From NCBI GenBank assembly GCA_963762565.1, contig CAVXLD010000004.1:1-64000 (forward strand): a DNA stretch of 64,000 nucleotides, read 5' to 3'. The notes beneath the pieces are model-generated. The model was not told the origin of the DNA, did no database searches, and was given only the letters and a program-made list of their open reading frames with translations. Of the stretch, positions 1-64,000 are shown in pieces; positions within the stretch are counted from its first letter, which is position 1, and every line of letters starts with the position of its first letter. The stretch comes from an uncultured Verrucomicrobiae bacterium (GTDB lineage Bacteria > Verrucomicrobiota > Verrucomicrobiia > Chthoniobacterales > JAFAMB01). The translations under genes were made by a program, and so were the position numbers.

Positions 1-110
1 TAAAGGATTCTCGGGTGTTGAATCTGAACTGTTAAAACAATTCCAGGAGTGGCTCAGTCGCAGAAAAGTCGCGTTAAAATTTAAAGCAATTAGGAGAGGG
101 CTCGTAGGCC

Positions 111-1739
111 ATGTATTTTGGAGGCAATGTGCCGAAAGCTGGCAGGAATGAACCATGTCCATGCGGTAGCGGTAAGAAATATAAGAACTGTCACGGCAAG
201 GTGACCGTACCGCCTCAGGAAATCGCTGCCCCGCTCGGTGTTGAACAGATCCTTCAGCAGGCGCTTGCCCAGGAAAAGCAGCGAGAAAAACAACAGGGTA
301 TGGGACGCCCTATTATCTCGGCTTTAATGGGAGACAGGCGATTCGTTGCCGTTGGATCGCAACTTATTGGCCTGGAGAAAGGAAAAAATTTCCACGATTT
401 TGTTATCTCCTACATCCAAATCGTTTTCGGACGGGACTGGCTGAAGGCTGAGATGCAGCGGACTGAGGAACCCCGGCATCCCCTTGTAGCCGTTATCGAG
501 CGCGCCGTGAAGATGAGCAAGGCTTCGAGCAATAGTTCCGGCGGGATTGTTGGCCGCCCCTCTTCGGGATCCGAAAGTCTGCTACTTGACCTTGGCTATA
601 ACCTTTACTTGTTGCGCCATAATTCGCAGATCCAGGCGAGTCTCTTGGAAAGAATGAAAAGTCGGAGACCCGACGACTTTTACGGCGCCCTCTACGAAGC
701 CACGGTGGCCGCAATACTGATCAAGGGGGGATTCACCATCGAATTTGAAAACGAGGGCGACACAACCAGCACTCATTGCGAGTTCACGGCTACATATCGC
801 ACGGGGCGAAAGTTCTCCGTTGAAGCCAAGTGTCGAATGGAAGGGAAACAGCACCTCGACATCGGAAGCCAGCTGCGCAGTGCTTTGGCAAAGGACGCGA
901 ATTATGAGCGCCTTGTGTTTATTGAGATGAACACTGCGGAGCAAATGACCGGAGAAGATGGGGATGAGCTGGTTACAAAAATTCTCGAGGTCCTCGAGTC
1001 CCGCGAAGGTCTAAAGGTCGATGGAATGCCCGCGCCGCCGGCATATCTCGTCGTGACAAACAATCCCTACGCTTACTTTCCCGAATCTCCGATGCCGCGA
1101 TGGGCTGGAGCACACGGATTTAAAATCCCGGACCTAAAGGCCCTGGCGAAATTTAACAACCTCCGCGAGATGATAAACTCTCGGGACAAGCATAGAGAGA
1201 TATTTGATCTGATCGAGTCGATCCGGGATCACACTGAAATCCCCGCAACCTTTGACGGACAAATTCCTGAGTTTTCGCTTGGCGAGGATTTACCGAGGCT
1301 CATTATCGGAAATACATATCACGTCCCCTTTGAGGACGGATCAGAACTAGTCGGCGTTTTGCGCCACGCAGACGTACTCGAAGAACAAAAATTAGCCTTT
1401 TGTCTGTTTGAGCTGCCAAACGGAACTAACGCATTGGCCAACCTTCCTCTTACAGAGACCGAATTGGCTGCCTACCGCGGGCACCGAGATACCTTTTTTG
1501 GGCAATACAACCCAAGACCCAAAAAGCCAATGACGGATCCGCTCGAGCTGTACGATTGGCTCTATCAAACTAGCAGCGGCACGACAAAGGAACACTTGCT
1601 TGAGCAAATGAAAGACGCCCCTGATTTCGACCGGCTCAAGGACCTTCCGCGAGACGAACTCCTGTCTATCCGCTGCGAGAGAATGGCTTACGGCGTCATG
1701 CAGGCCAGCCCTATTTTTCAGCCGAAACAAGATTGCTGA
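111..1739 (+). CDS. SEC-C (zinc-binding) domain protein with a putative central PD-(D/E)XK-like nuclease region
   Basis: N-terminal [19 protein letters not shown] is a SEC-C motif. YEATVAA...HCEF...SVEAK resembles PD-(D/E)XK motifs. The start may be GTG at 129. Confidence 0.7.
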
Positions 1740-1758
1740 CAAGGCAAGCATCAAGAAA

Positions 1759-1803
1759 TGACCGGGGGACAGGCATGCTCACCTTATCCGCCGGTCTCTT
1801 TTT
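1759..1803 (+). terminator. Probable intrinsic terminator after the SEC-C gene
   Basis: Imperfect stem gaccgg...ccggtc followed by a T-tract, just after the stop at 1739. Confidence 0.4.
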
Positions 1804-1900
1804 CGTAGACAGGGCTTCAACGTACCAATGGCTCCGTTCATTAGAACCTGCAATTGCACCAGCACTAACACACTAGTGCTTCCGTTGCGGTTATGATCCT

Positions 1901-2385
1901 ATCTTAACGGCGCCGGGCATTGGTTGAGCCAGGAATTCAACTTTTCACATTCCACGCCCTCAACCCCTCGTCGTGGTTTTCGCGCCGCGGCCCAGCTCTC
2001 CGCCCCCGAAATTTTCATGGATTTCATAGGGCTCCTTAACCTCCAGACCCGGAAGTAAAATTAGGTTTGCTGCCGCGCATTAAAAACGTCGCGACCCGAA
2101 GCATAAAGCTGGATTATTCTGGCGTAGCCGCCTTCTCGCATAGTCAGCCGTAAGTAGCAGTATGAGCGAAGGACCCGGCAATCAAAGCCGTAAGGTTGCC
2201 GGGCTCCCCTTCGGAGTTGCTGGCATTCCTTTGTTACGCAACCGATCTTAATGGCGCCCGCATTTTGCGGGACGCTCCGTACCGTTGTTATTACCGGATC
2301 TTAACGGCGCCGCGTTGCCTTCGACAGAGACTCAACTTTTGCCATTCCAAGCCATTAGCTCCTCATCACGACTCTCGCGTCACGG
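1901..2385. repeat. Diverged ~90-bp direct repeat (1901-1990 and 2298-2385) with a partial third copy (2245-2258)
   Basis: Shared atcttaaYggcgcc and tcaactttt..cattcca.gcc...cctc.tc...tcgcg..cgg blocks. Confidence 0.65.
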
Positions 2386-2449
2386 AATTCTATAGAAATT
2401 ATGGTTTTTATTGATTGGCTCTGCTGAATCTGCAAAAGTCGTCGCCTAT

Positions 2450-2725
2450 ATGTCCCCAGATCAACCCAATTTTTTCACGCAGTCCGAGCAACTCGCCCAA
2501 TACGAGTGGGAAGAGCAGTTTGATGGGAGAAGCTGGCGGATAAAGGTCCGGGTCTTCGCTCCTTTTTCACTCGATCGGAGCGGCGAAAGATACAACACCT
2601 CGGTGTTGATCGGCGGGGATTGGCAACCACTTCACCAATACCACTACGAACCATCTGAGGCTGAGCTGAAAGCCCGAGTAAAAGCATACATGCCGATTTG
2701 GAAGGCGACTGGCATGATCTACTGA
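2450..2725 (+). CDS. Hypothetical protein (~91 aa)
   Basis: ORF with ATG at 2450 and protein-like composition. It lies antisense to the abnormal tail of the CAAX protease ORF. Confidence 0.55.
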   Translation: MSPDQPNFFTQSEQLAQYEWEEQFDGRSWRIKVRVFAPFSLDRSGERYNTSVLIGGDWQPLHQYHYEPSEAELKARVKAYMPIWKATGMIY

Positions 2726-3560
2726 CCAAGCGTCTTGCCGCGGCGCGCCAGTCGTCAACCACGATTGGCAATACGGCTCCGAACTCATCGATAAACCAGG
2801 GGGCATTGCCGGATTTTCGGGTCAAAGGACTGAATATCCCTTGCACGTAAAGGTTGTGGCTGGCGTGCAAGAGGGCGCCAGTCCATAGACTTCCCGATTT
2901 CAATCGCATCCAAGCGAAGACAAAAGAAATAGCCAGTACCAGGACCGTAAAACAGGTCAGGCCGTACCAGGTCGGGGTGCCAGCATTGTAATCTGCACCG
3001 ATCAAAACCGGATAGTGCCACAAAGCCCAGACTAGGCCGCTGAACAGAGCAGTTCCGGTTAAACCCGTCGTCTTAAACAATTCCGGGACCAGAAACCCCC
3101 GCCAACCGATCTCTTCACCCAAGGCGTTTGCGATACTCCTAACCATACCAAAGCTGCCCATCAAAAGCAGATAGACAACGGTCGATACGGTTGGGGACGC
3201 CTTTAGGCCCATATCTTCAACCAGGTGTCCCATGAACTCTTGGTTAGGAAAACCTCCTAACCCGAAGGTCCAGATGATGAGATAGGCGATCGTTGTGTAG
3301 AGGAGCGGAATAAACCAACTGGCGACAGCAAATCGTGTCTCCGGCCATTTCCAGCCAAGGTCCGACAGTTTCCGCCCATTCACTTTAAGGGTAGCAAACG
3401 CAGCCAGCGCCGGCGACCACATGAGACCAGTAACATAAAGGCCGCTCGCGGCTGCCAGTTTATGGGCGATTAGAATCAGGGAATAGAAGAACGCGCTAAA
3501 GACAAAGAGAAGCAGCAAAAAGACCGCGATCTGACGTCGAGATTTACTTGATTCTGACAT
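2475..3560 (-). CDS. CPBP (CAAX/Abi) family intramembrane glutamic endopeptidase; native C-terminus apparently lost near 2757
   Basis: GEEIGWRG, WALWH and HASHN motifs plus multiple TM helices. After FIDEFGAVLPIVV the sequence stops looking like a membrane protein and overlaps the opposite-strand ORF. Confidence 0.8.
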   Translation of the reverse strand: MSESSKSRRQIAVFLLLLFVFSAFFYSLILIAHKLAAASGLYVTGLMWSPALAAFATLKVNGRKLSDLGWKWPETRFAVASWFIPLLYTTIAYLIIWTFGLGGFPNQEFMGHLVEDMGLKASPTVSTVVYLLLMGSFGMVRSIANALGEEIGWRGFLVPELFKTTGLTGTALFSGLVWALWHYPVLIGADYNAGTPTWYGLTCFTVLVLAISFVFAWMRLKSGSLWTGALLHASHNLYVQGIFSPLTRKSGNAPWFIDEFGAVLPIVVDDWRAAARRLVSRSCQSPSKSACMLLLGLSAQPQMVRSGIGEVVANPRRSTPRCCIFRRSDRVKKERRPGPLSASFSHQTALPTRIGRVARTA

Positions 3561-3570
3561 TGACCGGTAA

Positions 3571-3819
3571 CTAGCTTCCGTTACCGCCAGTCTGATGCTC
3601 GACGGTGGCGATATTGATCAAGGCGAGGTAGCGGGGAATCCCACGTTGATTGTATACGATGAACCAAGGGTTACGTTCACCGGTCTCTTCATCCGGCGGA
3701 GGTAAGTCGGCGTGATCGGGGGTCTTTATGGAGTAGCGATCGCCGCTATTGGTGACCAAGACGAAGGGGACAAAGGGTCTAGCGTGAAGTTGTTCTTCGA
3801 GGAATTCTAAGGTGATCAT
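3571..3819 (-). CDS. Small hypothetical protein (PFxPFxL-type)
   Basis: 82-aa ORF with an ATG start, co-oriented with and 10 bp upstream of the CAAX protease. Confidence 0.65.
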   Translation of the reverse strand: MITLEFLEEQLHARPFVPFVLVTNSGDRYSIKTPDHADLPPPDEETGERNPWFIVYNQRGIPRYLALINIATVEHQTGGNGS

Positions 3820-3926
3820 GACAAGATGCGGGCCGCGGATAGCGTGATTCTACGGTTCACAGTCAACAACCCATGATCGGTTTAGAACTGCAGACTCGCA
3901 ACCCAATTAGGCCAATAACAAGTTAG

Positions 3927-3961
3927 TTGACGCTGCTCAACCTGTACAGTATCTCTGTACA
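3927..3961 (+). promoter_or_regulatory. yefM-yoeB promoter/operator
   Basis: TTGACG at 3927 and two TGTACA palindromes (3943-3948, 3956-3961), the known core of YefM-YoeB operators, just before the ATG. Confidence 0.65.
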
Positions 3962-3963
3962 AG

Positions 3964-4248
3964 ATGAAAACGGTGTCATACAGCGATGCCAGGGAGCATC
4001 TAGCGGGCTTAATCGAAGAAGTGATATCCACGCGAGAAGAGGTCGTGATACAACGTCGAGGCTTTGAGCCAGTGGCGATGATCCCTGCCGACGAACTCGC
4101 TGGGTTGATGGAAACCGCACATCTGCTGCGCTCCCCTAAGAACGCCAAGCGATTGCTAGAGGCCTTGTTGCGCTCTTACCGTGGCGGGGGCGAAGAAATG
4201 GATCTAGATGAAATCGCAAGAGCGGCCGGCTTACCTGCTGATCGTTGA
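3964..4248 (+). CDS. yefM: Type II antitoxin, Phd/YefM family
   Basis: MKTVSYSDAREHLA... and ETAHLLRSPKNAKRL are typical YefM motifs. Confidence 0.92.
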   Translation: MKTVSYSDAREHLAGLIEEVISTREEVVIQRRGFEPVAMIPADELAGLMETAHLLRSPKNAKRLLEALLRSYRGGGEEMDLDEIARAAGLPADR

Positions 4249-4486
4249 CCCTAATTTCATCGAGGACTTACGGTATTGGGTGAAAACACAGGCGAAGACC
4301 GCCTCCAAAGTGTTGGAGCTCGTTGAGGCGATTCGCCGAGATCCTTTCAAGGGAATTGGAAAACCGGAACCCCTCAGGTCGCTCGGCTCAGGAATATGGT
4401 CACGCAGGATAACGCAGGAGCATCGTCTTGTTTATCGGGTCGATAACGCGAGGATTCATTTCCTGCAGTGCAGGTATCATTATTGA
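4208..4486 (+). CDS. yoeB: Type II toxin, Txe/YoeB family
   Basis: PFKGIGKPEPL, WSRRITQEHRLVY and terminal CRYHY. Overlaps the antitoxin; exact start uncertain. Confidence 0.93.
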   Translation: MKSQERPAYLLIVDPNFIEDLRYWVKTQAKTASKVLELVEAIRRDPFKGIGKPEPLRSLGSGIWSRRITQEHRLVYRVDNARIHFLQCRYHY

Positions 4487-4510
4487 AGGACGCAATTCGC
4501 TGCGTTTGAA

Positions 4511-5032
4511 TCATTCTTTGCCTTTTGATGGTGGCCGGCTCAGCGCTTGGAGAATGATGGCTACAAATGTGACACCGTGAGTGGCGCCAAACAAAGCGGT
4601 GAACATGGCCAGAATCTTTGCGTGCACCGTCGCGGGGATGATATCGCCGTAACCGACCGTCGTGAAAGTGATGATCTCATAATACAGATAGTCGATCAGA
4701 GGGCGGCTTCCAGTCGCGGTTGGGGCAGGCACGTGTGGCAACAGATCATATTGGAAGGCAAAGAAGGCCAGGATACAGCAGAGAAAAAGAGACCAGAGAA
4801 AGTACCCAATGGTGACGAAAATCGGTTCTCGTCTCGTCTGTTGCAGGAAGTGGAACAGCGTGCGCAGGCTTAAGCCGTACATCACGAAAACCAACGCCAG
4901 GCTGATATAAAGGAAGTAATAAGTTTTGGAATCCAGTAATGTTCGCTCGATAATGGACGGAATTAAAATCGCGATCCAAAAGGCGAAGAGCCTTAGGATG
5001 GTCCAGACTGAATAATGTCGATTGGTTGACAA
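4511..5032 (-). CDS. Potassium channel family protein (two-TM pore domain)
   Basis: TFTTVGYGDI selectivity-filter motif and hydrophobic helices. Confidence 0.85.
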   Translation of the reverse strand: MSTNRHYSVWTILRLFAFWIAILIPSIIERTLLDSKTYYFLYISLALVFVMYGLSLRTLFHFLQQTRREPIFVTIGYFLWSLFLCCILAFFAFQYDLLPHVPAPTATGSRPLIDYLYYEIITFTTVGYGDIIPATVHAKILAMFTALFGATHGVTFVAIILQALSRPPSKGKE

Positions 5033-5153
5033 GTGGAATAGGCCTCGGCTTGCGATGTGTTATGCAGGGGGTGCACACATAGGCCCGATCATAACATACC
5101 CTGACGGAACCGGAGCGGACCACCCCCCAGGACTGCGCAGGGCGACGAAACGT

Positions 5154-5317
5154 CCAGGGCCCGGCTCCGACTTCACAAGCTCGATGACAACAGAGCTACA
5201 ACACACAGTGCTACGTCGGACAAGTCGGCGCGCGCATCGGCCTCGTAAATCTGGAATCTTCGAAACGTCAACTTCCTTCGTGCAGCCGTTTAGGTCTTTC
5301 GGGAGCCTCGCCCCACC
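5154..5317 (-). repeat. Family A REP-like arm carrying a nested family C hairpin (5166-5224)
   Basis: Terminus ttcgggagcctcgccccacc, 70-nt insert at 5230-5299, and the ggctc^ggcg site interrupted. Confidence 0.85.
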
Positions 5318-5330
5318 AAGTGCTAACCAG

Positions 5331-6752
5331 CTAAACATTCAATCGGCTCTTCTTGTACCCGTACCCGAAATAAATCGCGAGGCCGATCACCAGCCAGACT
5401 ACCAGGCGGATCCAGGTGCTTGGCGGTAAGAAGACCATTTGAGCAAAGCAAAGGAGGGCGCCTACGATGGGCACGAAAGGAACCAGAGGTGTCTTGAATA
5501 GACGTGGCAGGTCCGGACGGGTTTTGCGCAGCACCATTACGCTGATACAGACGATCACGAAGGCGAGCAAAGTCCCGATCGAGACTAACTCACTGAGCAC
5601 GCCGATCGGGAAAAGGCCGGCCAGGGTTGCAGCGACGATCCCGGTCACAATGGTGGTTACGTGCGGCGTCTTGAACTTAGAATGGACCTTGGCGAAAACG
5701 CCCGGCAATAGCCCGTCAACAGCCATCCGGTAGAATATTCGCGGTTGGCCCAAGAGCAGCACCAGGATCACTGAGGTAATCCCAGCGATTGCACCAAGCT
5801 CGACCAAAGGCCGCAGCCAGGCAACGGATGGACCGACCTGTTGAATCGCAAAAGCAACCGGCGCCGGAACATCGAGTTGTTTGTAGTTAACCACCCCGGT
5901 TAGGACCAGCGACACCATCACATAAAGAACCGTACAGATGAGCAGCGATGCTAGGATTCCAATGGGGAGATCACGCTGCGGCTTTTTGGTTTCTTGGGCA
6001 GCAGTGGTTACCGCGTCGAACCCGATGTAGGCATAGAAAATCACGCCGGCGCCGGCCATGATCCCGGTCCAGCCAAATTGACCAAAACCGGTGGTGGGAG
6101 GAATGAAGGGCGCCCAGTTCTCCGGATGAACGTAAGGAAAACAAAAGGCGACGAAGAGCAGAATGATAACCACCTTTACCGCCACAATGACGGCATTCAC
6201 CGCCGACGATTCCCGGATCCCAACTACCAAAAGTACAGTAACAGCCAGGACAACCAGGACTGCGGGCAGATTAAGAATAGCTCCGGAAGCGACCCAACCT
6301 CCTTTAAACAGTAGCGGCGCATTACACAGCGCGGTTGGAAAATGGATACCGATACCGGAAAGGAAGGAAACCACGTAACCGGACCAACCAACCGCTACGG
6401 TGGCCGAACCGACCAGATACTCGAGGATTAGATCCCAGCCGATGATCCAGGCGAAGATTTCGCCGATGGTTGAGTAGGCGTAGGTATAAGCGCTACCACA
6501 AAGCGGGATCATCGATGCCAGTTCTGCGTAACAAAAACCGGCGCATAGACAACCAATCGCCGATATGATGAATGACAAGACAATGGCGGGACCAGCATGC
6601 TCAGCGGCTGCGGTCCCGGTGATCACAAAAATTCCGGTACCGACGATACATCCGATACCCAACAGCGTGAGTTGTAAGCCCCCCAACACAGGGCGCAGCG
6701 GGTTCTCTTCTGTGGTGGCCGGTTCTACCGGTTTTACGCGAAGCAGGTCCAT
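5331..6752 (-). CDS. Amino acid permease (APC superfamily, cationic amino acid transporter-like)
   Basis: GCIVGTGIFV, YAELAS and FYAYIGFDAV motifs; about 12 TM helices. Confidence 0.92.
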   Translation of the reverse strand: MDLLRVKPVEPATTEENPLRPVLGGLQLTLLGIGCIVGTGIFVITGTAAAEHAGPAIVLSFIISAIGCLCAGFCYAELASMIPLCGSAYTYAYSTIGEIFAWIIGWDLILEYLVGSATVAVGWSGYVVSFLSGIGIHFPTALCNAPLLFKGGWVASGAILNLPAVLVVLAVTVLLVVGIRESSAVNAVIVAVKVVIILLFVAFCFPYVHPENWAPFIPPTTGFGQFGWTGIMAGAGVIFYAYIGFDAVTTAAQETKKPQRDLPIGILASLLICTVLYVMVSLVLTGVVNYKQLDVPAPVAFAIQQVGPSVAWLRPLVELGAIAGITSVILVLLLGQPRIFYRMAVDGLLPGVFAKVHSKFKTPHVTTIVTGIVAATLAGLFPIGVLSELVSIGTLLAFVIVCISVMVLRKTRPDLPRLFKTPLVPFVPIVGALLCFAQMVFLPPSTWIRLVVWLVIGLAIYFGYGYKKSRLNV

Positions 6753-7115
6753 GGTCTAGCTAGTTCAATGATTCGTTTCTTTTTTTAGCAGAAACTAGTT
6801 TCCCGGCGCTGAGAGAGGGGAGCGCTCGCTCCGAGAACTAGCAGCTTCGAGACCCTTCTCAAAGCATTTTCCGGGAACGTTCCGTAACAATTTTTGCCCG
6901 GCCCAATTTGACAAAACGCTGGTACATAACATGCTAGGGCGAAAAAAGTAGGTTACTTCATTGTCGTTCCCCTGCCCTTGCTTCCTTGCCCTTTTTTCCG
7001 TAGACCCAGAGCTATTGGAAGTGAGAAAATTCTCGGTTAGCTACTAGCAAAGCCGTAGAAGTCAGCGCTAAGATCCTCGAATAAATCGAACCCGCACCCT
7101 AACAATCCGAACATT

Positions 7116-8027
7116 ATGCAGTTGAAAAAATCCCAAATTGACAAACCGCACGGCTCGCTGGGGCGAATGGCGCCGTTAATCGTGATGGCTCTTGTAATCG
7201 CGGGACTGGTTTACCTGTTTCTTAATCCAGCACCCTTCATCAATCTCATGAGATTCGCTCAAGCTTCGAGCCGAGGAAAGACGCTTGCACAGGCCGATGC
7301 TGAGGCTTCGGCTTCTGCGTCGGCATCGGCGTCCGCTAGCGCCGCCGGCGACCTTAAGACCCCGGATGATTACCTCAACCTGATGAAAGTGAATGTCAGT
7401 ACGCTTTCGGACGCAAACAAAAAGATCCTAAACGTCTTCAGCAGCGAGTTGGATAAAATCTCCAAAGCCAAAGAGACGGAGACGGTGGAAACCGACAATG
7501 AGGTCGCTTTGATTTTTCAGCCGCTCGCCCAAGCCAAGACAGACGATGATCTAGCGAAGCTCAAAGACGCGGCCACCAAGCTGAAACAGACCTCCGACAC
7601 CGCCGTCGCCTTCTTTCAAGGAGTGCCAGCGGAATTAGCCCAACGCTTAGCCGACAACGGGGTAGCGGACCCGCTCAATACTCAAGTCGCCACTGCTTTC
7701 ACGACCCAAGGCTCGGTTAACGACGATCTGACCCTGGCCCAGAACACCAGCAAGTTTGCCGACGCGACCATTGCCTACGTGGATTACCTGAAAGAGAGTA
7801 AGAGTTCTTGGACACGTAAGCCAGACGGTAGCTTGGCGTTCCACGACAAGGAGGCGATGATCAAGGCCACGAAGCTGGGAAAAGATTTTAGCGATACCGC
7901 CGTGCGGCAGGGTTTTCGTTCAGTAAGTAAGGGCGATGCTGCGAAAGGGCGAATGGGCGAAACGGCGAAGGGGCGACTGGAACACGGGGAGCTTCGTGAG
8001 AACGGATGCGACCTATGTATCTCATAG
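7116..8027 (+). CDS. Hypothetical membrane-anchored helical protein; 3' end runs through an octamer repeat tract
   Basis: N-terminal TM helix and (AS)n linker. The C-terminal AKGRMGETAKGR is encoded by GGCGAAnn repeats. Confidence 0.7.
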   Translation: MQLKKSQIDKPHGSLGRMAPLIVMALVIAGLVYLFLNPAPFINLMRFAQASSRGKTLAQADAEASASASASASASAAGDLKTPDDYLNLMKVNVSTLSDANKKILNVFSSELDKISKAKETETVETDNEVALIFQPLAQAKTDDDLAKLKDAATKLKQTSDTAVAFFQGVPAELAQRLADNGVADPLNTQVATAFTTQGSVNDDLTLAQNTSKFADATIAYVDYLKESKSSWTRKPDGSLAFHDKEAMIKATKLGKDFSDTAVRQGFRSVSKGDAAKGRMGETAKGRLEHGELRENGCDLCIS

Positions 8028-8151
8028 GACCAATGTGATCATTGGCCTTCGGTCCAATTGTTTCATTAGCCGCATCCGGTCTCGCTGCCCGGCGCAGTCA
8101 TCCGTGTCGCCCTTTCGCCCTTTCGCCGTTTCGCCGTTTCGCCGTTTCGCC
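7940..8151. repeat. Inverted octamer tracts (GGCGAAAC-like / TTTCGCCG) flanking ~130 bp
   Basis: 7940-7977 and its reverse complement at 8106-8151, between convergent genes. Confidence 0.85.
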
Positions 8152-8153
8152 TC

Positions 8154-9086
8154 TTACGGCTTACCGTACGCCAGGCGATAAACCTCCCGGCGGAAGGTAA
8201 AGCGCAGGCCTGGGTCGCGAAGGCGGGCCAAGCTGGCCAACGATCGGTCCCGGGCTAAGCGGGTGACGACATCGTAGCCGATGAGGTAGCCGATTCTGCC
8301 GGGACCTTCTCCATCTTCGCGCTTGGTAAGGAAATGGACGGCAACATCATCTTCACGTGAGTCAAGACACAGCAGGAGGCGTTTCGCTTCGGCCGGAAGG
8401 GACGCTGGACCGTTCGCCGCTAACCTTTGATCGAACAGGACGTCTCCCAAGGATGCGCCGGCATTGAGCTGTTGGCTCGCGTACACTGCGAGTCCCTCCT
8501 GCCAGAGTAACCGATAGAGCGGTAGATCGTCTGGATTTTTCGGCAAAGGATTAACCTGGAAATGATAGAGATGAAAAAATTCATGCGAAAGAATCACCGA
8601 CAACGGCGCATCAGTTCCGTGAAAACGCGCCAGCCCGTCTAAGCCTATCAATAACGAGTCCGGATGCTCACTCGGGACTTTGGCGTCGAATTTGAAAAGA
8701 GATAACATCAAGTAAATCTTCACCTTACCGGGAGCGAATTCCGGGAAAGCTTGACAAAAACGATCGAGTATTGCCGGTTCTTCCTTCTCAAACAAAGCAT
8801 GCAGTCTTCGAATACCGGCCAGGTATAGCGGCACCCTTCCTACGTACGCCTTGACCTGCGATGAATCGACGTGCCAAAGCGTTTGATACACTTCAGGGTT
8901 CGCAGCTAAGACCTCCCTGGAAAAGAGTTCCGCCCGAGCATCGGTATCCTTGGGCAAGGTCGCTACCGCCTTCAATTCTTGCGGAATCAAATCGACGATC
9001 TCAGGTGACTCACTTGCTAAGCCAGTCGATAGAGCAAAAAAAAGCTGAACAATTAAAGCGAAAAAGGCAAAATCGCGATAGCTCAT
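8154..9086 (-). CDS. Putative secreted Zn-dependent protease (DUF2268-like)
   Basis: HEFFH...QEGLA and GYLIG motifs, with a signal-like segment after the Met at 9086. Confidence 0.75.
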   Translation of the reverse strand: MSYRDFAFFALIVQLFFALSTGLASESPEIVDLIPQELKAVATLPKDTDARAELFSREVLAANPEVYQTLWHVDSSQVKAYVGRVPLYLAGIRRLHALFEKEEPAILDRFCQAFPEFAPGKVKIYLMLSLFKFDAKVPSEHPDSLLIGLDGLARFHGTDAPLSVILSHEFFHLYHFQVNPLPKNPDDLPLYRLLWQEGLAVYASQQLNAGASLGDVLFDQRLAANGPASLPAEAKRLLLCLDSREDDVAVHFLTKREDGEGPGRIGYLIGYDVVTRLARDRSLASLARLRDPGLRFTFRREVYRLAYGKP

Positions 9087-9795
9087 GGACCCGCATCTTT
9101 TAACGAACGAAATTTGGAGCTCGCTATCGCAGTTTTTTTCACAGCTTGGGCCTTCGGTTTGGCTGCAAGCGGTAACAACTCTTGTAGCGGCAATCATCGC
9201 ATTGGGAGGAGCGGTGATTGCAGCCAACGCCGCGTATCGAAACGTGAACAAGTCACGTTTCGAGCAAGCTGAAGCGGAGCGCCAACGCAATCGGACATCT
9301 GATCGAGATCGAGTTTTAGGAACCCTGCACGCTTTACGCGAGGAGATTTTGCAACTCTGGATGATCGTAGCCGAGGATCTAGGCGGGCCGATTGAAAATT
9401 TGGATCTCAAACGAAAGCCGCTGCCCTATTGGTCCTACAATCAGAGTTACTTCTCGGTTTTTGACCGCAACGCTGGTACCATCGGGTTAATCGAGAACGA
9501 TCAACTCCGCTCGAGCCTGGTGCGAACCTATATGTTCGCCAAGCGTCTCGTTGATCAATATCAAGGCTATAACCGGATGGATGTTCGCGCCTCGACAAAT
9601 AACCCTCAGCCCGGATCCGGCGCGTCCGCCGACACCACGTATGCGTTACACGCCGGGGCTTTGACTCTGATCGAGTCTTATAATGCGCTCAAGAGCAACA
9701 TCGATCAGCTACGCAACCTTCTCGACGCTGAGCTGGGACTCAAGAAAACACCTTTGCCGTTTATCGATTCAACGGAGGCTAAGCAGGCGAAGTAG
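9085..9795 (+). CDS. Hypothetical protein with N-terminal TM helix
   Basis: 236-aa ORF with a TM segment followed by a helical region. Confidence 0.65.
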   Translation: MDPHLLTNEIWSSLSQFFSQLGPSVWLQAVTTLVAAIIALGGAVIAANAAYRNVNKSRFEQAEAERQRNRTSDRDRVLGTLHALREEILQLWMIVAEDLGGPIENLDLKRKPLPYWSYNQSYFSVFDRNAGTIGLIENDQLRSSLVRTYMFAKRLVDQYQGYNRMDVRASTNNPQPGSGASADTTYALHAGALTLIESYNALKSNIDQLRNLLDAELGLKKTPLPFIDSTEAKQAK

Positions 9796-10121
9796 CCGGG
9801 GACAGGCCAAAGAATCGAAGCAATAAGCCCGGTAGTACTAGCCCGAGGCTTCCTGGCGCATTTTTGTCATCAAGGTCAAAAACTTGCTTGGATTTGGCTC
9901 TCGAAGACGTTGAAGAGTCATCAGCGCCACACTGAGTCGTTCATAGGAGAATGTCCCGGAGGGACTATCTGATGGTAGCGTTTCATGAGTCCCTCCGGGA
10001 CAAAGTTCGACCGCCCTCCGGGTAGATAAGCCACCACCTGCGAGTCGCACCTTTTCCTCCACCGGTTCCAAGACTGGTATGCAACCCGCTTAGACCAGTT
10101 CCTCTTGTTTTAAATCTGAAG

Positions 10122-11897
10122 ATGGATGTCCAGGTACCCTACATTCCCGAACATGCTCCGTTCAGTCCAGCACAGAGGGCATGGTTGAACGGATTTTTAG
10201 CCGGTCTTTTTTCGCAGCAACCGGCCACGTCAAAGGCGCCAGCCAAGATCCGGGTCAACGTCTATTTCGGGACGGAAACGGGAAATTCTGAAGCGGTCGC
10301 AAAGCAAACCGCGAAATATTTGCAAAGCCGCGGCTTCGAATCCCAGGCCGTCAATGTCAGCAAAGTTTTATCCAGTGCGCTTGCTGGAGAGACCTACGCC
10401 CTTATCGTGACCAGCACTTTCGGCGACGGAGACCCACCCGACAGTGCCAAGGCATTTTATACGGAGTTGAACACGCCTGCCCATCCGCGTCTTCCGGAGC
10501 TTCGATACTCGGTGCTCGCCTTGGGTGATCGGAACTACGATCGCTTTTGCCAGTGCGGTAAGGATATCGACGCACGCCTGGAGGCGCTTGGAGGCCAACG
10601 AATCTATCAGAGAGTCGATTGCGATGTAGATTATGAGGCAGCCGCGGAAGCTTGGCGACACGGCGTTGCGACCGTACTCGAGACAGCTTCTCCTCTGCAA
10701 CCAGCCAAGGTCGAGGTTGCGCTTCCGCTCGCTCCAGAGCCAGGTTCTGCGGTTTCCAAGAAATCGGCGCCAGAAATTGTCTACGACAAGAAACACCCAT
10801 TCCTTGCCTCAATGACCGCTAATCGGCTACTGACGGCGCCAAGCTCGGCCAAGGAAACCCGTCATTTCGAGATTTCGCTTGAAGGATCGAGCCTGCAGTA
10901 TACCGCCGGTGACGCACTCGGGATCGTGCCATCCAATTGTCCCGCGCTAGTAGAGGACATCCTAAGGGCGTTGAATTGTGATGGCGAAGAAGGTGTGCCA
11001 TCGCCCGACGGGGCCGAGGTGTCTCTGCACAAGGCGCTGCTGGAGTTTTATGAAATTACCAAGATTCCCTCTGGGCTCCTACGGTGCGTCGCCGAACGCA
11101 GCGCAGATCCGACATTAAGAGAACTATTAGAGCCGGCAGCCGCAAACCAACTCAAAGCTTTCGTTGGTCAGCGAGAAATCGTGGACCTGTTAGTGGAACA
11201 TTCATCCGCAAAAATCAGCGCCACCGAATTTGTTTCACATCTGAAGAAGCTTGCGCCCCGCCTTTATTCGATCGCCTCCAGTCCGGCAGCGCATGCCAAC
11301 TCGGTTCACCTGACGATTTCTATCGTTCGCTACGAAAGCAACGGCCGAAAACGCAAAGGAGTCTGTTCCACCTTCTTAGCTGATCGGGCCCATCAGAAAC
11401 TCGGGACGTTTGTGCATCGCTCGGCCCATTTCCGCTTACCAGAGGATCGAACTAAACCGGTGATTATGGTCGGTCCTGGAACCGGTATCGCGCCGTTCCG
11501 CGGCTTTCTATATGAACGGGAAGCAGTGGGCGCCACCGGACACAACTGGCTATTTTTCGGCGACCAGAAAGAACGCACCGACTTTCTTTATCAGGAAGAA
11601 CTGATCCGTTTCAAAAAGAGCGGCGTTCTGACGCGGTTCAACACCGCCTTTTCGCGAGATCAGGCTCAGAAAATCTACGTGCAGCAGCGGATGCTGGAAA
11701 ATGCCTCGGAAATCTGGGCATGGCTTGAAGGAGGCGCGCACTTCTACGTGTGCGGCGATGCTCAAAGGATGGCGAAAGATGTGGATGCCGCGCTACGCAC
11801 CATCGTGGAAAAAGCCGGCCAGAAATCCGCAGATGAAGCCGATGCGTATATCAAAAGCCTGAAGGCAGAGCACCGGTATCAGCGAGATGTGTATTGA
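10122..11897 (+). CDS. cysJ: Sulfite reductase [NADPH] flavoprotein alpha-like diflavin reductase
   Basis: Flavodoxin motifs ([16 protein letters not shown]), [20 protein letters not shown] and terminal RYQRDVY. Confidence 0.88.
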
Positions 11898-11916
11898 GTT
11901 GCCTCGCTGAAAACAA

Positions 11917-12167
11917 TCACCACAAAAAGAAACACGGCACGAAGAGAGAAAACGAATAAAGAATCCGCAGATTACACAGATTACGCAGATTTCGTCTTGT
12001 CGCTTCGGTGGCAAACCCAGGTGCAAAACGGGCCTGGTGACGCTGGAATGATCTGGGTTGTACCTCCCCGACAGTGATCAGGCTTTGACCGAAATCTGCG
12101 TATTCTGCGTAATCTGCGGATTTATATTGGTTTCCTTTTCGTGGTGTCCTTTGCGTCTTTGTGGCGA
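11917..12167. repeat. Nested inverted nonamer tracts (outer CACCACAAA-type, inner CGCAGATTA-type)
   Basis: aatccgcagattacacagattacgcagattt (11962-11992) is the reverse complement of 12092-12122. Confidence 0.85.
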
Positions 12168-12222
12168 ATTCATTCTTGAATAGCCACTGGCAACGCATCC
12201 CCGAACACGCTAACCGTTTCGG

Positions 12223-13623
12223 GTGAACGTTGTTTGTTTCGTCAGATCCGCCGGCATGGCCGCCATTCTCGCCTGCGTTTTAGTCCCACGCGCCACTGCC
12301 GAGGATAATCTGGTCTTCGATTTTGCATCGGCGCGAAATTTCTCTGGACTCGGGATACAGCTCTGGCCGGCTACCAATCATTTAGCCGAACGCGATGCGC
12401 TATTGCGCGATTTGCACGTCAAGTATGTACGCGTCGGGTTCACCACGAAAGTCGCGGACGAGCAACTAAAGAATCATATGTCGGTTGCCGATATCTCGTC
12501 GGAAATCACCAAGGCCGTGGACGCAGATCAGACCACTGCCTATTCGCAGCTGCATGACGAGATCAACCAGCTACATCTCAAATTAGATTTCGTTTTTTGG
12601 CAGGTTCCGTCGGTCTGGTGTATCAACGACGGAGACAGCGAGATTAGTCACCTCAGAATCAATCCGGATAACATCCAGGATTACGCAAATTGGATCGTGG
12701 CCCATCTTTTGTATGCGAAACGCATTCGGCTCCTGCCACGCATGATCGAGCTAATCAATGAACCGGATAGCGCAAGCGGCGCCGAATTTTCGCCGGAACA
12801 ATACGACGCCTTAGTGTTCGCTGCTCGCGCGACCCTTGATCGATACGGTTTAGCCTCAGTCGGCATTCAAGGACCGGGCGTTGGATCCTCATCGACTGTT
12901 GAGGCGTACACTCAAGTACTGGAACGAACGGGTCATATCTCCCTTTTAAAACAACTTTCCTGGCACGACATGGACACCGTCAGACGACCCGAGCCCGCAG
13001 GGTTCGCCGGAGCCCCGCTAACGTTACTGGCTAACGCCCATCATTTACCGATAGCCATCACAGAATTTAGTAGCGAAAACCCAAATTGGGATCGACCGCC
13101 GTACGATTCGGGGCCGAGGACTCGGAGCGACAACAACGCAGCTGATTCGCCCGATTTCGCGGTGTCAGTCGTCGCCGAAGCGATAAAACTCATCGGGGAC
13201 GGTGCGAATTCATTGTCGTATTGGCAGGCGGAGGATCCGGCTTGGACGCAGGACGCATTTGGTCTTCTCAACGAGAACGGCCAGCGTAAACCGGTCGCGG
13301 CCGCTCTTCAGATGTTCTCCGACGTCATCCCGCTCAAATGCGATGTCGCCAGCCAGAAACAGGTTTCCTTCGGTCTTGCGTCTGTTTGCCTGCGTTCCGA
13401 GCGCAGCCTCGTGCTGGCAACCGCGAACTTGAGCCAAGAAACTAGGAAGATCGATGCACGGATATTGAACACTCTGTTGCCGGCAAAGGTCACGCTAGCG
13501 CGCCAATTTGATTCTCACGGCCCCGCTCCACAGGCAGTCCCGACATCGATCATTGAGCACAACGGCACAAATGTCAGTTTTGATGTCCCGGCCCGGTCGG
13601 TGATGGTTTTGTTGTTGCGGTAG
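12223..13623 (+). CDS. Secreted glycoside hydrolase (clan GH-A-like)
   Basis: Signal peptide, INEPD acid/base motif and ITEF nucleophile-like motif. Alternative ATG at 12256. Confidence 0.7.
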   Translation: MNVVCFVRSAGMAAILACVLVPRATAEDNLVFDFASARNFSGLGIQLWPATNHLAERDALLRDLHVKYVRVGFTTKVADEQLKNHMSVADISSEITKAVDADQTTAYSQLHDEINQLHLKLDFVFWQVPSVWCINDGDSEISHLRINPDNIQDYANWIVAHLLYAKRIRLLPRMIELINEPDSASGAEFSPEQYDALVFAARATLDRYGLASVGIQGPGVGSSSTVEAYTQVLERTGHISLLKQLSWHDMDTVRRPEPAGFAGAPLTLLANAHHLPIAITEFSSENPNWDRPPYDSGPRTRSDNNAADSPDFAVSVVAEAIKLIGDGANSLSYWQAEDPAWTQDAFGLLNENGQRKPVAAALQMFSDVIPLKCDVASQKQVSFGLASVCLRSERSLVLATANLSQETRKIDARILNTLLPAKVTLARQFDSHGPAPQAVPTSIIEHNGTNVSFDVPARSVMVLLLR

Positions 13624-13680
13624 GGGTAGCGGCGTTCTGCTCGTGCTCGTTCCTGGCTTCAAAACTTGCTACACCGAGAC

Positions 13681-14241
13681 ATGCTTTCCATCCCAGAAAC
13701 GATCTCCGATCGCGGACGAATCTCGCTCGTACCTGTAGAAGCGAGCCAAACGAAGAAATTATACGACGCGATAATTGAGTCGAGGAATGAGATTGCGCCG
13801 TGGATGGAATGGATGCATCCCGAATATTCCATAGCCGAAACAGAGCAGTGGGTTGCTCATTGCCGGAAGGCTTGGGAAGCAGACTCTATGTTCGGCTTTA
13901 CAATTTTTGAGCACAGAACTGGACAAGTATTGGGGGGGTGCAGCATCGGCAACGACAGGCCGGTGCATCGTAACGCCTCAATTGGTTATTGGATCAGAAC
14001 TTCCCGAACGAAACAAGGGTTCGCGACTGAAACAGCCGCCTTGCTGGCGCAATTCGGCTTTGCGCAACTTGGACTGATCAGGATCGAGATCATCATTGCG
14101 GCCGGCAACACGGCTAGCCAACGTGTCGCTGAAAAGGTTGGTGCCCTTCGAGAAGGGTTGCTGCGGAATCGATTGCTTATCCGCGGCGAAAAGTTTGATG
14201 CATACGTGTTCTCCCTGATCCCGTGGGCAGTTAGCAGTTAG
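13681..14241 (+). CDS. GNAT N-acetyltransferase (RimJ/RimL type)
   Basis: ASIGYWI...GFATE and NTASQRVAEKVG...EGLLR motifs. Confidence 0.9.
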   Translation: MLSIPETISDRGRISLVPVEASQTKKLYDAIIESRNEIAPWMEWMHPEYSIAETEQWVAHCRKAWEADSMFGFTIFEHRTGQVLGGCSIGNDRPVHRNASIGYWIRTSRTKQGFATETAALLAQFGFAQLGLIRIEIIIAAGNTASQRVAEKVGALREGLLRNRLLIRGEKFDAYVFSLIPWAVSS

Positions 14242-14364
14242 CAGTTTGCGGCTGCGTCGTTGTGCCCACGAGCCGTGTTGGACGGGTCCGTGAAGCACAC
14301 AGATGAGCGCCTATAGACACCCCCCGTGCCGCCAACTGCTAACTGCTGACTGCTGACTGCTAAC
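14228..14364. repeat. Inverted heptamer tracts (GCAGTTA / CTGCTRA) between convergent genes
   Basis: The left tract includes the GNAT stop codon. The right tract ends 4 bp from the ADH stop. Confidence 0.8.
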
Positions 14365-14368
14365 CCTT

Positions 14369-15523
14369 CTACCATGCGGCCTCCAGGATCGCTTCCAGCT
14401 CAGGCAACGTTAGTTCGATAGGGTTCGCTTTTGTGCTGCTCGCTATAGCAGTCTTGGCCGTGATGTCTTTGATCGATTCTCGCGGGATGCCGAGAGACGA
14501 TAGTTTCGGAACATTTAACTTCTGGCTGACATCTTTTATCCAGGCCAGCCCATCTGCGGCAATGGATCGAGGAGAACCGGTCAAAAGCCGGCCGATCTCA
14601 TGGTAGCGGCTTAGCGCCATCGAACCGGGCGCACGTTGACGTAGGGCCTCAATGTTCGCCTCCATCACAAACGGGAGCAAAATCCCACAGACCAGTCCGT
14701 GAGGCGCGCTGAACATGCCTCCAATCGGTCCGGCAAACCCGTGGACGGTACCCAAACCTGCGTTGGCCAAGGCTAGACCTCCGAATAAACTCGCTAAAGC
14801 CATGTCTTCCCGGGCTTCTGTGTCTTTGCCGTTCTGTCCTGCCCTTAACAGTGAACGCGCTACCCGCGGGATTCCTTCCCGGCAGAGTCCATCGGTTGCA
14901 GGATTGGCTCGAACCGAAACAAAAGGCTCGATGAGCTGGGTCAATGCATCCAACCCCGTCGCGATGGTCACACTTGAAGGCAAAGAATAAGTCAATTCCG
15001 GGTCAACCAACGCAACCCGCGGCAAAAGAAACGGGCTGCGCAGGCTGACTTTGATCTGATGTTCGGGCGACGCGATCACCGCGTTCTTAGTCACTTCCGC
15101 GCCGGTGCCGGCGGTCGTGGGAACCGCCACACAAGGCAATCCTGCCTTGGTCAGGGCATTCCCTCGACCGATCACTTCCAAATACTCGAGGACATCACCC
15201 GAGTTAGTCGTCAACCCGGAAATCGCCTTCGCTGCATCGATCACGCTACCGCCACCGATCCCGATTACTAGTGCAACCTCTTCCGCTCTTGCTTCTTCGA
15301 CCCCCTCGGCAACGTCGTGGATCGTAGGTTCATTCTGGACAGAATACCGGCAGGTTTCTATTTCCGATTTGGCCAACAGCTCCTCTACCGAGTGGGCTCG
15401 CTCAGGACTTTTACCATGTACCACCAGCGCTCGGCTTCCAAAACCGGATACCAATTGCCCTAGTCGAGCGAAACTGCCCTTGCCAAAAATGATCGTTTCC
15501 GGAACCGACAACTCGAAGCTCAC
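14369..15523 (-). CDS. Iron-containing alcohol dehydrogenase
   Basis: GGGSVIDAAK, PTTAGTGAEVT and the His ligands VHG...PHG. Confidence 0.92.
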   Translation of the reverse strand: MSFELSVPETIIFGKGSFARLGQLVSGFGSRALVVHGKSPERAHSVEELLAKSEIETCRYSVQNEPTIHDVAEGVEEARAEEVALVIGIGGGSVIDAAKAISGLTTNSGDVLEYLEVIGRGNALTKAGLPCVAVPTTAGTGAEVTKNAVIASPEHQIKVSLRSPFLLPRVALVDPELTYSLPSSVTIATGLDALTQLIEPFVSVRANPATDGLCREGIPRVARSLLRAGQNGKDTEAREDMALASLFGGLALANAGLGTVHGFAGPIGGMFSAPHGLVCGILLPFVMEANIEALRQRAPGSMALSRYHEIGRLLTGSPRSIAADGLAWIKDVSQKLNVPKLSSLGIPRESIKDITAKTAIASSTKANPIELTLPELEAILEAAW

Positions 15524-15539
15524 GGTAGAAAATCAACCC

Positions 15540-15651
15540 AGGAGTTCAGGAGTTCAAGGCCTGCCGCGACGTAGGCTCTGGGGAGTCGGGGAGTTGGTAG
15601 GGCGTTTCACCCTGCGCGATCGCAGAGGCTATTCGGGAGCCTCGCCCTACC
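15540..15651. repeat. Octamer tract (GGAGTTCA), degenerate family C hairpin (15559-15589, minus) and a short family A remnant (15596-15651)
   Basis: ggtagggcg...ttcgggagcctcgccctacc; reverse strand reads ccgactcccc...ctacgtcgcggcaggc. Confidence 0.7.
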
Positions 15652-15656
15652 AGCTC

Positions 15657-15950
15657 CTAATCAACCTCTATGGCCCGGTAGATTGCTCGGGTTCTCTCGG
15701 TGACGAGAAAAACGGGAACGGCGTCGCGCCACTTCGCATAATGAGCAGTGCCTCGGTGAGCCTCGATCGCTTGGTCATCGCGATAGAGCTCGAATAGTAC
15801 GAAGCGGCTCGGATCATCCACTTGTTGAATCACGTCGAATCGAACCACGCCTGGCTCTTTCCGACTGTTTCGGGCGTTCATTTTCGTTTCTGCAACGAAT
15901 TGGTCTAAAGACTCTGGCTTAACCTGAAGATGCACTACGACGGCGACCAT
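15657..15950 (-). CDS. ABM-domain protein (putative quinol monooxygenase / LsrG-like)
   Basis: EPGVVRFDV...FVLFELY...AHRGTAHY; ATG at 15950. Confidence 0.85.
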   Translation of the reverse strand: MVAVVVHLQVKPESLDQFVAETKMNARNSRKEPGVVRFDVIQQVDDPSRFVLFELYRDDQAIEAHRGTAHYAKWRDAVPVFLVTERTRAIYRAIEVD

Positions 15951-16080
15951 AGAAAGAAATTCACCACAAAGACTCAGAGAGCGAGGAAAAAGTAACCCGT
16001 AGCCCAGGAGGATACCTCCTGGGCTAACGTGTTCTTCAACAGAAATTAACAAACCTCAATCTGTCGCTACCGAGTCCGGA

Positions 16081-16551
16081 CTAGTCTTTGGGGACTTGTC
16101 TAACCTCAACCCTCCAGCGTTGGCCCGTTTGTTTATCAAGATAGACTTCCTTGATTCCTTTCTTCTCGATCAACTGGAACCGGTCGGGTTGATCCAGGTC
16201 GCGGACAAAAGTATCGACAGTCGGTTGTTCAATTGTAACTGTCCTAGTTACTACTCCTCTCGTCGGCACGACTGGTGCAGTTAACGCCACAGTTTGCTCC
16301 CGCACAACAGAGCCGGTCGGCTCGAGGTAGAGCACCTCGTTATCGATGTTTCTGCGTACGGTTACCTCATATAATCCATTCTGGTCTTGGTATACCCTGG
16401 TCACTCGCGAGTAATCTGGAATATTGGTCTCGCGAACAACGGCAGTCCGTACCGCTTGAGGAAGAGTTACGAACTGGATTTCGTCCCCGAGCGCCACCGT
16501 AGTGATCCCTAGCCCAACGACCGTCGCTATGATGAGAATTTTCGCTTTCAT
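16081..16551 (-). CDS. Hypothetical secreted protein
   Basis: Signal peptide; LPQAVR...YEV pattern resembles PepSY/BLIP-like repeats. Confidence 0.7.
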   Translation of the reverse strand: MKAKILIIATVVGLGITTVALGDEIQFVTLPQAVRTAVVRETNIPDYSRVTRVYQDQNGLYEVTVRRNIDNEVLYLEPTGSVVREQTVALTAPVVPTRGVVTRTVTIEQPTVDTFVRDLDQPDRFQLIEKKGIKEVYLDKQTGQRWRVEVRQVPKD

Positions 16552-16636
16552 AGTTTCCTATTGGTATGGGACGAAATGCGATGGGAGTTTATTCAGGGCG
16601 ATCGGGGTTATGACATTTCAGCAGACAAGGGCGCCT

Positions 16637-16798
16637 GGTAGGGCGAGGCTCCCGAAAGACCGAAAACCTTAAACGCAGCGACTTCACTTGCCGAGGCCCT
16701 TTCGTTTGCGAGGTCGCAGGCGTGCCGAGCCGTCATCCTCGATGTGCCACGTCTCCTGTTCCGATCGCGTTCAGTTCTTTCGGGAGCCTCGCCCTACC
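16637..16798 (+). repeat. Family A element, internally deleted copy
   Basis: Terminal inverted repeats ggtagggcgaggctcccgaaaga / tctttcgggagcctcgccctacc; left arm homologous to 25434 and 42047. Confidence 0.9.
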
Positions 16799-16895
16799 AT
16801 GTGCCCTCGAACTCCTTTCGCCTGCCGACTTGCACAAAGCTGATTTTCATCGCAAAAATCCAAAATGCCGGGCTGGGCCGGCACAGCCCTAACAG

Positions 16896-17357
16896 ATGGA
16901 GCCATCCACTACAGGAACATTAGGTACCGGGCTGCGGATTCGCGTCTTCGAGCCCCGATGCGACGAAGCCCGCTGCCAGGAAATTTATACCAGAGTCCGT
17001 GCCTCGACGTTTCTATGGGTGAATCCCAAGAGATTCAAACAGAGTGACTTCGGTCCCGACACTCTTGGGGAATCACTGCTGGTTGCGGACCATCCGGCAA
17101 ACGGAGTCATTGGGTTCGTGGGTATCTGGTTGCCGGAGAACTTCATTCACCATCTCTACGTATTACCGGAATTCCACCGGGTCGGCGTTGGTCGAGCCCT
17201 GCTAGAGACAGCGCTCAGAACCATTTCCCGGCCGGCCAAACTGAAATGCCAATCGGCTAATAAGAATGCCCGCGAATTCTATCAACATTTGGGCTGGAGG
17301 GAGGGTGAACAAGGTCACGATGACATTGGCCGGTGGATCGAGTTTATTCTCGACTAG
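16896..17357 (+). CDS. GNAT N-acetyltransferase
   Basis: FIHHLYV...HRVGVGRALL and NKNAREFY...GW motifs. Confidence 0.88.
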   Translation: MEPSTTGTLGTGLRIRVFEPRCDEARCQEIYTRVRASTFLWVNPKRFKQSDFGPDTLGESLLVADHPANGVIGFVGIWLPENFIHHLYVLPEFHRVGVGRALLETALRTISRPAKLKCQSANKNAREFYQHLGWREGEQGHDDIGRWIEFILD

Positions 17358-17363
17358 GAGCGT

Positions 17364-17613
17364 GCGCTTCGCGAATAGCCGATGACCTGGAGGGGAGCCG
17401 CTTTGTAACATGGCAGTTCTGTAAGTTGGCAGCAGGCGGCTCCCGAGAAGTACCCATGATGCGTTTGTTTTATCGGCTTCACTTTGATTGCCGATTTCCG
17501 CACAAGTGATTGCCAAACCATGGGCGCTTCGCGGGAGCCGCCTGCTGCCAACTTACAGAACTGCCCCGCTACGAAGCGGCTCCCCTCCAGGCCACGCGTT
17601 ATTCGCGAAGCGC
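17364..17613. repeat. Family B REP doublet (17386-17591) inside an outer 14-bp inverted repeat
   Basis: Arms ggaggggagccgc-N34-gcggctcccg, inverted. Outer pair gcgcttcgcgaata / tattcgcgaagcgc. Confidence 0.88.
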
Positions 17614-18140
17614 GCCGGCCGTTCCTTCCACATACAAACACGCTTCTCAAAATCCGAGGCGGCGATAGAGCTGCACAGCGGAATTTTCGGGGCTAACGTT
17701 CAGACCGATGGTCCGGATGCCTTCCTTTATCAGGGCATTAACGAGCGCACTGATGACGCGCGCTCCCAGTCCCTTCCCGCGATGCTGGGGAAGACAAAAG
17801 ACGTTCCCAATAGCGGCGACACTCTCTTCCCGGTTGATCAGATGCGTTTCGGCCGCGGCCACTAGCCGCCCATCTTCGACGTCACTCGACGATACCGTTC
17901 ACTAACTGAGTCCAAGACGTCAGGTTTAATATGCAGATAGAGTTTCGGAGGCAGCGGATTTCGATCCAGAAGGGATCCTATAGCGGACGGTGGACCGGTC
18001 GCGAAAAAGACAGGAGGATCGAACGCCCGATAGAACAATGTCACGGCCGTTGGATTTGTCGTGCTGAACCGCCATTCACAATGAATGCGCTCCGCTGGCG
18101 CCAGATCACCCAAGGCGTATAGACTCCACGACCTATAGCT
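17599..18140 (-). pseudogene. GNAT acetyltransferase pseudogene
   Basis: WSLYALGDL N-terminal part; frame change near 17875 into EDGRLVAAAETH...IGNVF...HRGKGLG...YRRLGF; internal TGA at 17647, then EACLYVEG continues in frame. Confidence 0.7.
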
Positions 18141-18163
18141 TGACCATCAGAACCGGCGACCAA

Positions 18164-19681
18164 TCACCAATCACCAATCACATCCCCTACCCTACCTCGT
18201 ACTTCGCGATAGCATTCCAAGAAACCAGACGCAAAATCCTCAGGGCGCATTTGGATCCATTCGTCAACCATCGCTAACGGGAAAAACCCGCCGGTTTCGA
18301 TCTCTTGTTCGTTGAGTTCGCCAATTTCTTCAGCTCGGACCATGAAGATGCGAATGAACTCATGACCGGTTTTTTCAGAGGCTGAAATTTGGCCGATCTC
18401 CGTGGGTTCAGCGATCAACCCGAGCTCTTCGGCTAGTTCCCGATTAGCGCATTCGGTATAGGATTCTCCGACATCGACATGCCCAGCCGCGCTGGAATCC
18501 CATTTCCTAGGGTAAGTATCTTTACGGTAGGAGCGCCGTTGCAGAAGCATTTCACCTCCGCTGTTCAGCACGAAAATATGCACAGCGCGATGCAATAGTT
18601 TCTCAGTGTGCACCGTCGACCGCTCGACGCCTCGGACCGGGTTGTCGTGCTCATCCACAACTTGTAGGCTCTCTCGCGGATCTGACCCCCCGATTTGAGT
18701 CGCCGAAGTACTAGTCCCACGCGGCGCTTCGTTCTCGTCCTCGTCGTCGTTCTCGTCCTCGAATCCGGCTGCCCGGAGTGATGGAGTATTGGAGTCCTGG
18801 AGTAATGCGGCCGGTCCGGCTTGAGCCCCTGCGTGAAGCTGACCTCTGGCTTCCGCCCGAAAGTATCCGAGACGCCTAGCCAGGTTCACCCAGGACTCAA
18901 GCGACAGCTCCTCAGCTCGCGACAGCCCACTCAGTCCTCCGGCGGCCAGAGCTTCAGTCACTAGCCTGGAGGGCATTAATTTAGCGAGCGTGTTGGTCAG
19001 CTTCTTTCTTCTTTCGGAGAATCCGGCTCTCACAACTTTTTCGAACCATTGTTCACCGACTTCCGGCACGTCCATCGGCTGCTTTTTTCTGAGCTCGACA
19101 ACCACGGAATCGACCTCGGGTCGCGGTAGAAACACACTTGGAGGGAGCACCCTCAGCCGCTTGATCTGCCACCGGCGTTGCAGCAGAACAGAAAGGGAAC
19201 CGTACTCTCCCGATTTGGGCGAAGCGGTGAGGCGGTCGCCGACCTCCTTTTGAACCGTCAAGATCATCCTGGAGATTGGACAGGGCTCAGCCGAGAAATG
19301 GAACAAGAGAGCCGTTGAAACGTAGTAAGGTAAGTTGCCGACCAACTTGACCTCTCCTTTGCAAAAGAGGGCACGCTTATCGTACAGAAGCGCGTCGCCT
19401 AGCTTGACCTCAACAGAAGGTCCAGTAAACCGTTCCTGTAGAAACGAAGCGAACAAACGGTCCTTTTCGAGTAAAGTTGCCGACACCCGATCTAAGGGTA
19501 ACCACTCGGTCAGGGCACCCAGGCCGGGGCCAATCTCCAAGACGTGCTCCCCTGCTTCCAATTCGAGACGCTCAACGATCCAACGGGCGAGATTATTGTC
19601 GTGTAAGAAGTTTTGCCCGAGCGACTTACGTGGCGAAGCTCCCAACCTCTCCAACGTTGACAAGATTTCAGAGATCTTCAC
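18164..19681 (-). CDS. rsmA: 16S rRNA dimethyladenosine transferase fused to a C-terminal NUDIX (IDI-like) domain
   Basis: LGQNFL, EIGPGLG and GNLPY motifs, then HRAVH...AAGHVDVGESYTECANRELAEELG (Nudix box). Confidence 0.92.
   Translation of the reverse strand: MKISEILSTLERLGASPRKSLGQNFLHDNNLARWIVERLELEAGEHVLEIGPGLGALTEWLPLDRVSATLLEKDRLFASFLQERFTGPSVEVKLGDALLYDKRALFCKGEVKLVGNLPYYVSTALLFHFSAEPCPISRMILTVQKEVGDRLTASPKSGEYGSLSVLLQRRWQIKRLRVLPPSVFLPRPEVDSVVVELRKKQPMDVPEVGEQWFEKVVRAGFSERRKKLTNTLAKLMPSRLVTEALAAGGLSGLSRAEELSLESWVNLARRLGYFRAEARGQLHAGAQAGPAALLQDSNTPSLRAAGFEDENDDEDENEAPRGTSTSATQIGGSDPRESLQVVDEHDNPVRGVERSTVHTEKLLHRAVHIFVLNSGGEMLLQRRSYRKDTYPRKWDSSAAGHVDVGESYTECANRELAEELGLIAEPTEIGQISASEKTGHEFIRIFMVRAEEIGELNEQEIETGGFFPLAMVDEWIQMRPEDFASGFLECYREVRGRVGDVIGDW
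18724..18809. repeat. Hexamer+octamer composite repeat inside the rsmA-NUDIX linker
   Basis: 86 nt, ungapped, 12 mismatches to the intergenic copy at 20976-21061. Confidence 0.9.
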
Positions 19682-19753
19682 TCAGCAGAAGGCAATCGGA
19701 AGCCAGTTGCTACCACGTTTTCCTCAAAAAGTGATAACTTTTTAACAAGTTAT

Positions 19754-20971
19754 TCACATCCCTTTCTTTTTTCCCCGGGGCTTTGCCTCGCCTTCTTTCG
19801 CATCCTCCAAATCCGCGGCTGCTTGCTTTCTCAAACGCTTGAGACGCCGGCCAAGAAAACGGCGTACTTCGGATAGAGGCAATCCGTCGACGAAGTAAGA
19901 GGTGGCCGCCCTGCCTATTCCATAGGTACCTGCGGCGGCGATCCCCCCGGAGATGGCATTCCCCCAGCCAGGTAATACTTTGACGGCGGCGCGGGCGCCT
20001 TCGCGAAAAACCATACCAACGCCAATATTCATTCCCAACGCTCCCACGAACTCAGCGGCAGCTCGTAGACTGAACTCGCGACCGCCGATGTGCATAACGC
20101 CGGCTACCATCGCGAACTGCAGCGTTGTTAAGATCGGAAAATCCGCCAAAGGGATCGGCTGTGCACCCACAGCGGCAGAGATCGCCGTTACGGACCGAAC
20201 CAAACGCATAGATAACTCTGTCTGCAGCGCCTTAGCTCCGACCAAGCGCGCCATGTCAACTTGCGCTTCGTCCGGTAATTCCCGCGCCAATAAATCTCCT
20301 AGAAGGCGAATGTTTCGCCTGTCGTCGCGCTCCGGATCAAGACTACCGTCTTGGCGAAACCGGACAAAAGACGATACCGCCACAGCGCGGACAAAGTGAG
20401 ACGCTATTACACCTTGGCTGCTGAGCCAGGACCGCAGCTCAAGGCGACGTTTGTCCACCGTTTCCTGAGGGATGGTCGCCGGGAAATCAATGACGCCGAT
20501 CAGCGGGACTTTGCGATCGTAACGCTCACGAACGAAGTCCAACACCCTGACAGTCTGTTCAGTCACAGCGCCGAGATTCCCCGGGTTACTTCCATCGACC
20601 AAAAATAGGCAAAGGTCCGGGGCTTCCTCCGCAAGAACATTCGTGAGATCAGCCCAAGCGCGGCTGTCTTGATTTAAGCGGCGCGCGTCTAGTGCGCGGA
20701 ATCCGCCTTTTCCTTTCTGTTCGTAGCTGACCCACCCAGAACTCTGGTTGGGATCGATCAATTTGAGCTCAGAGCCGAGAAGCGCCGACAGAAGGGCCGA
20801 AGCATTGGCGGGTGCTTGGCCAAGTAACGCAATGCGAGCTGGACGTTGAGCGATGAAGATCTGCTTAATCGGCCGCAATTCGTTCAGCACCGCACTTTGT
20901 AGCGGCCCGGGAAGGCGGCTGACCAAACTTTCGATCTTCTCGTAGATATTAAGCAACAACTGCTGGTTCAT
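19754..20971 (-). CDS. DUF697/YcjF-like protein with a degenerate N-terminal GTPase-like domain
   Basis: AQPIPLADFPILTTLQFAMV motif; ATG at 20971 (the upstream extension is repeat-derived). Confidence 0.7.
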   Translation of the reverse strand: MNQQLLLNIYEKIESLVSRLPGPLQSAVLNELRPIKQIFIAQRPARIALLGQAPANASALLSALLGSELKLIDPNQSSGWVSYEQKGKGGFRALDARRLNQDSRAWADLTNVLAEEAPDLCLFLVDGSNPGNLGAVTEQTVRVLDFVRERYDRKVPLIGVIDFPATIPQETVDKRRLELRSWLSSQGVIASHFVRAVAVSSFVRFRQDGSLDPERDDRRNIRLLGDLLARELPDEAQVDMARLVGAKALQTELSMRLVRSVTAISAAVGAQPIPLADFPILTTLQFAMVAGVMHIGGREFSLRAAAEFVGALGMNIGVGMVFREGARAAVKVLPGWGNAISGGIAAAGTYGIGRAATSYFVDGLPLSEVRRFLGRRLKRLRKQAAADLEDAKEGEAKPRGKKKGM

Positions 20972-20975
20972 GGGA

Positions 20976-21061
20976 GCGCTTCGTTCTCGTCCTCGTCGTC
21001 GTCCTCGTCCTCGGTTCCGGCAACGCGGAGTGTTGGAGTGTCGGAGTTTTGGAGTACTGCG
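20976..21061. repeat. Hexamer (CTCGTN) + octamer (GGAGTNNT) composite repeat, intergenic copy
   Basis: Matches 18724-18809. Confidence 0.9.
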
Positions 21062-21168
21062 CCAAGTTGGAATTGCACCCCGCAACCACGCGGTTGGGGC
21101 TGCTGAATGGATGGCAGAAGTTGTATCCTTGTGCCATACCTGCGAGCGATCAGTAAATCAGGTGGGCC

Positions 21169-21245
21169 GCCCCTGCAGGGCGGTCTTGGGATATGGCACA
21201 CCCAGGGCTAAAGCCCTGGGCTATTCTGTATCGCCATTTCATGGC
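21169..21245. repeat. Three-hairpin REP-like element
   Basis: Hairpins ccctgcaggg, cccagggctaaagccctggg and gccatttcatggc. Confidence 0.6.
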
Positions 21246-21344
21246 TGTTGGCCGCACCACGATCACAGCCCAGGTTCCCAATCACTGCCTTGTTCGTTAC
21301 CGCGTTCCCGCTCGATCGCGCTCGTTCTCGCTCGCTGCTAAGTG

Positions 21345-21836
21345 TTACGCCGCTGCTTGTTCCAATAGCACCTTGGCTAGCAGGGTCACGTGTTCAGCCG
21401 GCTTTACCTTCTTCAAAATATTTACGATTCGGAGGTTCGGGCCGATCACAAACGTGGTCCTTTCGGTTCCGAAATATTTCTTTCCGTACATGCTCTTTTC
21501 GACCCAAACGCCATAGCTCTGAACCATGTTTTTATCCGGATCGCTCAGCAGAGGGAACGGGAGTCCATGTTTTTTGATGAACTTCTCATGACTCGCTGCG
21601 GTGTCGACGCTGACGCCAAAAAGCTCCGCCCGGGATTGAATTTCACCCCAAGTATCCCGAAGATCGCACGCCTGGCGCGTGCACCCCGGCGTATCGTCCT
21701 TCGGATAAAAGTAAAGAACCAGCGTCGATCCTTTGAAATCGTTCAACTTTACCGGTTGTCCGGCTCCATAAATGCCCCCGACCGCAGTTGATTGAAAGGT
21801 CGGGGCAGGATCACCAATTTTCAGCTCCATATTCAC
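21345..21836 (-). CDS. bcp: Thioredoxin-dependent peroxiredoxin (BCP/PrxQ)
   Basis: YFYPKDDTPGCTRQAC motif. Confidence 0.93.
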   Translation of the reverse strand: MNMELKIGDPAPTFQSTAVGGIYGAGQPVKLNDFKGSTLVLYFYPKDDTPGCTRQACDLRDTWGEIQSRAELFGVSVDTAASHEKFIKKHGLPFPLLSDPDKNMVQSYGVWVEKSMYGKKYFGTERTTFVIGPNLRIVNILKKVKPAEHVTLLAKVLLEQAAA

Positions 21837-21857
21837 AGAAATGAGTGGCGAAAGCTC

Positions 21858-23051
21858 TCACGCCTCCGCGGCCTGCGCAATCCACTTCACCGCACCTTCC
21901 CCGGCAATTTTGCCGGTCGCGTAGCAGCCCTGGAGTAGATATCCTCCCGTCGGCGCATCCCAGTCAATCATCTCTCCAGCGCAGAAAACACCTGGGATTC
22001 GCCGAAGCATCAGATAATCGTCGAGCTCGTTCCAGTCGACGCCTCCGGCCGAAGAGATGGCTTCGCCAATCGGGCGAGGTTGTTTTAATCGAAGGTTGCA
22101 GCGGCGGACCGCCGCCAGCAATGAGTTAACGTCTGACGGCTTCATTGTCTCATCGATCAAAGCCATCGCGGCGGGGCTCAAACGCCAGTACTTAGAAGCG
22201 GCGTCCTGCAAGCTATAACCATTCCGCCACTTTTTCTGGAGCTCTTCATCTGTCAGATCGGGTTTAAAGTCGATTTCAATCGAAGAATCCGTTTTTAGCC
22301 AGCGACCCAGTTGGTATAGAGCTCCGCCTTCTAACCCATACTTCGTGATCAGGAGCTCTCCTCTAACCCTCTGCCCAGCGCAGGTCACCGCTAGATTTTT
22401 GAGAGGCTTACCCTCTGCCACACGCAAGAATTCCGGAGACCAATCGTATTCCCAGCCGACATTGGAAGGGGAAAACGGGTTGATGTGGACCCCCATGTTG
22501 GCGAATTGCTGGGTCCATTGGCCGTCGGAGCCGGTTTGGGGCCATGAAGCTCCGCCAAGTCCAAAAACTACCGCTGAGGCGTTCACGGGCGAGAACTCTT
22601 GTCCCTTTTGAAACACAACTTCAAGGGAGCGACCGTTCGCAGAAAGTTGGTGGAATTTATAGCCTAAGCGGATGTCGCATCCCAGCTCGTAGAGCCGCTC
22701 CAGCCAACGTTCCAGAATCTCAGGAGCGCGCATAGCGCGCGGAAATACGCGGCCACTCGTCCCGACATAGGTCGGTACACCTAACTCCTCGAACCAGTTC
22801 TTGAGCCGAGGAGGCGGAAACCGCTGCAACATCGCGGCCCAACGTTTCGGATTGTCATAGCGCGATGCGAACAGGTCGAGCTCTTCCGAGTGCGTAATAT
22901 TAAGGCCTCCGCGACCTGCCACCAGGAACTTTCGGCCAAGCGACGGTTTGTGATCAAAAATCCAGACACTAATACCGGCAATCCCCAGGGACTCGGCTGC
23001 CCATAATCCCGCCGGCCCCGCTCCAATCACCACCGCGCCGTCGAATTTCAC
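21858..23051 (-). CDS. HI0933/BaiN-like flavoprotein (TIGR03862-type)
   Basis: GAGPAG, GRKFLVAGRGGLNITHSE and AGEMIDWDAPTGGYLLQ motifs. Confidence 0.9.
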   Translation of the reverse strand: MKFDGAVVIGAGPAGLWAAESLGIAGISVWIFDHKPSLGRKFLVAGRGGLNITHSEELDLFASRYDNPKRWAAMLQRFPPPRLKNWFEELGVPTYVGTSGRVFPRAMRAPEILERWLERLYELGCDIRLGYKFHQLSANGRSLEVVFQKGQEFSPVNASAVVFGLGGASWPQTGSDGQWTQQFANMGVHINPFSPSNVGWEYDWSPEFLRVAEGKPLKNLAVTCAGQRVRGELLITKYGLEGGALYQLGRWLKTDSSIEIDFKPDLTDEELQKKWRNGYSLQDAASKYWRLSPAAMALIDETMKPSDVNSLLAAVRRCNLRLKQPRPIGEAISSAGGVDWNELDDYLMLRRIPGVFCAGEMIDWDAPTGGYLLQGCYATGKIAGEGAVKWIAQAAEA

Positions 23052-23989
23052 TTAAGTTCAAGCATCCGCAGAATCGGTTGCTCGGCTCGCTTTCTAATAG
23101 CTTCCGGAAGCATGATCTCGGGTTGAAGCGTATCCAACGCATCCCGCAGTTTTTCCAGGGTGTTGCGTTTCATGAACCGGCAATCGGCGCACGAACACTG
23201 GTCAGTCGGCCCCGGGATAAATTCCTTATTCGGCAATTCCTTCCTCAGCCGATGTAACATCCCGGATTCGGTCACAATAATGAAGGCTTCCGCCGGCGAA
23301 TTCCGGCAGTAGCTCACCATTTTTTCAGTCGAACAAACTTCGTCCGCCAGCATCCGCACCGCATAGGTGCATTCGGGATGAGCGACAACCGGCGCATCCG
23401 GATACACGTCCCGAATCTTCTGAATACTGTTCTGGGTAAACTCAACATGGACGTAACAAGCCCCCCGCCAAAGATCCATCTTTCTGCCTGTTTGTTCCAT
23501 CACCCAGGAACCTAAGTTCTGGTCTGGAACAAAGAGAATATTTCGGTCGGTGGGCGCATTTTGTACCACTTTGACCGCGTTACCGCTGGTACAGATGATG
23601 TCAGATAAGGCCTTAACGCCGGCGCTACAATTGATATAGGCAATCACGTAGTAATTCTTCGCCGCGTGCTTACCTAGAAAATCGGCCAGTTGGTCAGCCG
23701 GACATGAGTCGGCAAGCGAACAACCTGCCTCCAGGTCTGGTAGAATGACTGTGCGGCTGGGATTAACGATTTTGGCGGTCTCGGCCATGAAATGGACGCC
23801 GCAGAAAACAATGACATCTGCGTCAGTCTCTTTCGCTCGATAGCTGAGGCCCAGAGAATCCCCGACAAAATCCGCAACATCTTGGATTTCGGGCACTTGA
23901 TAGTTATGCGCGAGGATAACTGCGTTACGTTCGACCTTCAGACGCCGAACCTCACTCGCAAGGTCGTACCCTTCCTTTAGAGCAACCAT
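23048..23989 (-). CDS. nadA: Quinolinate synthase
   Basis: ILAHNYQ, FCGVHFMAETAK, GCSLAD, HPEC and CRFMK motifs. Confidence 0.96.
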   Translation of the reverse strand: MVALKEGYDLASEVRRLKVERNAVILAHNYQVPEIQDVADFVGDSLGLSYRAKETDADVIVFCGVHFMAETAKIVNPSRTVILPDLEAGCSLADSCPADQLADFLGKHAAKNYYVIAYINCSAGVKALSDIICTSGNAVKVVQNAPTDRNILFVPDQNLGSWVMEQTGRKMDLWRGACYVHVEFTQNSIQKIRDVYPDAPVVAHPECTYAVRMLADEVCSTEKMVSYCRNSPAEAFIIVTESGMLHRLRKELPNKEFIPGPTDQCSCADCRFMKRNTLEKLRDALDTLQPEIMLPEAIRKRAEQPILRMLELK

Positions 23990-24111
23990 TTGTATAAATA
24001 ATTATGGGTTCTGAATCTTTCGGATTCAATCTTGTTTTTTTACTTGCGCTTTCGGAAAGCGGATAACCAGCCTGGATCGTTATCCAGCGTCTGCCGAATA
24101 GGGGAGTCAGG

Positions 24112-25287
24112 CTAGGGCAATAACAACACCTCTACGGTTTGTTGTTCCGGAATTTGTTGTCCGGCGCCCACTCGTACCAGGGCGTTTGCTCGCGACAGGG
24201 CGAACAGCGCATGAGACTCCTGGTTTTCGAAAGGCATGAACCGGCCTGCCTCGAGGCAGCCTCGCAGATAATGTGGACGCTCCCCCTTGTTGGTCACAGC
24301 CTTGGACAGGATGGCTTGGGTCTTAGTCAGCGAGGCGCCTCGCCAACCTTGCATCGCGAGAAGAGCAGGTCGCACGAACAACAAAAACGTCACAAAGGCG
24401 GAGACCGGATTACCCGGCAACCCAAACACCCATCTTTTGTTCAATCGACCAAACAAAAAAGGCTTCCCCGGTCGGACCGCCACGCGCCAGAGCTCGATAT
24501 CGCATCCCAGTTTCTTAAGGGTCGATTTTACTAAGTCTCGCTCTCCCACTGAAACGCCGCCGGCGATCACAATTACATCGTCGGACGCTGCCTCCCCGAA
24601 GGCCCGGAGATGTTCATCTTCCTCGTCTGGCACCGGATCGAATAGAAGGGGTATCCCCCCAGCGTTGCGGATCAACTCCTGTAACATCACCCGATTGGTC
24701 TCGTAAATCTCACCCGGCCCAAGCGGTTCTCCCGGGCTCTTCAATTCGCTGCCAGTCGCCAGAATCGCCACTTTCGGCTGACGAAAGACGCGGATTCGAT
24801 CGATCCCTTGAGAAGCAAGAGTCGCAAGCAACGGTCCGTTTAGACGAGCGCCGGCATCCGTAATCTTCTGTCCTTCACAAAGATCTCCCCCGCGCAGTCG
24901 AATAAATTCTCCAGGGGCTACCGATTCCCTAATTGTCAGAAGGTCCCCTTTCCGATCGCAGTCTTCTTGCATTACGACTGCGTTTGCGCCGGTCGGAATT
25001 GGGGCTCCGGTATACACGCGCACAGCAGTCCCTATCTCTACTTTCAGACCCTGGTCGGGACCGGCCGGTTGCTCACCGGTAACGCGCAGCACGGCTCCGG
25101 CTACAGCGTCAACAGCCCGGACTGCATAACCGTCCATCGACGAGTTGTCGAACCGCGGTAGACTGATTCGAGCTGAGACCGTTTCGGCCAAAACGCGATC
25201 GCCAGCCTCGAACAACCGCAGTTCTTCTGTCTCCAACGGCCGGACCGCCGCTAGAATTGCACTCAGCGCATCCTGTTCTGTAAGCAT
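24112..25287 (-). CDS. moeA: Molybdopterin molybdotransferase
   Basis: SSMDGYA, TGAPIP, GGVSVG and GLPGNPVS motifs. Confidence 0.95.
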   Translation of the reverse strand: MLTEQDALSAILAAVRPLETEELRLFEAGDRVLAETVSARISLPRFDNSSMDGYAVRAVDAVAGAVLRVTGEQPAGPDQGLKVEIGTAVRVYTGAPIPTGANAVVMQEDCDRKGDLLTIRESVAPGEFIRLRGGDLCEGQKITDAGARLNGPLLATLASQGIDRIRVFRQPKVAILATGSELKSPGEPLGPGEIYETNRVMLQELIRNAGGIPLLFDPVPDEEDEHLRAFGEAASDDVIVIAGGVSVGERDLVKSTLKKLGCDIELWRVAVRPGKPFLFGRLNKRWVFGLPGNPVSAFVTFLLFVRPALLAMQGWRGASLTKTQAILSKAVTNKGERPHYLRGCLEAGRFMPFENQESHALFALSRANALVRVGAGQQIPEQQTVEVLLLP

Positions 25288-25343
25288 GGAGTCAGCGCAA
25301 CAATGTCAACGATGTTATCGGTCGAGGCAAACGGCGCAGGATT

Positions 25344-25735
25344 GGTAGGGCGAGGCTCCTGAAACGACCTGAACCCTTGACCACAGCGATGCCGCTTCCC
25401 GGCGCTCTTTGGTTTGCGAGGCCGATAACGCGTGGTAGGGCGAGGCTCCGGCAAGACCGAAACCCATTAAACAGAGCGATTTCACTTGTCGGCGCTCTTT
25501 CGTTTGCGAGGTCGACAGGCGTGCCGAGCCGTGACCCTTGGTGCGCCACGTCTCCTCTTCTGATTGCGGCAGGAATATCGCCTGGAAGAGATCCTTAGTG
25601 CTGCCACACCAGGGCCCGGCTCGGCGGGCGGCTTGGTGTTTTTAGCGGTAGAGCGGCGGGACCTTTAATCCGTTGCTCGAATCGTTCAGCTGGTTCGGGA
25701 GCCTCGCCCTACCCGTAAATCTACGATTTACTGCG
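25344..25735 (+). repeat. Family A: truncated arm (25344-25433) followed directly by a complete element (25434-25713) and a conserved 21-nt tail
   Basis: Terminal inverted repeats, inner gccgagcc/ggctcggc, and a tail identical to 42320-42340. Confidence 0.9.
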
Positions 25736-26711
25736 GGACCGGCCGCACGGGCTGGTTGTACTGGTCGTGCGAGCGATTGTCGTCGTCGTCATCGTCGTCA
25801 TCTTTAGTCCGTGGCGGACTGATTGTATCCTGACCAGTGAATTTTTTCTGAATCCAACCGCCGGCTCTCAGGAATGGTCGCTCGACGCGATTGACAACGT
25901 TGCGACCGAAGTTCCCGGCGCGGTCGGTAACGGAGCCAGACTGTTGACCAGATTGACTGGAATCTTCCGAGTAATTCTGTTCCTGCTGCTGCTCCTGCGC
26001 GTAGCGCGGCGGCGTTTGCCTCTCCGGCGTCGCCTTTGCCGCCGGCGTTACTTCTTCGTCTTGAGTATGGCGAGCCGACGTTTGTGATTCCGGGCTAGTG
26101 TGTGATTCCTGGCTATTTAGAAAACGTTCATCTGAGTTTTCCGCTTTTCGTTGCTGCGCCAGCAAATTGGGAGTGTCGGGACCCCAGGACGAACTCACCG
26201 TAGTCCCAGAATCAGCGTTGATCTTCATTGCGCCGACTCGTTGATCCTTGGCATCGGTCATTTGGATAGTCCAGCCAGGTTTACCGCTGTCCCGGTCGGC
26301 GGCTAACTGAAATTGTACCTTAGAAAATTCAATCCCCTTCGCTTTCGCTTCTTGAGTCGCTACTTGGTAAGCGCCGTCCGAATCGAGATTAAGGCGGGCC
26401 AAATCCATATCTTTGCCGCCAGCCCATTCCGACTTTACCGGTGTTCGTTCGGAAGTAATTTGGTCGCCCGAAACCTCTAGTTCACGCACTCCACCGCGGG
26501 CAGCTGGATCATCAATCCAAACTCTCCAACGGGATGGTTGAGTGTTCGATCCTTCGCCCGAGATGGCCAAAACTTGTCTCAGCACTTTTTCTCCGCGGCT
26601 TGAACCGACAGTTCGCAGAGCCGCATAAGCGGTGACCTGAGCATGACCAATTCCAGCAAATAAAATGACTGATGCACAAACTAACCGCCAGCTACGCATA
26701 ACAACCGGCAT
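25728..26711 (-). CDS. Hypothetical secreted protein (PepSY-like N-terminal half, low-complexity tail)
   Basis: Signal peptide, LNLDSDGA motif, Q/S/D-rich C-terminus. Confidence 0.75.
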   Translation of the reverse strand: MPVVMRSWRLVCASVILFAGIGHAQVTAYAALRTVGSSRGEKVLRQVLAISGEGSNTQPSRWRVWIDDPAARGGVRELEVSGDQITSERTPVKSEWAGGKDMDLARLNLDSDGAYQVATQEAKAKGIEFSKVQFQLAADRDSGKPGWTIQMTDAKDQRVGAMKINADSGTTVSSSWGPDTPNLLAQQRKAENSDERFLNSQESHTSPESQTSARHTQDEEVTPAAKATPERQTPPRYAQEQQQEQNYSEDSSQSGQQSGSVTDRAGNFGRNVVNRVERPFLRAGGWIQKKFTGQDTISPPRTKDDDDDDDDNRSHDQYNQPVRPVPQ

Positions 26712-26784
26712 GTTATACGCTCCACCGGTGGGGATTGCAACACTTTATCGCGTTTGTTGTGAATAGTGGGCAGCGTTGGGGCAT

Positions 26785-26987
26785 CCTGGAGGGGAGCCGC
26801 TTTGCAGGTTAGCAGCTCTGTCAGTCTGCAGCAGGCGGCTCCCGGGAACGGCCCCTGAGTTGTCTTGTTCCTGCGCGAGATCTTTCGGATGTTTACGATG
26901 GAACAAAACCACGCGATAGATAATTCTCGGGAGCCGCCTGCTAGATACCTATAGAGCTGCCGGCATACAAAGCGGCTCCCCTCCAGG
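26785..26987. repeat. Family B REP doublet
   Basis: Same arms and 34-nt loops as 17386-17591. Confidence 0.88.
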
Positions 26988-27152
26988 CGACGGCGGCGCT
27001 TCTAACCTGCAGACCAAATTCGCGCCCCGGCTCGGAGACTGCATCTGGCTTGTAGACTGCCCTATCAATACTTCGATATGTCCAACACTCCGTTACCCGG
27101 CATTTTCCCATCCTTTCGTTTCCTCCCGATCCCGTGATATAATCGCGTGCGC

Positions 27153-28427
27153 ATGACGGCGACCGTCGACGAGCTTGAGCGTTCGGTGAACATCTACCGC
27201 GGTTTGGTGGAGGTAAGCGCACTGATTAATTCGATCACGGATTTCAACGAATTGTTGTCAGCGATTCTGGATGTCGCAGGTCGGGTCATGCACGCCGAAG
27301 CCAGTTCTCTTTTTCTTATCAATGAATCGACCGGCGACCTGGAGCTTGTGATCGCTCGCGGACCGGTCGAGGCCGCGCTATCTCATCCGATTAAAATCCC
27401 GCGAGGCAGGGGTATCGCCAGCTGGGTCCGAGAAAATCATCGCAGCGTTTTAGTTGTGGATGCATACAAAGACGCGCGCTTCTACCCGGAGCTCGACCGC
27501 AGCTCCGGTTTTGTAACCCGGTCAATCCTGTGCATCCCACTGTTTCAACAAGAGACGGAGATCGGCGTTTTGCAGGTCCTTAATCCATCTGATAAGCCGC
27601 ATTTCGATCGCCTCGATCTGGAGGCATTCGAGGCCTATGGAAACCTGGTCGCAACCGCGATCGCCAAAATGCGGGCCATCGAGCGGGAACGGGAACGTAA
27701 GCAACTAGAAAAAGATTTAGCGTTGGCGACGGAGATTCAGCATTCGTTTCTGCCAGATGTCCTGCCTTCAACAGAACTTCTGACGGTGGCTTCTCACTAT
27801 CGGCCGGCGCGCAATATCGCCGGCGATTTTTACGACGTATTTGAGCGCAGCGAAGGAGTGTTCTATTTCGTGGTCGGAGATGTTTCCGGAAAAGGAGTTT
27901 CCGCGGCTCTATTGATGGCTCAAGCGATTAGCATGCTTCGCCTTATCGTGCACCGGGGAATGTCCCCGACGGATGCGTTGGCGAAATGGAACAACCGGAT
28001 TTGCGATCGCACGATTCATGGAATGTTTATCACTGCCATCTTGGGAAGAATCTTTCCTGAAGAGCGTCTTATCGAGTTTGCTGTAGCCGGCCATTGCCCT
28101 CCCTGGCTGCGTTTCGAGGATGGTACCGTGGAAGAACCGCCTATCCTGGCCGCGCCGCCTTTGGGTATTATTCGAGATCAGACCTACGAATTGAATAAGA
28201 TCTATTTGTTGCCGCGATCACACGCGGTTTTTTACACGGACGGCCTGATCGAATCCTTTAATGCGGACCGAAAACCGATGTCCGCCGAACGGGTGAAAAA
28301 GGTCCTGGCTGAGTCAGGCACCGATTTGTTAAAGGTGGTTGCCGCTCTGGCACAGGCGGAAGCGGACTACCGCGGAGACGTTCCTCCCCACGATGACATG
28401 ACAGTTTTGGCTATCGGTTTGAAATGA
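27153..28427 (+). CDS. GAF + PP2C (SpoIIE/RsbU-like) phosphatase
   Basis: GAF domain, then AGDFYD, VGDVSGKGVSAA, YTDGL and DDMT motifs. Confidence 0.92.
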   Translation: MTATVDELERSVNIYRGLVEVSALINSITDFNELLSAILDVAGRVMHAEASSLFLINESTGDLELVIARGPVEAALSHPIKIPRGRGIASWVRENHRSVLVVDAYKDARFYPELDRSSGFVTRSILCIPLFQQETEIGVLQVLNPSDKPHFDRLDLEAFEAYGNLVATAIAKMRAIERERERKQLEKDLALATEIQHSFLPDVLPSTELLTVASHYRPARNIAGDFYDVFERSEGVFYFVVGDVSGKGVSAALLMAQAISMLRLIVHRGMSPTDALAKWNNRICDRTIHGMFITAILGRIFPEERLIEFAVAGHCPPWLRFEDGTVEEPPILAAPPLGIIRDQTYELNKIYLLPRSHAVFYTDGLIESFNADRKPMSAERVKKVLAESGTDLLKVVAALAQAEADYRGDVPPHDDMTVLAIGLK

Positions 28428-28813
28428 AGAAGCTCGAATTCGCCAGTCACCCGGCCAATTTGGGTCTCGTTCGTACTTGTGTCCGGCAATTTCTGCAAGA
28501 GCAAGGTTTTCCGCCGCCTCAGGTCGATCTCATGGTGCTCGGTGTCGACGAGGCGTGCACGAATATTATCCGGCATGCTTACCATTTGGCGGAAGACAAA
28601 CTGATCACCTTATCGCTGCAAACCTACTCTGGCGGCATACGGTTTCGGTTGAGAGATTTCGGTGACCAAGCCGAAGTGGGCCAAGGCCGGCCGCTCGATC
28701 ATGTGCGTCCAGGCGGTCTGGGGTTGCATTTGATCCGTCACGCGTTTGATCAAGTTGACTATCAGCGCAAGAGCCGGGGGACTACTCTCGTCCTGACAAA
28801 GTTCAAGCCTTAG
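28424..28813 (+). CDS. Anti-sigma factor / Ser-Thr kinase (RsbW-like)
   Basis: DEACTNIIRHAY and GGLGLHLI motifs; ATGA overlap with the phosphatase. Confidence 0.9.
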   Translation: MKKLEFASHPANLGLVRTCVRQFLQEQGFPPPQVDLMVLGVDEACTNIIRHAYHLAEDKLITLSLQTYSGGIRFRLRDFGDQAEVGQGRPLDHVRPGGLGLHLIRHAFDQVDYQRKSRGTTLVLTKFKP

Positions 28814-28843
28814 ATGGGGACTCAAACTAAGGCCGAACACATA

Positions 28844-29272
28844 AGACACGGAGAAAGACCAACCGCAGATGGATCCGCCTTCGCAAGCTTCGGCGCGACA
28901 GGCAGCAGATTGACGCAGATGAGAAAGGCCGGACGGGCGATACGTAGAGCGAAACACGCGTTCGATCGGGCAACGCTACCAAAAACAGGAATTGTCCGCA
29001 GATCACGCGTTGAGCTCTGATACGACCCCCCTAGAGAAACAAATCTTTCGTAGCCAGCACGTTCTGCTTTGCCTCGCGGTGCTGTTTAACCCGGGACGAA
29101 ATCTGCGTAATCTGCGTAATCTGCGGATAATTTCTCTCTGTTACACCGTGGCTCGGCCGAGCGAATGACCATGGTTCAAGCCTGTCTTCTCGCCCAATCT
29201 AAATCTGCATAAATCTGCGTTCATCTGCGGTTGGCCTTTTTCTTCGTTTACTCTGTGTCTTTGTGGTGAAAT
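28844..29272. repeat. Nested inverted nonamer tracts with a family C hairpin at 28874-28904
   Basis: ccaaccgcagat... / ...atctgcggttgg; inserted tccgccttcgcaagcttcggcgcgacaggca. Confidence 0.82.
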
Positions 29273-29287
29273 TTCTTCGTTAACAGA

Positions 29288-29986
29288 ATGCGTGTTGCTC
29301 AGAAAATCTCGAAATTGGTCGACGGAACCGCCTGGTTGAGCGCCAGCAATGCATATCACCGGTGGCGGCACCCGATAGATCCTCAGGACATCATCAAGGG
29401 AATTGATTCGGCGGGTTTCGCTAAAATCCGCGAGAAATTCTCGGTTCCGGGCGAACGGACCCATTGGCCTAAGTATTTAGATGCCGACCGTTGGCTTCCC
29501 CTTAACATCCGGCGGGCACAAGAGCTTCGGTTGAACGCTCGTCCTAATCCGTTGCGAATCTTAGATCTGGGCAGCGGAGCAGGCTATTTTCTTTTAGTCG
29601 CTCGACACTTAGGACACTCAGGCGTCGGCCTGGACATTCCTGAACCCCCCATGTACGCAGAGCTCTTCGAGCTGTTTGGGCTGAAGAGGATGGTTTGGGA
29701 GATCAATGCCTATGAACCGTTGCCCGATCTCGGTGAGCGATTCGATATGGTCACGGCTTTTTCAATCTGTTTCAACGCCCACAAACGCTCCGATCTCTGG
29801 ACCCGAAAGGAGTGGGCATTCTTTCTCGACGATTTGCAGAAGCGATTCCTCCGGCCAGGCGGAGAAATTTTCCTAGGGATGAATCCGGAAGAGGATGGGA
29901 GCTTTTATACAGCTGATTTGAAACAATTCTTTATCGAGCGTGGAGCTCAGATCGATCGGGCGAAGGTTTGGTTTAGGAGGGTTTAG
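29288..29986 (+). CDS. Class I SAM-dependent methyltransferase
   Basis: ILDLGSGAG, FDMVT and LRPGG motifs. Confidence 0.85.
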   Translation: MRVAQKISKLVDGTAWLSASNAYHRWRHPIDPQDIIKGIDSAGFAKIREKFSVPGERTHWPKYLDADRWLPLNIRRAQELRLNARPNPLRILDLGSGAGYFLLVARHLGHSGVGLDIPEPPMYAELFELFGLKRMVWEINAYEPLPDLGERFDMVTAFSICFNAHKRSDLWTRKEWAFFLDDLQKRFLRPGGEIFLGMNPEEDGSFYTADLKQFFIERGAQIDRAKVWFRRV

Positions 29987-30249
29987 CGTTTGGCGTTCGG
30001 CGTTCGGCGTTTGGCGTTTGGCGTTTGGCGTTTGGCGTTTGGCGCGTCGGCGCGTCGGCGTACGCGTTGGACGCTGCAAGCGGTGGCACCTTTAGGACTG
30101 ATAGGACTAATAAGATGACCCATAGGTCCCATAGGTCCTATACGTCCCATTCGGTCGCGACGCGGATTCCGGCATCCTGTGCCATCGTCCGGCTACGCCC
30201 ACAGGTGCTCACGCCGAACGCCAAACCCCGAACGCCAAATGCCAAACGT
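29981..30249. repeat. Inverted heptamer tracts (GGCGTTY / RAACGCC) enclosing octamer and CATAGGTCC-type nonamer tracts
   Basis: Visible tandem repeats that begin at the methyltransferase stop codon. Confidence 0.88.
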
Positions 30250-30340
30250 GCCTGAGCATTCTGCTTTACGAATGACCGTAAACCCTCTTTCTTAAAGGGG
30301 TAAGGGAGCCTACCCGAACATCTCGCGCCCTGTCTGAAAA

Positions 30341-31714
30341 ATGCCGAATCGCGCTAAAATCCTGATTGCTGATGATCAGTCGGAGTTATTGAGCGCACTC
30401 TCATTCATTTGTTCTGCGGAAGGGTACCACACGACCGGTGTTGAAAGCCCGGAGGCCGCGATCGCTGCGCTGGGTAAGAGCGAGTTCGATCTGCTATTGA
30501 TGGACATGAATTATCATCCGGACCGAACCTCGGGTCAGGATGGTCTGGATTTACTCAGACGGGTCCAGCAGATTGATCCCTCACTACCAGTGGTTGTGAT
30601 GACCGCCTGGGCGTCGATTCCACTCGCCGTCGAAGCGGTTCAGGCGGGGGCTCGAGATTTTCTCCAAAAGCCATGGGAGAACGAACGGCTTCTATCGATC
30701 GTAAGGAACCAAATTCAGTTGCGCGCGGCCTTGAAAGGCAAAGAGCGGCTGGAAGCGGAAAATCTGGTGCTGAGAAACGCCCAAAATCCAATCTCCGATT
30801 TTGTGGCGTTATCGCCCTCTATGCAGGAGGTGCAACGAATCGTGGAACAGGTGGCGCCGTCCGAAGCAAACATTTTGATCACGGGCGAGAATGGCACCGG
30901 AAAAGGGGTTGTCGCGAGAATGCTTCACCGGCTATCAAGCCGGGTACAGCAGCCATTGATCAGCGTCAACATGGGCGGTATCCCGGAAACGTTGTTCGAA
31001 AGTGAAATGTTCGGACATGTTAAGGGTGCGTTCACAGATGCCCGATCCGATCGGGTGGGTCGATTCGAACTTGCAGACGGCGGGACGCTATTCCTCGACG
31101 AGATCGCCAACCTAACCGGCTCCCAACAAGCCAAGATCCTGCGAGTATTAGAGACCGGCGAATTCGAGCGAGTCGGTTCTTCCCGGACGCAGAAAGCGAA
31201 TGCGCGGCTGCTTAGCGCGACCAACTCTGACCTAATCAAGGACATCGAAGCGGGAAAATTTCGAGAGGACCTTTACTTCCGTTTGAATACTATTCAGATC
31301 CATCTACCTCCTGTCCGCGAACGCCGAGAGGACATTCCGGCACTAACAAAAGTATTCTTGGATGAACTCGCTGTGCGTTACCGCAAAAAAATCCGCGAGA
31401 TCTCCTCTCAGGCATTGGATGCGCTGTGCCAACACAACTGGCCGGGAAATGTTCGTGAACTTCGGCACGTCATGGAGAGAGCCGTCCTATTGTCGCGGTC
31501 CGATGTTATTCAACCCGGAGACCTCGGCCTACAGACGGCGCAGCAAAGCCGAGCGAACCTTTTGGAAGAAATGGATCTCGAGTCGGTAGAAGCGCATCTC
31601 ATCAGAAAAGCGCTCGACCGGCACAACGGAAACGCGATTACTGCCGCTAAAGCCCTGGGATTGAGCCGGAGCGCCTTTTATCGGCGCCTCCAGAAGTACA
31701 ACATCAGCGGATAA
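30341..31714 (+). CDS. Sigma-54-dependent response regulator (NtrC family)
   Basis: REC domain, GENGTGK, GAFTDA, WPGNVREL and a Fis-type HTH. Confidence 0.94.
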   Translation: MPNRAKILIADDQSELLSALSFICSAEGYHTTGVESPEAAIAALGKSEFDLLLMDMNYHPDRTSGQDGLDLLRRVQQIDPSLPVVVMTAWASIPLAVEAVQAGARDFLQKPWENERLLSIVRNQIQLRAALKGKERLEAENLVLRNAQNPISDFVALSPSMQEVQRIVEQVAPSEANILITGENGTGKGVVARMLHRLSSRVQQPLISVNMGGIPETLFESEMFGHVKGAFTDARSDRVGRFELADGGTLFLDEIANLTGSQQAKILRVLETGEFERVGSSRTQKANARLLSATNSDLIKDIEAGKFREDLYFRLNTIQIHLPPVRERREDIPALTKVFLDELAVRYRKKIREISSQALDALCQHNWPGNVRELRHVMERAVLLSRSDVIQPGDLGLQTAQQSRANLLEEMDLESVEAHLIRKALDRHNGNAITAAKALGLSRSAFYRRLQKYNISG

Positions 31715-31722
31715 GGCCTAAG

Positions 31723-31999
31723 AATTCCACCACAGAGACACAGAGGCCACGGAGGAAGAACCAACCGCAGATGGACGCAGATTTACGCAGATAAACGCAG
31801 GGCTTCGGTTACTGTTGATCCTAATTCTACCGCGAAGGATTTCTTGCTGCCGATTTCAGACCTCGGGCCGAAAAAGCAAATCCAGTGACAGTTCAGCTAG
31901 CCGGTTAGAATCCGCCCTGACCCTGCGAGGCGAACGAAGGGAACCCCCTGTATCTGCGTCCATCTGCGGTTCCTCCCTCTGTGTCTCTGTGGTGAAATT
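31723..31999. repeat. Nested inverted nonamer tracts (CACAGAGAC and CGCAGATNN)
   Basis: caccacagagacacagag...accgcagatggacgcagat versus atctgcgtccatctgcggt...ctctgtgtctctgtggtg. Confidence 0.88.
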
Positions 32000-32086
32000 T
32001 CATGTTCCCAGGGGTTCACGCAAAACCACTGGTCCCGGCCTCGGTCTTGTGCTTTGGTGGTAATTTACGGGTTTTTACTTTTACCG

Positions 32087-34993
32087 ATGGCTGCGGAGAA
32101 TATTCGCATTGTAGGCGCTCGCCAGCACAACCTTAAAGGAGTTAACGTCGAGTTTCCGCGAGAAAGACTGGTTGTCATAACCGGTATGAGCGGATCAGGC
32201 AAGTCCTCGCTCGCTTTCGATACGCTCTACGCAGAAGGACAGCGCCGATACGTGGAGAGTCTCTCCGCGTACGCCCGGCAATTCCTCGATAAGATGGAAA
32301 AGCCGGATGTCGACTTCATTGAGGGTTTGTCTCCGGCGATTGCCATCGAGCAGCGCGGATCGGTGGCGAACCCGAGGTCGACTATCGCGACCACCACGGA
32401 AATTTATGACTATCTGCGGCTCCTTTTTTCGGCGATTGGCCAACCGCATGATCCGGCTACCGGGGAAAAAATCTTTAAACAGACGCCCCAACAAATCGTT
32501 GATCAAATTCTGACTTACCCGGAGGAAACCAGGTTCCTGGTCATCGCGCCTGTGGTCCGCCATGAGGTAGGAGAGTTCCGTGATGTTTTGGAAAAGATCC
32601 GCCGAGAAGGTTTTGTTCGAGTCCGAATCGACGGAGAGATCTTTGAGCTAGCCCGGCCTGAACCGATTCGCCTCGCGAAAGATAGCCGCCATACGATCGA
32701 GATCGTCGTTGACAGGTTGGTGTTGCGGGAAGGAGTCCGGACCCGTTTGGCCGACTCAATCGACACTGCTTTAAAATGGGGCGCCAATCGAATCGTTATC
32801 AGCCGGCAACTGCCAAATACGGAAGACTGGGAGGAACTAGCCTACTCGACCGAATTTTGTAATCCGAAGACTGAGTTCATTTTACAGGAACTCACGCCTA
32901 AGCATTTCTCGTTCAACAGCTTAGCTGGAGCCTGCCCGAATTGCCAAGGACTCGGTTCGGTCAGCTATTTCGATCCCGAACTTGTGATTCCCGATCAGGC
33001 TCGACCCTTGGGGGATGGTGCCATTGCGCCCTGGCGTAAAGCTAGCAAACGCATCCATGCCTACCACCAAGCCCTGCTCGGCTCTTTGGTGGAGGCTTAC
33101 AAGGGCAATCTAGAATCGCCGTTCGCTGATTTGTCCGCTAATTGCCGGGAGGCCGTATTATATGGCACCGGTGAGCTGGCGCTGCGATTTAAGTTCGGAA
33201 GCCGAGATGTCGAAAAACCCTTCGAAGGTGTTCTGGCTCAGCTGGAGCAATTGAAAAGAAACACCGAAAGCGAATTTACTCGTGCCCGCTTAAAGAGCTT
33301 CCAAGGCAGACAGCCGTGCGAAGTTTGTAAGGGAGCACGGCTACGCCCGGAAATTCTGGCGGTCACAATCGAAAACTCCAAGGGTTTCGAGGTAAACATT
33401 CATCAATTTTGCCAGTTAACGATTGAAAACGCGCTAGGCTTCCTGGCCGAGATTGCCCTTTCTAAGCATCAGAAACATGTAGCGGCCGAGGTGCTCAGGG
33501 AGATCACGGCCCGGCTACGTTTTCTAGCTGAGGTAGGCCTTGGATATCTTACTTTGAATCGGGAGAGTGGAACACTTTCCGGCGGTGAAGCCCAGCGTAT
33601 CCGGCTGGGCACCCAAATCGGGTCGGGACTAGCCGGCGTCCTCTATGTCTTGGATGAGCCTAGCATCGGTTTACATCAACGCGACAACGATCGCCTGATC
33701 CAGACCCTGAAGCGGCTTCGGGATATGGGAAATACCGTAGTCGTGGTCGAGCACGACGAAGACACCATTCGCGCCGCTGACTATGTGATCGATCTTGGAC
33801 CGGGCGCCGGGCCACGCGGAGGTCAGATCGTAGCAGCCGGCTCTGTTGCCGATATCGAAGCCAGCGAAGAATCTCTAACCGGCCAATACCTCAAAGGAGC
33901 GCTCCAAATACCGGTGCCGCGATCTCGGGTGCGGCCGCGCGGAACATTGTACAATCGCGGCCGCTTGCCGGACCCGGGCGCCGAAGGTTGGCTGACGGTG
34001 ACGGGCGCTCGGGAAAACAACCTGCGGAACCTCACCATCTCTTTTCCCTTAGGCTGCTTGGTGTGTGTAACCGGCGTTTCCGGCAGCGGCAAATCAACCT
34101 TGGTCGATGACATTCTCCGGCGGGCACTATTCCGGCACTTTTATCAGTCTAAAGATAAACCTGGCGCACACGACCGCCTACTCGGGTTAGACCAAGTCGA
34201 CAAAGCCATTGTCATCGACCAAAGTCCGATTGGTCGTACGCCACGCTCGAACGCCGCGACCTACTCAGGAGCGTTTGGTCCTATCCGCGAGCTGTTCAGT
34301 CAATTGCCTACCGCCCGGATACGCGGTTACGACAGCGGACGGTTTAGCTTTAACCTGAAGGGCGGTCGCTGCGAGAATTGTCAGGGCGACGGGTTAATCA
34401 AAATCGAGATGCATTTTCTCGCGGATGTCTACGTCGAGTGCGAGATCTGTCGCGGGGCCCGCTATAACCGCGAGACCCTGGAAATCACGTATCGTGGAAA
34501 AAATATCGCCGATATCCTGGCGATGTCGGTTGATGAAGCCGCCAGGTTCTTCCGCAACGTGCCCGCGATTTACGACCGTTTGGAACCGCTTGTGGATGTT
34601 GGCCTTGGATACCTGACGCTGGGTCAGTCTGGCACCCAACTTTCCGGAGGCGAAGCGCAACGGGTAAAATTGGCTGCCGAACTCGCCAAAAAAGCGACCG
34701 GACGCACAATGTACATCCTGGATGAACCGACGACCGGTCTCCACTTCGCGGATATCCGCCAATTGCTCGACGTGCTGATAAAGCTTCGGAACCAAGGAAA
34801 TACTTTGATCGTGATTGAGCATAACCTCGAAGTGATTAAAACCGCGGATTGGGTTATCGATCTGGGACCGGAAGGCGGTGTCGACGGCGGACTGGTGATC
34901 GCTCAAGGTCCGCCGGAATACATTGCTGAGGTAGAAGCCAGCCACACCGGGCGGTATCTACGGAGAATGTTCGAACAATGCACGGGCTCGTAG
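32087..34993 (+). CDS. uvrA: Excinuclease ABC subunit A
   Basis: GARQHNLK, two Walker A motifs (GSGKS), two LSGGEAQR motifs and zinc fingers. Confidence 0.97.
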
Positions 34994-35011
34994 AGGAGCG
35001 AACGGAAAATT

Positions 35012-35135
35012 CGGGAGGGCGCGCGTCCCCGCGCGCCGCGAGGGCGCGTCTCAATGCAAAGGTGTATTTTCGTCGGCAATTATGCAACGCCCTCGGCTTC
35101 GGTAACAACGGATCGCGAGGACGCGATCCCTCCCG
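35012..35135 (+). repeat. Family D REP doublet
   Basis: gggagggcgcgcgtccccgcgcgccgc-N70-ggatcgcgaggacgcgatccctccc. Confidence 0.9.
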
Positions 35136-35139
35136 AGCA

Positions 35140-37608
35140 ATGGGCCCGCGTTCACGACGAGGTACAACACTCGCCGCCATCTTCTGTTGCCTCACTCTTC
35201 TCCCGATCATTGCTTGCGCGGACCTATACGACGAAGCGGTTCAGGCCGACCAGGAAGGAATTCCCGAGGTCAGTATTGTAAAGCTTCGCAGCTATCTAGC
35301 TGCGCCCGGCGCCCAGCACGTCGCTGAAGCAAAGCTTTTGTTGGCCAAATGTTACCTATCCACTAGACAGCCAGCTAAAGCCCTTGAGGTCCTGGATGCG
35401 CCCGCTTTGAATTCAATCGTCGGGCGCAGCTTCCGCGCTGAGGCATTGCTACGTTCCGGTCGCTGGAAAGAGGCCGAAATGATGTGGACAGAGATTTTGC
35501 GGGATCCGAGTGTTGCGGGTAACGCCGTCGACGCCCGGCTCGGCCTCGCAGAGGCACAGCAACAGTTAGGCGCTACTCGCGAAGCTTTGCAGACGTTATC
35601 GCCGCTCGTCAACGATCAAGCTCTGGCCGATGCCAGGCCATTTTTGCTGGCGGCAGAATTGGAATTGCAACTCTCTGATTTTAAGACAGCCCAAGATCTA
35701 CTGGCCAAGGTCAACCAACCCGACCCGTTGCAAGCGGCCAGAAAAGAGGCGTTATCCGGCCGTCTTTCGCTGGTAACAAGCGATCTGGACGCGGCCCAGA
35801 AAAGCTTTAATCAGGTGTTAGCGTCTGAACCAGGACAAGATTCGCGCGTTGCCACTATCGCTCACCTCGGATTAGCGAACGTTTACATCGCCCGAAAAGA
35901 GTATGAGGAAGCCGAATCGATTGTCGAAAAGATCATCGGCGAGCAGCCTCAGACTGAGAATCTGCCAGACCTTTTTCAGGCCTTATATTCTATCTATCTG
36001 CTCGAGCAAACTCCTTCGCTGGATGATCTCACCCGCTGGTCACAGGAAGATCCTAAACAGGTCGGCTCGGACAGGCCCGTATTGGCCCAATTCTACCTTG
36101 GCAAGCTTGAACTTACGATCGGTTCGCACACTAACGGGCTAAATTTACTGAGGCAGTTCATTGCGGACCACGCCAGCCATCCACTGGCCGGGGCGGCGGC
36201 TATCGCGCTGGCTCAACAATTGGATGCAGATGGAAATTTCGGGGAAGCGGTTGGGATCGCGAACCAATGGCTAGCCGCGAATCCCCGTGCCAATCCCGCA
36301 GAACAAGCCGGCGTGCAGGGAGTTTTAGCGGACGCTTTGGTGCAGGGAAAGAATTTCACTTCCGCATTCGATCTGTACACACGACTCAGTCAAGAACCTG
36401 GCCCCGACCAGAGCCGCTTTTTGTATAATGCCGCCACCTGCGCGCTCCGACTTGGTAACGAGGCTCTCTACCGCCAATCGTTCGAAGCCTTGGCTAGCTT
36501 ACCCAACACTGAATCCGAGCGCGCAGCTCTAGAGTTCGAAAAAGCGATGATAGAAGCTAAAACCGGGAGCGCATTAGCAGAAAAAAACTTGCGCCAATTT
36601 CTGGTCGATTTTCCGGAGGATCCTTATAAGCCTCAAGTTCATCTCGCCTTGGCTGAAATCGCTTTCACCCAGTCTCCTTCGGATCGCAGCCGGCTAAAAT
36701 CCGAACTGACCCAAGTGTCAACTGACGATAGCGTCACCCAAGAAGAGAAGGCGCGACTCGAATTTTTTGCTGCCGCCGAAGACCAGCATCAGCCGATTAC
36801 CGCGGTGTCTCGCCTCGCTCAGGATTTTCTGCAAAAATATCCTCACTCGCGTTTCAGACCGGAGATCCGGATCAAACTCGGAGAGGTTTATTTCCGCCAA
36901 GACGATTATCCAAATGCCCAGACCCAGTTCGAACTAGTCGCTGAAGAGGACCCTGACTCACCGCTTTTGGAAACCGCTCTATTTCTGGCAGGTGAAGCCG
37001 CTCGAAAGAGCATGAATTCTTCGTCGATGGACCATGCAGTCCAGCTGTTTGAGGAGGTTTACAAACTTAACGGTCCACTGCGTTACCGGGCACGCCTCGA
37101 ACAGGCATTGACCAAGAGACAGGCTCTGCAGGATCGGGAAGCGATTATCCTGCTAAACGATCTACTGAATCAGACCATTCCCGTGGACATCCGTTGCGAA
37201 GCAATGGACGCCAAAGGAGATGCTCAGTTCACCTTGGGACCAAAGGATGAAGCCGAGTACCGCGAAGCCATCAAGACCTTCGATTCGTTGGCCGGGCTGG
37301 AGGGAGTCTCGGCGGTTTGCCGGCAGAGCGCCCTATACAAAAAGGCAAAATGCTACGAGAAAATCGGGCAATGGGATGATGCCTTAGCCGCTTACTATGA
37401 CGTCCTGAGCATTGACTACGGAGCACCCGGCGAAATCTGGTATTTCCGAGCGGGATTCGATGCCGCCCAGATTCTGGAGTCCAAAAAATCTTGGGCATCG
37501 GCCGCTGCTATCTATCAAAAGCTGGCCGCAATTCCGAGTAGTCGAGCCGAAGAAGCCAAGAATCGCCTGACGCGTTTGCGGCTGGAACACTTTCTTTGGC
37601 CCGAATAA
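35140..37608 (+). CDS. Secreted tetratricopeptide-repeat protein
   Basis: Signal-like segment after the ATG at 35140 and many TPR-like helices. Confidence 0.85.
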   Translation: MGPRSRRGTTLAAIFCCLTLLPIIACADLYDEAVQADQEGIPEVSIVKLRSYLAAPGAQHVAEAKLLLAKCYLSTRQPAKALEVLDAPALNSIVGRSFRAEALLRSGRWKEAEMMWTEILRDPSVAGNAVDARLGLAEAQQQLGATREALQTLSPLVNDQALADARPFLLAAELELQLSDFKTAQDLLAKVNQPDPLQAARKEALSGRLSLVTSDLDAAQKSFNQVLASEPGQDSRVATIAHLGLANVYIARKEYEEAESIVEKIIGEQPQTENLPDLFQALYSIYLLEQTPSLDDLTRWSQEDPKQVGSDRPVLAQFYLGKLELTIGSHTNGLNLLRQFIADHASHPLAGAAAIALAQQLDADGNFGEAVGIANQWLAANPRANPAEQAGVQGVLADALVQGKNFTSAFDLYTRLSQEPGPDQSRFLYNAATCALRLGNEALYRQSFEALASLPNTESERAALEFEKAMIEAKTGSALAEKNLRQFLVDFPEDPYKPQVHLALAEIAFTQSPSDRSRLKSELTQVSTDDSVTQEEKARLEFFAAAEDQHQPITAVSRLAQDFLQKYPHSRFRPEIRIKLGEVYFRQDDYPNAQTQFELVAEEDPDSPLLETALFLAGEAARKSMNSSSMDHAVQLFEEVYKLNGPLRYRARLEQALTKRQALQDREAIILLNDLLNQTIPVDIRCEAMDAKGDAQFTLGPKDEAEYREAIKTFDSLAGLEGVSAVCRQSALYKKAKCYEKIGQWDDALAAYYDVLSIDYGAPGEIWYFRAGFDAAQILESKKSWASAAAIYQKLAAIPSSRAEEAKNRLTRLRLEHFLWPE

Positions 37609-37623
37609 TGCAGGGAGTGAAAG

Positions 37624-37899
37624 ATGATTGGTGATTAGTGAATGGCAATTGGTGGGGCTGATGGCTGGTAGGGCGAGGCTCCCGAAAGAGCGGGGGATTA
37701 ACCAAGGCTCAGCTGCTTAACCTTACCAATCAACAAGCGAGGCCTTTAAAACGCGCCGAGCCATGGTCTATCATGGGCCACGGCTCGGCGCGTCCCTCGG
37801 CCTCGCCCAACGATCGGTCCAGTACAGGCAATTTTCCCTTGATTAACTGCTGGGTCTTTCGGGGAGCCTCGCCCTCCCAATCACCAATCACCAATCACC
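37624..37899 (+). repeat. Family A element (37667-37878) between inverted GTGATTG/ACCAATC heptamer tracts
   Basis: Terminal inverted repeats and two 70-nt inserts; close copy at 38951-39226. Confidence 0.92.
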
Positions 37900-37907
37900 T
37901 TTCACGA

Positions 37908-38954
37908 ATGCCGCCCATTACCTCAGCGCCGTCGAAAACCCAGAGCTCGCCTGGCCACTGGCGCGCCACCGTCTGGACCTGGGTTCGCCGTAACGGTTTT
38001 GTCCTTGGGCTATTCACTGCGGTCATCATCGCTTTTTTGTTCCCGCAACCAGGCTCGAGAAAAGGGTGGTTACATCCCGAATTAATCAGCGATTTCGGCA
38101 TCGCGTTGATTCTGTTTCTGCAGGGCCTCTCAATGCCTCTGGAGAAAGTTAAACGCGGCGCAGGAAATTGGCGGCTGCATGTGACTATTCAGGTCTTTAC
38201 ATTCGTCATTTTTCCAATTGTCGGTCTCGCTTTTCAGCTGGTAGAGCCGCACATCTGGATCAACGAACCGCGCGGAATCCAAGAAGGTTTCCTGTATTTG
38301 TGTGTCTTACCTTCAACGGTATCAACGTCTGTTGTGTTAACCTCGGTCGCACGAGGAAATACTGCCGCTGCGATTCTTAGCGCTGCGTTTTCGAACATCG
38401 TCGGTGTCGTGCTGACGCCCTTGTTGGTTAGCTTCTTAATGCAGGCCACCGGCCAATCGGGCCCGATCGGCCCGCTTCTGTTTCAGATAACCTGTTTGAC
38501 GCTTCTTCCGTTCGCCGTGGGAGTTGGCCTTCGACGTTTTATCCAGGCTTGGATCGACGCCAACAAAGCATGGGTTAATCTGATCTGTAATTCCGTAATT
38601 CTATTTATTGTTTATACTGCGTTCTGCGACTCCGTGAGCGAACGAATCTGGGATAAATACGGCCTCGTTCTTACCGTGGGAGTACTTCTATCTGTCGTCC
38701 TCCTCTTCGCAATCATGTCGCTGTTGATTTATCTGACTTCCTTAGCCGCGAAGTTCAACCGGGAAGACGGGATCGCCGTTTACTTTTGTTCGGTGAAGAA
38801 AACGCTCGCCATGGGAGTGCCATTGGCAATGCTGATTTTCGGGTCTCGCGCTGACCTCAGCCTAATTCTTTTGCCGATCATGTTTTACCACCCACTGCAG
38901 TTGTTTGTGAACGGCCTGCTAGCGAACAGGTGGGCGCGTGAAGCGAAAACGTGA
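37908..38954 (+). CDS. Bile acid:sodium symporter family (SBF-like) protein
   Basis: LPSTVSTSV...ARGN, CSVKKTLAMG and YHPLQL motifs. Confidence 0.88.
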   Translation: MPPITSAPSKTQSSPGHWRATVWTWVRRNGFVLGLFTAVIIAFLFPQPGSRKGWLHPELISDFGIALILFLQGLSMPLEKVKRGAGNWRLHVTIQVFTFVIFPIVGLAFQLVEPHIWINEPRGIQEGFLYLCVLPSTVSTSVVLTSVARGNTAAAILSAAFSNIVGVVLTPLLVSFLMQATGQSGPIGPLLFQITCLTLLPFAVGVGLRRFIQAWIDANKAWVNLICNSVILFIVYTAFCDSVSERIWDKYGLVLTVGVLLSVVLLFAIMSLLIYLTSLAAKFNREDGIAVYFCSVKKTLAMGVPLAMLIFGSRADLSLILLPIMFYHPLQLFVNGLLANRWAREAKT

Positions 38955-39226
38955 TTGGTGATTAGTGATTGGTGGTTGGTGGGGCTGATGGCTGGTAGGG
39001 AGAGGCTCCCGAAAGAGCGAGGGATTGACCAAGGCTCAGCTAAGTAAACCTCACCAATCAACAAGCGAGGTCTATTAAGCGCGCCGAGCCGTGGTCTATC
39101 GTGGGTCACGGCTCGGCGCGACTCTCGGCCCCGCTCAACGACTGGTCCAGTGCAGGCAGTGTTCCCTTGATTAAGCGCTGGGTCTTTCGGGGAGCCTCGC
39201 CCTACCAATCACCAATCACCAATCAC
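38951..39226 (+). repeat. Family A element (38994-39206) between inverted heptamer tracts
   Basis: Same structure as 37624-37899; both tracts overlap the stop codons of the flanking genes. Confidence 0.92.
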
Positions 39227-39789
39227 GTCTCCCCGCCCCTCACTTCACCTGCAATCCCGCCGCATGCCTGCAACATCTCAGGCATCTCCCGGGGCGAGAC
39301 CACGACCGCGCCGGCTTTGGTTTGAAGATAGATCGCTTTTTGGAGCGTGGTGCAGGCGACGTGGAATTGTTCCTGGCGTCGTCGAGATCGACCGCCCGGA
39401 GTTTCCGGTGGTCGGGTGACGATCGCCCGGTATCGACCGTGAAAACCGAAGGGTCCATACGCACCAATCGCTTGAAAAGCAAAGGCCCGGCGAAGTGGTT
39501 GACGCTTCATTGCAATCTCGTCGACACCCAATATTTCGTAACTTTTATTGACTCCCAAACGACGCACGATCACTAAGGTGCTTCCGTCCACCCTATATTC
39601 GCGCGTTGAGGTCGCCCAGCTGATAAAGATCAACACCGCGCAAACTATCGCTAGCGCATAAAGGAGGACCGCTAATGGAGAAACATGCCCAAATCCGATC
39701 CAAAGGAATACGATCGGTGGGACAAAAATCGCCACCGTTATAACATTCGCCCAAAAGCTGAGCGGAGCCGGCCGAAAACGCATCCCCAA
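39223..39789 (-). CDS. Membrane protein with a bacterial PH-like domain
   Basis: Two TM helices, GPFGFHGRY and VVVSP motifs. Confidence 0.65.
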   Translation of the reverse strand: MGMRFRPAPLSFWANVITVAIFVPPIVFLWIGFGHVSPLAVLLYALAIVCAVLIFISWATSTREYRVDGSTLVIVRRLGVNKSYEILGVDEIAMKRQPLRRAFAFQAIGAYGPFGFHGRYRAIVTRPPETPGGRSRRRQEQFHVACTTLQKAIYLQTKAGAVVVSPREMPEMLQACGGIAGEVRGGET

Positions 39790-39862
39790 TGCCTTAGCAG
39801 TAACGCACCTTACTGCAACTCACTTGTGAGGGGATTCGTGGCCCGTCGCACGGGGTGAGCCA

Positions 39863-40066
39863 AGTAATCAGTAAGACAGTAATCAGTGGTTAAGACGAAG
39901 CCGCGATAGGAGTAAGGCCAAGCCGTAACCAAGCTTTGTTGTTGAGGCGAGCCGCAAGTGCCGCTTAAGATTGATGCAGGATCCCTCAGCGTCTCAAAAA
40001 AATGGCTGGAGCGAGTGCCATCGAATGGATGCATGCCTTTCCACTGATTACTGATTGCTGATTACT
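39863..40066. repeat. Inverted heptamer tracts (CAGTAAT / ATTACTG)
   Basis: 39863-39886 versus 40043-40066; the same unit also occurs at 58456-58482. Confidence 0.7.
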
Positions 40067-40108
40067 GCTTGCTGGCGCGCCTCTCACCTTCACCTCTCAA
40101 CCTCTCCA

Positions 40109-42040
40109 ATGAAATTACTCGACTTCATCCTCGGCCGTCCGCTGGCAACCAGTGAAGACCAGCAAGAACGAGTTGGTTCAATCTCAGGTGTCTCGGTATT
40201 CGGTCTGGATGCGCTAAGCTCCGCGGCTTACGGACCGGAAGCGGCGCTCACTGTCTTGATCCCTCTGGGTGCGGTAGGGCTCGGTTTCGGGCTCCCCATT
40301 ACGATCGCGGTCTCCGCTATTCTGGCCATCGTTTATTTCAGTTATCGCCAGACAATCGCCGCTTACCCGGGCGGCGCAGGCTCCTACACAGTAGCCAAGG
40401 AGAATCTCGGTGATCGAGCCGGTTTGCTAGGCGCGGCCGCGTTAATGATTGATTACACACTAAATGTAGCAGTCGGTATTTCAGCCGGAATTGGCGCTCT
40501 GGTTTCCGCGTTCCCGGCGCTGCAGCCTTACACGGTCTGGCTGTGCTTAGGGGTGCTGGCGTTGCTCTCTTTCATGAATCTTCGCGGACTACGCGAATCC
40601 GGTCTCGCGTTCCTGCCGCCGACCTATCTTTTCGTTTTTACCCTGGGGATCGTGATCATCCTGGGAGTATTCCAGTCGCTGATTACCGGGCAACACCCGC
40701 AAGCAGTTATACCGCCGCCATCCGCCCCACAGGTAACAACAACAATTTCGCTCTGGCTTTTCCTCAAAGCGTTCGCTGCCGGCTGCACCGCTATGACCGG
40801 CGTGGAAGCCGTAAGCAATGGAGTACAAGCGTTCCGAGAACCGGTCGTAGGATCGGCTCGCAAGACGCTAACCCTTATCGTTGCCATCTTAATCCTGCTG
40901 CTGATCGGCGTGGCTTACCTCGTACAGGTATATCACATCAATGCCACCGACCCAGGATCGAGCCAGTATCAGAGTATCTTGTCCATGATGACTCAGGCCG
41001 TGGTCGGCCGCGGAGTCTTTTACTATATAACCATGGCTGCCGTGCTGTTAGTGCTCTGTCTTTCGGCGAACACTTCTTTTGCTGATTTCCCCCGGGTCTG
41101 CCGGACGATCGCTCAAGACGGCTATCTTCCTTATTCGTTCACCGTACGTGGCCGGCGCTTGGTCTTTACCGAAGGGATCATCTTACTGACGATATTGTCC
41201 GGTATCTTATTGTTTGTTTTCAACGGAGTAACCGACCGGCTGATCCCGCTGTTCGCAGTTGGGGCGTTCCTGGCGTTCACTTTGTCGCAAGCCGGCATGG
41301 TGATGCATTGGCTGAGAAAGAAGCAGCCAGGGGTAACCGGCAGCGTGATCCTTAATGCCATTGGAGCAGTCGCGACCGGTGTCACGTTTTTCATCGTCAT
41401 CGTTACGAAATTCGCTGAAGGCGCTTGGTTAGTGCTCCTGGTGCTGCCGGGTTTATACCTCTTCATGTTACTGATTCACCGCCATTACACGAAAGTTGGC
41501 GAAGAGCTCACGCTCACCCATGCGATCAAACTGAAACGGCCGCGCCCAATGATGGCGGTAATCCCGATCATGACCCTCAATTCGCTGGCCGAAAAAGCAC
41601 TGCAAATCGCGTACAGTCTCTCAGAAGAGGTAAGCGTCATTCATATTCAGCGGGAAAACAGCCAGCAAGATTTCTGCGAGGAATGGGAAAAACAGATTCA
41701 ACCCGCTATCAGCCAGGTTAACTTGCCGTTGCCACATCTGGAAGTAATCGAATCACCTTATCGACATGTGGTCGCTCCGACGCTGGATTACATCTGGCGC
41801 TTAGAGAAAGATAACCCGGACCGCACGATCGCTGTCCTGATCCCACAGTTAATCGAATCGCATTGGTACTACAGCTTTTTGCATAATCAGCGGGCAAGGA
41901 TCCTTCGGTCCGTCCTTCTGCTTAAAAGCATGAATCGTATCGTGATTGTGAACGTGCCTTGGCACATCCAAAAGCGAGATCCGGTCCGGCAAGCGACCAA
42001 AGCGCTTTGGGAAAAGTCGCCTTGTTGGCTGGACAATTGA
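40109..42040 (+). CDS. APC family permease, KimA/YdaO-like
   Basis: GLDALSSAAYGPE, AMTGVEAVSNG, LIPLFAVG, ESPYR and LHNQ motifs. Confidence 0.88.
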   Translation: MKLLDFILGRPLATSEDQQERVGSISGVSVFGLDALSSAAYGPEAALTVLIPLGAVGLGFGLPITIAVSAILAIVYFSYRQTIAAYPGGAGSYTVAKENLGDRAGLLGAAALMIDYTLNVAVGISAGIGALVSAFPALQPYTVWLCLGVLALLSFMNLRGLRESGLAFLPPTYLFVFTLGIVIILGVFQSLITGQHPQAVIPPPSAPQVTTTISLWLFLKAFAAGCTAMTGVEAVSNGVQAFREPVVGSARKTLTLIVAILILLLIGVAYLVQVYHINATDPGSSQYQSILSMMTQAVVGRGVFYYITMAAVLLVLCLSANTSFADFPRVCRTIAQDGYLPYSFTVRGRRLVFTEGIILLTILSGILLFVFNGVTDRLIPLFAVGAFLAFTLSQAGMVMHWLRKKQPGVTGSVILNAIGAVATGVTFFIVIVTKFAEGAWLVLLVLPGLYLFMLLIHRHYTKVGEELTLTHAIKLKRPRPMMAVIPIMTLNSLAEKALQIAYSLSEEVSVIHIQRENSQQDFCEEWEKQIQPAISQVNLPLPHLEVIESPYRHVVAPTLDYIWRLEKDNPDRTIAVLIPQLIESHWYYSFLHNQRARILRSVLLLKSMNRIVIVNVPWHIQKRDPVRQATKALWEKSPCWLDN

Positions 42041-42046
42041 GGTGGC

Positions 42047-42340
42047 TTGGGGCGAGGTCTCCCGAAAGACCGAAACCCATCAAACAGAGCGATTTCATTT
42101 GCCGCCGTTCTTTCGTTTGCGAGGTCGACAGGCGTGCCGAGCCGGTCCCTGGGTGCGCCAAGTCTCCTGATTGCGCCAGGGAACGAACCCGGAAGAGATC
42201 TTTATTGCTGCTGCACCAGGGCCAGCTCGGCACGCCAACAGGCCACGTGAACCAAACAACCGCGGTACACCAATCCCTTCGCGATCGGTTTCACGTCTTT
42301 CGGGAGCCTCGCCCTACCAGTAAATCTACGATTTACTGCG
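42047..42340 (+). repeat. Family A element with conserved 21-nt tail
   Basis: Left arm and centre are homologous to 25434-25713; the right insert is largely different. Confidence 0.9.
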
Positions 42341-44882
42341 CTTCTGCCACTACCCCGCCGTCAGCCGAGAATTTCTTACCGAGGGCTGCTTCAGATCCTA
42401 GCAAGACGCTGACGCCGTAATCGTCAAGCTGGTTTATCTGCCGCAGACTCAAGAGCACCTTTAATGATTGGTTGAATTGAGTCGTGGCATCAGCTGTCTT
42501 ACCGGACGTCTGCAGGAGCTTGCCGGCTTGCAAGTAGCCATTAGCCAGAAATTCCTGCCAAGTTACATTCCGGCCATTCGTCTGAAGCAGACGCTCGAAG
42601 ATATCACAACTGACCTTGTAATATCCGAGTGCTTCTTGGCCTTTATCAGTAAGGGCCGTTGCTTCGGCTAAACGTTGGAAAGTCAGTGCTAGCTGCTGCC
42701 GGCGAACTGGGTTGGCCTCATCCCGAGAAACTAATGATTCACTAATCTCAAGACACCGCTGATAGCTGGCGCGAGCCTTTGCCAAGTTGCCATCTGCTCG
42801 GTACAGATCACCCGCCCGGCCCAAGCAGTCCGCTAAATCCTGTTGATAAACAGCCTCTCCCGGCGCCGCCGCCACTAAGCGTTCACAAATCTCCTGGCTC
42901 TGAGCGTACGCTTGTAAAGCAGCGGGGGTTTTATCCAGGTCTGCTAGTACACTGCCGTAATTTTGCAAAGAGACTGAAAACTGGTGCTCATACTTCTTTT
43001 CCTTAGAGTCTTGACTAGCCAGCTGTTGAGCAACCTCCACCGCTTTCTCCAACTTAGGCAAGGCCAAGTCCGGCTTCCCTTCTTCGCGTAAAATGCCGCC
43101 GACGTTTTGGTAAGCGACCGCTAGATCGAATCGTAGACTGCTGTCGGAGGAACTACCATGCAGGAGATTCTCGAACGTGGTTAATTCCTGTTGGTAGTAG
43201 GTCAAGGCATCTTCCATTTTGCCTTGCGCTTCCAGCACGTAGCCGATGCGTTCCTGGCAAATCGCTATATCTCGCTGCTGAGAGATGTCTCCAGGGCTGA
43301 GCTGCGCAAGTCTTTGGCCCGCCGCTAACTGATCAGTATAGGCACGAACTGCCCGGTCGAGGTCACCTGCTTTGACCTCCAGATCGCCAAGTTGATTGCA
43401 AATCTGCCGGACCCGCAGCCAAGCCTCCGGATTCTGTGCGTCCCGTTCCGCCAAAACGCGCAGAATATCGCGCGCCTGCTCAAACGGACCACGTGCTCCG
43501 GCCCAATCTTTTTGAGCCATGAAGGTGACGCCCAGCTTAACCAGAACTTTGGTCCACTCGCTCTTCGGTTCTACCTCTGTGGGTTTGGCCGAAGCGAGCT
43601 TTTCCCAGAGCCCAGCGGCCCGCTGGTAGTTTTCCATGGCCTGTCCGATCTTTCCTTGGGTCGAGAAGATGTTCCCCATCTTCAGAAGGTTTTGCGCCCA
43701 TTCTGCCACCCACTCATCCTTGGCCGGCTCCTGTTTGACCAGATCCTCGAGAAGCCGGCAAGCGTCTTGGTACGCATTAACGGCGCCGTCCAGGTTATTG
43801 TCGTCGGCAAGCAAATCACCCTGGTCGTTCAGAGCGGCCACCCGTAAAACTTGAACCGACGTATTTTGGGCTTCGATTCCGTTCTTTGCGTCATACGTTT
43901 CGACCGCTTTGAGCGACGGCTCCAGCAGATCCGCTCGCCGTACGGGTTTTAACTTTTCCCCGAGGTCGCTGACGATCTGGTGCATTAACTGCTCAGACTG
44001 CAATTTTGCTTCAATCGAGTCCCGAGCCGTTTTATCCGCTGCTGCCACTGAAGCCCGAGCGGTCTTTTCCGCATTCGTTTTTTGAGTACGAGCTACCGCC
44101 AGATTCGTTTCCGATTTTTGAAAACGAGAGAAGGTCACGCTGCCGAACGTTATCGCGGTCGCTAAAGTGGCCGCACTAACAAATGCAGTCAACGCGACGC
44201 CACGGCGTTCCCTACGCCATTTGGACCTCACTTCGGCTAGCCACTCATTGATATAAGATAGGATCTCCCGGCTGGCGACGGTGCCAAAACGGGTAAAGAA
44301 GTGGTCCGGCTCCAGCAAGGCGTTCCCTTTCGGGAAAGCATGAGGCCCTTCGGCGGGGAACTTCTCGCCCAACCGGAGGCGGAGCAATCGCTCAAACGTG
44401 GCCTCGAATTGCTCGTAATTGCGGTACGAATTGATACTGGTAGTAAAATTATTTTCCCACTCGAAATCGCGCTGGTCTACCTTGCCCAGGAGCAAGTCGA
44501 CCGCCTTCGACGGCGATACCATTTGGTTCATGGGAGACGTCGAATCAGCCGCATCGCTCTCGGCGTGGACGAAAACCAGAAAATCAGGAATTTTCCCATT
44601 CTCTCGCCTCGGCATCGCCTGGGCCACATCCTGGGGCATTCCGGGTTCCCGGCGTTCCCCACCCCAAACGCAGGATGATCGCCGTAAGACACAGGCAACC
44701 AAATCAAATTGTCGGGCAGAGGGGAACTTACTGTTTTCAGTCCATCGGCTAGACCAAAGCCAGAGCTCTAATTCGACTCTGGGTTTGAACTCCATTTCGA
44801 CACGAGCCATGGCTTCGCCGGCTCGCTCGCATTCCAAATCGGCATCGTCTGGTGCACAGATCAGGACCCGATATTTTGCCAT
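42333..44882 (-). CDS. Membrane-anchored TPR protein with a degenerate DUF4062/TIR-like N-terminus
   Basis: A TM helix (VALTAFVSAATLATAITFG) followed by many ~51-aa TPR-like repeats. Confidence 0.78.
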   Translation of the reverse strand: MAKYRVLICAPDDADLECERAGEAMARVEMEFKPRVELELWLWSSRWTENSKFPSARQFDLVACVLRRSSCVWGGERREPGMPQDVAQAMPRRENGKIPDFLVFVHAESDAADSTSPMNQMVSPSKAVDLLLGKVDQRDFEWENNFTTSINSYRNYEQFEATFERLLRLRLGEKFPAEGPHAFPKGNALLEPDHFFTRFGTVASREILSYINEWLAEVRSKWRRERRGVALTAFVSAATLATAITFGSVTFSRFQKSETNLAVARTQKTNAEKTARASVAAADKTARDSIEAKLQSEQLMHQIVSDLGEKLKPVRRADLLEPSLKAVETYDAKNGIEAQNTSVQVLRVAALNDQGDLLADDNNLDGAVNAYQDACRLLEDLVKQEPAKDEWVAEWAQNLLKMGNIFSTQGKIGQAMENYQRAAGLWEKLASAKPTEVEPKSEWTKVLVKLGVTFMAQKDWAGARGPFEQARDILRVLAERDAQNPEAWLRVRQICNQLGDLEVKAGDLDRAVRAYTDQLAAGQRLAQLSPGDISQQRDIAICQERIGYVLEAQGKMEDALTYYQQELTTFENLLHGSSSDSSLRFDLAVAYQNVGGILREEGKPDLALPKLEKAVEVAQQLASQDSKEKKYEHQFSVSLQNYGSVLADLDKTPAALQAYAQSQEICERLVAAAPGEAVYQQDLADCLGRAGDLYRADGNLAKARASYQRCLEISESLVSRDEANPVRRQQLALTFQRLAEATALTDKGQEALGYYKVSCDIFERLLQTNGRNVTWQEFLANGYLQAGKLLQTSGKTADATTQFNQSLKVLLSLRQINQLDDYGVSVLLGSEAALGKKFSADGGVVAEAQ

Positions 44883-45047
44883 TGGGCCACACCATCAGAA
44901 TTGGGGTTAGTTCAGCAACTATTTTTTTATGATATTTTAAGATATTACTCTGTAGCACAATGAAGTGCGCTGATTCCCCATAAGGCGAGGCTCAAGCCCA
45001 TATTCTTTAGAAGTACTACAGGTGGCTGGCGACAGTGTAGCGCTGCC

Positions 45048-45248
45048 CTAAATAATGAGCGACGGCCGGTTGGCTTCGGCCGACCGAACTTCTCGGGAAC
45101 CCACCGAACTGCCGCACTCCGTACAAAGATAATCGTAAATCTCTCTGTCGGGGAGGACTAGCAATAGCCGTTCTCGAACCGGGCGGGCGACTTTGCATTT
45201 CTGGCAGTACAGCGATGACGCTCGAAGTGTCTTAAATTGGTTCTTCAT
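45048..45248 (-). CDS. Small zinc-ribbon protein
   Basis: LYCQKC...YLCTECG in 66 aa from the ATG at 45248. Confidence 0.8.
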   Translation of the reverse strand: MKNQFKTLRASSLYCQKCKVARPVRERLLLVLPDREIYDYLCTECGSSVGSREVRSAEANRPSLII

Positions 45249-45404
45249 ACCGGCCAAGTCCCTTACCCAGGGAAACTCCGCCGAATGGTCCGACGCGTCA
45301 ATGCTGAAGAAGCCAGGAGCCAGAATCCAGGAGCCAGGAGGGGGCGCTTCTCGCCTTGGCATGTGGCCCACTTTGACTCTATGATTCTGCCAGCTTCCAA
45401 TTCG

Positions 45405-45588
45405 GGGAGGGCGCGCTGCCTGTCCGACATAGCCTAAGGCATCCGGTCGATTTTTCTGCCAAAGCGGGCGACGTCGGATCCTCGCGCGCTGCGACGACTT
45501 GCCACAACCTAAAGGTGTATTTTCGTCTACGATCACAGCAAGTCCTCGACTTCCGTAGCCTCGGATCGCGGGGACGCGATCCCTCCCG
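45405..45588 (+). repeat. Family D doublet with a family C hairpin inserted in the left arm (45417-45478)
   Basis: Comparison with the uninterrupted arm at 63077. Confidence 0.88.
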
Positions 45589-45614
45589 GGCAATGGTCTC
45601 CTAGCCCGTATTCA

Positions 45615-47303
45615 TCAACGGAGTAAGAGTACAACTACAACGCCCCAGATCGTCAGCAAAGTATTGCCAACGGCGAAACATACGGAGAAACCAAGGGCTG
45701 GGACACGACTTTGAGCCGCATCCTGGACGGCAGCGAGAGCCGCTGTCGTGGCTCTGGCGCCGGCGCAAGCCCCCAAAAGAACGCCGGGATGCATTTTAAA
45801 AACGTATTTGCCCAGTAATAAAGCAAGGTACATCGGGAGGATAGTTACAATCGCCCCGGCAATCAAAAGCATGACCCCGGCGTCCTGTAAACCTTTGATA
45901 AAGAGCGGCCCGGCCTCCAGACCGACCACCGCCACAAACATGGTCAGGCCAAGGTTATTGAATACCCATAACCCGGCGTTGGGAATGTTTCCAAAGGTCG
46001 GGTGTACCGAGCGTAACCATCCAAAAACGAGTCCGGCTACCAAGGTTCCACCGCTAGTACTGAGGCTGACTGGGATACCGTTCACGCTAACCCCCAGCAG
46101 ACCAAAAAGAGCGCCAAGGAAGATTCCAATCCCTACGAGAACCAGGTCGCTCGCATGGCTGGCGCGTAGCGGAAAACCGATATTTTGCGCCATGCGTTCT
46201 ACGTCGCGCCGGTTCCCGCTGATCCGCAACACATCACCTTTGGCAATCTTGACGCCGCTATTAAAAGGAAGCGGTTGACCTCCGCGAGAGAGATCACGAA
46301 CAAAAACCCCACGAGAACGTTGGCCGTCGCCCAGCTCGGCAATTGCTCCGAGTGTGGTACCTACGACCTCCTTGTTCGTGACCATCACCTCAAGCGTCTC
46401 ATCGGGATAGTCTAGTAATTCCGGGTCGGATACCTCGACCCCGATCAGGCTGGAATCGTCAATCAGGTTTTCGGTGCGTGAAGCGATGGCTAGGATATCT
46501 CCCAACTGGATCTTGGTCTCCGGACTACATTCCAGGATTTTCTTGCCCCGCCGTAGTCGCTCAACGAACAGCCTTTGGTCAGGAAACTTGCTTTCGAATT
46601 CGCGGATTGTCTGCTCCTGAAACCCCGGAGCGGTAATTTGATACGCTCGAACATCAACGAGATGATAGGCCGAATGAACCGAGGGATCAGGTTCGTCCCC
46701 GCCTAACCTGGCTTCAAGGCTACGACAAGCATCGACCAGATTGACACCAAGTATTTTCGGACCGAGTGCGGCTAAAAACCAGGCTACACCGGCAGTTCCA
46801 AAAATATAGGTCACGGCAAAAGCGATCGACATTTCATTTATCGACCGCTGCTTGAGCTCAGGACCGAGGGGTAACTGATTGATCGCATCCGCCCCGACAC
46901 CGAGGACAGCAGAGACGGTGCAGGCGCCTCCAAACATACCGGCGCCGTACCCAGTATCGAAGCGGAACAGTTTGGCAACCAGGACTGCGCTGCCGAGACA
47001 GAACAGACAAACAAAGACCGCGAACACCGCTTGGGAGACACCATCCTTCCGCAAACCGCGGACGAATTCAGGACCGACTCCATAGCCCACGGCAAAAAGA
47101 AAGAGGAGAAAGAAGACCGACTTCAGCCCCGGCGATACCGGAATATCAAGTTGGCCGACGACCAGCGCCGTAATCAGGACGCCGGTCACGCTACCGAGCG
47201 TAAAGCCGGCGATCTTAGTCCGCCCGATCAGAAAGCCGAAAGAAACGGTCAGATAAATCGCGAGCTCAGGGTGAAGTCGGAGAGCATCGAGGAGGAAGTG
47301 CAC
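45615..47303 (-). CDS. aspT: Aspartate-alanine antiporter family transporter
   Basis: LFLFAVGYGVGP, two TrkA-C-like domains and GACAGAR; GTG start at 47303. Confidence 0.88.
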   Translation of the reverse strand: MHFLLDALRLHPELAIYLTVSFGFLIGRTKIAGFTLGSVTGVLITALVVGQLDIPVSPGLKSVFFLLFLFAVGYGVGPEFVRGLRKDGVSQAVFAVFVCLFCLGSAVLVAKLFRFDTGYGAGMFGGACTVSAVLGVGADAINQLPLGPELKQRSINEMSIAFAVTYIFGTAGVAWFLAALGPKILGVNLVDACRSLEARLGGDEPDPSVHSAYHLVDVRAYQITAPGFQEQTIREFESKFPDQRLFVERLRRGKKILECSPETKIQLGDILAIASRTENLIDDSSLIGVEVSDPELLDYPDETLEVMVTNKEVVGTTLGAIAELGDGQRSRGVFVRDLSRGGQPLPFNSGVKIAKGDVLRISGNRRDVERMAQNIGFPLRASHASDLVLVGIGIFLGALFGLLGVSVNGIPVSLSTSGGTLVAGLVFGWLRSVHPTFGNIPNAGLWVFNNLGLTMFVAVVGLEAGPLFIKGLQDAGVMLLIAGAIVTILPMYLALLLGKYVFKMHPGVLLGACAGARATTAALAAVQDAAQSRVPALGFSVCFAVGNTLLTIWGVVVVLLLR

Positions 47304-47510
47304 GTGAAGGTGAGAAGTGGGAAGTGAGAAGTGATTGGTGATTGGTGATTGGTAGGGCGAGGCTCCCGAACTACGATATAAATTTCGCGAAGCACCGCGT
47401 CTTCGACGAGCTGTCGGCAACTACGCCTGTCCGTGCGCCGAGCCGTGGCCCAGCGTGTCGAACCGCTGGGCGATGCGTCCCATAAGTCACATCAGTCCCA
47501 TAAGCCTATC
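47303..47510. repeat. Heptamer tracts, a single family A arm (47351-47450) and a GTCCCATAA tract
   Basis: gtgagaa/gtgattg units; ggtagggcgaggctcccg-N68-gccgagcc. Confidence 0.82.
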
Positions 47511-47653
47511 CGTATCCGTCTGCACGCCTACCACGCCCCGCCTCATAGCCCGTTTCTAGCGCCCGATCCATCCACCAAACTCGTAACTTGCGAATCATGT
47601 TCGCAAGCCGGAGCTTACCCCGGCAACTGAAAATTAAACCTGGAATCTGTATC

Positions 47654-48049
47654 ATGACTGATCCAATCAAACCAGATCCACTGCAGGACGAAGTGCACGC
47701 TCCCCGGACAAGCGAACCGAAACGAGATGGGGCCAGCGCGCTGGAATATCTAAAAAGTGAAAATGGTCCCTGGCTTCCGATCGTCGTCGGAGGATCCGCT
47801 CTGTTGATCGCGGCGGGCTATTTCTTAGGGCGATATTATGTACAACTCCATGCTCAAACCCCAACAGATCGCTTTCTTCACGAATTAGAGGATTGGGTAG
47901 AAGAGCGCAGCGAAGGCCTGCCTAAGGTAGTTCGGGACAAACTTAACGCGACCGTTGGATTCTTGGGCGCCTCTCTGCGCAACACGCCAATTAAACAAAT
48001 TGTTTCTCGCTTCCAAAACAAACCGCATCGACCGTTCAACCTCTTCTAA
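47654..48049 (+). CDS. Hypothetical membrane protein
   Basis: One TM helix; coupled to the next ORF through TAATG. Confidence 0.65.
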   Translation: MTDPIKPDPLQDEVHAPRTSEPKRDGASALEYLKSENGPWLPIVVGGSALLIAAGYFLGRYYVQLHAQTPTDRFLHELEDWVEERSEGLPKVVRDKLNATVGFLGASLRNTPIKQIVSRFQNKPHRPFNLF

Positions 48050-48345
48050 TGAATCAAGAAACTACTTCTTCTGTCGGAGCGTCAGAATTTTCGGCTGAAA
48101 ATGTGGATCGCCTCTTCGGCCGGCTGGATGAGAAGGTCCGGCAATCACCGCGTGAAGCGGTGCTGATCGCCTTCTTAGCTGGGGCTCTGTTGCAGGTGTT
48201 CGCCATCCGACACCTAGTATTGACCGCGGCCCGCGTCATTTTGTGGTTAGCGACTCCGGTACTATTTGTGTTTACCGCATGGAGGCTGTTTCAACTGGGC
48301 AACTCCGACGGGGGGTTAGGCCGATTTTTTGGAACTAAACAGTAG
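48049..48345 (+). CDS. Hypothetical membrane protein
   Basis: VRQSPREAVLIAFLAG followed by hydrophobic helices. Confidence 0.65.
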   Translation: MNQETTSSVGASEFSAENVDRLFGRLDEKVRQSPREAVLIAFLAGALLQVFAIRHLVLTAARVILWLATPVLFVFTAWRLFQLGNSDGGLGRFFGTKQ

Positions 48346-48373
48346 GACTCGCCGATGTCGGCGGATGCCCCAC

Positions 48374-48725
48374 GCGCTTCGCGCGAATAACCAATAGCCG
48401 ATAGCCAATAGCCAAGGGGCCGGTCGCAAGAAAGTCGTGCGCTTTGGCGTGGATCGAATGTGGACGGGCGTAAGCTCGGTGGAGCATCAACCCCAAGATC
48501 ACAAGACCGAAGATCACAATACGGAAAGGTCACGAAGGCCACAAAGACCGATCGTATGAGTCTGATTTTCAGTTTCAGTCTTCGTGTCCTTTGTGATCTT
48601 TCCGTATTGTGAATCTCTAGTTTCTCTGGGAAGTCGAACGCATGATCCACAGGCAAAATCGATAAGCCGATCTTTCGTTGGCTATTGGCTATTGGCTATC
48701 GGCTATTGAGATATGCGCGAAGCGC
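48374..48725. repeat. Nested inverted repeats (gcgcttcgcg, then AATAGCC heptamers, then CACAAAGAY-type tracts)
   Basis: Mirror-ordered reverse-complement blocks ending at the permease stop codon. Confidence 0.85.
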
Positions 48726-49720
48726 TAATCGTGCCGCAGAAGCTTGCGGAAATAGTCGATCGATACGGCCAGAATGATCACTGCTCCGACAAAGACCCCT
48801 TGCCAATAGGGATCAATGCCAAAAAGCAGCAGACCATTCCGCAGAACTTCGAGAATAATCGCACCGATCACCGTTCCCAGAATTGTGCCTTCGCCGCCAG
48901 CCAGGTTCGCTCCGCCGATCACAGTAGCAGCAATGACGGCTAACTCATTTCCAGTACCCATGTCAGCCGTCACGCTTCCTAAGTAACTGAATTGAGTGAG
49001 GCCGGCGATTCCGGCCATCAGCGCACACAACATATAGACGATAATCTTAAGGCGATCGACCCGCAGACCCGTCAATCTCGCGGTGCGCTCGCTTCCGCCT
49101 ACCGCGTAGACGTACCGACCCCAAACCGTCCGCGAAAGCAGAATCCAGAAAAATAGGCTGGCGATACAGAAAATAATAAATGGATTCGGGATCCCGAAAA
49201 TATCGCCTCCACCGATCCAGAGAAAAGACCGGTATTCGTCGCCAAATATCGAAATCGGTCGTCCATGCGTAACGATGAGGGCAAAGCTTCTGGCGATGGC
49301 TAGGGTGGCCAGCGTTGGCACAAAGGGAGACATCTTAAGCTGGGTGATACAGAACCCGTTTAAGAGCCCGATACAACAGGCGGCCGAAAGGCTGAGGAGG
49401 ATGGCAAGAGGCTCTGGCACGCCATGGGTTAACAAATAGGCAACGATCACCGCCGTCATGCCAAACACCGATCCCACCGAAAGGTCGATTCCGCCGGTTA
49501 GGATGACGCAGGTCATACCCATCGCCACGATCCCAACGAACGAGAAATTCGTCGTAATATTGGCGATATTCTGGAGGTTTCGAAACTGTGGGATAAAGAT
49601 TGCCAGGACGAGCAACATCAAGATGAGGGCGCCAAGGATCCCTATCTCGCGGGGAAGGCGAACAGTCCGCCGGCGTGACGTCTTTTCTGGATGGGGGGGC
49701 GCCACGGCTTCGGAGTTCAT
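48725..49720 (-). CDS. Sugar ABC transporter permease (RbsC-like)
   Basis: GGIDLSVGS, GRYVYAVG and ELAVIAATVIGG motifs. Confidence 0.93.
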   Translation of the reverse strand: MNSEAVAPPHPEKTSRRRTVRLPREIGILGALILMLLVLAIFIPQFRNLQNIANITTNFSFVGIVAMGMTCVILTGGIDLSVGSVFGMTAVIVAYLLTHGVPEPLAILLSLSAACCIGLLNGFCITQLKMSPFVPTLATLAIARSFALIVTHGRPISIFGDEYRSFLWIGGGDIFGIPNPFIIFCIASLFFWILLSRTVWGRYVYAVGGSERTARLTGLRVDRLKIIVYMLCALMAGIAGLTQFSYLGSVTADMGTGNELAVIAATVIGGANLAGGEGTILGTVIGAIILEVLRNGLLLFGIDPYWQGVFVGAVIILAVSIDYFRKLLRHD

Positions 49721-49919
49721 CTCGAATTCTAGAATCGAATCACAGCGTTATGGAGGATTTTTTACGGGATTCAAACAAATTCCTGCAGAAAAGGCTTGCA
49801 ACCAGCTCTTAACGGATGTGCTCTCTTCAATTCAAGCATTTAGATAAAACGCGCAGCGTCTATCTAGATGTAAATATCTCCTGCATTGGTCCAAATGCAG
49901 GATCCCCCAACTACCAATT

Positions 49920-50876
49920 ATGCCAAACCAGAAATTGTTTCTCTTGGCGGGCGTGGCGGTTTGCTCGCTCGCTTTGCCGGCAGGCCTCCATGCCGCCGGA
50001 AAACAGAAGACCTTCGCGATTGTCCCGAAGTCGATTAGCATCTCATTCTACAACGATGTGGAAAAAGGTTGTAAGGAGGAAGGCGCCAAGCTGGGCGTGA
50101 ATGTCATTTATACGGGTCCAGACACCGCCGACGCCGCAAAACAGGTGCAAGTCTTACAGGATTTGGTCAGTCGCGGTGTCGATGGCTTTGCCGTTGCTCC
50201 CATGGACGGCGATGCCGTGATTGGAGTGATCGAATCTGCGACTAAGAAAGGAATCAAAGTGATCTGTTTCGACTCGGACTCTCCCAAATCGCAACGGACC
50301 TGTTTTGTTGGTACGAACAATGAACAAGGTGGCTACGAAGGCGGCAAAGCCTTTGCGTCGATGTTACCCAAAGGCAAATTTGCAGTTCTTACGGGTGGTT
50401 TGGCTTCCGTAAACCATAACCAGCGTGGCGACGGATTTCGTAAAGCATTGAAAGAGGCAGGAGGTGACTACACCGAAATCTCGGGTTCACCCTTCCCCTG
50501 CAATGACGACGCCGCAAAATCGATCCAGATCATCCAAGACACCTTGACTCGGTACCCCGATCTGGATGGGTTTTTCTTTTCGGGCGGCTGGCCTCTTTTC
50601 GGCGCTCCGGAAGCCTATCTGCGGGCAATGGGCAAGCACCTTGACGACATCAAGAGTAAGAAGTTTGTGGTCATCTCTTTCGACACCTTGCCGGAAGAGC
50701 TCAAAATCGTGAAACAGGGCGCCTGCAATGGCCTGATCGGCCAACGACCCTACGCGATGGGAGTCAAGAGCGTCGATATTCTGAATGACCTTACCGAAGG
50801 CAAAACCGTCCCTGCGGTTGTTGATACCGGCGTTGACGTCGTGACTTCGGCGAATGTGGATCAATTCTTGAAGTAA
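49920..50876 (+). CDS. Sugar ABC transporter substrate-binding protein (RbsB-like)
   Basis: Signal peptide, FDSD...VGTNN and GQRPYAMG motifs. Confidence 0.92.
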   Translation: MPNQKLFLLAGVAVCSLALPAGLHAAGKQKTFAIVPKSISISFYNDVEKGCKEEGAKLGVNVIYTGPDTADAAKQVQVLQDLVSRGVDGFAVAPMDGDAVIGVIESATKKGIKVICFDSDSPKSQRTCFVGTNNEQGGYEGGKAFASMLPKGKFAVLTGGLASVNHNQRGDGFRKALKEAGGDYTEISGSPFPCNDDAAKSIQIIQDTLTRYPDLDGFFFSGGWPLFGAPEAYLRAMGKHLDDIKSKKFVVISFDTLPEELKIVKQGACNGLIGQRPYAMGVKSVDILNDLTEGKTVPAVVDTGVDVVTSANVDQFLK

Positions 50877-50886
50877 TCGACCCGGT

Positions 50887-50912
50887 GGGCGGAAAGCGCC
50901 TGCTTTCCGCCC
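50887..50912. terminator. Hairpin between the convergent binding-protein gene and iol operon
   Basis: gggcggaaagc-gcct-gctttccgccc forms a perfect 11-bp stem; no clear U-tract. Confidence 0.55.
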
Positions 50913-51004
50913 GTCCAGACGAATCTGTCGCCAACTCTTATTTCTTACGAGTCAACCTTTTCGGCGCGATGTTAGACTAGGCAATAGTTAATGCTCGTCG
51001 TCCC

Positions 51005-51820
51005 TCAGCCCTTCATTGGAACCGTAATTGGGTTCCCGGCCCAATTTTGGGATACCCAATCGTACTCCGGGTCGTTGATCGCGGTTATCTTCCTGACATC
51101 CCCGGCCAGAAAATTCAGGTAATAGGCATTCGTTCCCGGCGCTTTGACAACTGGGTGGTATCCTTCGTGGATCAGGACCAAATCACCATTCTGAACTGGA
51201 ATCGCCACATCTAGATCCGTGTCTCGAGTATAGATCCGCTGAATCGCGAAACCGTTCTCCGGACGCAACCGATAGTAATAGGTCTCTTCGTGGTAAGAAG
51301 AATTATCGCGAGTGTCATGGCGATGGGGAGGAAAACTCGACCAATTGCCGCTCGGAGTATGAATCTCGTAAACGGTTAATCGCTCGGTGAGTTCGTCGGA
51401 ATCAGCCAGAGCACTCACGCCCCGTTTCACGTTAGCGTCACCGCGCACCGATGTCTTGATCTCGTCTTTTGAGATTCGCCGGGCCGGCAATTTACCTTCA
51501 GCAGGAGCGCCACCGATGGCCACCTCGATCGACTTGGCAGCTCGCAGCGAAAAATTGCTCCGGGGAGGGAGATAATAAATATCCGTGAGTTCCTCAAATA
51601 CCGACCTCCGCGAGAATGAAAACTCTTCCTCACCAAAGGCACAGAACCCTTCACCACTCAGCGGTACGACGACAAACTCTGACTCTTCCGTGTTGAACCG
51701 TTGAGTCTGCTCGGGCTCCAAAGCGAGGACGCGGAAGGAAAGATAACGCCACTCGGCTTCCTTCGGCGTAACGTTGATGCGAAACGGATTCGAATAGTTA
51801 GATCGATAATGGCGGTTCAC
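51005..51820 (-). CDS. iolB: 5-deoxy-glucuronate isomerase
   Basis: GNWSSFPPHRHD, EETYYY, GYHP and YYLNFLAG motifs. Confidence 0.93.
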   Translation of the reverse strand: MNRHYRSNYSNPFRINVTPKEAEWRYLSFRVLALEPEQTQRFNTEESEFVVVPLSGEGFCAFGEEEFSFSRRSVFEELTDIYYLPPRSNFSLRAAKSIEVAIGGAPAEGKLPARRISKDEIKTSVRGDANVKRGVSALADSDELTERLTVYEIHTPSGNWSSFPPHRHDTRDNSSYHEETYYYRLRPENGFAIQRIYTRDTDLDVAIPVQNGDLVLIHEGYHPVVKAPGTNAYYLNFLAGDVRKITAINDPEYDWVSQNWAGNPITVPMKG

Positions 51821-52836
51821 GGCTGTATCTCCGAAACTTTAACCGGGCGGTTCTCCTTCCAACTACGACTTGCCGCGATTGCCAGCCGCAGCGTCTCGAG
51901 CGCGTCTTCTGCGCCCGGAGACGGCATTTGGCCGGACTTGATCGCTTCAAAAAATGCTTGTAACTCCAGCCGATACGCGGCCTCGAAACGATCGGGAAAG
52001 TTTTCGTAATGATCGTAGCGAGCGCCAAATTCGCGCGACAAAGTCATCGGCGTTTTCTGCGGCGCTTCGATCACAACTTTGGCGTCTGCACCGGCTACTT
52101 CCGTCCGGATATCATAACCCCACTTTGAGCGCCGGGACGTTTCCACAACCCCTAACGCTCCATTCTTAAACTTGAGCAGGGTAACGGCCGTATCGCAGTC
52201 CTGGGCTTGGGCGAAGCGGTCGTCGATCAACACGGATCCCCAGGCGGACACCTCTTCAACCTCACCCACCAAAAACCGAGCCAAGTCGAGATCGTGAACC
52301 GCCATGTCCAGAAAGGAACCGCCGCTTTGAAGCAGAAACTTGAGCGGCGGCGGATAGGTATCACGGCTTAAAGCCCGAAAGGTTTCGATGCGGCCGAGCT
52401 CTCCCTGATCAATCCTTTTCTTCGCCTCCGCGTAACCCGGGTCATAGCGGCGCATGAAACCGAGCTGCACAAAAGCGCTCTTCTTTTGAATCAAATCAAC
52501 GACCCTCTTTGTCTCAGCCAAATCGAGGGCAATCGGCTTCTCGCTAAACACAGCTTTCCCAGCCTGCACGGCGGTCTCGATCAGTCGGGCATGCGTATCG
52601 GTCGGGGTAACGATAATCACGACATCGACCGATGGATCCAGAATTGCTTCTTCCGTGCTGACGATCGCCCAATCCGCACCTGATAATTCGCGCCCACGCT
52701 CAGCCGCCTTCAGATTCGGATCGGCTACCACCCTGACGCGAACACCATTGATCGACGCTAGATTTCGCAGATGAGTCTCGCCCATCCGCCCGCAACCGAG
52801 AAACGCAACGCCAATTTCCGCTTTCGCTTTGGTCAT
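51817..52836 (-). CDS. iolG: Inositol 2-dehydrogenase (Gfo/Idh/MocA)
   Basis: GCGRMG, SEKP, GFMRRYD, DMAVHD and GYDIRTEV motifs, in iol context. Confidence 0.82.
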   Translation of the reverse strand: MTKAKAEIGVAFLGCGRMGETHLRNLASINGVRVRVVADPNLKAAERGRELSGADWAIVSTEEAILDPSVDVVIIVTPTDTHARLIETAVQAGKAVFSEKPIALDLAETKRVVDLIQKKSAFVQLGFMRRYDPGYAEAKKRIDQGELGRIETFRALSRDTYPPPLKFLLQSGGSFLDMAVHDLDLARFLVGEVEEVSAWGSVLIDDRFAQAQDCDTAVTLLKFKNGALGVVETSRRSKWGYDIRTEVAGADAKVVIEAPQKTPMTLSREFGARYDHYENFPDRFEAAYRLELQAFFEAIKSGQMPSPGAEDALETLRLAIAASRSWKENRPVKVSEIQP

Positions 52837-53843
52837 TGAATCTCCTCTAGACGAACCACACGCCCTTCCTTATGGCTCCGAGTCGCTGCAATCCCAATTC
52901 GCAATGCTTCGACGGCATCGACCGCGCCCGGCGTTGGAGGACGGCCTTCTTGCACGCAAGCGAAGAACGACTCCAGCTCCGCTTGAAACGCGTCTTTGAA
53001 TCGATCCATGAAGAAGTAAAAATGATCTTCCTCGGAGCCCCCCTCCCGGTAATGACGCAACGGGCTCTTGCGTTCGGCGTGAACCACCAGTTTACCGCGT
53101 TCTCCGAATACTTCGGTTACAATGTCGTAGCCGTAGATCGCTCGACGTGAATTCTCGATCACCCCGAGCGCTCCGTTCTTAAACCGCAAGAGGGTGGTCG
53201 CGGTATCAACATCACCAAAGTCGGCCGCATCTTTAAGGAACCGGGCAGCTCCCCAGGCGCTGACCGATTCTACTTCGCCCACCAGAAATCGAGCCAGATC
53301 AATCTCGTGAATCATCTGATCCAAGAAGAGTCCGCCGCTCGTCTCAAGGTATTCCCGAGGAGGCGGCGCCGGGTCGCGGCCGACCGACCTGAATTGGTCA
53401 ATGCGGCCAATTAAGTTTCGATCGATCTTTCTCCGAGCTTCCGCATAACCGGTATCAAACCTTCGCTGGAACCCGATTTGGAAAGGAATAGCGGCTTGCT
53501 CGACCGCATGGAGCGCCTTCTTGGTGCGTTCCAGGTCCAATGCAACCGGCTTCTCACAAAACACCGCTTTGCCGGAGCGCGCGCCGGCCTCAATCAAATC
53601 TGCGTGGGTGCCGGTTGGGGTACAGATTACGACCGCATCGATCTCTTTTGATGCGAAGACTTCGGCAGGATCGCTGATCGCTTTTGCGCCCGGAGCCTTG
53701 GCGGCAATCTTTTCCGCTGCTTCCAGAATGGCATCACAAACCGTGGTCAAGGAAACACTGGGAGACCCGATCAATGTCCTGGCATGCTCTTGGCCAATCC
53801 GGCCGGCGCCGAGCAGAGCAACTCGAGTTCGTTTAGTATTCAT
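52833..53843 (-). CDS. iolG: Inositol 2-dehydrogenase-like paralogue (Gfo/Idh/MocA)
   Basis: GAGRIG, CEKP, GFQRRFD, DQMIHE and YGYDI motifs. Confidence 0.78.
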   Translation of the reverse strand: MNTKRTRVALLGAGRIGQEHARTLIGSPSVSLTTVCDAILEAAEKIAAKAPGAKAISDPAEVFASKEIDAVVICTPTGTHADLIEAGARSGKAVFCEKPVALDLERTKKALHAVEQAAIPFQIGFQRRFDTGYAEARRKIDRNLIGRIDQFRSVGRDPAPPPREYLETSGGLFLDQMIHEIDLARFLVGEVESVSAWGAARFLKDAADFGDVDTATTLLRFKNGALGVIENSRRAIYGYDIVTEVFGERGKLVVHAERKSPLRHYREGGSEEDHFYFFMDRFKDAFQAELESFFACVQEGRPPTPGAVDAVEALRIGIAATRSHKEGRVVRLEEIQ

Positions 53844-54772
53844 CTCTTGTTTTGAAAATCAGCTGCGATCCGTCGTGAAACCTGCAGGGCCGATAGCCCG
53901 TATTTATCGAGCAGAAAATCGTTGGGCGCAGATTCACCCCATTTGTCTTCGAGGCCGTAGCGGATCACCCGGCGTGGAGAATTCGCGGAGAGCAGCTCAG
54001 CCACCAGGCCGCCAAGCCCGCCGAAGATGCTATGTTCTTCCACGGTGAAAATGAGGTCGTAAGCGGAACAAGCGTCTATCAATGCGGCCTCGTTCAAAGG
54101 CTTAATCGAAGGAATGTGGAGAACGCCGAGCTCGATCTGTTGTTTCGCCAATTCGTTCGCCGCTTCAAAACAACGAGACGATTGCGGACCGGTCGAGATC
54201 AACAGGGCATGCTCGCCCCGGCGCAGCCAACGAATTTCACCGAGAGTGAATTGGTAATCCGCCGTAAACACATCCGCGCTGGCATCGCGAGTCAGTCGAA
54301 GATAGACCGGGCCCTCATATTCTGTGGCCCATTTAATCATAGCGGCGCATTCGTATTGATCCGCCGGCGCCAGCAGGGTCATCCCCGGCATCGCCCGCAT
54401 GATGGCCAGGTCCTCGACATCGTGGTGCGTTTTCCCGGTGTAACCGGTCATCAACCCCGAGTAAGCCGCACCAATTTTTACATTGGCGTTGGTCTGCGCA
54501 ACGAGCATCCGAATTGGATCAATCGCCCGATGAGTGAAGAAGACAGTGAAAGTCGAAAGCCAAGGAACAAAGCCCACCGCTGCCATACCGACCGCAACGC
54601 CCACCATGTTTTGCTCAGCGATCCCCATCTCCAAAAACCGGTCCGGATGAGCAGCCGCGAATTTGTCCGCTTTGGTGGAATTCGCGAGATCTCCATCGAG
54701 CATCACGACCCGCTGATCTTCCTTCGCCAAAGCTACCAGGGTGTCAGCCCAGACATCTCTTAGTGCTTTCAT
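53840..54772 (-). CDS. Split transketolase, C-terminal (pyrimidine-binding) subunit
   Basis: GIAEQNM, TGKTHH, GPVYLR and VEEHS...GGLG motifs. Confidence 0.92.
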   Translation of the reverse strand: MKALRDVWADTLVALAKEDQRVVMLDGDLANSTKADKFAAAHPDRFLEMGIAEQNMVGVAVGMAAVGFVPWLSTFTVFFTHRAIDPIRMLVAQTNANVKIGAAYSGLMTGYTGKTHHDVEDLAIMRAMPGMTLLAPADQYECAAMIKWATEYEGPVYLRLTRDASADVFTADYQFTLGEIRWLRRGEHALLISTGPQSSRCFEAANELAKQQIELGVLHIPSIKPLNEAALIDACSAYDLIFTVEEHSIFGGLGGLVAELLSANSPRRVIRYGLEDKWGESAPNDFLLDKYGLSALQVSRRIAADFQNKR

Positions 54773-55647
54773 TTTGCAGCCTCCGTGATCTGAAGTTCAC
54801 GCCGGGCAAGGTCGAGCTCAGCCGGGTTCGCAACCTTGGAATGCCATTCGAATTTCCCTTCGGTGAACGACAACCCTTTCCCTTTGAGCGTGCGCGCTAC
54901 AATCATGGTCGGGCGGCCAACCGGCGGTTGAGCTTTGCATTCCCGGATAGCGGGCAGGATTTCGTCGAAGCGATGGCCGTCGATCTGGACGACGCGCCAA
55001 CCCAGGTTCGCGAAAATCGCCGGCAAATCCACGTTATTCCAGGGATCGCGCCGGTCGCCTCGACCGTCAGCATCGTTCTGTTTCAACCAGCCAAACTGTT
55101 GGAGCCCGTTCGAATCCAGGATCGCGGTCAGATTCCCTAGCTGATAACGCGGGGCTAGGTGGAGTCCCTCCCAAATCATACCCTCTTGCAGTTCGCCGTC
55201 CCCGATCATGACAAAGGAATGAAAGCGTTCCTGTTTTTTCTGGGCCCCCAAGGCGAATCCGATCCCGACCGAAAGCCCCATTCCCAACGATCCGGTAGAT
55301 GTTTCGAGACCCGGTAGCTTGGTGACGTCTGGATGGCCTTGCAGCCGGGAATTGCCTTTGTCGAATGTCTTCAATTCTTCGACTGGAAAAAATCCTCTGA
55401 GCGCCATCACAGTGTATAGCCCGATGGCGGCATGACCTTTGGAAAGAATGAAACGGTCGCGCTCCGGCCATTTCGGTTCTTCCGGCCTGATCTCCATGCC
55501 CCGAAAGAAAAGGCTGATCAGCAGATCCATGGCTGACATGGGTCCGCCCACATGGCCGGCGCCGCTTCCGGCAACCGTGCTAAGCACCAACCAACGGCCT
55601 TGCCGCGATAGTTCCTCGAGATCGGAATAATCGGTATCTAGTTTCAT
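54769..55647 (-). CDS. Split transketolase, N-terminal (ThDP-binding) subunit
   Basis: GHVGG, DRFILSKGH, LQGHP, STGSLG, GDGELQEG...N and WH motifs. Confidence 0.93.
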   Translation of the reverse strand: MKLDTDYSDLEELSRQGRWLVLSTVAGSGAGHVGGPMSAMDLLISLFFRGMEIRPEEPKWPERDRFILSKGHAAIGLYTVMALRGFFPVEELKTFDKGNSRLQGHPDVTKLPGLETSTGSLGMGLSVGIGFALGAQKKQERFHSFVMIGDGELQEGMIWEGLHLAPRYQLGNLTAILDSNGLQQFGWLKQNDADGRGDRRDPWNNVDLPAIFANLGWRVVQIDGHRFDEILPAIRECKAQPPVGRPTMIVARTLKGKGLSFTEGKFEWHSKVANPAELDLARRELQITEAAK

Positions 55648-56513
55648 GTGATCAGTGGTTCTAGGTAGCGTCGATTGTTGGCCGCTATCTGGGTAGGATC
55701 GTCCGGGGTAGTGTCTTGTTCGACCACTAGCCAGCCGTTGTAGCCGGCTTGGCGCAGCGAATCGATGACGTCGGGCACTCTCGCGATGCCCTCACCCAGC
55801 GGAGCGAAGATGTAGGATTTTAAGGCCTGAGCAAAACTCCAACCGTTCTCCCGGGACTCCTTGAGCACCTGACCGTCGACATCTTTGATATGAACGTAAC
55901 CGACACGGTTACCGTATTTCTTTAGTGCCCGCAGGTTGTCACCGCCGCCGTAAGCAAGATGGCCGCAGTCCAGGCACCAGCTCACCAACTCCGGGTCCGT
56001 TTCGTCCAGGAGCCGGGTGGTTTCTTCCTCGGTTTCTACGTAGGTGCCGACGTGATTATGGAAAACGACCCGTACCCCAATCGAAGCCAGTTCTTTGGCC
56101 AGATCGTTTAGTCCGGTCCCGAGCGATTTCCATTGGTCATCAGTTAGGGCGCCGCTGGCATCAACGTGCCCGGCCTCACCGCGACGTCGATCGTCGCCGC
56201 TGTCGGCTGCGATCAAGTAGCCACCTCCAGCCGACTGGAAAAACCGGCCGATCTCGACTGCCCGAGCGATTTCGGCCTCACGTTTTTGACGATTACGCAG
56301 CTCCAAACCAACAAAGCCACCCAGCATTTGCAGGCTCCGCTGCTGGAGGTCGGACCGTAGCTTGGCGGTTTCTCGCTCCATGTTCATGCCCCATTCGGTG
56401 GCAACGTACCCCGCGGCCACCATCTCATCCAACAACGCTGGATAAGGCACCCAGGGCCGATAGTCGGTTACGTCTCCGTTGTTCCAATTAACCGGCGCAG
56501 TGGCGAGCTTCAT
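55644..56513 (-). CDS. iolE: Myo-inosose-2 dehydratase-like TIM barrel protein
   Basis: APVNW, FHNHVGT, LDCGH, VHIKD and WLVVEQD motifs, in iol context. Confidence 0.8.
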   Translation of the reverse strand: MKLATAPVNWNNGDVTDYRPWVPYPALLDEMVAAGYVATEWGMNMERETAKLRSDLQQRSLQMLGGFVGLELRNRQKREAEIARAVEIGRFFQSAGGGYLIAADSGDDRRRGEAGHVDASGALTDDQWKSLGTGLNDLAKELASIGVRVVFHNHVGTYVETEEETTRLLDETDPELVSWCLDCGHLAYGGGDNLRALKKYGNRVGYVHIKDVDGQVLKESRENGWSFAQALKSYIFAPLGEGIARVPDVIDSLRQAGYNGWLVVEQDTTPDDPTQIAANNRRYLEPLIT

Positions 56514-58402
56514 GCTAAAACCGGGCGCTGCTTCTTGGTGGCTTCCTCGTAGTTCACCCGGGTTGTCTTGGTGTGATCCGCCGAGCTAACTTCTGCGACC
56601 GGCACATCCCACCAGGTTCCCATTCCCGGCATTCGGTTTTCGGGATCGACCGGGATCACCACTACCGTGATCCGGTCTGACTTACGCGCTTTCTCCAGCG
56701 CCGCTTTCACTTCGCTGGAAGTGGTCGCGAAGATGGATAGGGCGCCCATCGATGCCGCATGTTTCTGGAAGTCGACCGGAACATAATCGCCCGCCGGTGC
56801 ACCCTCTTTCCCGTCGCGGAAACGGAGTTCGTTACCGAAATCGGCTACCCCGACCGCCCGCTGCAAACCGAGAATGCATTGGAACCCGTGGTTGTCGACC
56901 AATACAATCGTGATCCGAATTCCTTCAGCGACTGCGGTCACGATCTCGGAATTCATCATCAGATAAGAGCCGTCCCCAACCATCACGACGACTTCCCGTT
57001 CCGGTTCCGCCAATTTCACCCCCAGGCCACCTGCGATCTCGTAACCCATGCAAGAATATCCGTATTCGAGGTGATAGGCTTTCGGATCCTCAGGCCGCCA
57101 GAGCCGGAGTAGCTCGCCCGGCAGGCCACCAGCCGCGCAAACGACGGTCGCCTTGCCGCCGAAGCTTTCGTTGACTAATCCGATGACGGCGGTCTCAGCC
57201 AGTTTGCCCGGTGTATCATTCTTTACCGAGCGTATGTCAGTGACTTTGGCATCCCACTCCGCCTTCAGCGATTTTACCTGGCTCCGGTATTCCTGGCTGG
57301 TTCCTCTGTAGCCGCTTTCGCGCAACGCCTGGCTCAATGCACCCAGCGCTCGTTTCGCATCGGCCACGACCGGCAACGCGGCTAGCTTATTCGCGTCCAT
57401 CGGCACCACATTGATGCCGATAAATCGGACCGACGGGTTCTGGTAAGCCGATTTCGACGCGGTGGTGAAATCGCTCAGCCGGGTGCCCAATGCGATCACT
57501 AAATCCGCGTCCACAGCTAACCGGTTTGCACTGGTAGATCCGTTTGATCCAACCGGGCCAGCATTCAGCTCATGGTTCCAATTGAGAACCCCCTTCCCGG
57601 CTTGCGTCTCGCTGATTGGGATCCCGAACTCTTCCACGAAGGCCCGCAAATCTTCGGCTGCCTCGGCGTAAATGGTACCGCCACCCGAAACGATCAACGG
57701 TTTTGACGCACCGGCGATCAACTCTGCCGCCTTACGAATCAGCTCCGGCTCAGGCAATGGCCGGCGCACATGCCAAACCCGGCGCTCGAAAAATTCGACC
57801 GGATAATCGTAAGCTTCGGCCTGAACATCTTCCGGCAAACTAATGGTGACGGCGCCAGTCTCTGCGGGATCGGTCAAGACACGAAAGGCTTCCGGTAAGC
57901 TGGCCAATAATTGTTCGGGTCGGGAGATGCGATCGAAAAACTTCGAAACCGGCCGGAAAGCATCACTTACGCTGACATCTCTTTCCAGAGGATGCTCCAA
58001 TTGTTGAAGCACCGGGTCAGGAATACGATTGGCGAAATAATCGCTGGGCAATAGCAGGACGGGCAACCGATTGACGCTCGCCGCAGCGGCGCCGGTAATC
58101 ATGTTCGTGGCGCCGGGACCAATTGAGGTTGTGCAGGCAAACGTCGCTAACCGGTTTCGATGTTTGGCAAATGCAGCCGATAAGTGGACCATCGCCTGTT
58201 CATTCTGAGGTCGATAAAAGGGCAGCCCTTCTTCCCGAGCCAACTCGACGATGCCTTGACCAAAGCCGGCGACGTTGCCGTGCCCGAAGATACCCCAAAT
58301 CCCTTCGATAAAGCGGCTTTGACGGCCGTCGCGTTCAACGAATTGGCGAGCCAGGAATCGGGTCAGAGCCTGGCCAGTGGTTAGTCGTACGGTACGATTC
58401 AT
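56510..58402 (-). CDS. iolD: 3D-(3,5/4)-trihydroxycyclohexane-1,2-dione acylhydrolase
   Basis: RLTTGQAL, IFGHGNVAG, PDPVLQQLE, YHLEYGYSCMGYE and WWDVPV motifs. Confidence 0.96.
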   Translation of the reverse strand: MNRTVRLTTGQALTRFLARQFVERDGRQSRFIEGIWGIFGHGNVAGFGQGIVELAREEGLPFYRPQNEQAMVHLSAAFAKHRNRLATFACTTSIGPGATNMITGAAAASVNRLPVLLLPSDYFANRIPDPVLQQLEHPLERDVSVSDAFRPVSKFFDRISRPEQLLASLPEAFRVLTDPAETGAVTISLPEDVQAEAYDYPVEFFERRVWHVRRPLPEPELIRKAAELIAGASKPLIVSGGGTIYAEAAEDLRAFVEEFGIPISETQAGKGVLNWNHELNAGPVGSNGSTSANRLAVDADLVIALGTRLSDFTTASKSAYQNPSVRFIGINVVPMDANKLAALPVVADAKRALGALSQALRESGYRGTSQEYRSQVKSLKAEWDAKVTDIRSVKNDTPGKLAETAVIGLVNESFGGKATVVCAAGGLPGELLRLWRPEDPKAYHLEYGYSCMGYEIAGGLGVKLAEPEREVVVMVGDGSYLMMNSEIVTAVAEGIRITIVLVDNHGFQCILGLQRAVGVADFGNELRFRDGKEGAPAGDYVPVDFQKHAASMGALSIFATTSSEVKAALEKARKSDRITVVVIPVDPENRMPGMGTWWDVPVAEVSSADHTKTTRVNYEEATKKQRPVLA

Positions 58403-58843
58403 AAGATGTGAGAGGTGGTTGGTGAGGGGTCAGGTTACCGGGGGCATGCCACAGAAGTAATCAGTAAACAGTAATCAGTGATCGAAAAATGAGGGTCACC
58501 ACGATACGACGAAGCGTGGCGCCGGTTCGGGGGAACACCGGTGGTTGCGTGTGGGGGGGCGTTAAGGGGGACGGTCGACTTTCGTTTGGTTTTCGTTGTG
58601 ATAAAGAAATGAAATCGAATCCTTTCCGTTTCAACCTGAATTTTTGACGAAATTTTAGCGGACCAGACCATCACCACCGCTTCTGGCCGGATCGGTTTTC
58701 CGCTCTTGGAAACATTCGGACCAGCATCCTTCAGACAACCCTCGCCATCATGAAAAAAGAGTTCGAATTGCTTTCGTTGGTCGCAGAAGACGATATCCTT
58801 TTGCTTCCCGGGTTCAGAGAACCGGATCGCCCGACTTAACAGT

Positions 58844-60985
58844 ATGAAACATTGTTCCGTCCGAATCATGGCCATAGTGGCAGGATCCCCGCTGGTGTTG
58901 ATGGCGCCCAGCAGCCAGGCAGACCAGGGCGCTTGGTTGTTCAACGCGCCGCCGCTGAAGCAATTGAAGGAAAAATACCATTTTACCCCAGACGCAGCCT
59001 GGTTGGAGCACATCCAAAAGAGCAGCGTTCGGTTTGACAACGGAGCCAGCGGTTCGTTTGTGTCCGCGAACGGTTTAGTCATCACCAATCAGCACGTCGG
59101 GGCCGACGCTTTGCAGGAATTCGGAGACGCTCAGCACAATTATACTCGAGACGGATTTTACGCCGCCACACCGGCCGAGGAAAAGCGGTGTTACGACTTG
59201 GAACTCAACGTTCTGGAGTCAATCGAGGATGTCACCGGGCGAGTCAACGCCGCAGTCCCCCCTGCCAGCAAACCCGAGGAGGCCGTGGCGGCACGGCGAA
59301 AAGTCATCGCCGAGATCGAGCAGGAGTCGGCCAAAAGAACTGGGTTGCGCAGCGACGTGGTGACTCTTTTCGAAGGAGGCAGTTATCAATTGTACCGCTA
59401 TAAACGATATACCGATGTGCGCCTGGTTTTTGCGCCGGAGGAGGGAATAGCGTCTTATGGTGGCGATCCCGATAATTTCGAATATCCGCGCTACGATTTG
59501 GATATCTGTCTGTTTCGCGTATACGAAAATAATCAACCGGTTCATCCTGAGCATTATCTGCGGGTTAATGTTGACGGGCCATCTGAGCATGACTTGGTCT
59601 TCGTGAGCGGAAATCCAAGTAGTACCAATCGCATGTGTACCGTCGCCGCGATCGAAGAGGAACGGGATACTATCCTGCCGACCATTTTGGCGGCCCTCAA
59701 ACGAAGAGAAGTTTTCCTGACCGCTTATAGCGCGCGCGCGATAGAAAACGCACGACGGGCCCGAGACTACCTTTTGGAAATACAGAATTCCAGAAAGGCC
59801 TGCGACGGTCTGTTAGCCGGATTACTCGATCCGGAATCGCTCCGTCTGATCTCTGAAAATGAAAATGGATTGAAATCGGCTGCCGCTCAAGACGCTCGTT
59901 TTTCGAATATTCCGGATGCGTATGCGGAGATTCAGAAGGCCATCTCTGCTGATCCGGAAAATATTGTGAAGTTTATGTTCTATGAGAATTCCCACGCGAG
60001 GACTTCGGTGTTCGAACCGTTCGGAGCGTACCCGATAGGGTTCGACGGTCAGTTGTTTGCGATTGCTCGTGCTTTAGTTCGCGCGACTGAAGAACGCGAA
60101 AAACCAAACGAGAAACGCTTGCCCGAGTACCGCGACTCCGCTCGACCGAGCCTGGAGCTCGGGTTGTTCTCTGCAGCACCGATCTACGATGATTTAGAGA
60201 TACTGGCACTCAGCGATGCGCTAACTAGTTTGGTTTCCGCTTACGGAGTTGATGACCCGGTCGTCCGTGGCTTGCTGCAGGGGAAGTCTCCTCACGACCG
60301 CGCTTACGAGTTAGTGAAAAACACGCGGCTAAAGGACGTCCAATTTCGCCATCAGCTTTATGACGGAGGCGTTGCCGCCTTAAGAGCTGCTGCTGATCCA
60401 ATGATTCAATTTGCGCAAGCAGCCGATCAGGTTGCTCGCCAGGCGCGAGAGACCATGGAGGAACAGGACGAGGTGATGAATAAGGCATACGCCGAAATCG
60501 CAAAAGCAAAACTGGCACTCGAGGCAGACCAATTCCCGCCCGATGCAACTTTCACTTTACGGTTGTCTTTCGGAACCGTGCAGGGCTACGAGCAAGATGG
60601 AAAAACGATCCCGACATTTACGAATTTTGCGGGATTGTATCAGCGGGCCGATGAACACGAAAATCGCCCGCCATTCGCATTGCCAACCCGCTGGGTAAAT
60701 AAGCGTACAGTAATCGACTCGAAAACCCCCTTTGACTTTGTGGCCACGACAGACATCGTCGGCGGCAATAGCGGCAGCCCAGTGATAAATCGGAACGGCG
60801 ATTTTGTTGGCATCATCTTTGACGCAAACATTCAGTCATTGCCTTGGGATTATCTTTATTCGGATAAACAAGGACGGGCTGTCGCAGTTGATTCTCGAGC
60901 GATTCTTGAAGCGCTAAAACACGGCTACGACGTTCCGGCTCTGGTAAGCGAGTTAGCCGGGGGAACGCAGACTGCCGACAAGTAA
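58844..60985 (+). CDS. S46 family dipeptidyl peptidase
   Basis: ADQGAW (DEGMW-like), TNQH, PDATFTLRLSFG and DIVGGNSGSP motifs. Confidence 0.92.
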   Translation: MKHCSVRIMAIVAGSPLVLMAPSSQADQGAWLFNAPPLKQLKEKYHFTPDAAWLEHIQKSSVRFDNGASGSFVSANGLVITNQHVGADALQEFGDAQHNYTRDGFYAATPAEEKRCYDLELNVLESIEDVTGRVNAAVPPASKPEEAVAARRKVIAEIEQESAKRTGLRSDVVTLFEGGSYQLYRYKRYTDVRLVFAPEEGIASYGGDPDNFEYPRYDLDICLFRVYENNQPVHPEHYLRVNVDGPSEHDLVFVSGNPSSTNRMCTVAAIEEERDTILPTILAALKRREVFLTAYSARAIENARRARDYLLEIQNSRKACDGLLAGLLDPESLRLISENENGLKSAAAQDARFSNIPDAYAEIQKAISADPENIVKFMFYENSHARTSVFEPFGAYPIGFDGQLFAIARALVRATEEREKPNEKRLPEYRDSARPSLELGLFSAAPIYDDLEILALSDALTSLVSAYGVDDPVVRGLLQGKSPHDRAYELVKNTRLKDVQFRHQLYDGGVAALRAAADPMIQFAQAADQVARQARETMEEQDEVMNKAYAEIAKAKLALEADQFPPDATFTLRLSFGTVQGYEQDGKTIPTFTNFAGLYQRADEHENRPPFALPTRWVNKRTVIDSKTPFDFVATTDIVGGNSGSPVINRNGDFVGIIFDANIQSLPWDYLYSDKQGRAVAVDSRAILEALKHGYDVPALVSELAGGTQTADK

Positions 60986-61006
60986 TTTCCCGCTCAGCTG
61001 ATATCC

Positions 61007-61327
61007 GGAAGGGCGAGGCTCCCGAAAGAGCGAGCGGTTGAACAAGGCTCAGCTGCCTAAACCTCGCCAACTACAAGCTAGGTACACAAGCGCGCCGAGC
61101 CATGGTCTATCATGGGCCACGGCTCCGACTTCGCTCTCACTTTGTACCTAGATCACTAACAGCGCCGAAAAGCTACGTCGGACAAGTCGGCGCGTCTTTT
61201 GGCGTTGGTCGATGATAGGTTGAGTGCAGGCGATTTTCCCTTGACTACAGACTGGGTCTCTCAGGAGCCTCGCCCCGCCAATCGCCAATCACCAATCACC
61301 AATCACCAATCACCAATCACCAATCAC
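61007..61327 (+). repeat. Family A element (61007-61279) with a nested family C hairpin (61124-61186), followed by ~7 ACCAATC units
   Basis: Homologous to 37667 and 38994, which lack the insertion. Confidence 0.92.
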
Positions 61328-62007
61328 ACCTCCACACTTTCCCCGGGCTGCAGGATCGCAACCTTCGCTTTGCCTTCGGCGAGGCGGGCAAACTCTTTCG
61401 GGTCGCCAAATAGAGGCGGCCACGTGCCGTAGTGGATCGGGACGACGACCGTTGGATGGAGGAATTCGACCGCTTTGGCTGCGTCCTTTGGTCCCATAAC
61501 GAAATGTTCGCCAATGGGCAGAAACGCGAGGTCGATCGCCGCATCGTCCCCGATCAATTTCATGTCCGAGAAAAGAGCAGTATCACCGGCGTGAAAAACG
61601 GTTTTGCCTTCTACCTGAATAATCACTCCGGCCGGTTCTCCAAGATAGATGGGACGCCCATTCTCATCCGTTACCGATGAGCTGTGGATCGCTTGGGTGA
61701 ATTTGACGGCGCCGAAGGGATATTTGCACCAGCCACCGTGATTCTGGGGTGACGCCTTTGCGCCCTGGGTACCCAACCAACTTGCCAACTCAAAAGTCGA
61801 AATGATTGTGGCGCCCGTACGTTTGGCAATGGGCAACGCGTCCGCAATATGATCGCTGTGCCCGTGCGTCAGCACGATAAAATCCGGCTCCAAATCATCT
61901 GCTTTTGCACCCGCTTTAGGATTCCCCGTGAGGAACGGATCGATAAGAATCTTCGTTTTATCGGTCTCGAGATAAACCGTCGCGTGTCCAAGAAAGGTCG
62001 CTTTCAT
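61324..62007 (-). CDS. Metal-dependent hydrolase (metallo-beta-lactamase fold, UPF0173-like)
   Basis: LGHA, IDPF, THGHSDH, HAGDT and PIHY motifs. Confidence 0.92.
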   Translation of the reverse strand: MKATFLGHATVYLETDKTKILIDPFLTGNPKAGAKADDLEPDFIVLTHGHSDHIADALPIAKRTGATIISTFELASWLGTQGAKASPQNHGGWCKYPFGAVKFTQAIHSSSVTDENGRPIYLGEPAGVIIQVEGKTVFHAGDTALFSDMKLIGDDAAIDLAFLPIGEHFVMGPKDAAKAVEFLHPTVVVPIHYGTWPPLFGDPKEFARLAEGKAKVAILQPGESVEV

Positions 62008-62065
62008 AAGAGGCTATAACGTTCGTACGTTGTAGTTTCTAGTGGGTTTCGGCTACGCCCATCGC

Positions 62066-62188
62066 CGGGAGGGATCGCGTCCTCGCGATCCGTTGTCGTC
62101 GAAGCCGAGGACGGTTCTAATCGCGGACGAAAATACATCGTTGGGTGCTGACACGTCCTCGCGGCGCGCGGGGACGCGCGCCCTCCCC
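62066..62188 (-). repeat. Family D REP doublet (reverse orientation)
   Basis: Same arms as 35012, with a 69-nt spacer. Confidence 0.9.
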
Positions 62189-62248
62189 GACTCGCACCCG
62201 CGTAGCGAGCCAGGAACACCTCGAGGCCATCACTTTGCCAGCCTAAAA

Positions 62249-62929
62249 CTACTCTCCGTTCACGATCGCAATCGCGAAACCGTCGTATCCTTTGCTGCCC
62301 ACAGTCTGAATGGCGGTCGCAGAAACTCCCTGTTCCTTTGCGAGCAGCTCAAAGAAACGACGCATACCCACTACGCTCGGATCTTTACTCCCAGGATCGG
62401 CGACAGCGCCTTTGCGGATCACGTTATCCGTTATGATCAGGGTACCCGGGCGCGACAGTTTAAGCGCCCAGACGAAATAATCAGCGGTGCTAACTTTATC
62501 GGCGTCGATAAAAATGAAATCGAACGGTGCGATCCCTTCAGTCGCCAAGCCCGGCAAAAGATCTAATCCCCGGCCCACCCGGAGCTCGACTCGGTCGGTT
62601 AGGCCAGCGCGTCGAAGATTAGCGCTCGCTACCTCGGCGTGTTCCGGGCTCGCTTCCAAAGTGATCAAACGCCCATCTTTAGGCAAAGCTCGAGCTAACC
62701 AAATGGTGCTATAGGCGCCTAGTGTACCGAGTTCTAAGATCTTGCGGGCTCCGATTAGCCGCGCGAACAGCCACAAAAGCTTCCCTTGGGTGGGCGTTAC
62801 ACTGATCGCCGGGAGCCCTGCAGCATCGCTATCCTTAAGAGCAGCTTCCAGCGCCGGATCGGAAGGGATCAGCAAATCCGTGAGGTATTCGTCTACCACC
62901 GTCCATTGATCTTCATAGTCCAGTTTCAT
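62249..62929 (-). CDS. O-methyltransferase (catechol/caffeoyl-CoA type)
   Basis: LELGTLGAYS, FDFIFIDADK, DNV and QTVGSKGYDG motifs. Confidence 0.92.
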   Translation of the reverse strand: MKLDYEDQWTVVDEYLTDLLIPSDPALEAALKDSDAAGLPAISVTPTQGKLLWLFARLIGARKILELGTLGAYSTIWLARALPKDGRLITLEASPEHAEVASANLRRAGLTDRVELRVGRGLDLLPGLATEGIAPFDFIFIDADKVSTADYFVWALKLSRPGTLIITDNVIRKGAVADPGSKDPSVVGMRRFFELLAKEQGVSATAIQTVGSKGYDGFAIAIVNGE

Positions 62930-63006
62930 TTGCTCGGTTCTCCAGGGGAAACGTGGTGAACGAACACTAAAGTTGTGGGCCCGGCAAATAAAAGCGGAGG
63001 CAACCA

Positions 63007-63249
63007 TGAAGCGCTGCCTTCCCGCGGCCGCGCATGCGCGTCAACATAAGGGCGCAGGCGTTGGCCGGCCCCTGACCGGGAGGGCGCGCGTCCTCGCGCG
63101 CCGCAAAGACGTGCCAAGCTTACAGACCTATTCCGATCACTCGACTGACAAACACGCTCGGCTTCGGGAACAACGGATCGCGGGGACGCGATCCCCTCCC
63201 AGCGCTGGGTCCGGCACGTGCCACGCGGCCGCGGGAAGGCATCGCTCCA
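63007..63249. repeat. Family D doublet (63077-63200) inside an outer 26-bp inverted repeat
   Basis: tgaagcgctgccttcccgcggccgcg / cgcggccgcgggaaggcatcgctcca, 2 mismatches. Confidence 0.85.
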
Positions 63250-64000
63250 CTACTGCAGCAGACTGGCGATTTCCTCGACGGAAAGGCCGGTCATCATCGG
63301 TTCTTCGCTCTCCACGGTTGCATCGATGATTTCGCGTTTTTTCTTTTGCAGATCCAAGATCTTTTCTTCGACCGTGCCGCGAGTGATCAGCTTGTATGAA
63401 GTGACAACCTGGGTCTGGCCAATGCGGTGCGCGCGATCGGTAGCTTGATCTTCGACCGCGGGGTTCCACCAGGGATCAACATGCAGGACCGTGTCGGCAG
63501 CCGACAGATTCAGACCGACGCCGCCGGCTTTCAAACTGATCAAGAAAACCGGTATTTCTGCACCCGATTGGAACTGGTCAACCACAGCGGCACGATTCTT
63601 AGTTTCGCCATCCAGATAACAATAGTTAATCCCATCGTTTTTTAGTTCCTCTTCGATCCGGCGCAGCATGCTGACAAACTGGCTGAAAACGAGCATGCGG
63701 TGGCCACCGTCCATTGCCTCTTCCATGAGCTCCATCAGTAAATCTAATTTCCCCGACCGGGTTTCCGGCGTTTGACCCAATAAGCGGAGATCGCCGCAAA
63801 CCTGCCGCAAACGAAGTAACACGGTGAGCATAGCAACCCGAGCGGCGCCGCTTTTCTTCTCACTGGCGAGTGTCTCGACTTTCTGACGGCCCTCTCGTTG
63901 CAGCTTGGCGTAGAGTTCCCGTTGTTCAGCGGTGAGATCACAAAAAGCGACTTGCTCGATCTTGGCGGGGAGGTCGCGCGCCACTTCTTGTTTCAGCCGG
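63250..64000 (-). CDS. SNF2-family helicase, C-terminal part (gene extends beyond the window)
   Basis: FSQF, ISLKAGGVGLNL and WWNPAVEDQATDRAHRIGQ motifs. Confidence 0.93.
   Translation of the reverse strand, partial: RLKQEVARDLPAKIEQVAFCDLTAEQRELYAKLQREGRQKVETLASEKKSGAARVAMLTVLLRLRQVCGDLRLLGQTPETRSGKLDLLMELMEEAMDGGHRMLVFSQFVSMLRRIEEELKNDGINYCYLDGETKNRAAVVDQFQSGAEIPVFLISLKAGGVGLNLSAADTVLHVDPWWNPAVEDQATDRAHRIGQTQVVTSYKLITRGTVEEKILDLQKKKREIIDATVESEEPMMTGLSVEEIASLLQ

Follow-up and report, generated by a model that had tools for sequence, protein, structure and literature searches.

How a hairpin of some thirty nucleotides comes to lie, again and again, inside other repeats is the question raised by the 64-kb stretch of Verrucomicrobiota DNA analysed here (the window), which contains five copies of such a hairpin, called hairpin C. 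In soil Verrucomicrobiota of this clade, intergenic DNA is crowded with layered small repeats, of which C is one building block. Its exact empty and filled sites, together with a defined 30-nt hairpin, make it a handle on how such mosaics form. Repeats of this kind also have practical consequences: they break short-read assemblies and yield spurious ORFs and mis-annotated “sRNAs”.

Copies and fold of hairpin C

The five window copies claimed in the original prediction are all real, as judged by reading of the sequence and by a regular expression of the consensus given there. Two plus-strand copies have the ACAAG tail: one at 5166..5224, with a 33-nt orphan loop, flanked on the left by ...cagggcccGGC and on the right by TCGGCGCGCGC, and one at 61124..61186, with a 37-nt orphan loop, located at GGC^TCGGCGCG in the 3' arm of a host hairpin termed E. 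The plus-strand copy at 28874..28902 has a 2-nt loop and a bulged 3' arm (GGCGCGAC) and is hosted by a repeat of the word cgcagat (host D). On the minus strand, the copy at 45419..45478 carries a 34-nt loop of a multi-copy loop family and is positioned in the loop of host hairpin B, and the copy at 15560..15590, of the CCCGAC..GCGGCAGG subtype with a 4-nt loop, is hosted by a tandem array of the word gaactc. The latter had been called degenerate, and proves to be a good copy when read on the minus strand. Two additional window matches to a relaxed pattern, at 8310-8400 and 22756-22818, look like chance.

The basic form of C is 29-31 nt long, with the core TCCG(A/C)C.YCGC - loop - SCTWYG(K)CG(N)GAC and a conserved, unpaired 3' tail, CARG. 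The motif is far in excess of chance: in its strict form it occurs 159 times in the 6.1-Mb genome and never in a reversed-genome control, and in its relaxed form 484 times versus 40. Pairing was analysed in the 434 copies with a loop of up to 75 nt, at two positions that the search pattern leaves unconstrained. The L5-R7 pair is C-G in 227 copies and A-T in 162, versus C-T in 15 and A-G in 12, and L1-R11 is T-A in 344, C-G in 46 and G-C in 11. These compensatory changes indicate that the hairpin structure is under constraint. A C.T mismatch is conserved in 414 of the 434 copies, 166 have a bulged base, and the upper stem is limited to 2 bp. As single-stranded DNA, hairpin C is thermodynamically weak, with folding energies of −3.3 to −8.5 kcal/mol and z scores of −1.3 to +0.3 for the five window copies.

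Empty and filled sites in host repeats

Insertion into other repeats, as originally proposed, extends to at least six host families in the genome, in all of which empty copies far outnumber filled ones (filled/empty: host B, 74/303; A, 14/421; D, 5/169; E, 1/208; F, 47/357; G, 3/29). At least one exact empty site, at a paralogous position, exists for 231 of the 434 copies, and a listing of flanks places four copies in this genome in the GGC^TCGGC context. The empty sites named for the window are likewise all present. Host hairpin E, which holds the 61124 copy, is found empty (CCGAGCC..GGCTCGGC) on the plus strand at 37755..37789 (site ~37782) and 39083..39117 (site ~39110), and the plus-strand empty site ccagggcccggc|tcggcg at 25607..25630 shares a 12-nt left flank with the 5166 copy. 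Host D is empty (cgcagatgga|cgcagat) at 31766..31782 on the plus strand (site ~31772), as is host hairpin B at 63083..63102 on the minus strand (site ~63087); B is also empty at 35018, 35110, 62072, 62163 and 63175. Sites 31772 and 63087 read GGA-C-GC, and filled copies read GGA-[element]-CA-GC.

The point of insertion is a hairpin loop in host B (GGGGA^C), in host A (CT^TG) and in a RAYT repeat (CGCCT^TCGGCG). Overall, C lands within other small palindromes, either at the apical loop or in the stem, and where the units of tandem “word” arrays meet. The RAYT case was found in a related genus, where a single RAYT element has a C copy of 59 nt, bounded by CACGCCT and TCGGCGCTA, in its left inverted repeat, and an uninterrupted right one; this insertion is precise, with flanking homology of at most 2 nt. 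Nesting is mutual, in that the 70-nt loop class holds host A and copies of host A hold C. We concur with the view that C behaves as a gene-less module at fixed positions inside other repeats.

Junctions are flush or, on the 3' side alone, depart by 0-2 added or altered bases; in host B, for example, the filled 3' junction is GGA[C]C(A/T/G)GCG and the empty one GGA-C-GCG. Simple cut-and-paste does not account for such 3' junctions, which are unclean in several hosts. The TC that borders the ACAAG subtype on either side amounts to an ambiguity of 2 nt, with no demonstrable duplication. Classification of C as a MITE was rejected, since a MITE would combine terminal inverted repeats with a target-site duplication of fixed length. 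A sequence bias at the insertion site had also been predicted; it is found on the right of the ACAAG subtype only, towards NCGGCG, and not on the left, where flanks end in GGA, CCT, GCT, TCT, GAA, GGC and others with no common tetranucleotide.

Doublets, turnover and distribution

Composites of C and host B form inverted doublets of ~260 nt with a spacer fixed at 92-97 nt. About ten minus-then-plus C pairs have gaps of this length, nine of which were aligned, and tight C doublets occur in another genus as well. In the window, host hairpin B (GCGCGCGAGGA ... CAGCGCGCCCTCCCC) carrying the 45419 copy (45395..45500, minus strand) is paired in inverted orientation with an empty B hairpin at 45563..45582 (plus strand), so that one arm of the doublet is filled and the other empty. 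Doublet halves reassort: one loop may be 94% identical with the other loop and the spacer at the level of unrelated sequence. One loop subfamily is common to the CG-type and AT-type B hosts.

Orthologous spacers are wholly different in congeners. A C hairpin lies near the neighbouring gene in only 1 of 31 metagenome orthologues of that gene, and a strain with 96.6% identity in this gene differs in its spacer, which holds an E hairpin without C. Between close strains, no orthologous pair of filled and empty alleles was demonstrable, short-read contigs breaking at the repeats. The same arms are present in 15 of 24 genomes of the same family. For the phylum the figures are 47 of 201 genomes (28 of 104 genera), with no control hits, and 36 IMG/VR stretches carry the arms as well. 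C is thus present in about a quarter of the sampled genomes of the phylum and absent from 154 of the 201, all of high quality, with copy numbers per genome from 0 to >400, a patchiness that fits a dispensable repeat.

A probable REP-like palindromic module

Hairpin C is best interpreted as a very small, gene-less, REP-like palindromic module, an untagged variant of REP/BIME-type repeats, and we assign this reading a probability of about one half. As described by Di Nocera et al. 2013 (PMC3733652), REP/BIME repeats are mostly extragenic and, like C, imperfect palindromes of 20-40 bp, high in copy number and arranged as singles, dimers and mosaics; the spacers of REP dimers may differ in sequence while being similar in length, as in C, and some REP families reside within small target palindromes that also exist empty in hundreds of copies. 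The REP superfamilies of that study have a terminal GTAG or CGTC tag, and C has neither. Its ends are TCCG... and ...GACARG, with GTAG (the complement of CTAC) found only in the mismatched upper stem of some subtypes, and its unpaired CARG tail (5' CYTG on the opposite strand) is unlike REP tags. Short imperfect palindromes in high copy number describe C as they describe REPs; unlike REPs, C was not found adjoining a RAYT gene, and its apical loop takes discrete classes of insert up to 72 nt. Further observations count against the REP-like reading, namely the weak folding of C, its unclean 3' junctions in several hosts, left flanks with no common tetranucleotide, the failure to show orthologous filled and empty alleles, the 138 of 434 copies that fall inside ORFs of a crude map (which probably over-calls) and the near-identity of the arms (30 nt) across the phylum, which is unusual given that REPs normally differ between genera. 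REPINs, as portrayed by Bertels & Rainey 2011 (PMC3116915), are inverted doublets in a diverging sequence population, as are C and B together. The unit of the C doublet differs in being a composite of two nested hairpins, and no single-copy RAYT bracketed by C repeats was found, whereas a RAYT flanked by its own REP is characteristic of REPINs.

Other small elements are less close. The small dispersed repeats (SDR) of Nostoc are reportedly shorter than 30 nt, mobile-looking, gene-less and nested in other repeats. For SDR5, the palindromic HIP1 is reported as the insertion site (PMC5861425). C belongs to another phylum and has another sequence, and unlike the Nostoc SDR it also occurs with 13- to 72-nt loop inserts and is conserved across a phylum. 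The ends of IS200/IS605 elements and of their gene-less derivatives are mismatched or bulged hairpins with a single-stranded tail, read on one strand and inserted without target-site duplication. C shares the mismatched, bulged hairpin, the unpaired tail and the lack of a target-site duplication, but consists of one hairpin, not two different ends; derivation from IS200/IS605 was rejected, as the varied left flanks of C do not provide the conserved 5' tetra- or pentanucleotide target.

Under the REP-like reading, C would spread as DNA, entering single-stranded or hairpin-prone sequence, and the composite of host repeat and C would then be amplified as a unit whose halves reassort. The conserved lower stem, fixed mismatches, bulge and tail may be what a trans-acting protein recognises as it reads a folded strand. 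Copy number, nesting, empty and filled sites, covariation and distribution across the phylum are observations; the use of single strands is inferred, as is the kind of enzyme, for which a Y1/HUH-type protein is the most likely candidate. The apical loop would be functionally free, so that it drifts and accepts other modules, giving rise to discrete loop classes.

No enzyme for C is encoded in the window, in agreement with the original prediction. Among the 12 Y1_Tnp matches in this genome, none is bracketed by C, other repeats being found at their ends, and the presence of a C copy within 2.5 kb of one of the 12 is at chance level. Nor is C found bracketing any of 28 Y1 loci of relatives, three of which have a single C copy on one side, or any of 12 Y1 loci in five C-rich distant genomes. 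A nuclease or transposase gene flanked by dense C copies, the suggested signature of a partner, did not appear among the Y1/RAYT loci examined. If found, such a partner would widen the REP/RAYT picture to include hairpins that lack a tag and use other hairpins as targets.

Possible movement without an enzyme, or a possible function for the host

The failure to find an enzyme is in keeping with an explanation that needs none, in which C is a “word” of a modular repeat vocabulary, moved between repeats by template switching or gene conversion at microhomology such as CGGCG or GGA..GC while hairpin-rich DNA is replicated. The reassortment of the ~260-nt doublet halves, the sharing of a loop subfamily by CG-type and AT-type B hosts, the extra or changed bases at 3' junctions and the resemblance of the NCGGCG after the ACAAG subtype to the 3' arm of C itself would all follow readily. 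We nevertheless consider this unlikely. The 59-nt insertion in the RAYT repeat is precise despite its minimal flanking homology, the same module is found in at least six unrelated hosts, and the phylum-wide mismatches, bulge and unpaired tail point to recognition by a protein and not to passive copying.

It is improbable that C was multiplied for its usefulness to the host, whether as a hairpin in RNA serving in termination, mRNA stabilisation or processing, or as a target for nucleoid or replication proteins. Arm conservation in 28 genera and the compensatory pairs are consistent with such a role, as is an apparent enrichment in intergenic DNA; 295 of the 434 copies lie outside and 138 inside the long ORFs of a crude map, which spans 81% of the genome and probably over-calls. 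Copies of the ~33-nt loop class are also found more often on the G-rich strand (69 versus 34). Against these stand the absence of C from most genomes of the phylum and its range in copy number, the lack of orientation preference relative to flanking tandem genes (74 versus 80), a hairpin with no T-run and a weak folding energy, and its residence in selfish-looking repeats and in the inverted repeat of a transposase. The covariance models of Rfam 15 gave no match to C copies, either across the window at the gathering threshold or around two copies at E up to 1.

Loops

Loop lengths are not continuous, as the original prediction had anticipated, and fall into classes of 2-5, 13, 16-17, 22-23, 31-37 and 68-72 nt. 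The 13-, 16-, 23- and 70-nt classes are conserved sequence families. Most ~33-nt loops are variable, yet they group into subfamilies with a weak shared consensus, and loops in host B have a mean identity of 48%, versus 35% in unrelated flanks. The three long loops of the window, described earlier as mutually unrelated, are so within the window; genome-wide, the 34-nt loop of the 45419 copy has a family (best alignment score 53, reached by 0 of 200 shuffles), while the 33-nt (5166) and 37-nt (61124) loops, which belong to a minority of orphans, have no relative in this genome. In the genome search, 56 of 126 long loops had only a self-hit and 20 had outside matches, mostly to one unrecognised copy at C5:84103. 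Nothing in the rest of the genome outside C copies matched the loops, and neither did their own flanks, phages, plasmids or IMG/VR.

Across four host contexts and other genera, loops differ in sequence but keep a length of 30-37 nt, and copies in host E of congeners have ~85% similar flanks and unrelated loops, as judged by eye. An improbable proposal is that C is the recognition hairpin of a putative phylum-wide enzyme acting on single-stranded DNA, not a classical RAYT, that inserts C into the loops of other folded repeats, the apical loop being a cargo position with a ruler of ~30-37 nt and with content that is exchanged and not simply mutated. If true, this would explain why, in several genera, similar host flanks enclose loops of equal length but unrelated sequence.

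Integron attC sites are folded imperfect palindromes with extrahelical bases and a terminal loop of highly variable length. That C is an attC-like folded site of a tyrosine recombinase, its loop of 2 to 72 nt corresponding to the variable terminal structure, is very improbable. The imperfect palindrome and bulged base fit, and GTCGGAC with its complement agrees in 6 of 7 positions with GTTRRRY/RYYYAAC, the core of attC. Still, the core of C is different, its upper stem has only 2 bp, and its short form is far below the length of any attC known to us; copies lie in repeats and not at gene ends, there are no cassettes or cassette arrays, and no IntI gene accompanies C, the best match to TIGR02249 in this genome scoring 78 bits against a cut-off of 265.

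Least credible is the capture of unique, spacer-sized (33-37 nt) DNA in the loop, as originally proposed from loops that differ in sequence at similar length, for which the steady loop length, the self-hit and orphan loops and the congener E-host copies speak. No loop has a source in any of the sequences searched, B-host loops share a consensus, loops form subfamilies, and in recently related doublets loop conservation equals or exceeds that of the adjoining 95-nt spacer. The doublet spacer also keeps its length (92-97 nt) as its sequence diverges, so a constant length is not peculiar to the loops. Assignment of C to a CRISPR array or a solitary CRISPR repeat was rejected, the loops having no foreign match and the arms being unrelated to the 36-nt repeat of the CRISPR array of this genome (contig C2, 48 repeats). 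In tandem C arrays, the “spacers” are near-identical.

A REP-like repeat within other repeats

The best-supported reading of hairpin C, a repeat of about 30 nt made up of a left arm, a loop and a right arm, is that of a REP-like, non-autonomous palindromic module. Such a module would enter other folded repeats and would then be amplified together with them, its loop being free to drift and to take in other modules. Hairpin C was found not to belong with tagged REPs, REPIN-RAYT systems, MITEs, IS200/IS605 derivatives, attC sites or CRISPR, and it is therefore assigned to the REP/BIME kind as a variant, not as a member of those classes. The closest parallels, described in one REP study (PMC3733652), are REPs lying within small target palindromes that are also present empty in hundreds of copies, and REP dimer spacers of differing sequence and similar length.

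Five copies had been predicted in the window, and direct reading of the sequence showed all five sites to be real. Four match the predicted consensus on the predicted strand, three of them on the plus strand at 5166-5224, 28874-28902 and 61124-61186 (loops of 33, 2 and 37 nt, respectively) and one on the minus strand at 45419-45478 (34-nt loop). The fifth had been described as degenerate; read on the minus strand at 15560-15590 as CCCGACTCCCC-agag-CCTACGTCGCGGCAGG, it is an intact copy of a recurrent subtype that is also found in other 'gaactc' word arrays of the genome. The genome-wide collection by arm motif that the original prediction called for was carried out on the whole assembly (6.1 Mb in 15 contigs, the window being C4:1-64000). 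The consensus, used as a regular expression, returned 159 copies and none in the reversed-genome control, while allowing two substitutions per arm returned 484 copies against 40 in the reversed genome, demonstrating that the motif is both real and abundant.

Empty sites, insertion points and nesting

All the empty sites named in the original prediction are as described. At 37782 and 39110 an uninterrupted GCGCGCCGAGCC-loop-GGCTCGGCGCG is present, the empty form of the hairpin that carries the copy at 61124; the site at 25618 has its left flank in common with the copy at 5166; and the sites at 31772 and 63087 read GGA-C-GC, their filled counterparts being GGA-[C]-CA-GC. Genome-wide, 231 of 434 copies with loops of up to 75 nt have one or more exactly corresponding paralogous sites that are empty. 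Counted by regular expression over the genome, filled and empty sites number 74 and 303 for the small hairpin repeat host B, 14 and 421 for host A, and 5 and 169, 47 and 357, and 3 and 29 for the tandem word arrays D, F and G; for host E, a third small hairpin repeat, the count of 1 filled and 208 empty comes from a strict pattern and is too low, the GGC^TCGGC context occurring in four copies of the source genome.

The point of insertion is characteristic of each host: the apical loop in host B (GGGGA^C) and host A (CT^TG), a position within the 3' arm in host E, and the joints between units in the word arrays D, F and G. On the left, hairpin C joins its host flush; on the right it does so in some hosts only, others showing one or two bases that are added or altered. 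Nesting is mutual, with host A lying inside the 70-nt loop class of hairpin C and hairpin C lying inside copies of host A; copies of hairpin C are also found within the 3' arm of other copies. Filled and empty states stand side by side in the window in an inverted pair of host B repeats (45395-45582), one arm of which is filled and the other empty. Another such pair occurs at a single RAYT (Y1 transposase) gene with inverted repeats in another genus of the same family, where the left repeat holds a 59-nt hairpin C (11 + 33 + 15) exactly between CACGCCT and TCGGCGCTA and the right repeat is uninterrupted. Host B itself has a loop of GAGGAC or GGGGAC, is followed by CCCTCCC, and shows compensatory stem variants in the source genome, GGATCGC/GCGATCC and GGCGCGC/GCGCGCC (window 63083-63102 and 45395-45500; loci L019-L063).

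Conserved asymmetry of the fold

Covariation was examined at positions where the search pattern had left both bases free (n = 434 copies; L and R number the positions of the left and right arms). The pair L5-R7 is C-G in 227 copies and A-T in 162, against C-T in 15 and A-G in 12, and L1-R11 is T-A in 344, C-G in 46 and G-C in 11. Above a lower stem of 6 bp the arms are non-complementary in a conserved manner: L9-R3 is C.T in 414 of the 434 copies, and at L7-R5 either T.C (259 copies) or G.T (129) is found. In 166 copies the 3' arm has one additional base, and the stem is followed by four bases that are conserved yet unpaired (CAGG in 293 copies, CAAG in 91). A stable RNA or a double-stranded binding site would have to be reconciled with this conserved asymmetry and with a loop free to be of any length, and both features speak against it. 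Folding energies are unremarkable, with z-scores of −1.3 to +0.3 for the five copies of the window and +1.0 for a composite of host B and hairpin C, and no Rfam family matched any copy of hairpin C. The same asymmetry, together with the free loop, argues for recognition of the folded single strand by a protein.

Loop classes and the origin of loop sequences

A continuous range of loop lengths, which the original prediction had named as evidence against itself, was not seen; among the relaxed copies the classes are discrete, at 2-5 nt (n = 173), 13-14 (n = 5), 16-18 (n = 19), 21-23 (n = 17), 31-37 (n = 127) and 68-72 (n = 69). Each of the 13-, 16-, 23- and 70-nt classes is a conserved sequence family; the class of about 33 nt is variable in sequence. 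Mean pairwise identity in 47 host B copies with loops of exactly 33 nt is 95-97% for the arms, which served as the search criterion, 81-85% for the inner host flanks, 48% for the loop and 35% for the unrelated outer flanks. These 33-nt loops share a weak consensus, starting with C, passing through a run of A in the middle and ending in AG; their base content is 34% A and 14% T, and they fall into subfamilies of 14, 13, 5, 5 and smaller, with 12 singletons. In short-query BLAST searches 56 of 126 long loops hit only themselves, and 20 of the 126 had matches beyond the listed copies, mostly to one unrecognised copy.

The three long loops of the window are mutually unrelated, as the original prediction had stated. 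Within the source genome, clear relatives (score 53, reached by 0 of 200 shuffles) exist for the 34-nt loop and for neither of the other two; the 33-nt loop has one marginal relative in a congener (score reached by 7 of 200 shuffles), and the 37-nt loop has none. Nine inverted doublets of about 260 nt were compared. In the closest pair the loops are 97% and 94% identical and the spacer only 80%, and the loops are thus not hypermutating; in other pairs one loop is common (94%) while similarity in the second loop and in the spacer is no higher than between unrelated sequences, indicating that the halves reassort. The spacer keeps a length of 92-97 nt while its sequence diverges, so that constant length with changing sequence is a general trait of these repeats.

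The loops had originally been read as captured DNA of spacer size, and no source for them was found in their own flanks, in phage or plasmid records, or in IMG/VR. If loops were copied from, or paired with, their own 250-nt flanks, they should share longer words with these than with the flanks of other copies, and the longest shared word was equal in the two. A reading of the loops as protospacers found no support: the only phage match was of 19 nt and at chance level (E = 0.3), plasmids gave none, and exact matching to IMG/VR gave none. The source genome has a genuine CRISPR locus on contig C2, with 48 repeats of 36 nt at a period of 71-77 nt (L179:9324-12900), and this repeat has no relation to the arms of hairpin C. 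The array adjoins an ORF of 653 aa (L179:13339-15300) with a full Cas1 domain, and the approximately 370 residues beyond that domain suggest a fusion. Hairpin C also occurs head to tail (C5:2622-2801, C3:609301-609420, C3:521798-521925 and C13:115398-115486), with a period of about 30 nt for short loops or exactly 60 nt for 33-nt loops that are near-identical to one another; these arrays mimic a mini CRISPR array and are plain tandem duplications.

Distribution, genomic context and turnover

Among the closest relatives, 17 of 41 genomes contain the pattern, the source genome included, with no control matches; it is found in 15 of 24 genomes from the family of the source genome and in 1 of 16 from elsewhere in the order. 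Each congener has 16-46 long-loop copies, whose loops are very diverse. Twenty regions picked for the TCCGACTTCGC...GGACAAG subtype yielded 21 copies, 14 of which are followed by TCGGC, and most of these 14 are preceded by ..GGC, the host E context seen in the window. In another genus the same arms lie in the same host B, with a compensatory GGCGCAC/GTGCGCC variant and loops of 30-36 nt unrelated to those of the source genome. Among named species genomes, the exact long-loop pattern was detected in no records other than three soil Verrucomicrobiota MAGs. The short form is much more widespread: across the phylum, 47 of 201 high-quality genomes, from 28 of 104 genera, have it at 1-33 copies each (control 0), and its bulged base is any of C, G, T and A. 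In IMG/VR, 36 stretches carry hairpin C with word-array flanks; at loci L142, L147, L151 and L165 the short hairpin lies within other tandem word arrays (caatatt, tcaacca, cgcagat), and its presence in such arrays of unrelated metagenomic 'viral' contigs indicates that the plan of a word array plus a hairpin core is not peculiar to the source genome.

On a crude ORF map, in which ORFs cover 81% of the genome, 295 of 434 copies are intergenic, and orientation in tandem gene contexts is even (74 versus 80). The motif strand coincides with the locally G-rich strand in the class of about 33 nt (69 versus 34), a bias absent from short-loop (68 versus 61) and 70-nt-loop (30 versus 29) copies. The spacer with the copy at 5166 is unrelated in sequence in five congeners, and the neighbouring gene was located at 31 metagenome loci, a single one of which has hairpin C nearby; orthologous spacers in both sets are too rearranged for allele comparison. 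In one metagenome contig (L208), compared with window 5033-5330, the neighbouring permease-like gene is 96.6% identical, and the downstream spacer, which includes an empty E-type hairpin, and the gene order are completely different. Turnover in repeat-filled spacers outpaces a divergence of 3-4% in coding sequence. In the region 60600-61700 the genes alone align with relatives. The stretch is present in 20 public soil DNA runs, and no RNA run is listed as containing it; in four public short-read runs over 44800-62200, contigs end at repeats (45340/45416 and 61120).

Search for a partner enzyme

The original prediction had looked to a nuclease or transposase gene flanked by dense copies of hairpin C. 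No Y1 locus is so bracketed in the source genome, in relatives (0 of 28) or in five distant genomes rich in hairpin C (0 of 12). Of the 12 Y1_Tnp matches in the source genome, one has hairpin C within 2.5 kb and none has host B nearby; the five that measure 146-170 aa, one of them with an in-frame stop, have different repeats at their ends, namely GTAG-type palindromes, GTCCCGTAGGGAC and an CCTAGGGC..GCCCTAGGCTATCTTGA repeat. A candidate was sought in a family of about 350 aa (348 aa), which joins an N-terminal Y1_Tnp domain to some 225 residues with no Pfam match and was found with this query in 73 of the 201 phylum genomes, at up to nine copies per genome. In that sample, 23 of 46 genomes with hairpin C and 49 of 154 without it have the family (odds ratio 2.1, the genomes being kin and not independent). 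This association is weak, the same query found the family absent from four genomes rich in hairpin C, and the four diverged paralogues in the source genome (L014:1465-2511, equivalent to C1:531665-532708, and L015-L017) have no common flanks; the protein was rejected as partner. No integron integrase was found in the source genome. Genes bracketed by inverted pairs of hairpin C were dismissed, the 19 candidate pairs being about the number expected by chance and the five genes inspected encoding ordinary proteins (Host_attach-like, ROK, TonB, HlyD) or having no family.

The sole Rfam match in the window is to the 'sRNA' family Acido-Lenti-1 (RF01687) at 21201-21246, a sequence with the same architecture as the inverted repeats flanking RAYT genes. 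At gathering score the RF01687 model also matches one RAYT-flanking repeat in the source genome (L012:1368-1412) and one in another genus (L083:1925-1969), and from these sequence matches the family would appear to be a DNA repeat associated with transposases, not an sRNA gene.

Follow-up and report, generated by a model that had tools for sequence, protein, structure and literature searches.

Described routes and comparable transketolases

Inositol derived from phytate is a major carbon source in soil and gut. To our knowledge, all described bacterial routes of its breakdown that pass through IolB end in a kinase/aldolase pair, and the free ketol 5-dehydro-2-deoxy-D-gluconate (DKG) is the only known product of IolB. 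The locus described here shares with the canonical B. subtilis-type pathway (IolG-IolE-IolD-IolB-IolC-IolJ-IolA) the upper four steps, represented by matches to the IolG, IolD and IolB models and by an IolE-like protein. The kinase, aldolase and dehydrogenase of the canonical pathway, however, were not found among the scanned ORFs of the window (the whole 64-kb stretch of DNA analysed) or in two related clusters, and a variant split transketolase is encoded in the operon instead. The proposed products are a ketose phosphate and a C4 acid, compared to DHAP, acetyl-CoA and CO2 in the canonical pathway. No description of a transketolase-dependent ending to inositol breakdown was found in the literature searched.

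Transketolases do occur in other catabolic systems. The apulose-4-phosphate transketolase of the D-apiose pathways, reportedly described by Carter et al. in 2018, is said to be likewise split and devoted to one catabolic route, but to act on a phosphorylated branched ketose. In the sulfoquinovose route through SqwGH, as PMC9594981 presents it, a cluster-encoded transketolase takes the place of the kinase and aldolase that serve a parallel route; the ketose that it cleaves is free, has an anionic far end (6-deoxy-6-sulfofructose) and gives up its ketol to glyceraldehyde-3-phosphate, and the enzyme acts twice after isomerisation. The logic of a transketolase inside the cluster is common to SqwGH and the route proposed here, whereas the DKG route would allow one cleavage, since the CH2 group at C2 of DKG leaves chemistry for no second one.

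An engineered E. coli transketolase (R358I/H461S/R520Q) is given in PMC12016104 as having raised activity on 5-keto-D-gluconate, with tartaric semialdehyde as the product, and a transketolase together with succinate-semialdehyde dehydrogenase is described there as a proposed route from 5-keto-D-gluconate to tartrate (PMC12016104, citing Wang 2022 and Salusjarvi 2004). 5-Keto-D-gluconate is the 2-hydroxy analogue of DKG. As far as that source describes it, the engineered reaction resembles the one proposed here in the bond concerned (C4-C5 of a 5-keto-hexonate), in its C4 acid semialdehyde product, in a succinate-semialdehyde-type dehydrogenase as the next step (Curtobacterium encodes one) and in a change at His461. 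It differs in being catalyzed by a laboratory variant on a 2-hydroxy substrate, whereas in the natural clade Arg358 and Arg520 are conserved and the changes are at Arg91, His461 and Asp469.

The operon and its surroundings

Seven minus-strand ORFs (58402..51005) encode, in this order, IolD, an IolE-like protein, TktN, TktC, two IolG proteins and IolB. The first gene (iolD; 56510..58402, minus strand) is assigned to the ThDP-dependent 3D-(3,5/4)-trihydroxycyclohexane-1,2-dione hydrolases (TIGR04377, 898.7 bits; cut-off 715), and its product has 60% identity to the IolD of a Sphaerobacteraceae MAG (locus L002) and 50% identity to that of Curtobacterium. It is followed, through an ATGA overlap, by a gene for a TIM-barrel protein (55644..56513, minus strand; Pfam AP_endonuc_2) that is probably a scyllo-inosose dehydratase; it has the same fold as IolE, its best match is TIGR04379, at 223.2 bits and thus below the cut-off of 290, and it is 39% identical to the protein at the equivalent cluster position in L002. 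The tktN gene (54769..55647, minus strand; Pfam Transketolase_N, 161.9 bits) encodes the ThDP/diphosphate-binding half of the split transketolase, and tktC (53840..54772, minus strand; Pfam Transket_pyr and Transketolase_C) the pyrimidine-binding and C-terminal half. Against NF004559, the two halves reach about 235 bits each, below a cut-off (488) set for the full-length protein, as is expected because the enzyme is split. An inositol 2-dehydrogenase gene (iolG; 52833..53843, minus strand; TIGR04380, 380.6 bits; cut-off 355) and a second iolG paralogue (51817..52836, minus strand; 351.6 bits, just under the same cut-off), possibly for another inositol isomer, precede the last gene of the operon, iolB (51005..51820, minus strand), for a 5-deoxy-glucuronate isomerase (TIGR04378, 269.7 bits; cut-off 205).

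A preliminary description of this DNA had called these seven genes and reported 4-nt overlaps at all six junctions. The ORFs lie at exactly the limits given there and match the family profiles, although two of the products, the second IolG and the IolE-like protein, stay below their cut-offs, and the overlaps were read as five ATGA and one GTGA, the latter between the second iolG and iolB. The gene arrangement is no chance neighbourhood; two further phyla have this gene set as well.

The NCBIfam and/or Pfam scan of the window covered the ORFs of at least 150 amino acids in 1-45000 and, from 44000-64000, a selection of 19 ORFs. Among the ORFs scanned, none had a match to a sugar kinase (PfkB or other), a class II aldolase or an aldehyde dehydrogenase, as the preliminary description had claimed for cluster and window; the DKG kinase IolC, the DKG-6-P aldolase IolJ, the malonate-semialdehyde dehydrogenase IolA and an enzyme for the predicted C4 aldehyde were likewise not found among them. 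An iron-type alcohol dehydrogenase is encoded at 14369-15523, 36 kb from the operon.

A gene for a sugar-type periplasmic binding protein (49920..50876, plus strand; Pfam Peripla_BP_4, 2e-64) is convergent with the operon. Its product, which resembles rhamnose, allose, ribose and rhizopine binding proteins weakly, may be an uptake component. Divergent from it lies a gene for a ribose-type ABC permease (48725..49720, minus strand; NF007067, 245.9 bits, below cut-off; Pfam BPD_transp_2), and the ORF list for 47300-51100 holds no ATPase-sized ORF beside the permease. Upstream of iolD, the intergenic region up to a divergent S46 peptidase gene (58403..58843, read from the sequence) is the presumed promoter/operator region; a consensus promoter scan, the counts of which were at chance level, gave no hit in it, and no Rfam family matched.

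Substrate-site residues and the proposed reaction

Residue positions were read off an alignment to E. coli TktA, in whose numbering we take His26, His66, His100, His261 and His473 to be catalytic, Glu411 to activate the cofactor and GDG...N to be the diphosphate/metal motif. All of these are present in TktN/TktC. TktN retains the first four histidines together with Asp155 and Asn185 and carries Arg91 to Asp, Ile189 to Gln and Gly262 to Ser changes and an 11-residue insert. TktC retains Arg358, Ser385, Glu411, His473 and Arg520 and carries His461 to Tyr and Asp469 to Thr changes, both invariant in all 121 close homologues. The nearest solved structure to TktN is 6YAK (E = 1.5e-70), the N-terminal component of a split-chain transketolase, which shares the two-gene architecture but in the alignment shows the standard Q-I-D-G following the metal-binding Asn, with no insert.

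Tyr461 combined with Thr or Ser at 469 was found in four of the 76 scorable split-transketolase rows (the window, L001, L002 and L081), while generic split transketolases keep His461 and Asp469 (55 of 76 rows). At position 91, all four clade rows have Asp, whereas 65 of the 78 other rows have Arg. In a quick IQ-TREE analysis of 84 TktC rows, the 11 rows with the signature formed one clade (SH-aLRT 99). Clade-wide, the substrate channel carries Arg91 to Asp, His461 to Tyr and Asp469 to Thr/Ser changes. The clade has an insert as well, and it retains Arg358, Ser385 and Arg520, which bind anions, together with the catalytic and cofactor residues. The preliminary description had predicted substrate-site differences from housekeeping enzymes, and the replacement of Arg91, His461 and Asp469 agrees with this; judged by its residues, the window transketolase is not of the housekeeping type and its substrate pocket is remodelled. 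According to PMC5073344, Asp469 and Arg91 form a salt bridge in the E. coli enzyme, and D469T opens the pocket and provides a hydroxyl that binds substrate carboxylates. Arg358 and Arg520 do not tell donor from acceptor, because both suit either a phosphate or a carboxylate.

We propose that the lower branch of inositol catabolism encoded by this operon depends on transketolase. IolG, IolE, IolD and IolB, assigned by family membership, would take inositol through scyllo-inosose, the diketone and 5-deoxy-D-glucuronate to DKG. DKG would then escape phosphorylation and aldolase cleavage, and free DKG would act as ketol donor for TktN/TktC: the C4-C5 bond would be cut, and C6-C5 would be carried on ThDP and handed to an aldose phosphate. 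Glyceraldehyde-3-phosphate as acceptor would give xylulose-5-phosphate, with erythrose-4-phosphate and ribose-5-phosphate equally possible. The remainder would be 3-hydroxy-4-oxobutanoate, a hydroxylated succinate semialdehyde, which the succinate-semialdehyde-type dehydrogenase of Curtobacterium would oxidise to (R)-malate. The stereochemical argument made earlier for DKG as a donor was reproduced: starting from 5-deoxy-D-glucuronate in its textbook configuration, one arrives, from the CH2OH-CO end, at 3-left, 4-right (D-threo) as in fructose and xylulose, and at (R)-malate upon oxidation. We put the probability that TktN/TktC moves C6-C5 of DKG to an aldose phosphate and leaves a C4 acid semialdehyde at roughly 0.55. 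That a dedicated clade splits free DKG into a C2 unit for the pentose-phosphate pool and (R)-malate semialdehyde, spending no ATP and replacing IolC/IolJ/IolA altogether, is held more tentatively, at a little under even odds.

Related loci, alternative readings and significance

Gene context was visible for four clade members, three of which belong to iol clusters that have no iolC, iolJ or iolA: the Verrucomicrobia-like window, L002 and a Curtobacterium plasmid island. In all three, the transketolase genes lie inside the catabolic cluster, the IolC/IolJ pair is absent and IolB is kept. The L002 cluster (iolE-tktN-tktC-iolG-iolB-iolD) has overlapping junctions, and a search of its 12.5 kb revealed no kinase, no aldolase and no aldehyde dehydrogenase. 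The island on Curtobacterium plasmid P20 is flanked by conjugation and mobilisation genes and encodes an ABC transporter, an MFS sugar porter, LacI, two IclR regulators, three Gfo/Idh/MocA proteins including IolG, two TIM-barrel proteins, IolB, IolD and an aldehyde dehydrogenase, as well as TktN, TktC, a PfkB kinase and a PEP carboxykinase; iolC, iolJ and iolA were not annotated in plasmid positions 1-133900. The aldehyde dehydrogenase gene is translationally coupled to iolD by a 4-nt overlap. Its product scores best to TIGR01780 (succinate-semialdehyde dehydrogenase; 535.7 bits, below cut-off), and the methylmalonate-semialdehyde dehydrogenase (IolA) model is not among the 25 matches listed for it. 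An enzyme of the type that the predicted aldehyde would need is encoded in Curtobacterium, and is absent from L002 and the scanned ORFs of the window. The PEP carboxykinase gene follows the transketolase unit, which fits a C4-dicarboxylate product.

The transketolase unit of Curtobacterium is a transcription unit separate from the iol genes, with the two IclR genes between, and includes the PfkB gene directly after tktC and translationally coupled to it. This kinase is of the 1-phosphofructokinase/hexose-kinase type, with no match to the IolC model at E <= 1e-15. Its coupling to tktC, together with the remodelled channel, would suit cleavage of DKG without a sugar-phosphate acceptor, in which glycolaldehyde is released or the C2 unit passes to a non-phosphorylated aldehyde and the product is then phosphorylated, in Curtobacterium by PfkB. 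We regard this as the least likely of the alternatives, however: no kinase was found among the scanned ORFs of the window or in L002, the named members matched in the subfamily of the Curtobacterium kinase act on sugar phosphates, and Arg358, Ser385 and Arg520 are retained.

A sugar-phosphate-type kinase beside tktC, and the conservation of these three residues and the catalytic ones, would also fit a canonical pathway with iolC, iolJ and iolA elsewhere in the genome, in which a pentose-phosphate-type transketolase balances sugar-phosphate pools during growth on inositol. The iol genes of other bacteria are indeed often scattered over several loci. This is nevertheless unlikely, as three channel residues typical of housekeeping transketolases and of most split ones are replaced in the whole clade, and iolC/iolJ/iolA are missing from three clusters in three phyla, one of them in a plasmid island with transfer genes at its borders. 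Moreover, none of the 78 split-transketolase loci without the clade signature has IolB or IolD (at least 30% identity; L062 has a 26% match to a ThDP enzyme), in a contig scan whose loci were dominated by the generic GDGELQEG pattern and are mostly unrelated split transketolases.

The fourth visible context is that of Leucobacter celer (L001), where IclR, tktN, tktC and an SDR gene lie together with no iol gene within 10 kb; the clade thus also occurs outside iol clusters. The earlier prediction that it stays in iol operons lacking iolC thus stands for three of the four contexts, none of them with an IolC equivalog, IolJ or IolA, and fails for Leucobacter. The substrate range of the clade may be broader, taking in free ketoses or other 5-keto acids. 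The Leucobacter SDR matches the GolD/DthD and gluconate-5-dehydrogenase families, two IolG paralogues are encoded in the window, and laboratory variants at Asp469 and His461 gain non-phosphorylated substrates, as described in PMC5073344 and PMC12016104. All this would suit a general transketolase whose substrate in iol clusters is not DKG; it might use 5-deoxy-glucuronate as acceptor, cleave a ketose from another cyclitol via the second IolG or salvage glycolaldehyde. Against it stand the presence of IolB in all three iol-linked clusters and the fact that DKG is the sole pathway intermediate with a CH2OH-CO-CHOH end, and we consider it as improbable as the scattered canonical pathway.

The clade is present in at least three phyla and is frequent among Verrucomicrobia-like contigs from soil and water metagenomes. 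Four contig sizes (20722, 50689, 33081 and 39409 bases) are shared between the list of IolB homologues and the transketolase lists, and these equal sizes suggest an IolB-transketolase linkage in further Verrucomicrobia-like relatives.

Returning to transketolase cleavage of DKG, the operon points to an undescribed, ATP-free ending of inositol breakdown. If true, one ATP would be saved per inositol, and carbon would flow to pentose phosphates and a C4 acid rather than to DHAP and acetyl-CoA. The clade would also provide an enzyme that cleaves 5-keto acids in nature, which is sought by engineering for tartrate, as PMC12016104 indicates. In a large survey (PMC9430895), the core genes are iolB, iolC, iolD and iolE; this set includes iolC, and carriers of this operon would therefore not be counted. 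Genome surveys with iolC as a core marker would miss such inositol users, and the inference of inositol use from genomes would change.

The seven-gene operon and its neighbourhood

Seven minus-strand ORFs, running from 58402 to 51005, were found exactly where the preliminary description had placed them, and all six junctions between them are 4-nt start/stop overlaps (five ATGA, one GTGA); its operon limits, gene calls and overlaps were therefore right in detail. The genes encode, in order, IolD (NCBIfam, 898.7 bits; cut-off 715), a TIM-barrel protein resembling IolE (223.2 bits, short of its cut-off of 290), a transketolase in two halves, N-terminal (tktN) and C-terminal (tktC; NCBIfam and Pfam), IolG (380.6 bits; cut-off 355), another IolG that narrowly misses this cut-off (351.6 bits) and IolB (269.7 bits; cut-off 205). 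No sugar kinase, aldolase or aldehyde dehydrogenase was matched among the ORFs scanned (in 1-45000, all those of at least 150 aa; in 44000-64000, a selection of 19), in agreement with the earlier statement that the window holds none. Where close homologues of IolB and of the two transketolase subunits had a named source, it was a Chthoniobacterales, Terrimicrobiaceae or Verrucomicrobia MAG, with 67-75% identity; the organism probably belongs to the Verrucomicrobiota.

The neighbouring genes are unrelated to the operon. A gene for an S46 peptidase diverges from iolD, one for a sugar-binding protein converges on iolB, and the others encode an ABC permease with no ATPase partner and an aspartate-alanine antiporter. 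The ribose-type permease gene (minus strand) and the sugar-binding protein gene (plus strand) are divergently arranged at 48725-50876, with no adjoining ABC ATPase gene and only small flanking ORFs lacking a family match; the pair makes up a transporter that is incomplete or has an unusual arrangement. No regulator gene lies directly beside the operon, an Rfam scan identified no riboswitch near it, and a scan of 50700-59000 for consensus promoters and terminators returned chance-level counts with no usable signal. Two copies of the 9-nt word ACTGATTAC, separated by 14 nt, are present at 58457-58479 (minus strand), approximately 55-75 nt ahead of the start of iolD; they may form an operator or be there by chance. 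The sole Rfam match in the window was an Acido-Lenti-1 sRNA motif at 21201-21246 (plus strand; 50.5 bits, gathering score 37). An iron-type alcohol dehydrogenase (14369-15523, minus strand) gave sub-cut-off matches to 4-hydroxybutyrate dehydrogenase and lactaldehyde reductase; this kind of enzyme could reduce a C4 hydroxy-aldehyde, and we claim no tie to the operon because the two are 36 kb apart.

A variant split transketolase

Both halves were aligned with E. coli TktA (NC_000913.3), the split transketolases of 80 genome-contig loci and that of one plasmid locus. Residue roles are given in E. coli transketolase numbering, in part following PMC5073344 and PMC12016104. The window transketolase retains the catalytic histidines 26, 66, 100, 261 and 473, the GDG...N cofactor motif with Glu411, and the anion-binding residues Arg358, Ser385 and Arg520. 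The preliminary description had proposed comparing its substrate-site residues with those of housekeeping transketolases, and here Arg91, His461 and Asp469 were replaced. The window protein shares these changes (Arg91 to Asp, His461 to Tyr, Asp469 to Thr or Ser), together with Ile189 to Gln, with loci from Leucobacter celer (L001), a Sphaerobacteraceae MAG (L002) and a Curtobacterium plasmid (L081). Gly262 is Ser or Asn in the window, L001 and L081, the L002 residue being masked. All four carry an insert of 5-11 residues after the metal-binding loop (with the motif RGDRRDPW in the window protein), and the region of E. coli positions 189-225 spans 41-47 residues compared to 36. An Asp469-Arg91 salt bridge, and an effect of D469T on the binding of carboxylate-bearing substrates, are described in PMC5073344.

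Of 76 loci whose C-half could be scored, 55 retained His461 and Asp469, four had Tyr461 with Thr/Ser469, 13 had Ser/Ala461 with Leu469 and the remaining four had other combinations. Arg91 was conserved in 65 of 78 non-clade rows. In the close homologues, all 121 TktC sequences had Tyr461 and Thr469, and 114 of 120 TktN sequences had the N-half motif NGLQQ[FY]GW. In a quick IQ-TREE analysis of 84 TktC rows (six loci without a C-half of at least 200 aa omitted), all 11 signature rows formed one clade with an SH-aLRT of 99, a support value given without bootstrap and less reliable where branches are long. The N-half motif was present in 10 of the best 150 matches in a library of 50%-identity representatives; Asp91 was common to representatives down to approximately 48% identity, including a fused form of 628 residues with Tyr461 and Thr469, and Arg91 reappeared at approximately 44%. 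There is no dedicated NCBIfam model, each half matching generic transketolase models only, below their cut-offs. Judged from these alignments, the clade is small and coherent; its substrate channel is remodelled and its catalytic apparatus intact.

A further variant clade among the split transketolases, with Ser/Ala461, Leu469 and Q-Q-G-A/D after the metal loop, was monophyletic for TktC (SH-aLRT 100) and comprised L022, L024, L028, L044, L047, L061, L063, L065, L073, L075, L078, L079 and L080, mostly from Actinomycetota and Acidobacteriota. An IolG-like gene lies 6 kb downstream in L073.

Gene context in other genomes

The genome-contig search, built on aligned close homologues of TktN, mostly matched the generic pattern GDGELQEG; because this pattern dominated, only two clade members (L001 and L002) were among the 80 loci listed, and none came from Verrucomicrobia relatives. 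The other 78 were unrelated split transketolases without the signature and served as controls, none of which had iolB or a close iolD. In L002, iolE-like, tktN, tktC, iolG, iolB and iolD genes follow one another in the same direction with mostly overlapping junctions, a P-type ATPase gene lies downstream on the opposite strand, and the scanned ORFs include no kinase, aldolase or aldehyde dehydrogenase. The contig edge (12-410), just upstream of the iolE-like gene, carries a HAD-IIA phosphatase fragment of the 2-phosphoglycolate/sugar-phosphate phosphatase type, which might supply the pathway as an inositol-phosphate phosphatase.

A tblastn search of plasmids with TktN gave 754 matching records, among which plasmid P20 of Curtobacterium sp. 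MCJR17_020 was the sole clade member, the remaining matches having at most 46% identity. Conjugation genes on one side and a relaxase on the other enclose its island. The genes come in this order: ABC sugar transporter, MFS sugar porter and LacI regulator; three dehydrogenases of the Gfo/Idh/MocA family, among them iolG, and two TIM-barrel proteins; iolB, iolD and an aldehyde dehydrogenase that shares a 4-nt overlap with iolD; a pair of IclR regulators on the opposite strand; tktN, tktC and PfkB kinase, joined throughout by 4-nt overlaps; and a GTP-dependent PEP carboxykinase. The aldehyde dehydrogenase best matched succinate-semialdehyde dehydrogenase, with a sub-cut-off score of 535.7 bits. 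The PfkB and PEP carboxykinase genes follow tktC at 13847-16816 of the locus. The kinase best matched hexose-kinase/1-phosphofructokinase models, with the IolC model absent at E <= 1e-15, ruling out IolC; its substrate could be fructose-6-P or sedoheptulose-7-P from the transketolase. No iolC, iolJ or iolA is annotated at positions 1-133900 of P20, all but its last 14 kb, in the PLSDB gene table, which is incomplete.

Homologous operons carrying both the transketolase and iolC had been named beforehand as evidence against a bypass; all three iol-linked clusters (window, L002 and Curtobacterium) were without IolC. A canonical lower pathway (IolC, IolJ, IolA) could be encoded elsewhere with the transketolase as a helper, which we consider unlikely given the remodelled pocket, the retention of IolB and the self-contained plasmid island.

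The clade was also expected to be confined to iol operons, and this held for the same three clusters and failed for L001, where the clade transketolase occurs in an IclR-tktN-tktC-SDR unit (9005-12604) with no iol genes within 10 kb. Thus, of the four clade members whose context could be read, three belong to iol clusters without the canonical lower pathway. Genes for polyol dehydrogenases, a DkgA-type reductase and acid transporters surround the L001 unit, and the clade may have a role in a different keto-sugar or keto-acid pathway as well. That the clade accepts free ketoses or keto acids broadly, and uses a different compound in iol clusters, seems to us improbable in view of the same pocket, retained IolB and self-contained island. 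The list of IolB homologues and the transketolase lists had four contig sizes in common (20722, 50689, 33081 and 39409 bases), equal base counts that by themselves hint at further iolB-transketolase pairs on one contig.

Proposed ketol transfer from DKG

Gene content, coupling, clade signature and recurrence are direct observations; the donor, acceptor, product and the product's fate are what we infer. The IolB product 5-dehydro-2-deoxy-D-gluconate (DKG) is the only pathway intermediate with a free CH2OH-CO-CHOH end. Our own derivation, from the established structure of 5-deoxy-D-glucuronate, yields the fructose-like threo configuration previously assumed: read from the CH2OH-CO end, its two hydroxyls point left and right (D-threo), as in fructose and xylulose. 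Phosphorylation at C6 by IolC would block ketol transfer, and a transketolase step would therefore be chemically sensible only with IolC bypassed. Cleavage of DKG between C4 and C5 would place C6-C5 on ThDP and release 3-hydroxy-4-oxobutanoate, which would be oxidized to (R)-malate; no gene for this predicted C4 aldehyde was found in the window. The retained Arg358 and Arg520 are compatible with a phosphate. Cleavage of DKG without a phosphorylated acceptor is unlikely, with two clusters lacking a kinase speaking against it.

We found no description of a transketolase step in inositol catabolism in the full-text literature outside subscription journals and bioRxiv supplements. According to PMC12016104, which cites Wang 2022 and Salusjarvi 2004, variants of E. 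coli transketolase cleave 5-keto-D-gluconate, the 2-hydroxy analogue of DKG, yielding tartaric semialdehyde, and transketolase with succinate-semialdehyde dehydrogenase is a proposed tartrate route. Repeated cleavage by the transketolase, known from the sulfo-TK route, was ruled out here by chemistry because the isomerized C4 product would have no hydroxyl next to the would-be ketone. In its pathway logic, the proposed inositol route would parallel the sulfoquinovose transketolase route described in PMC9594981.
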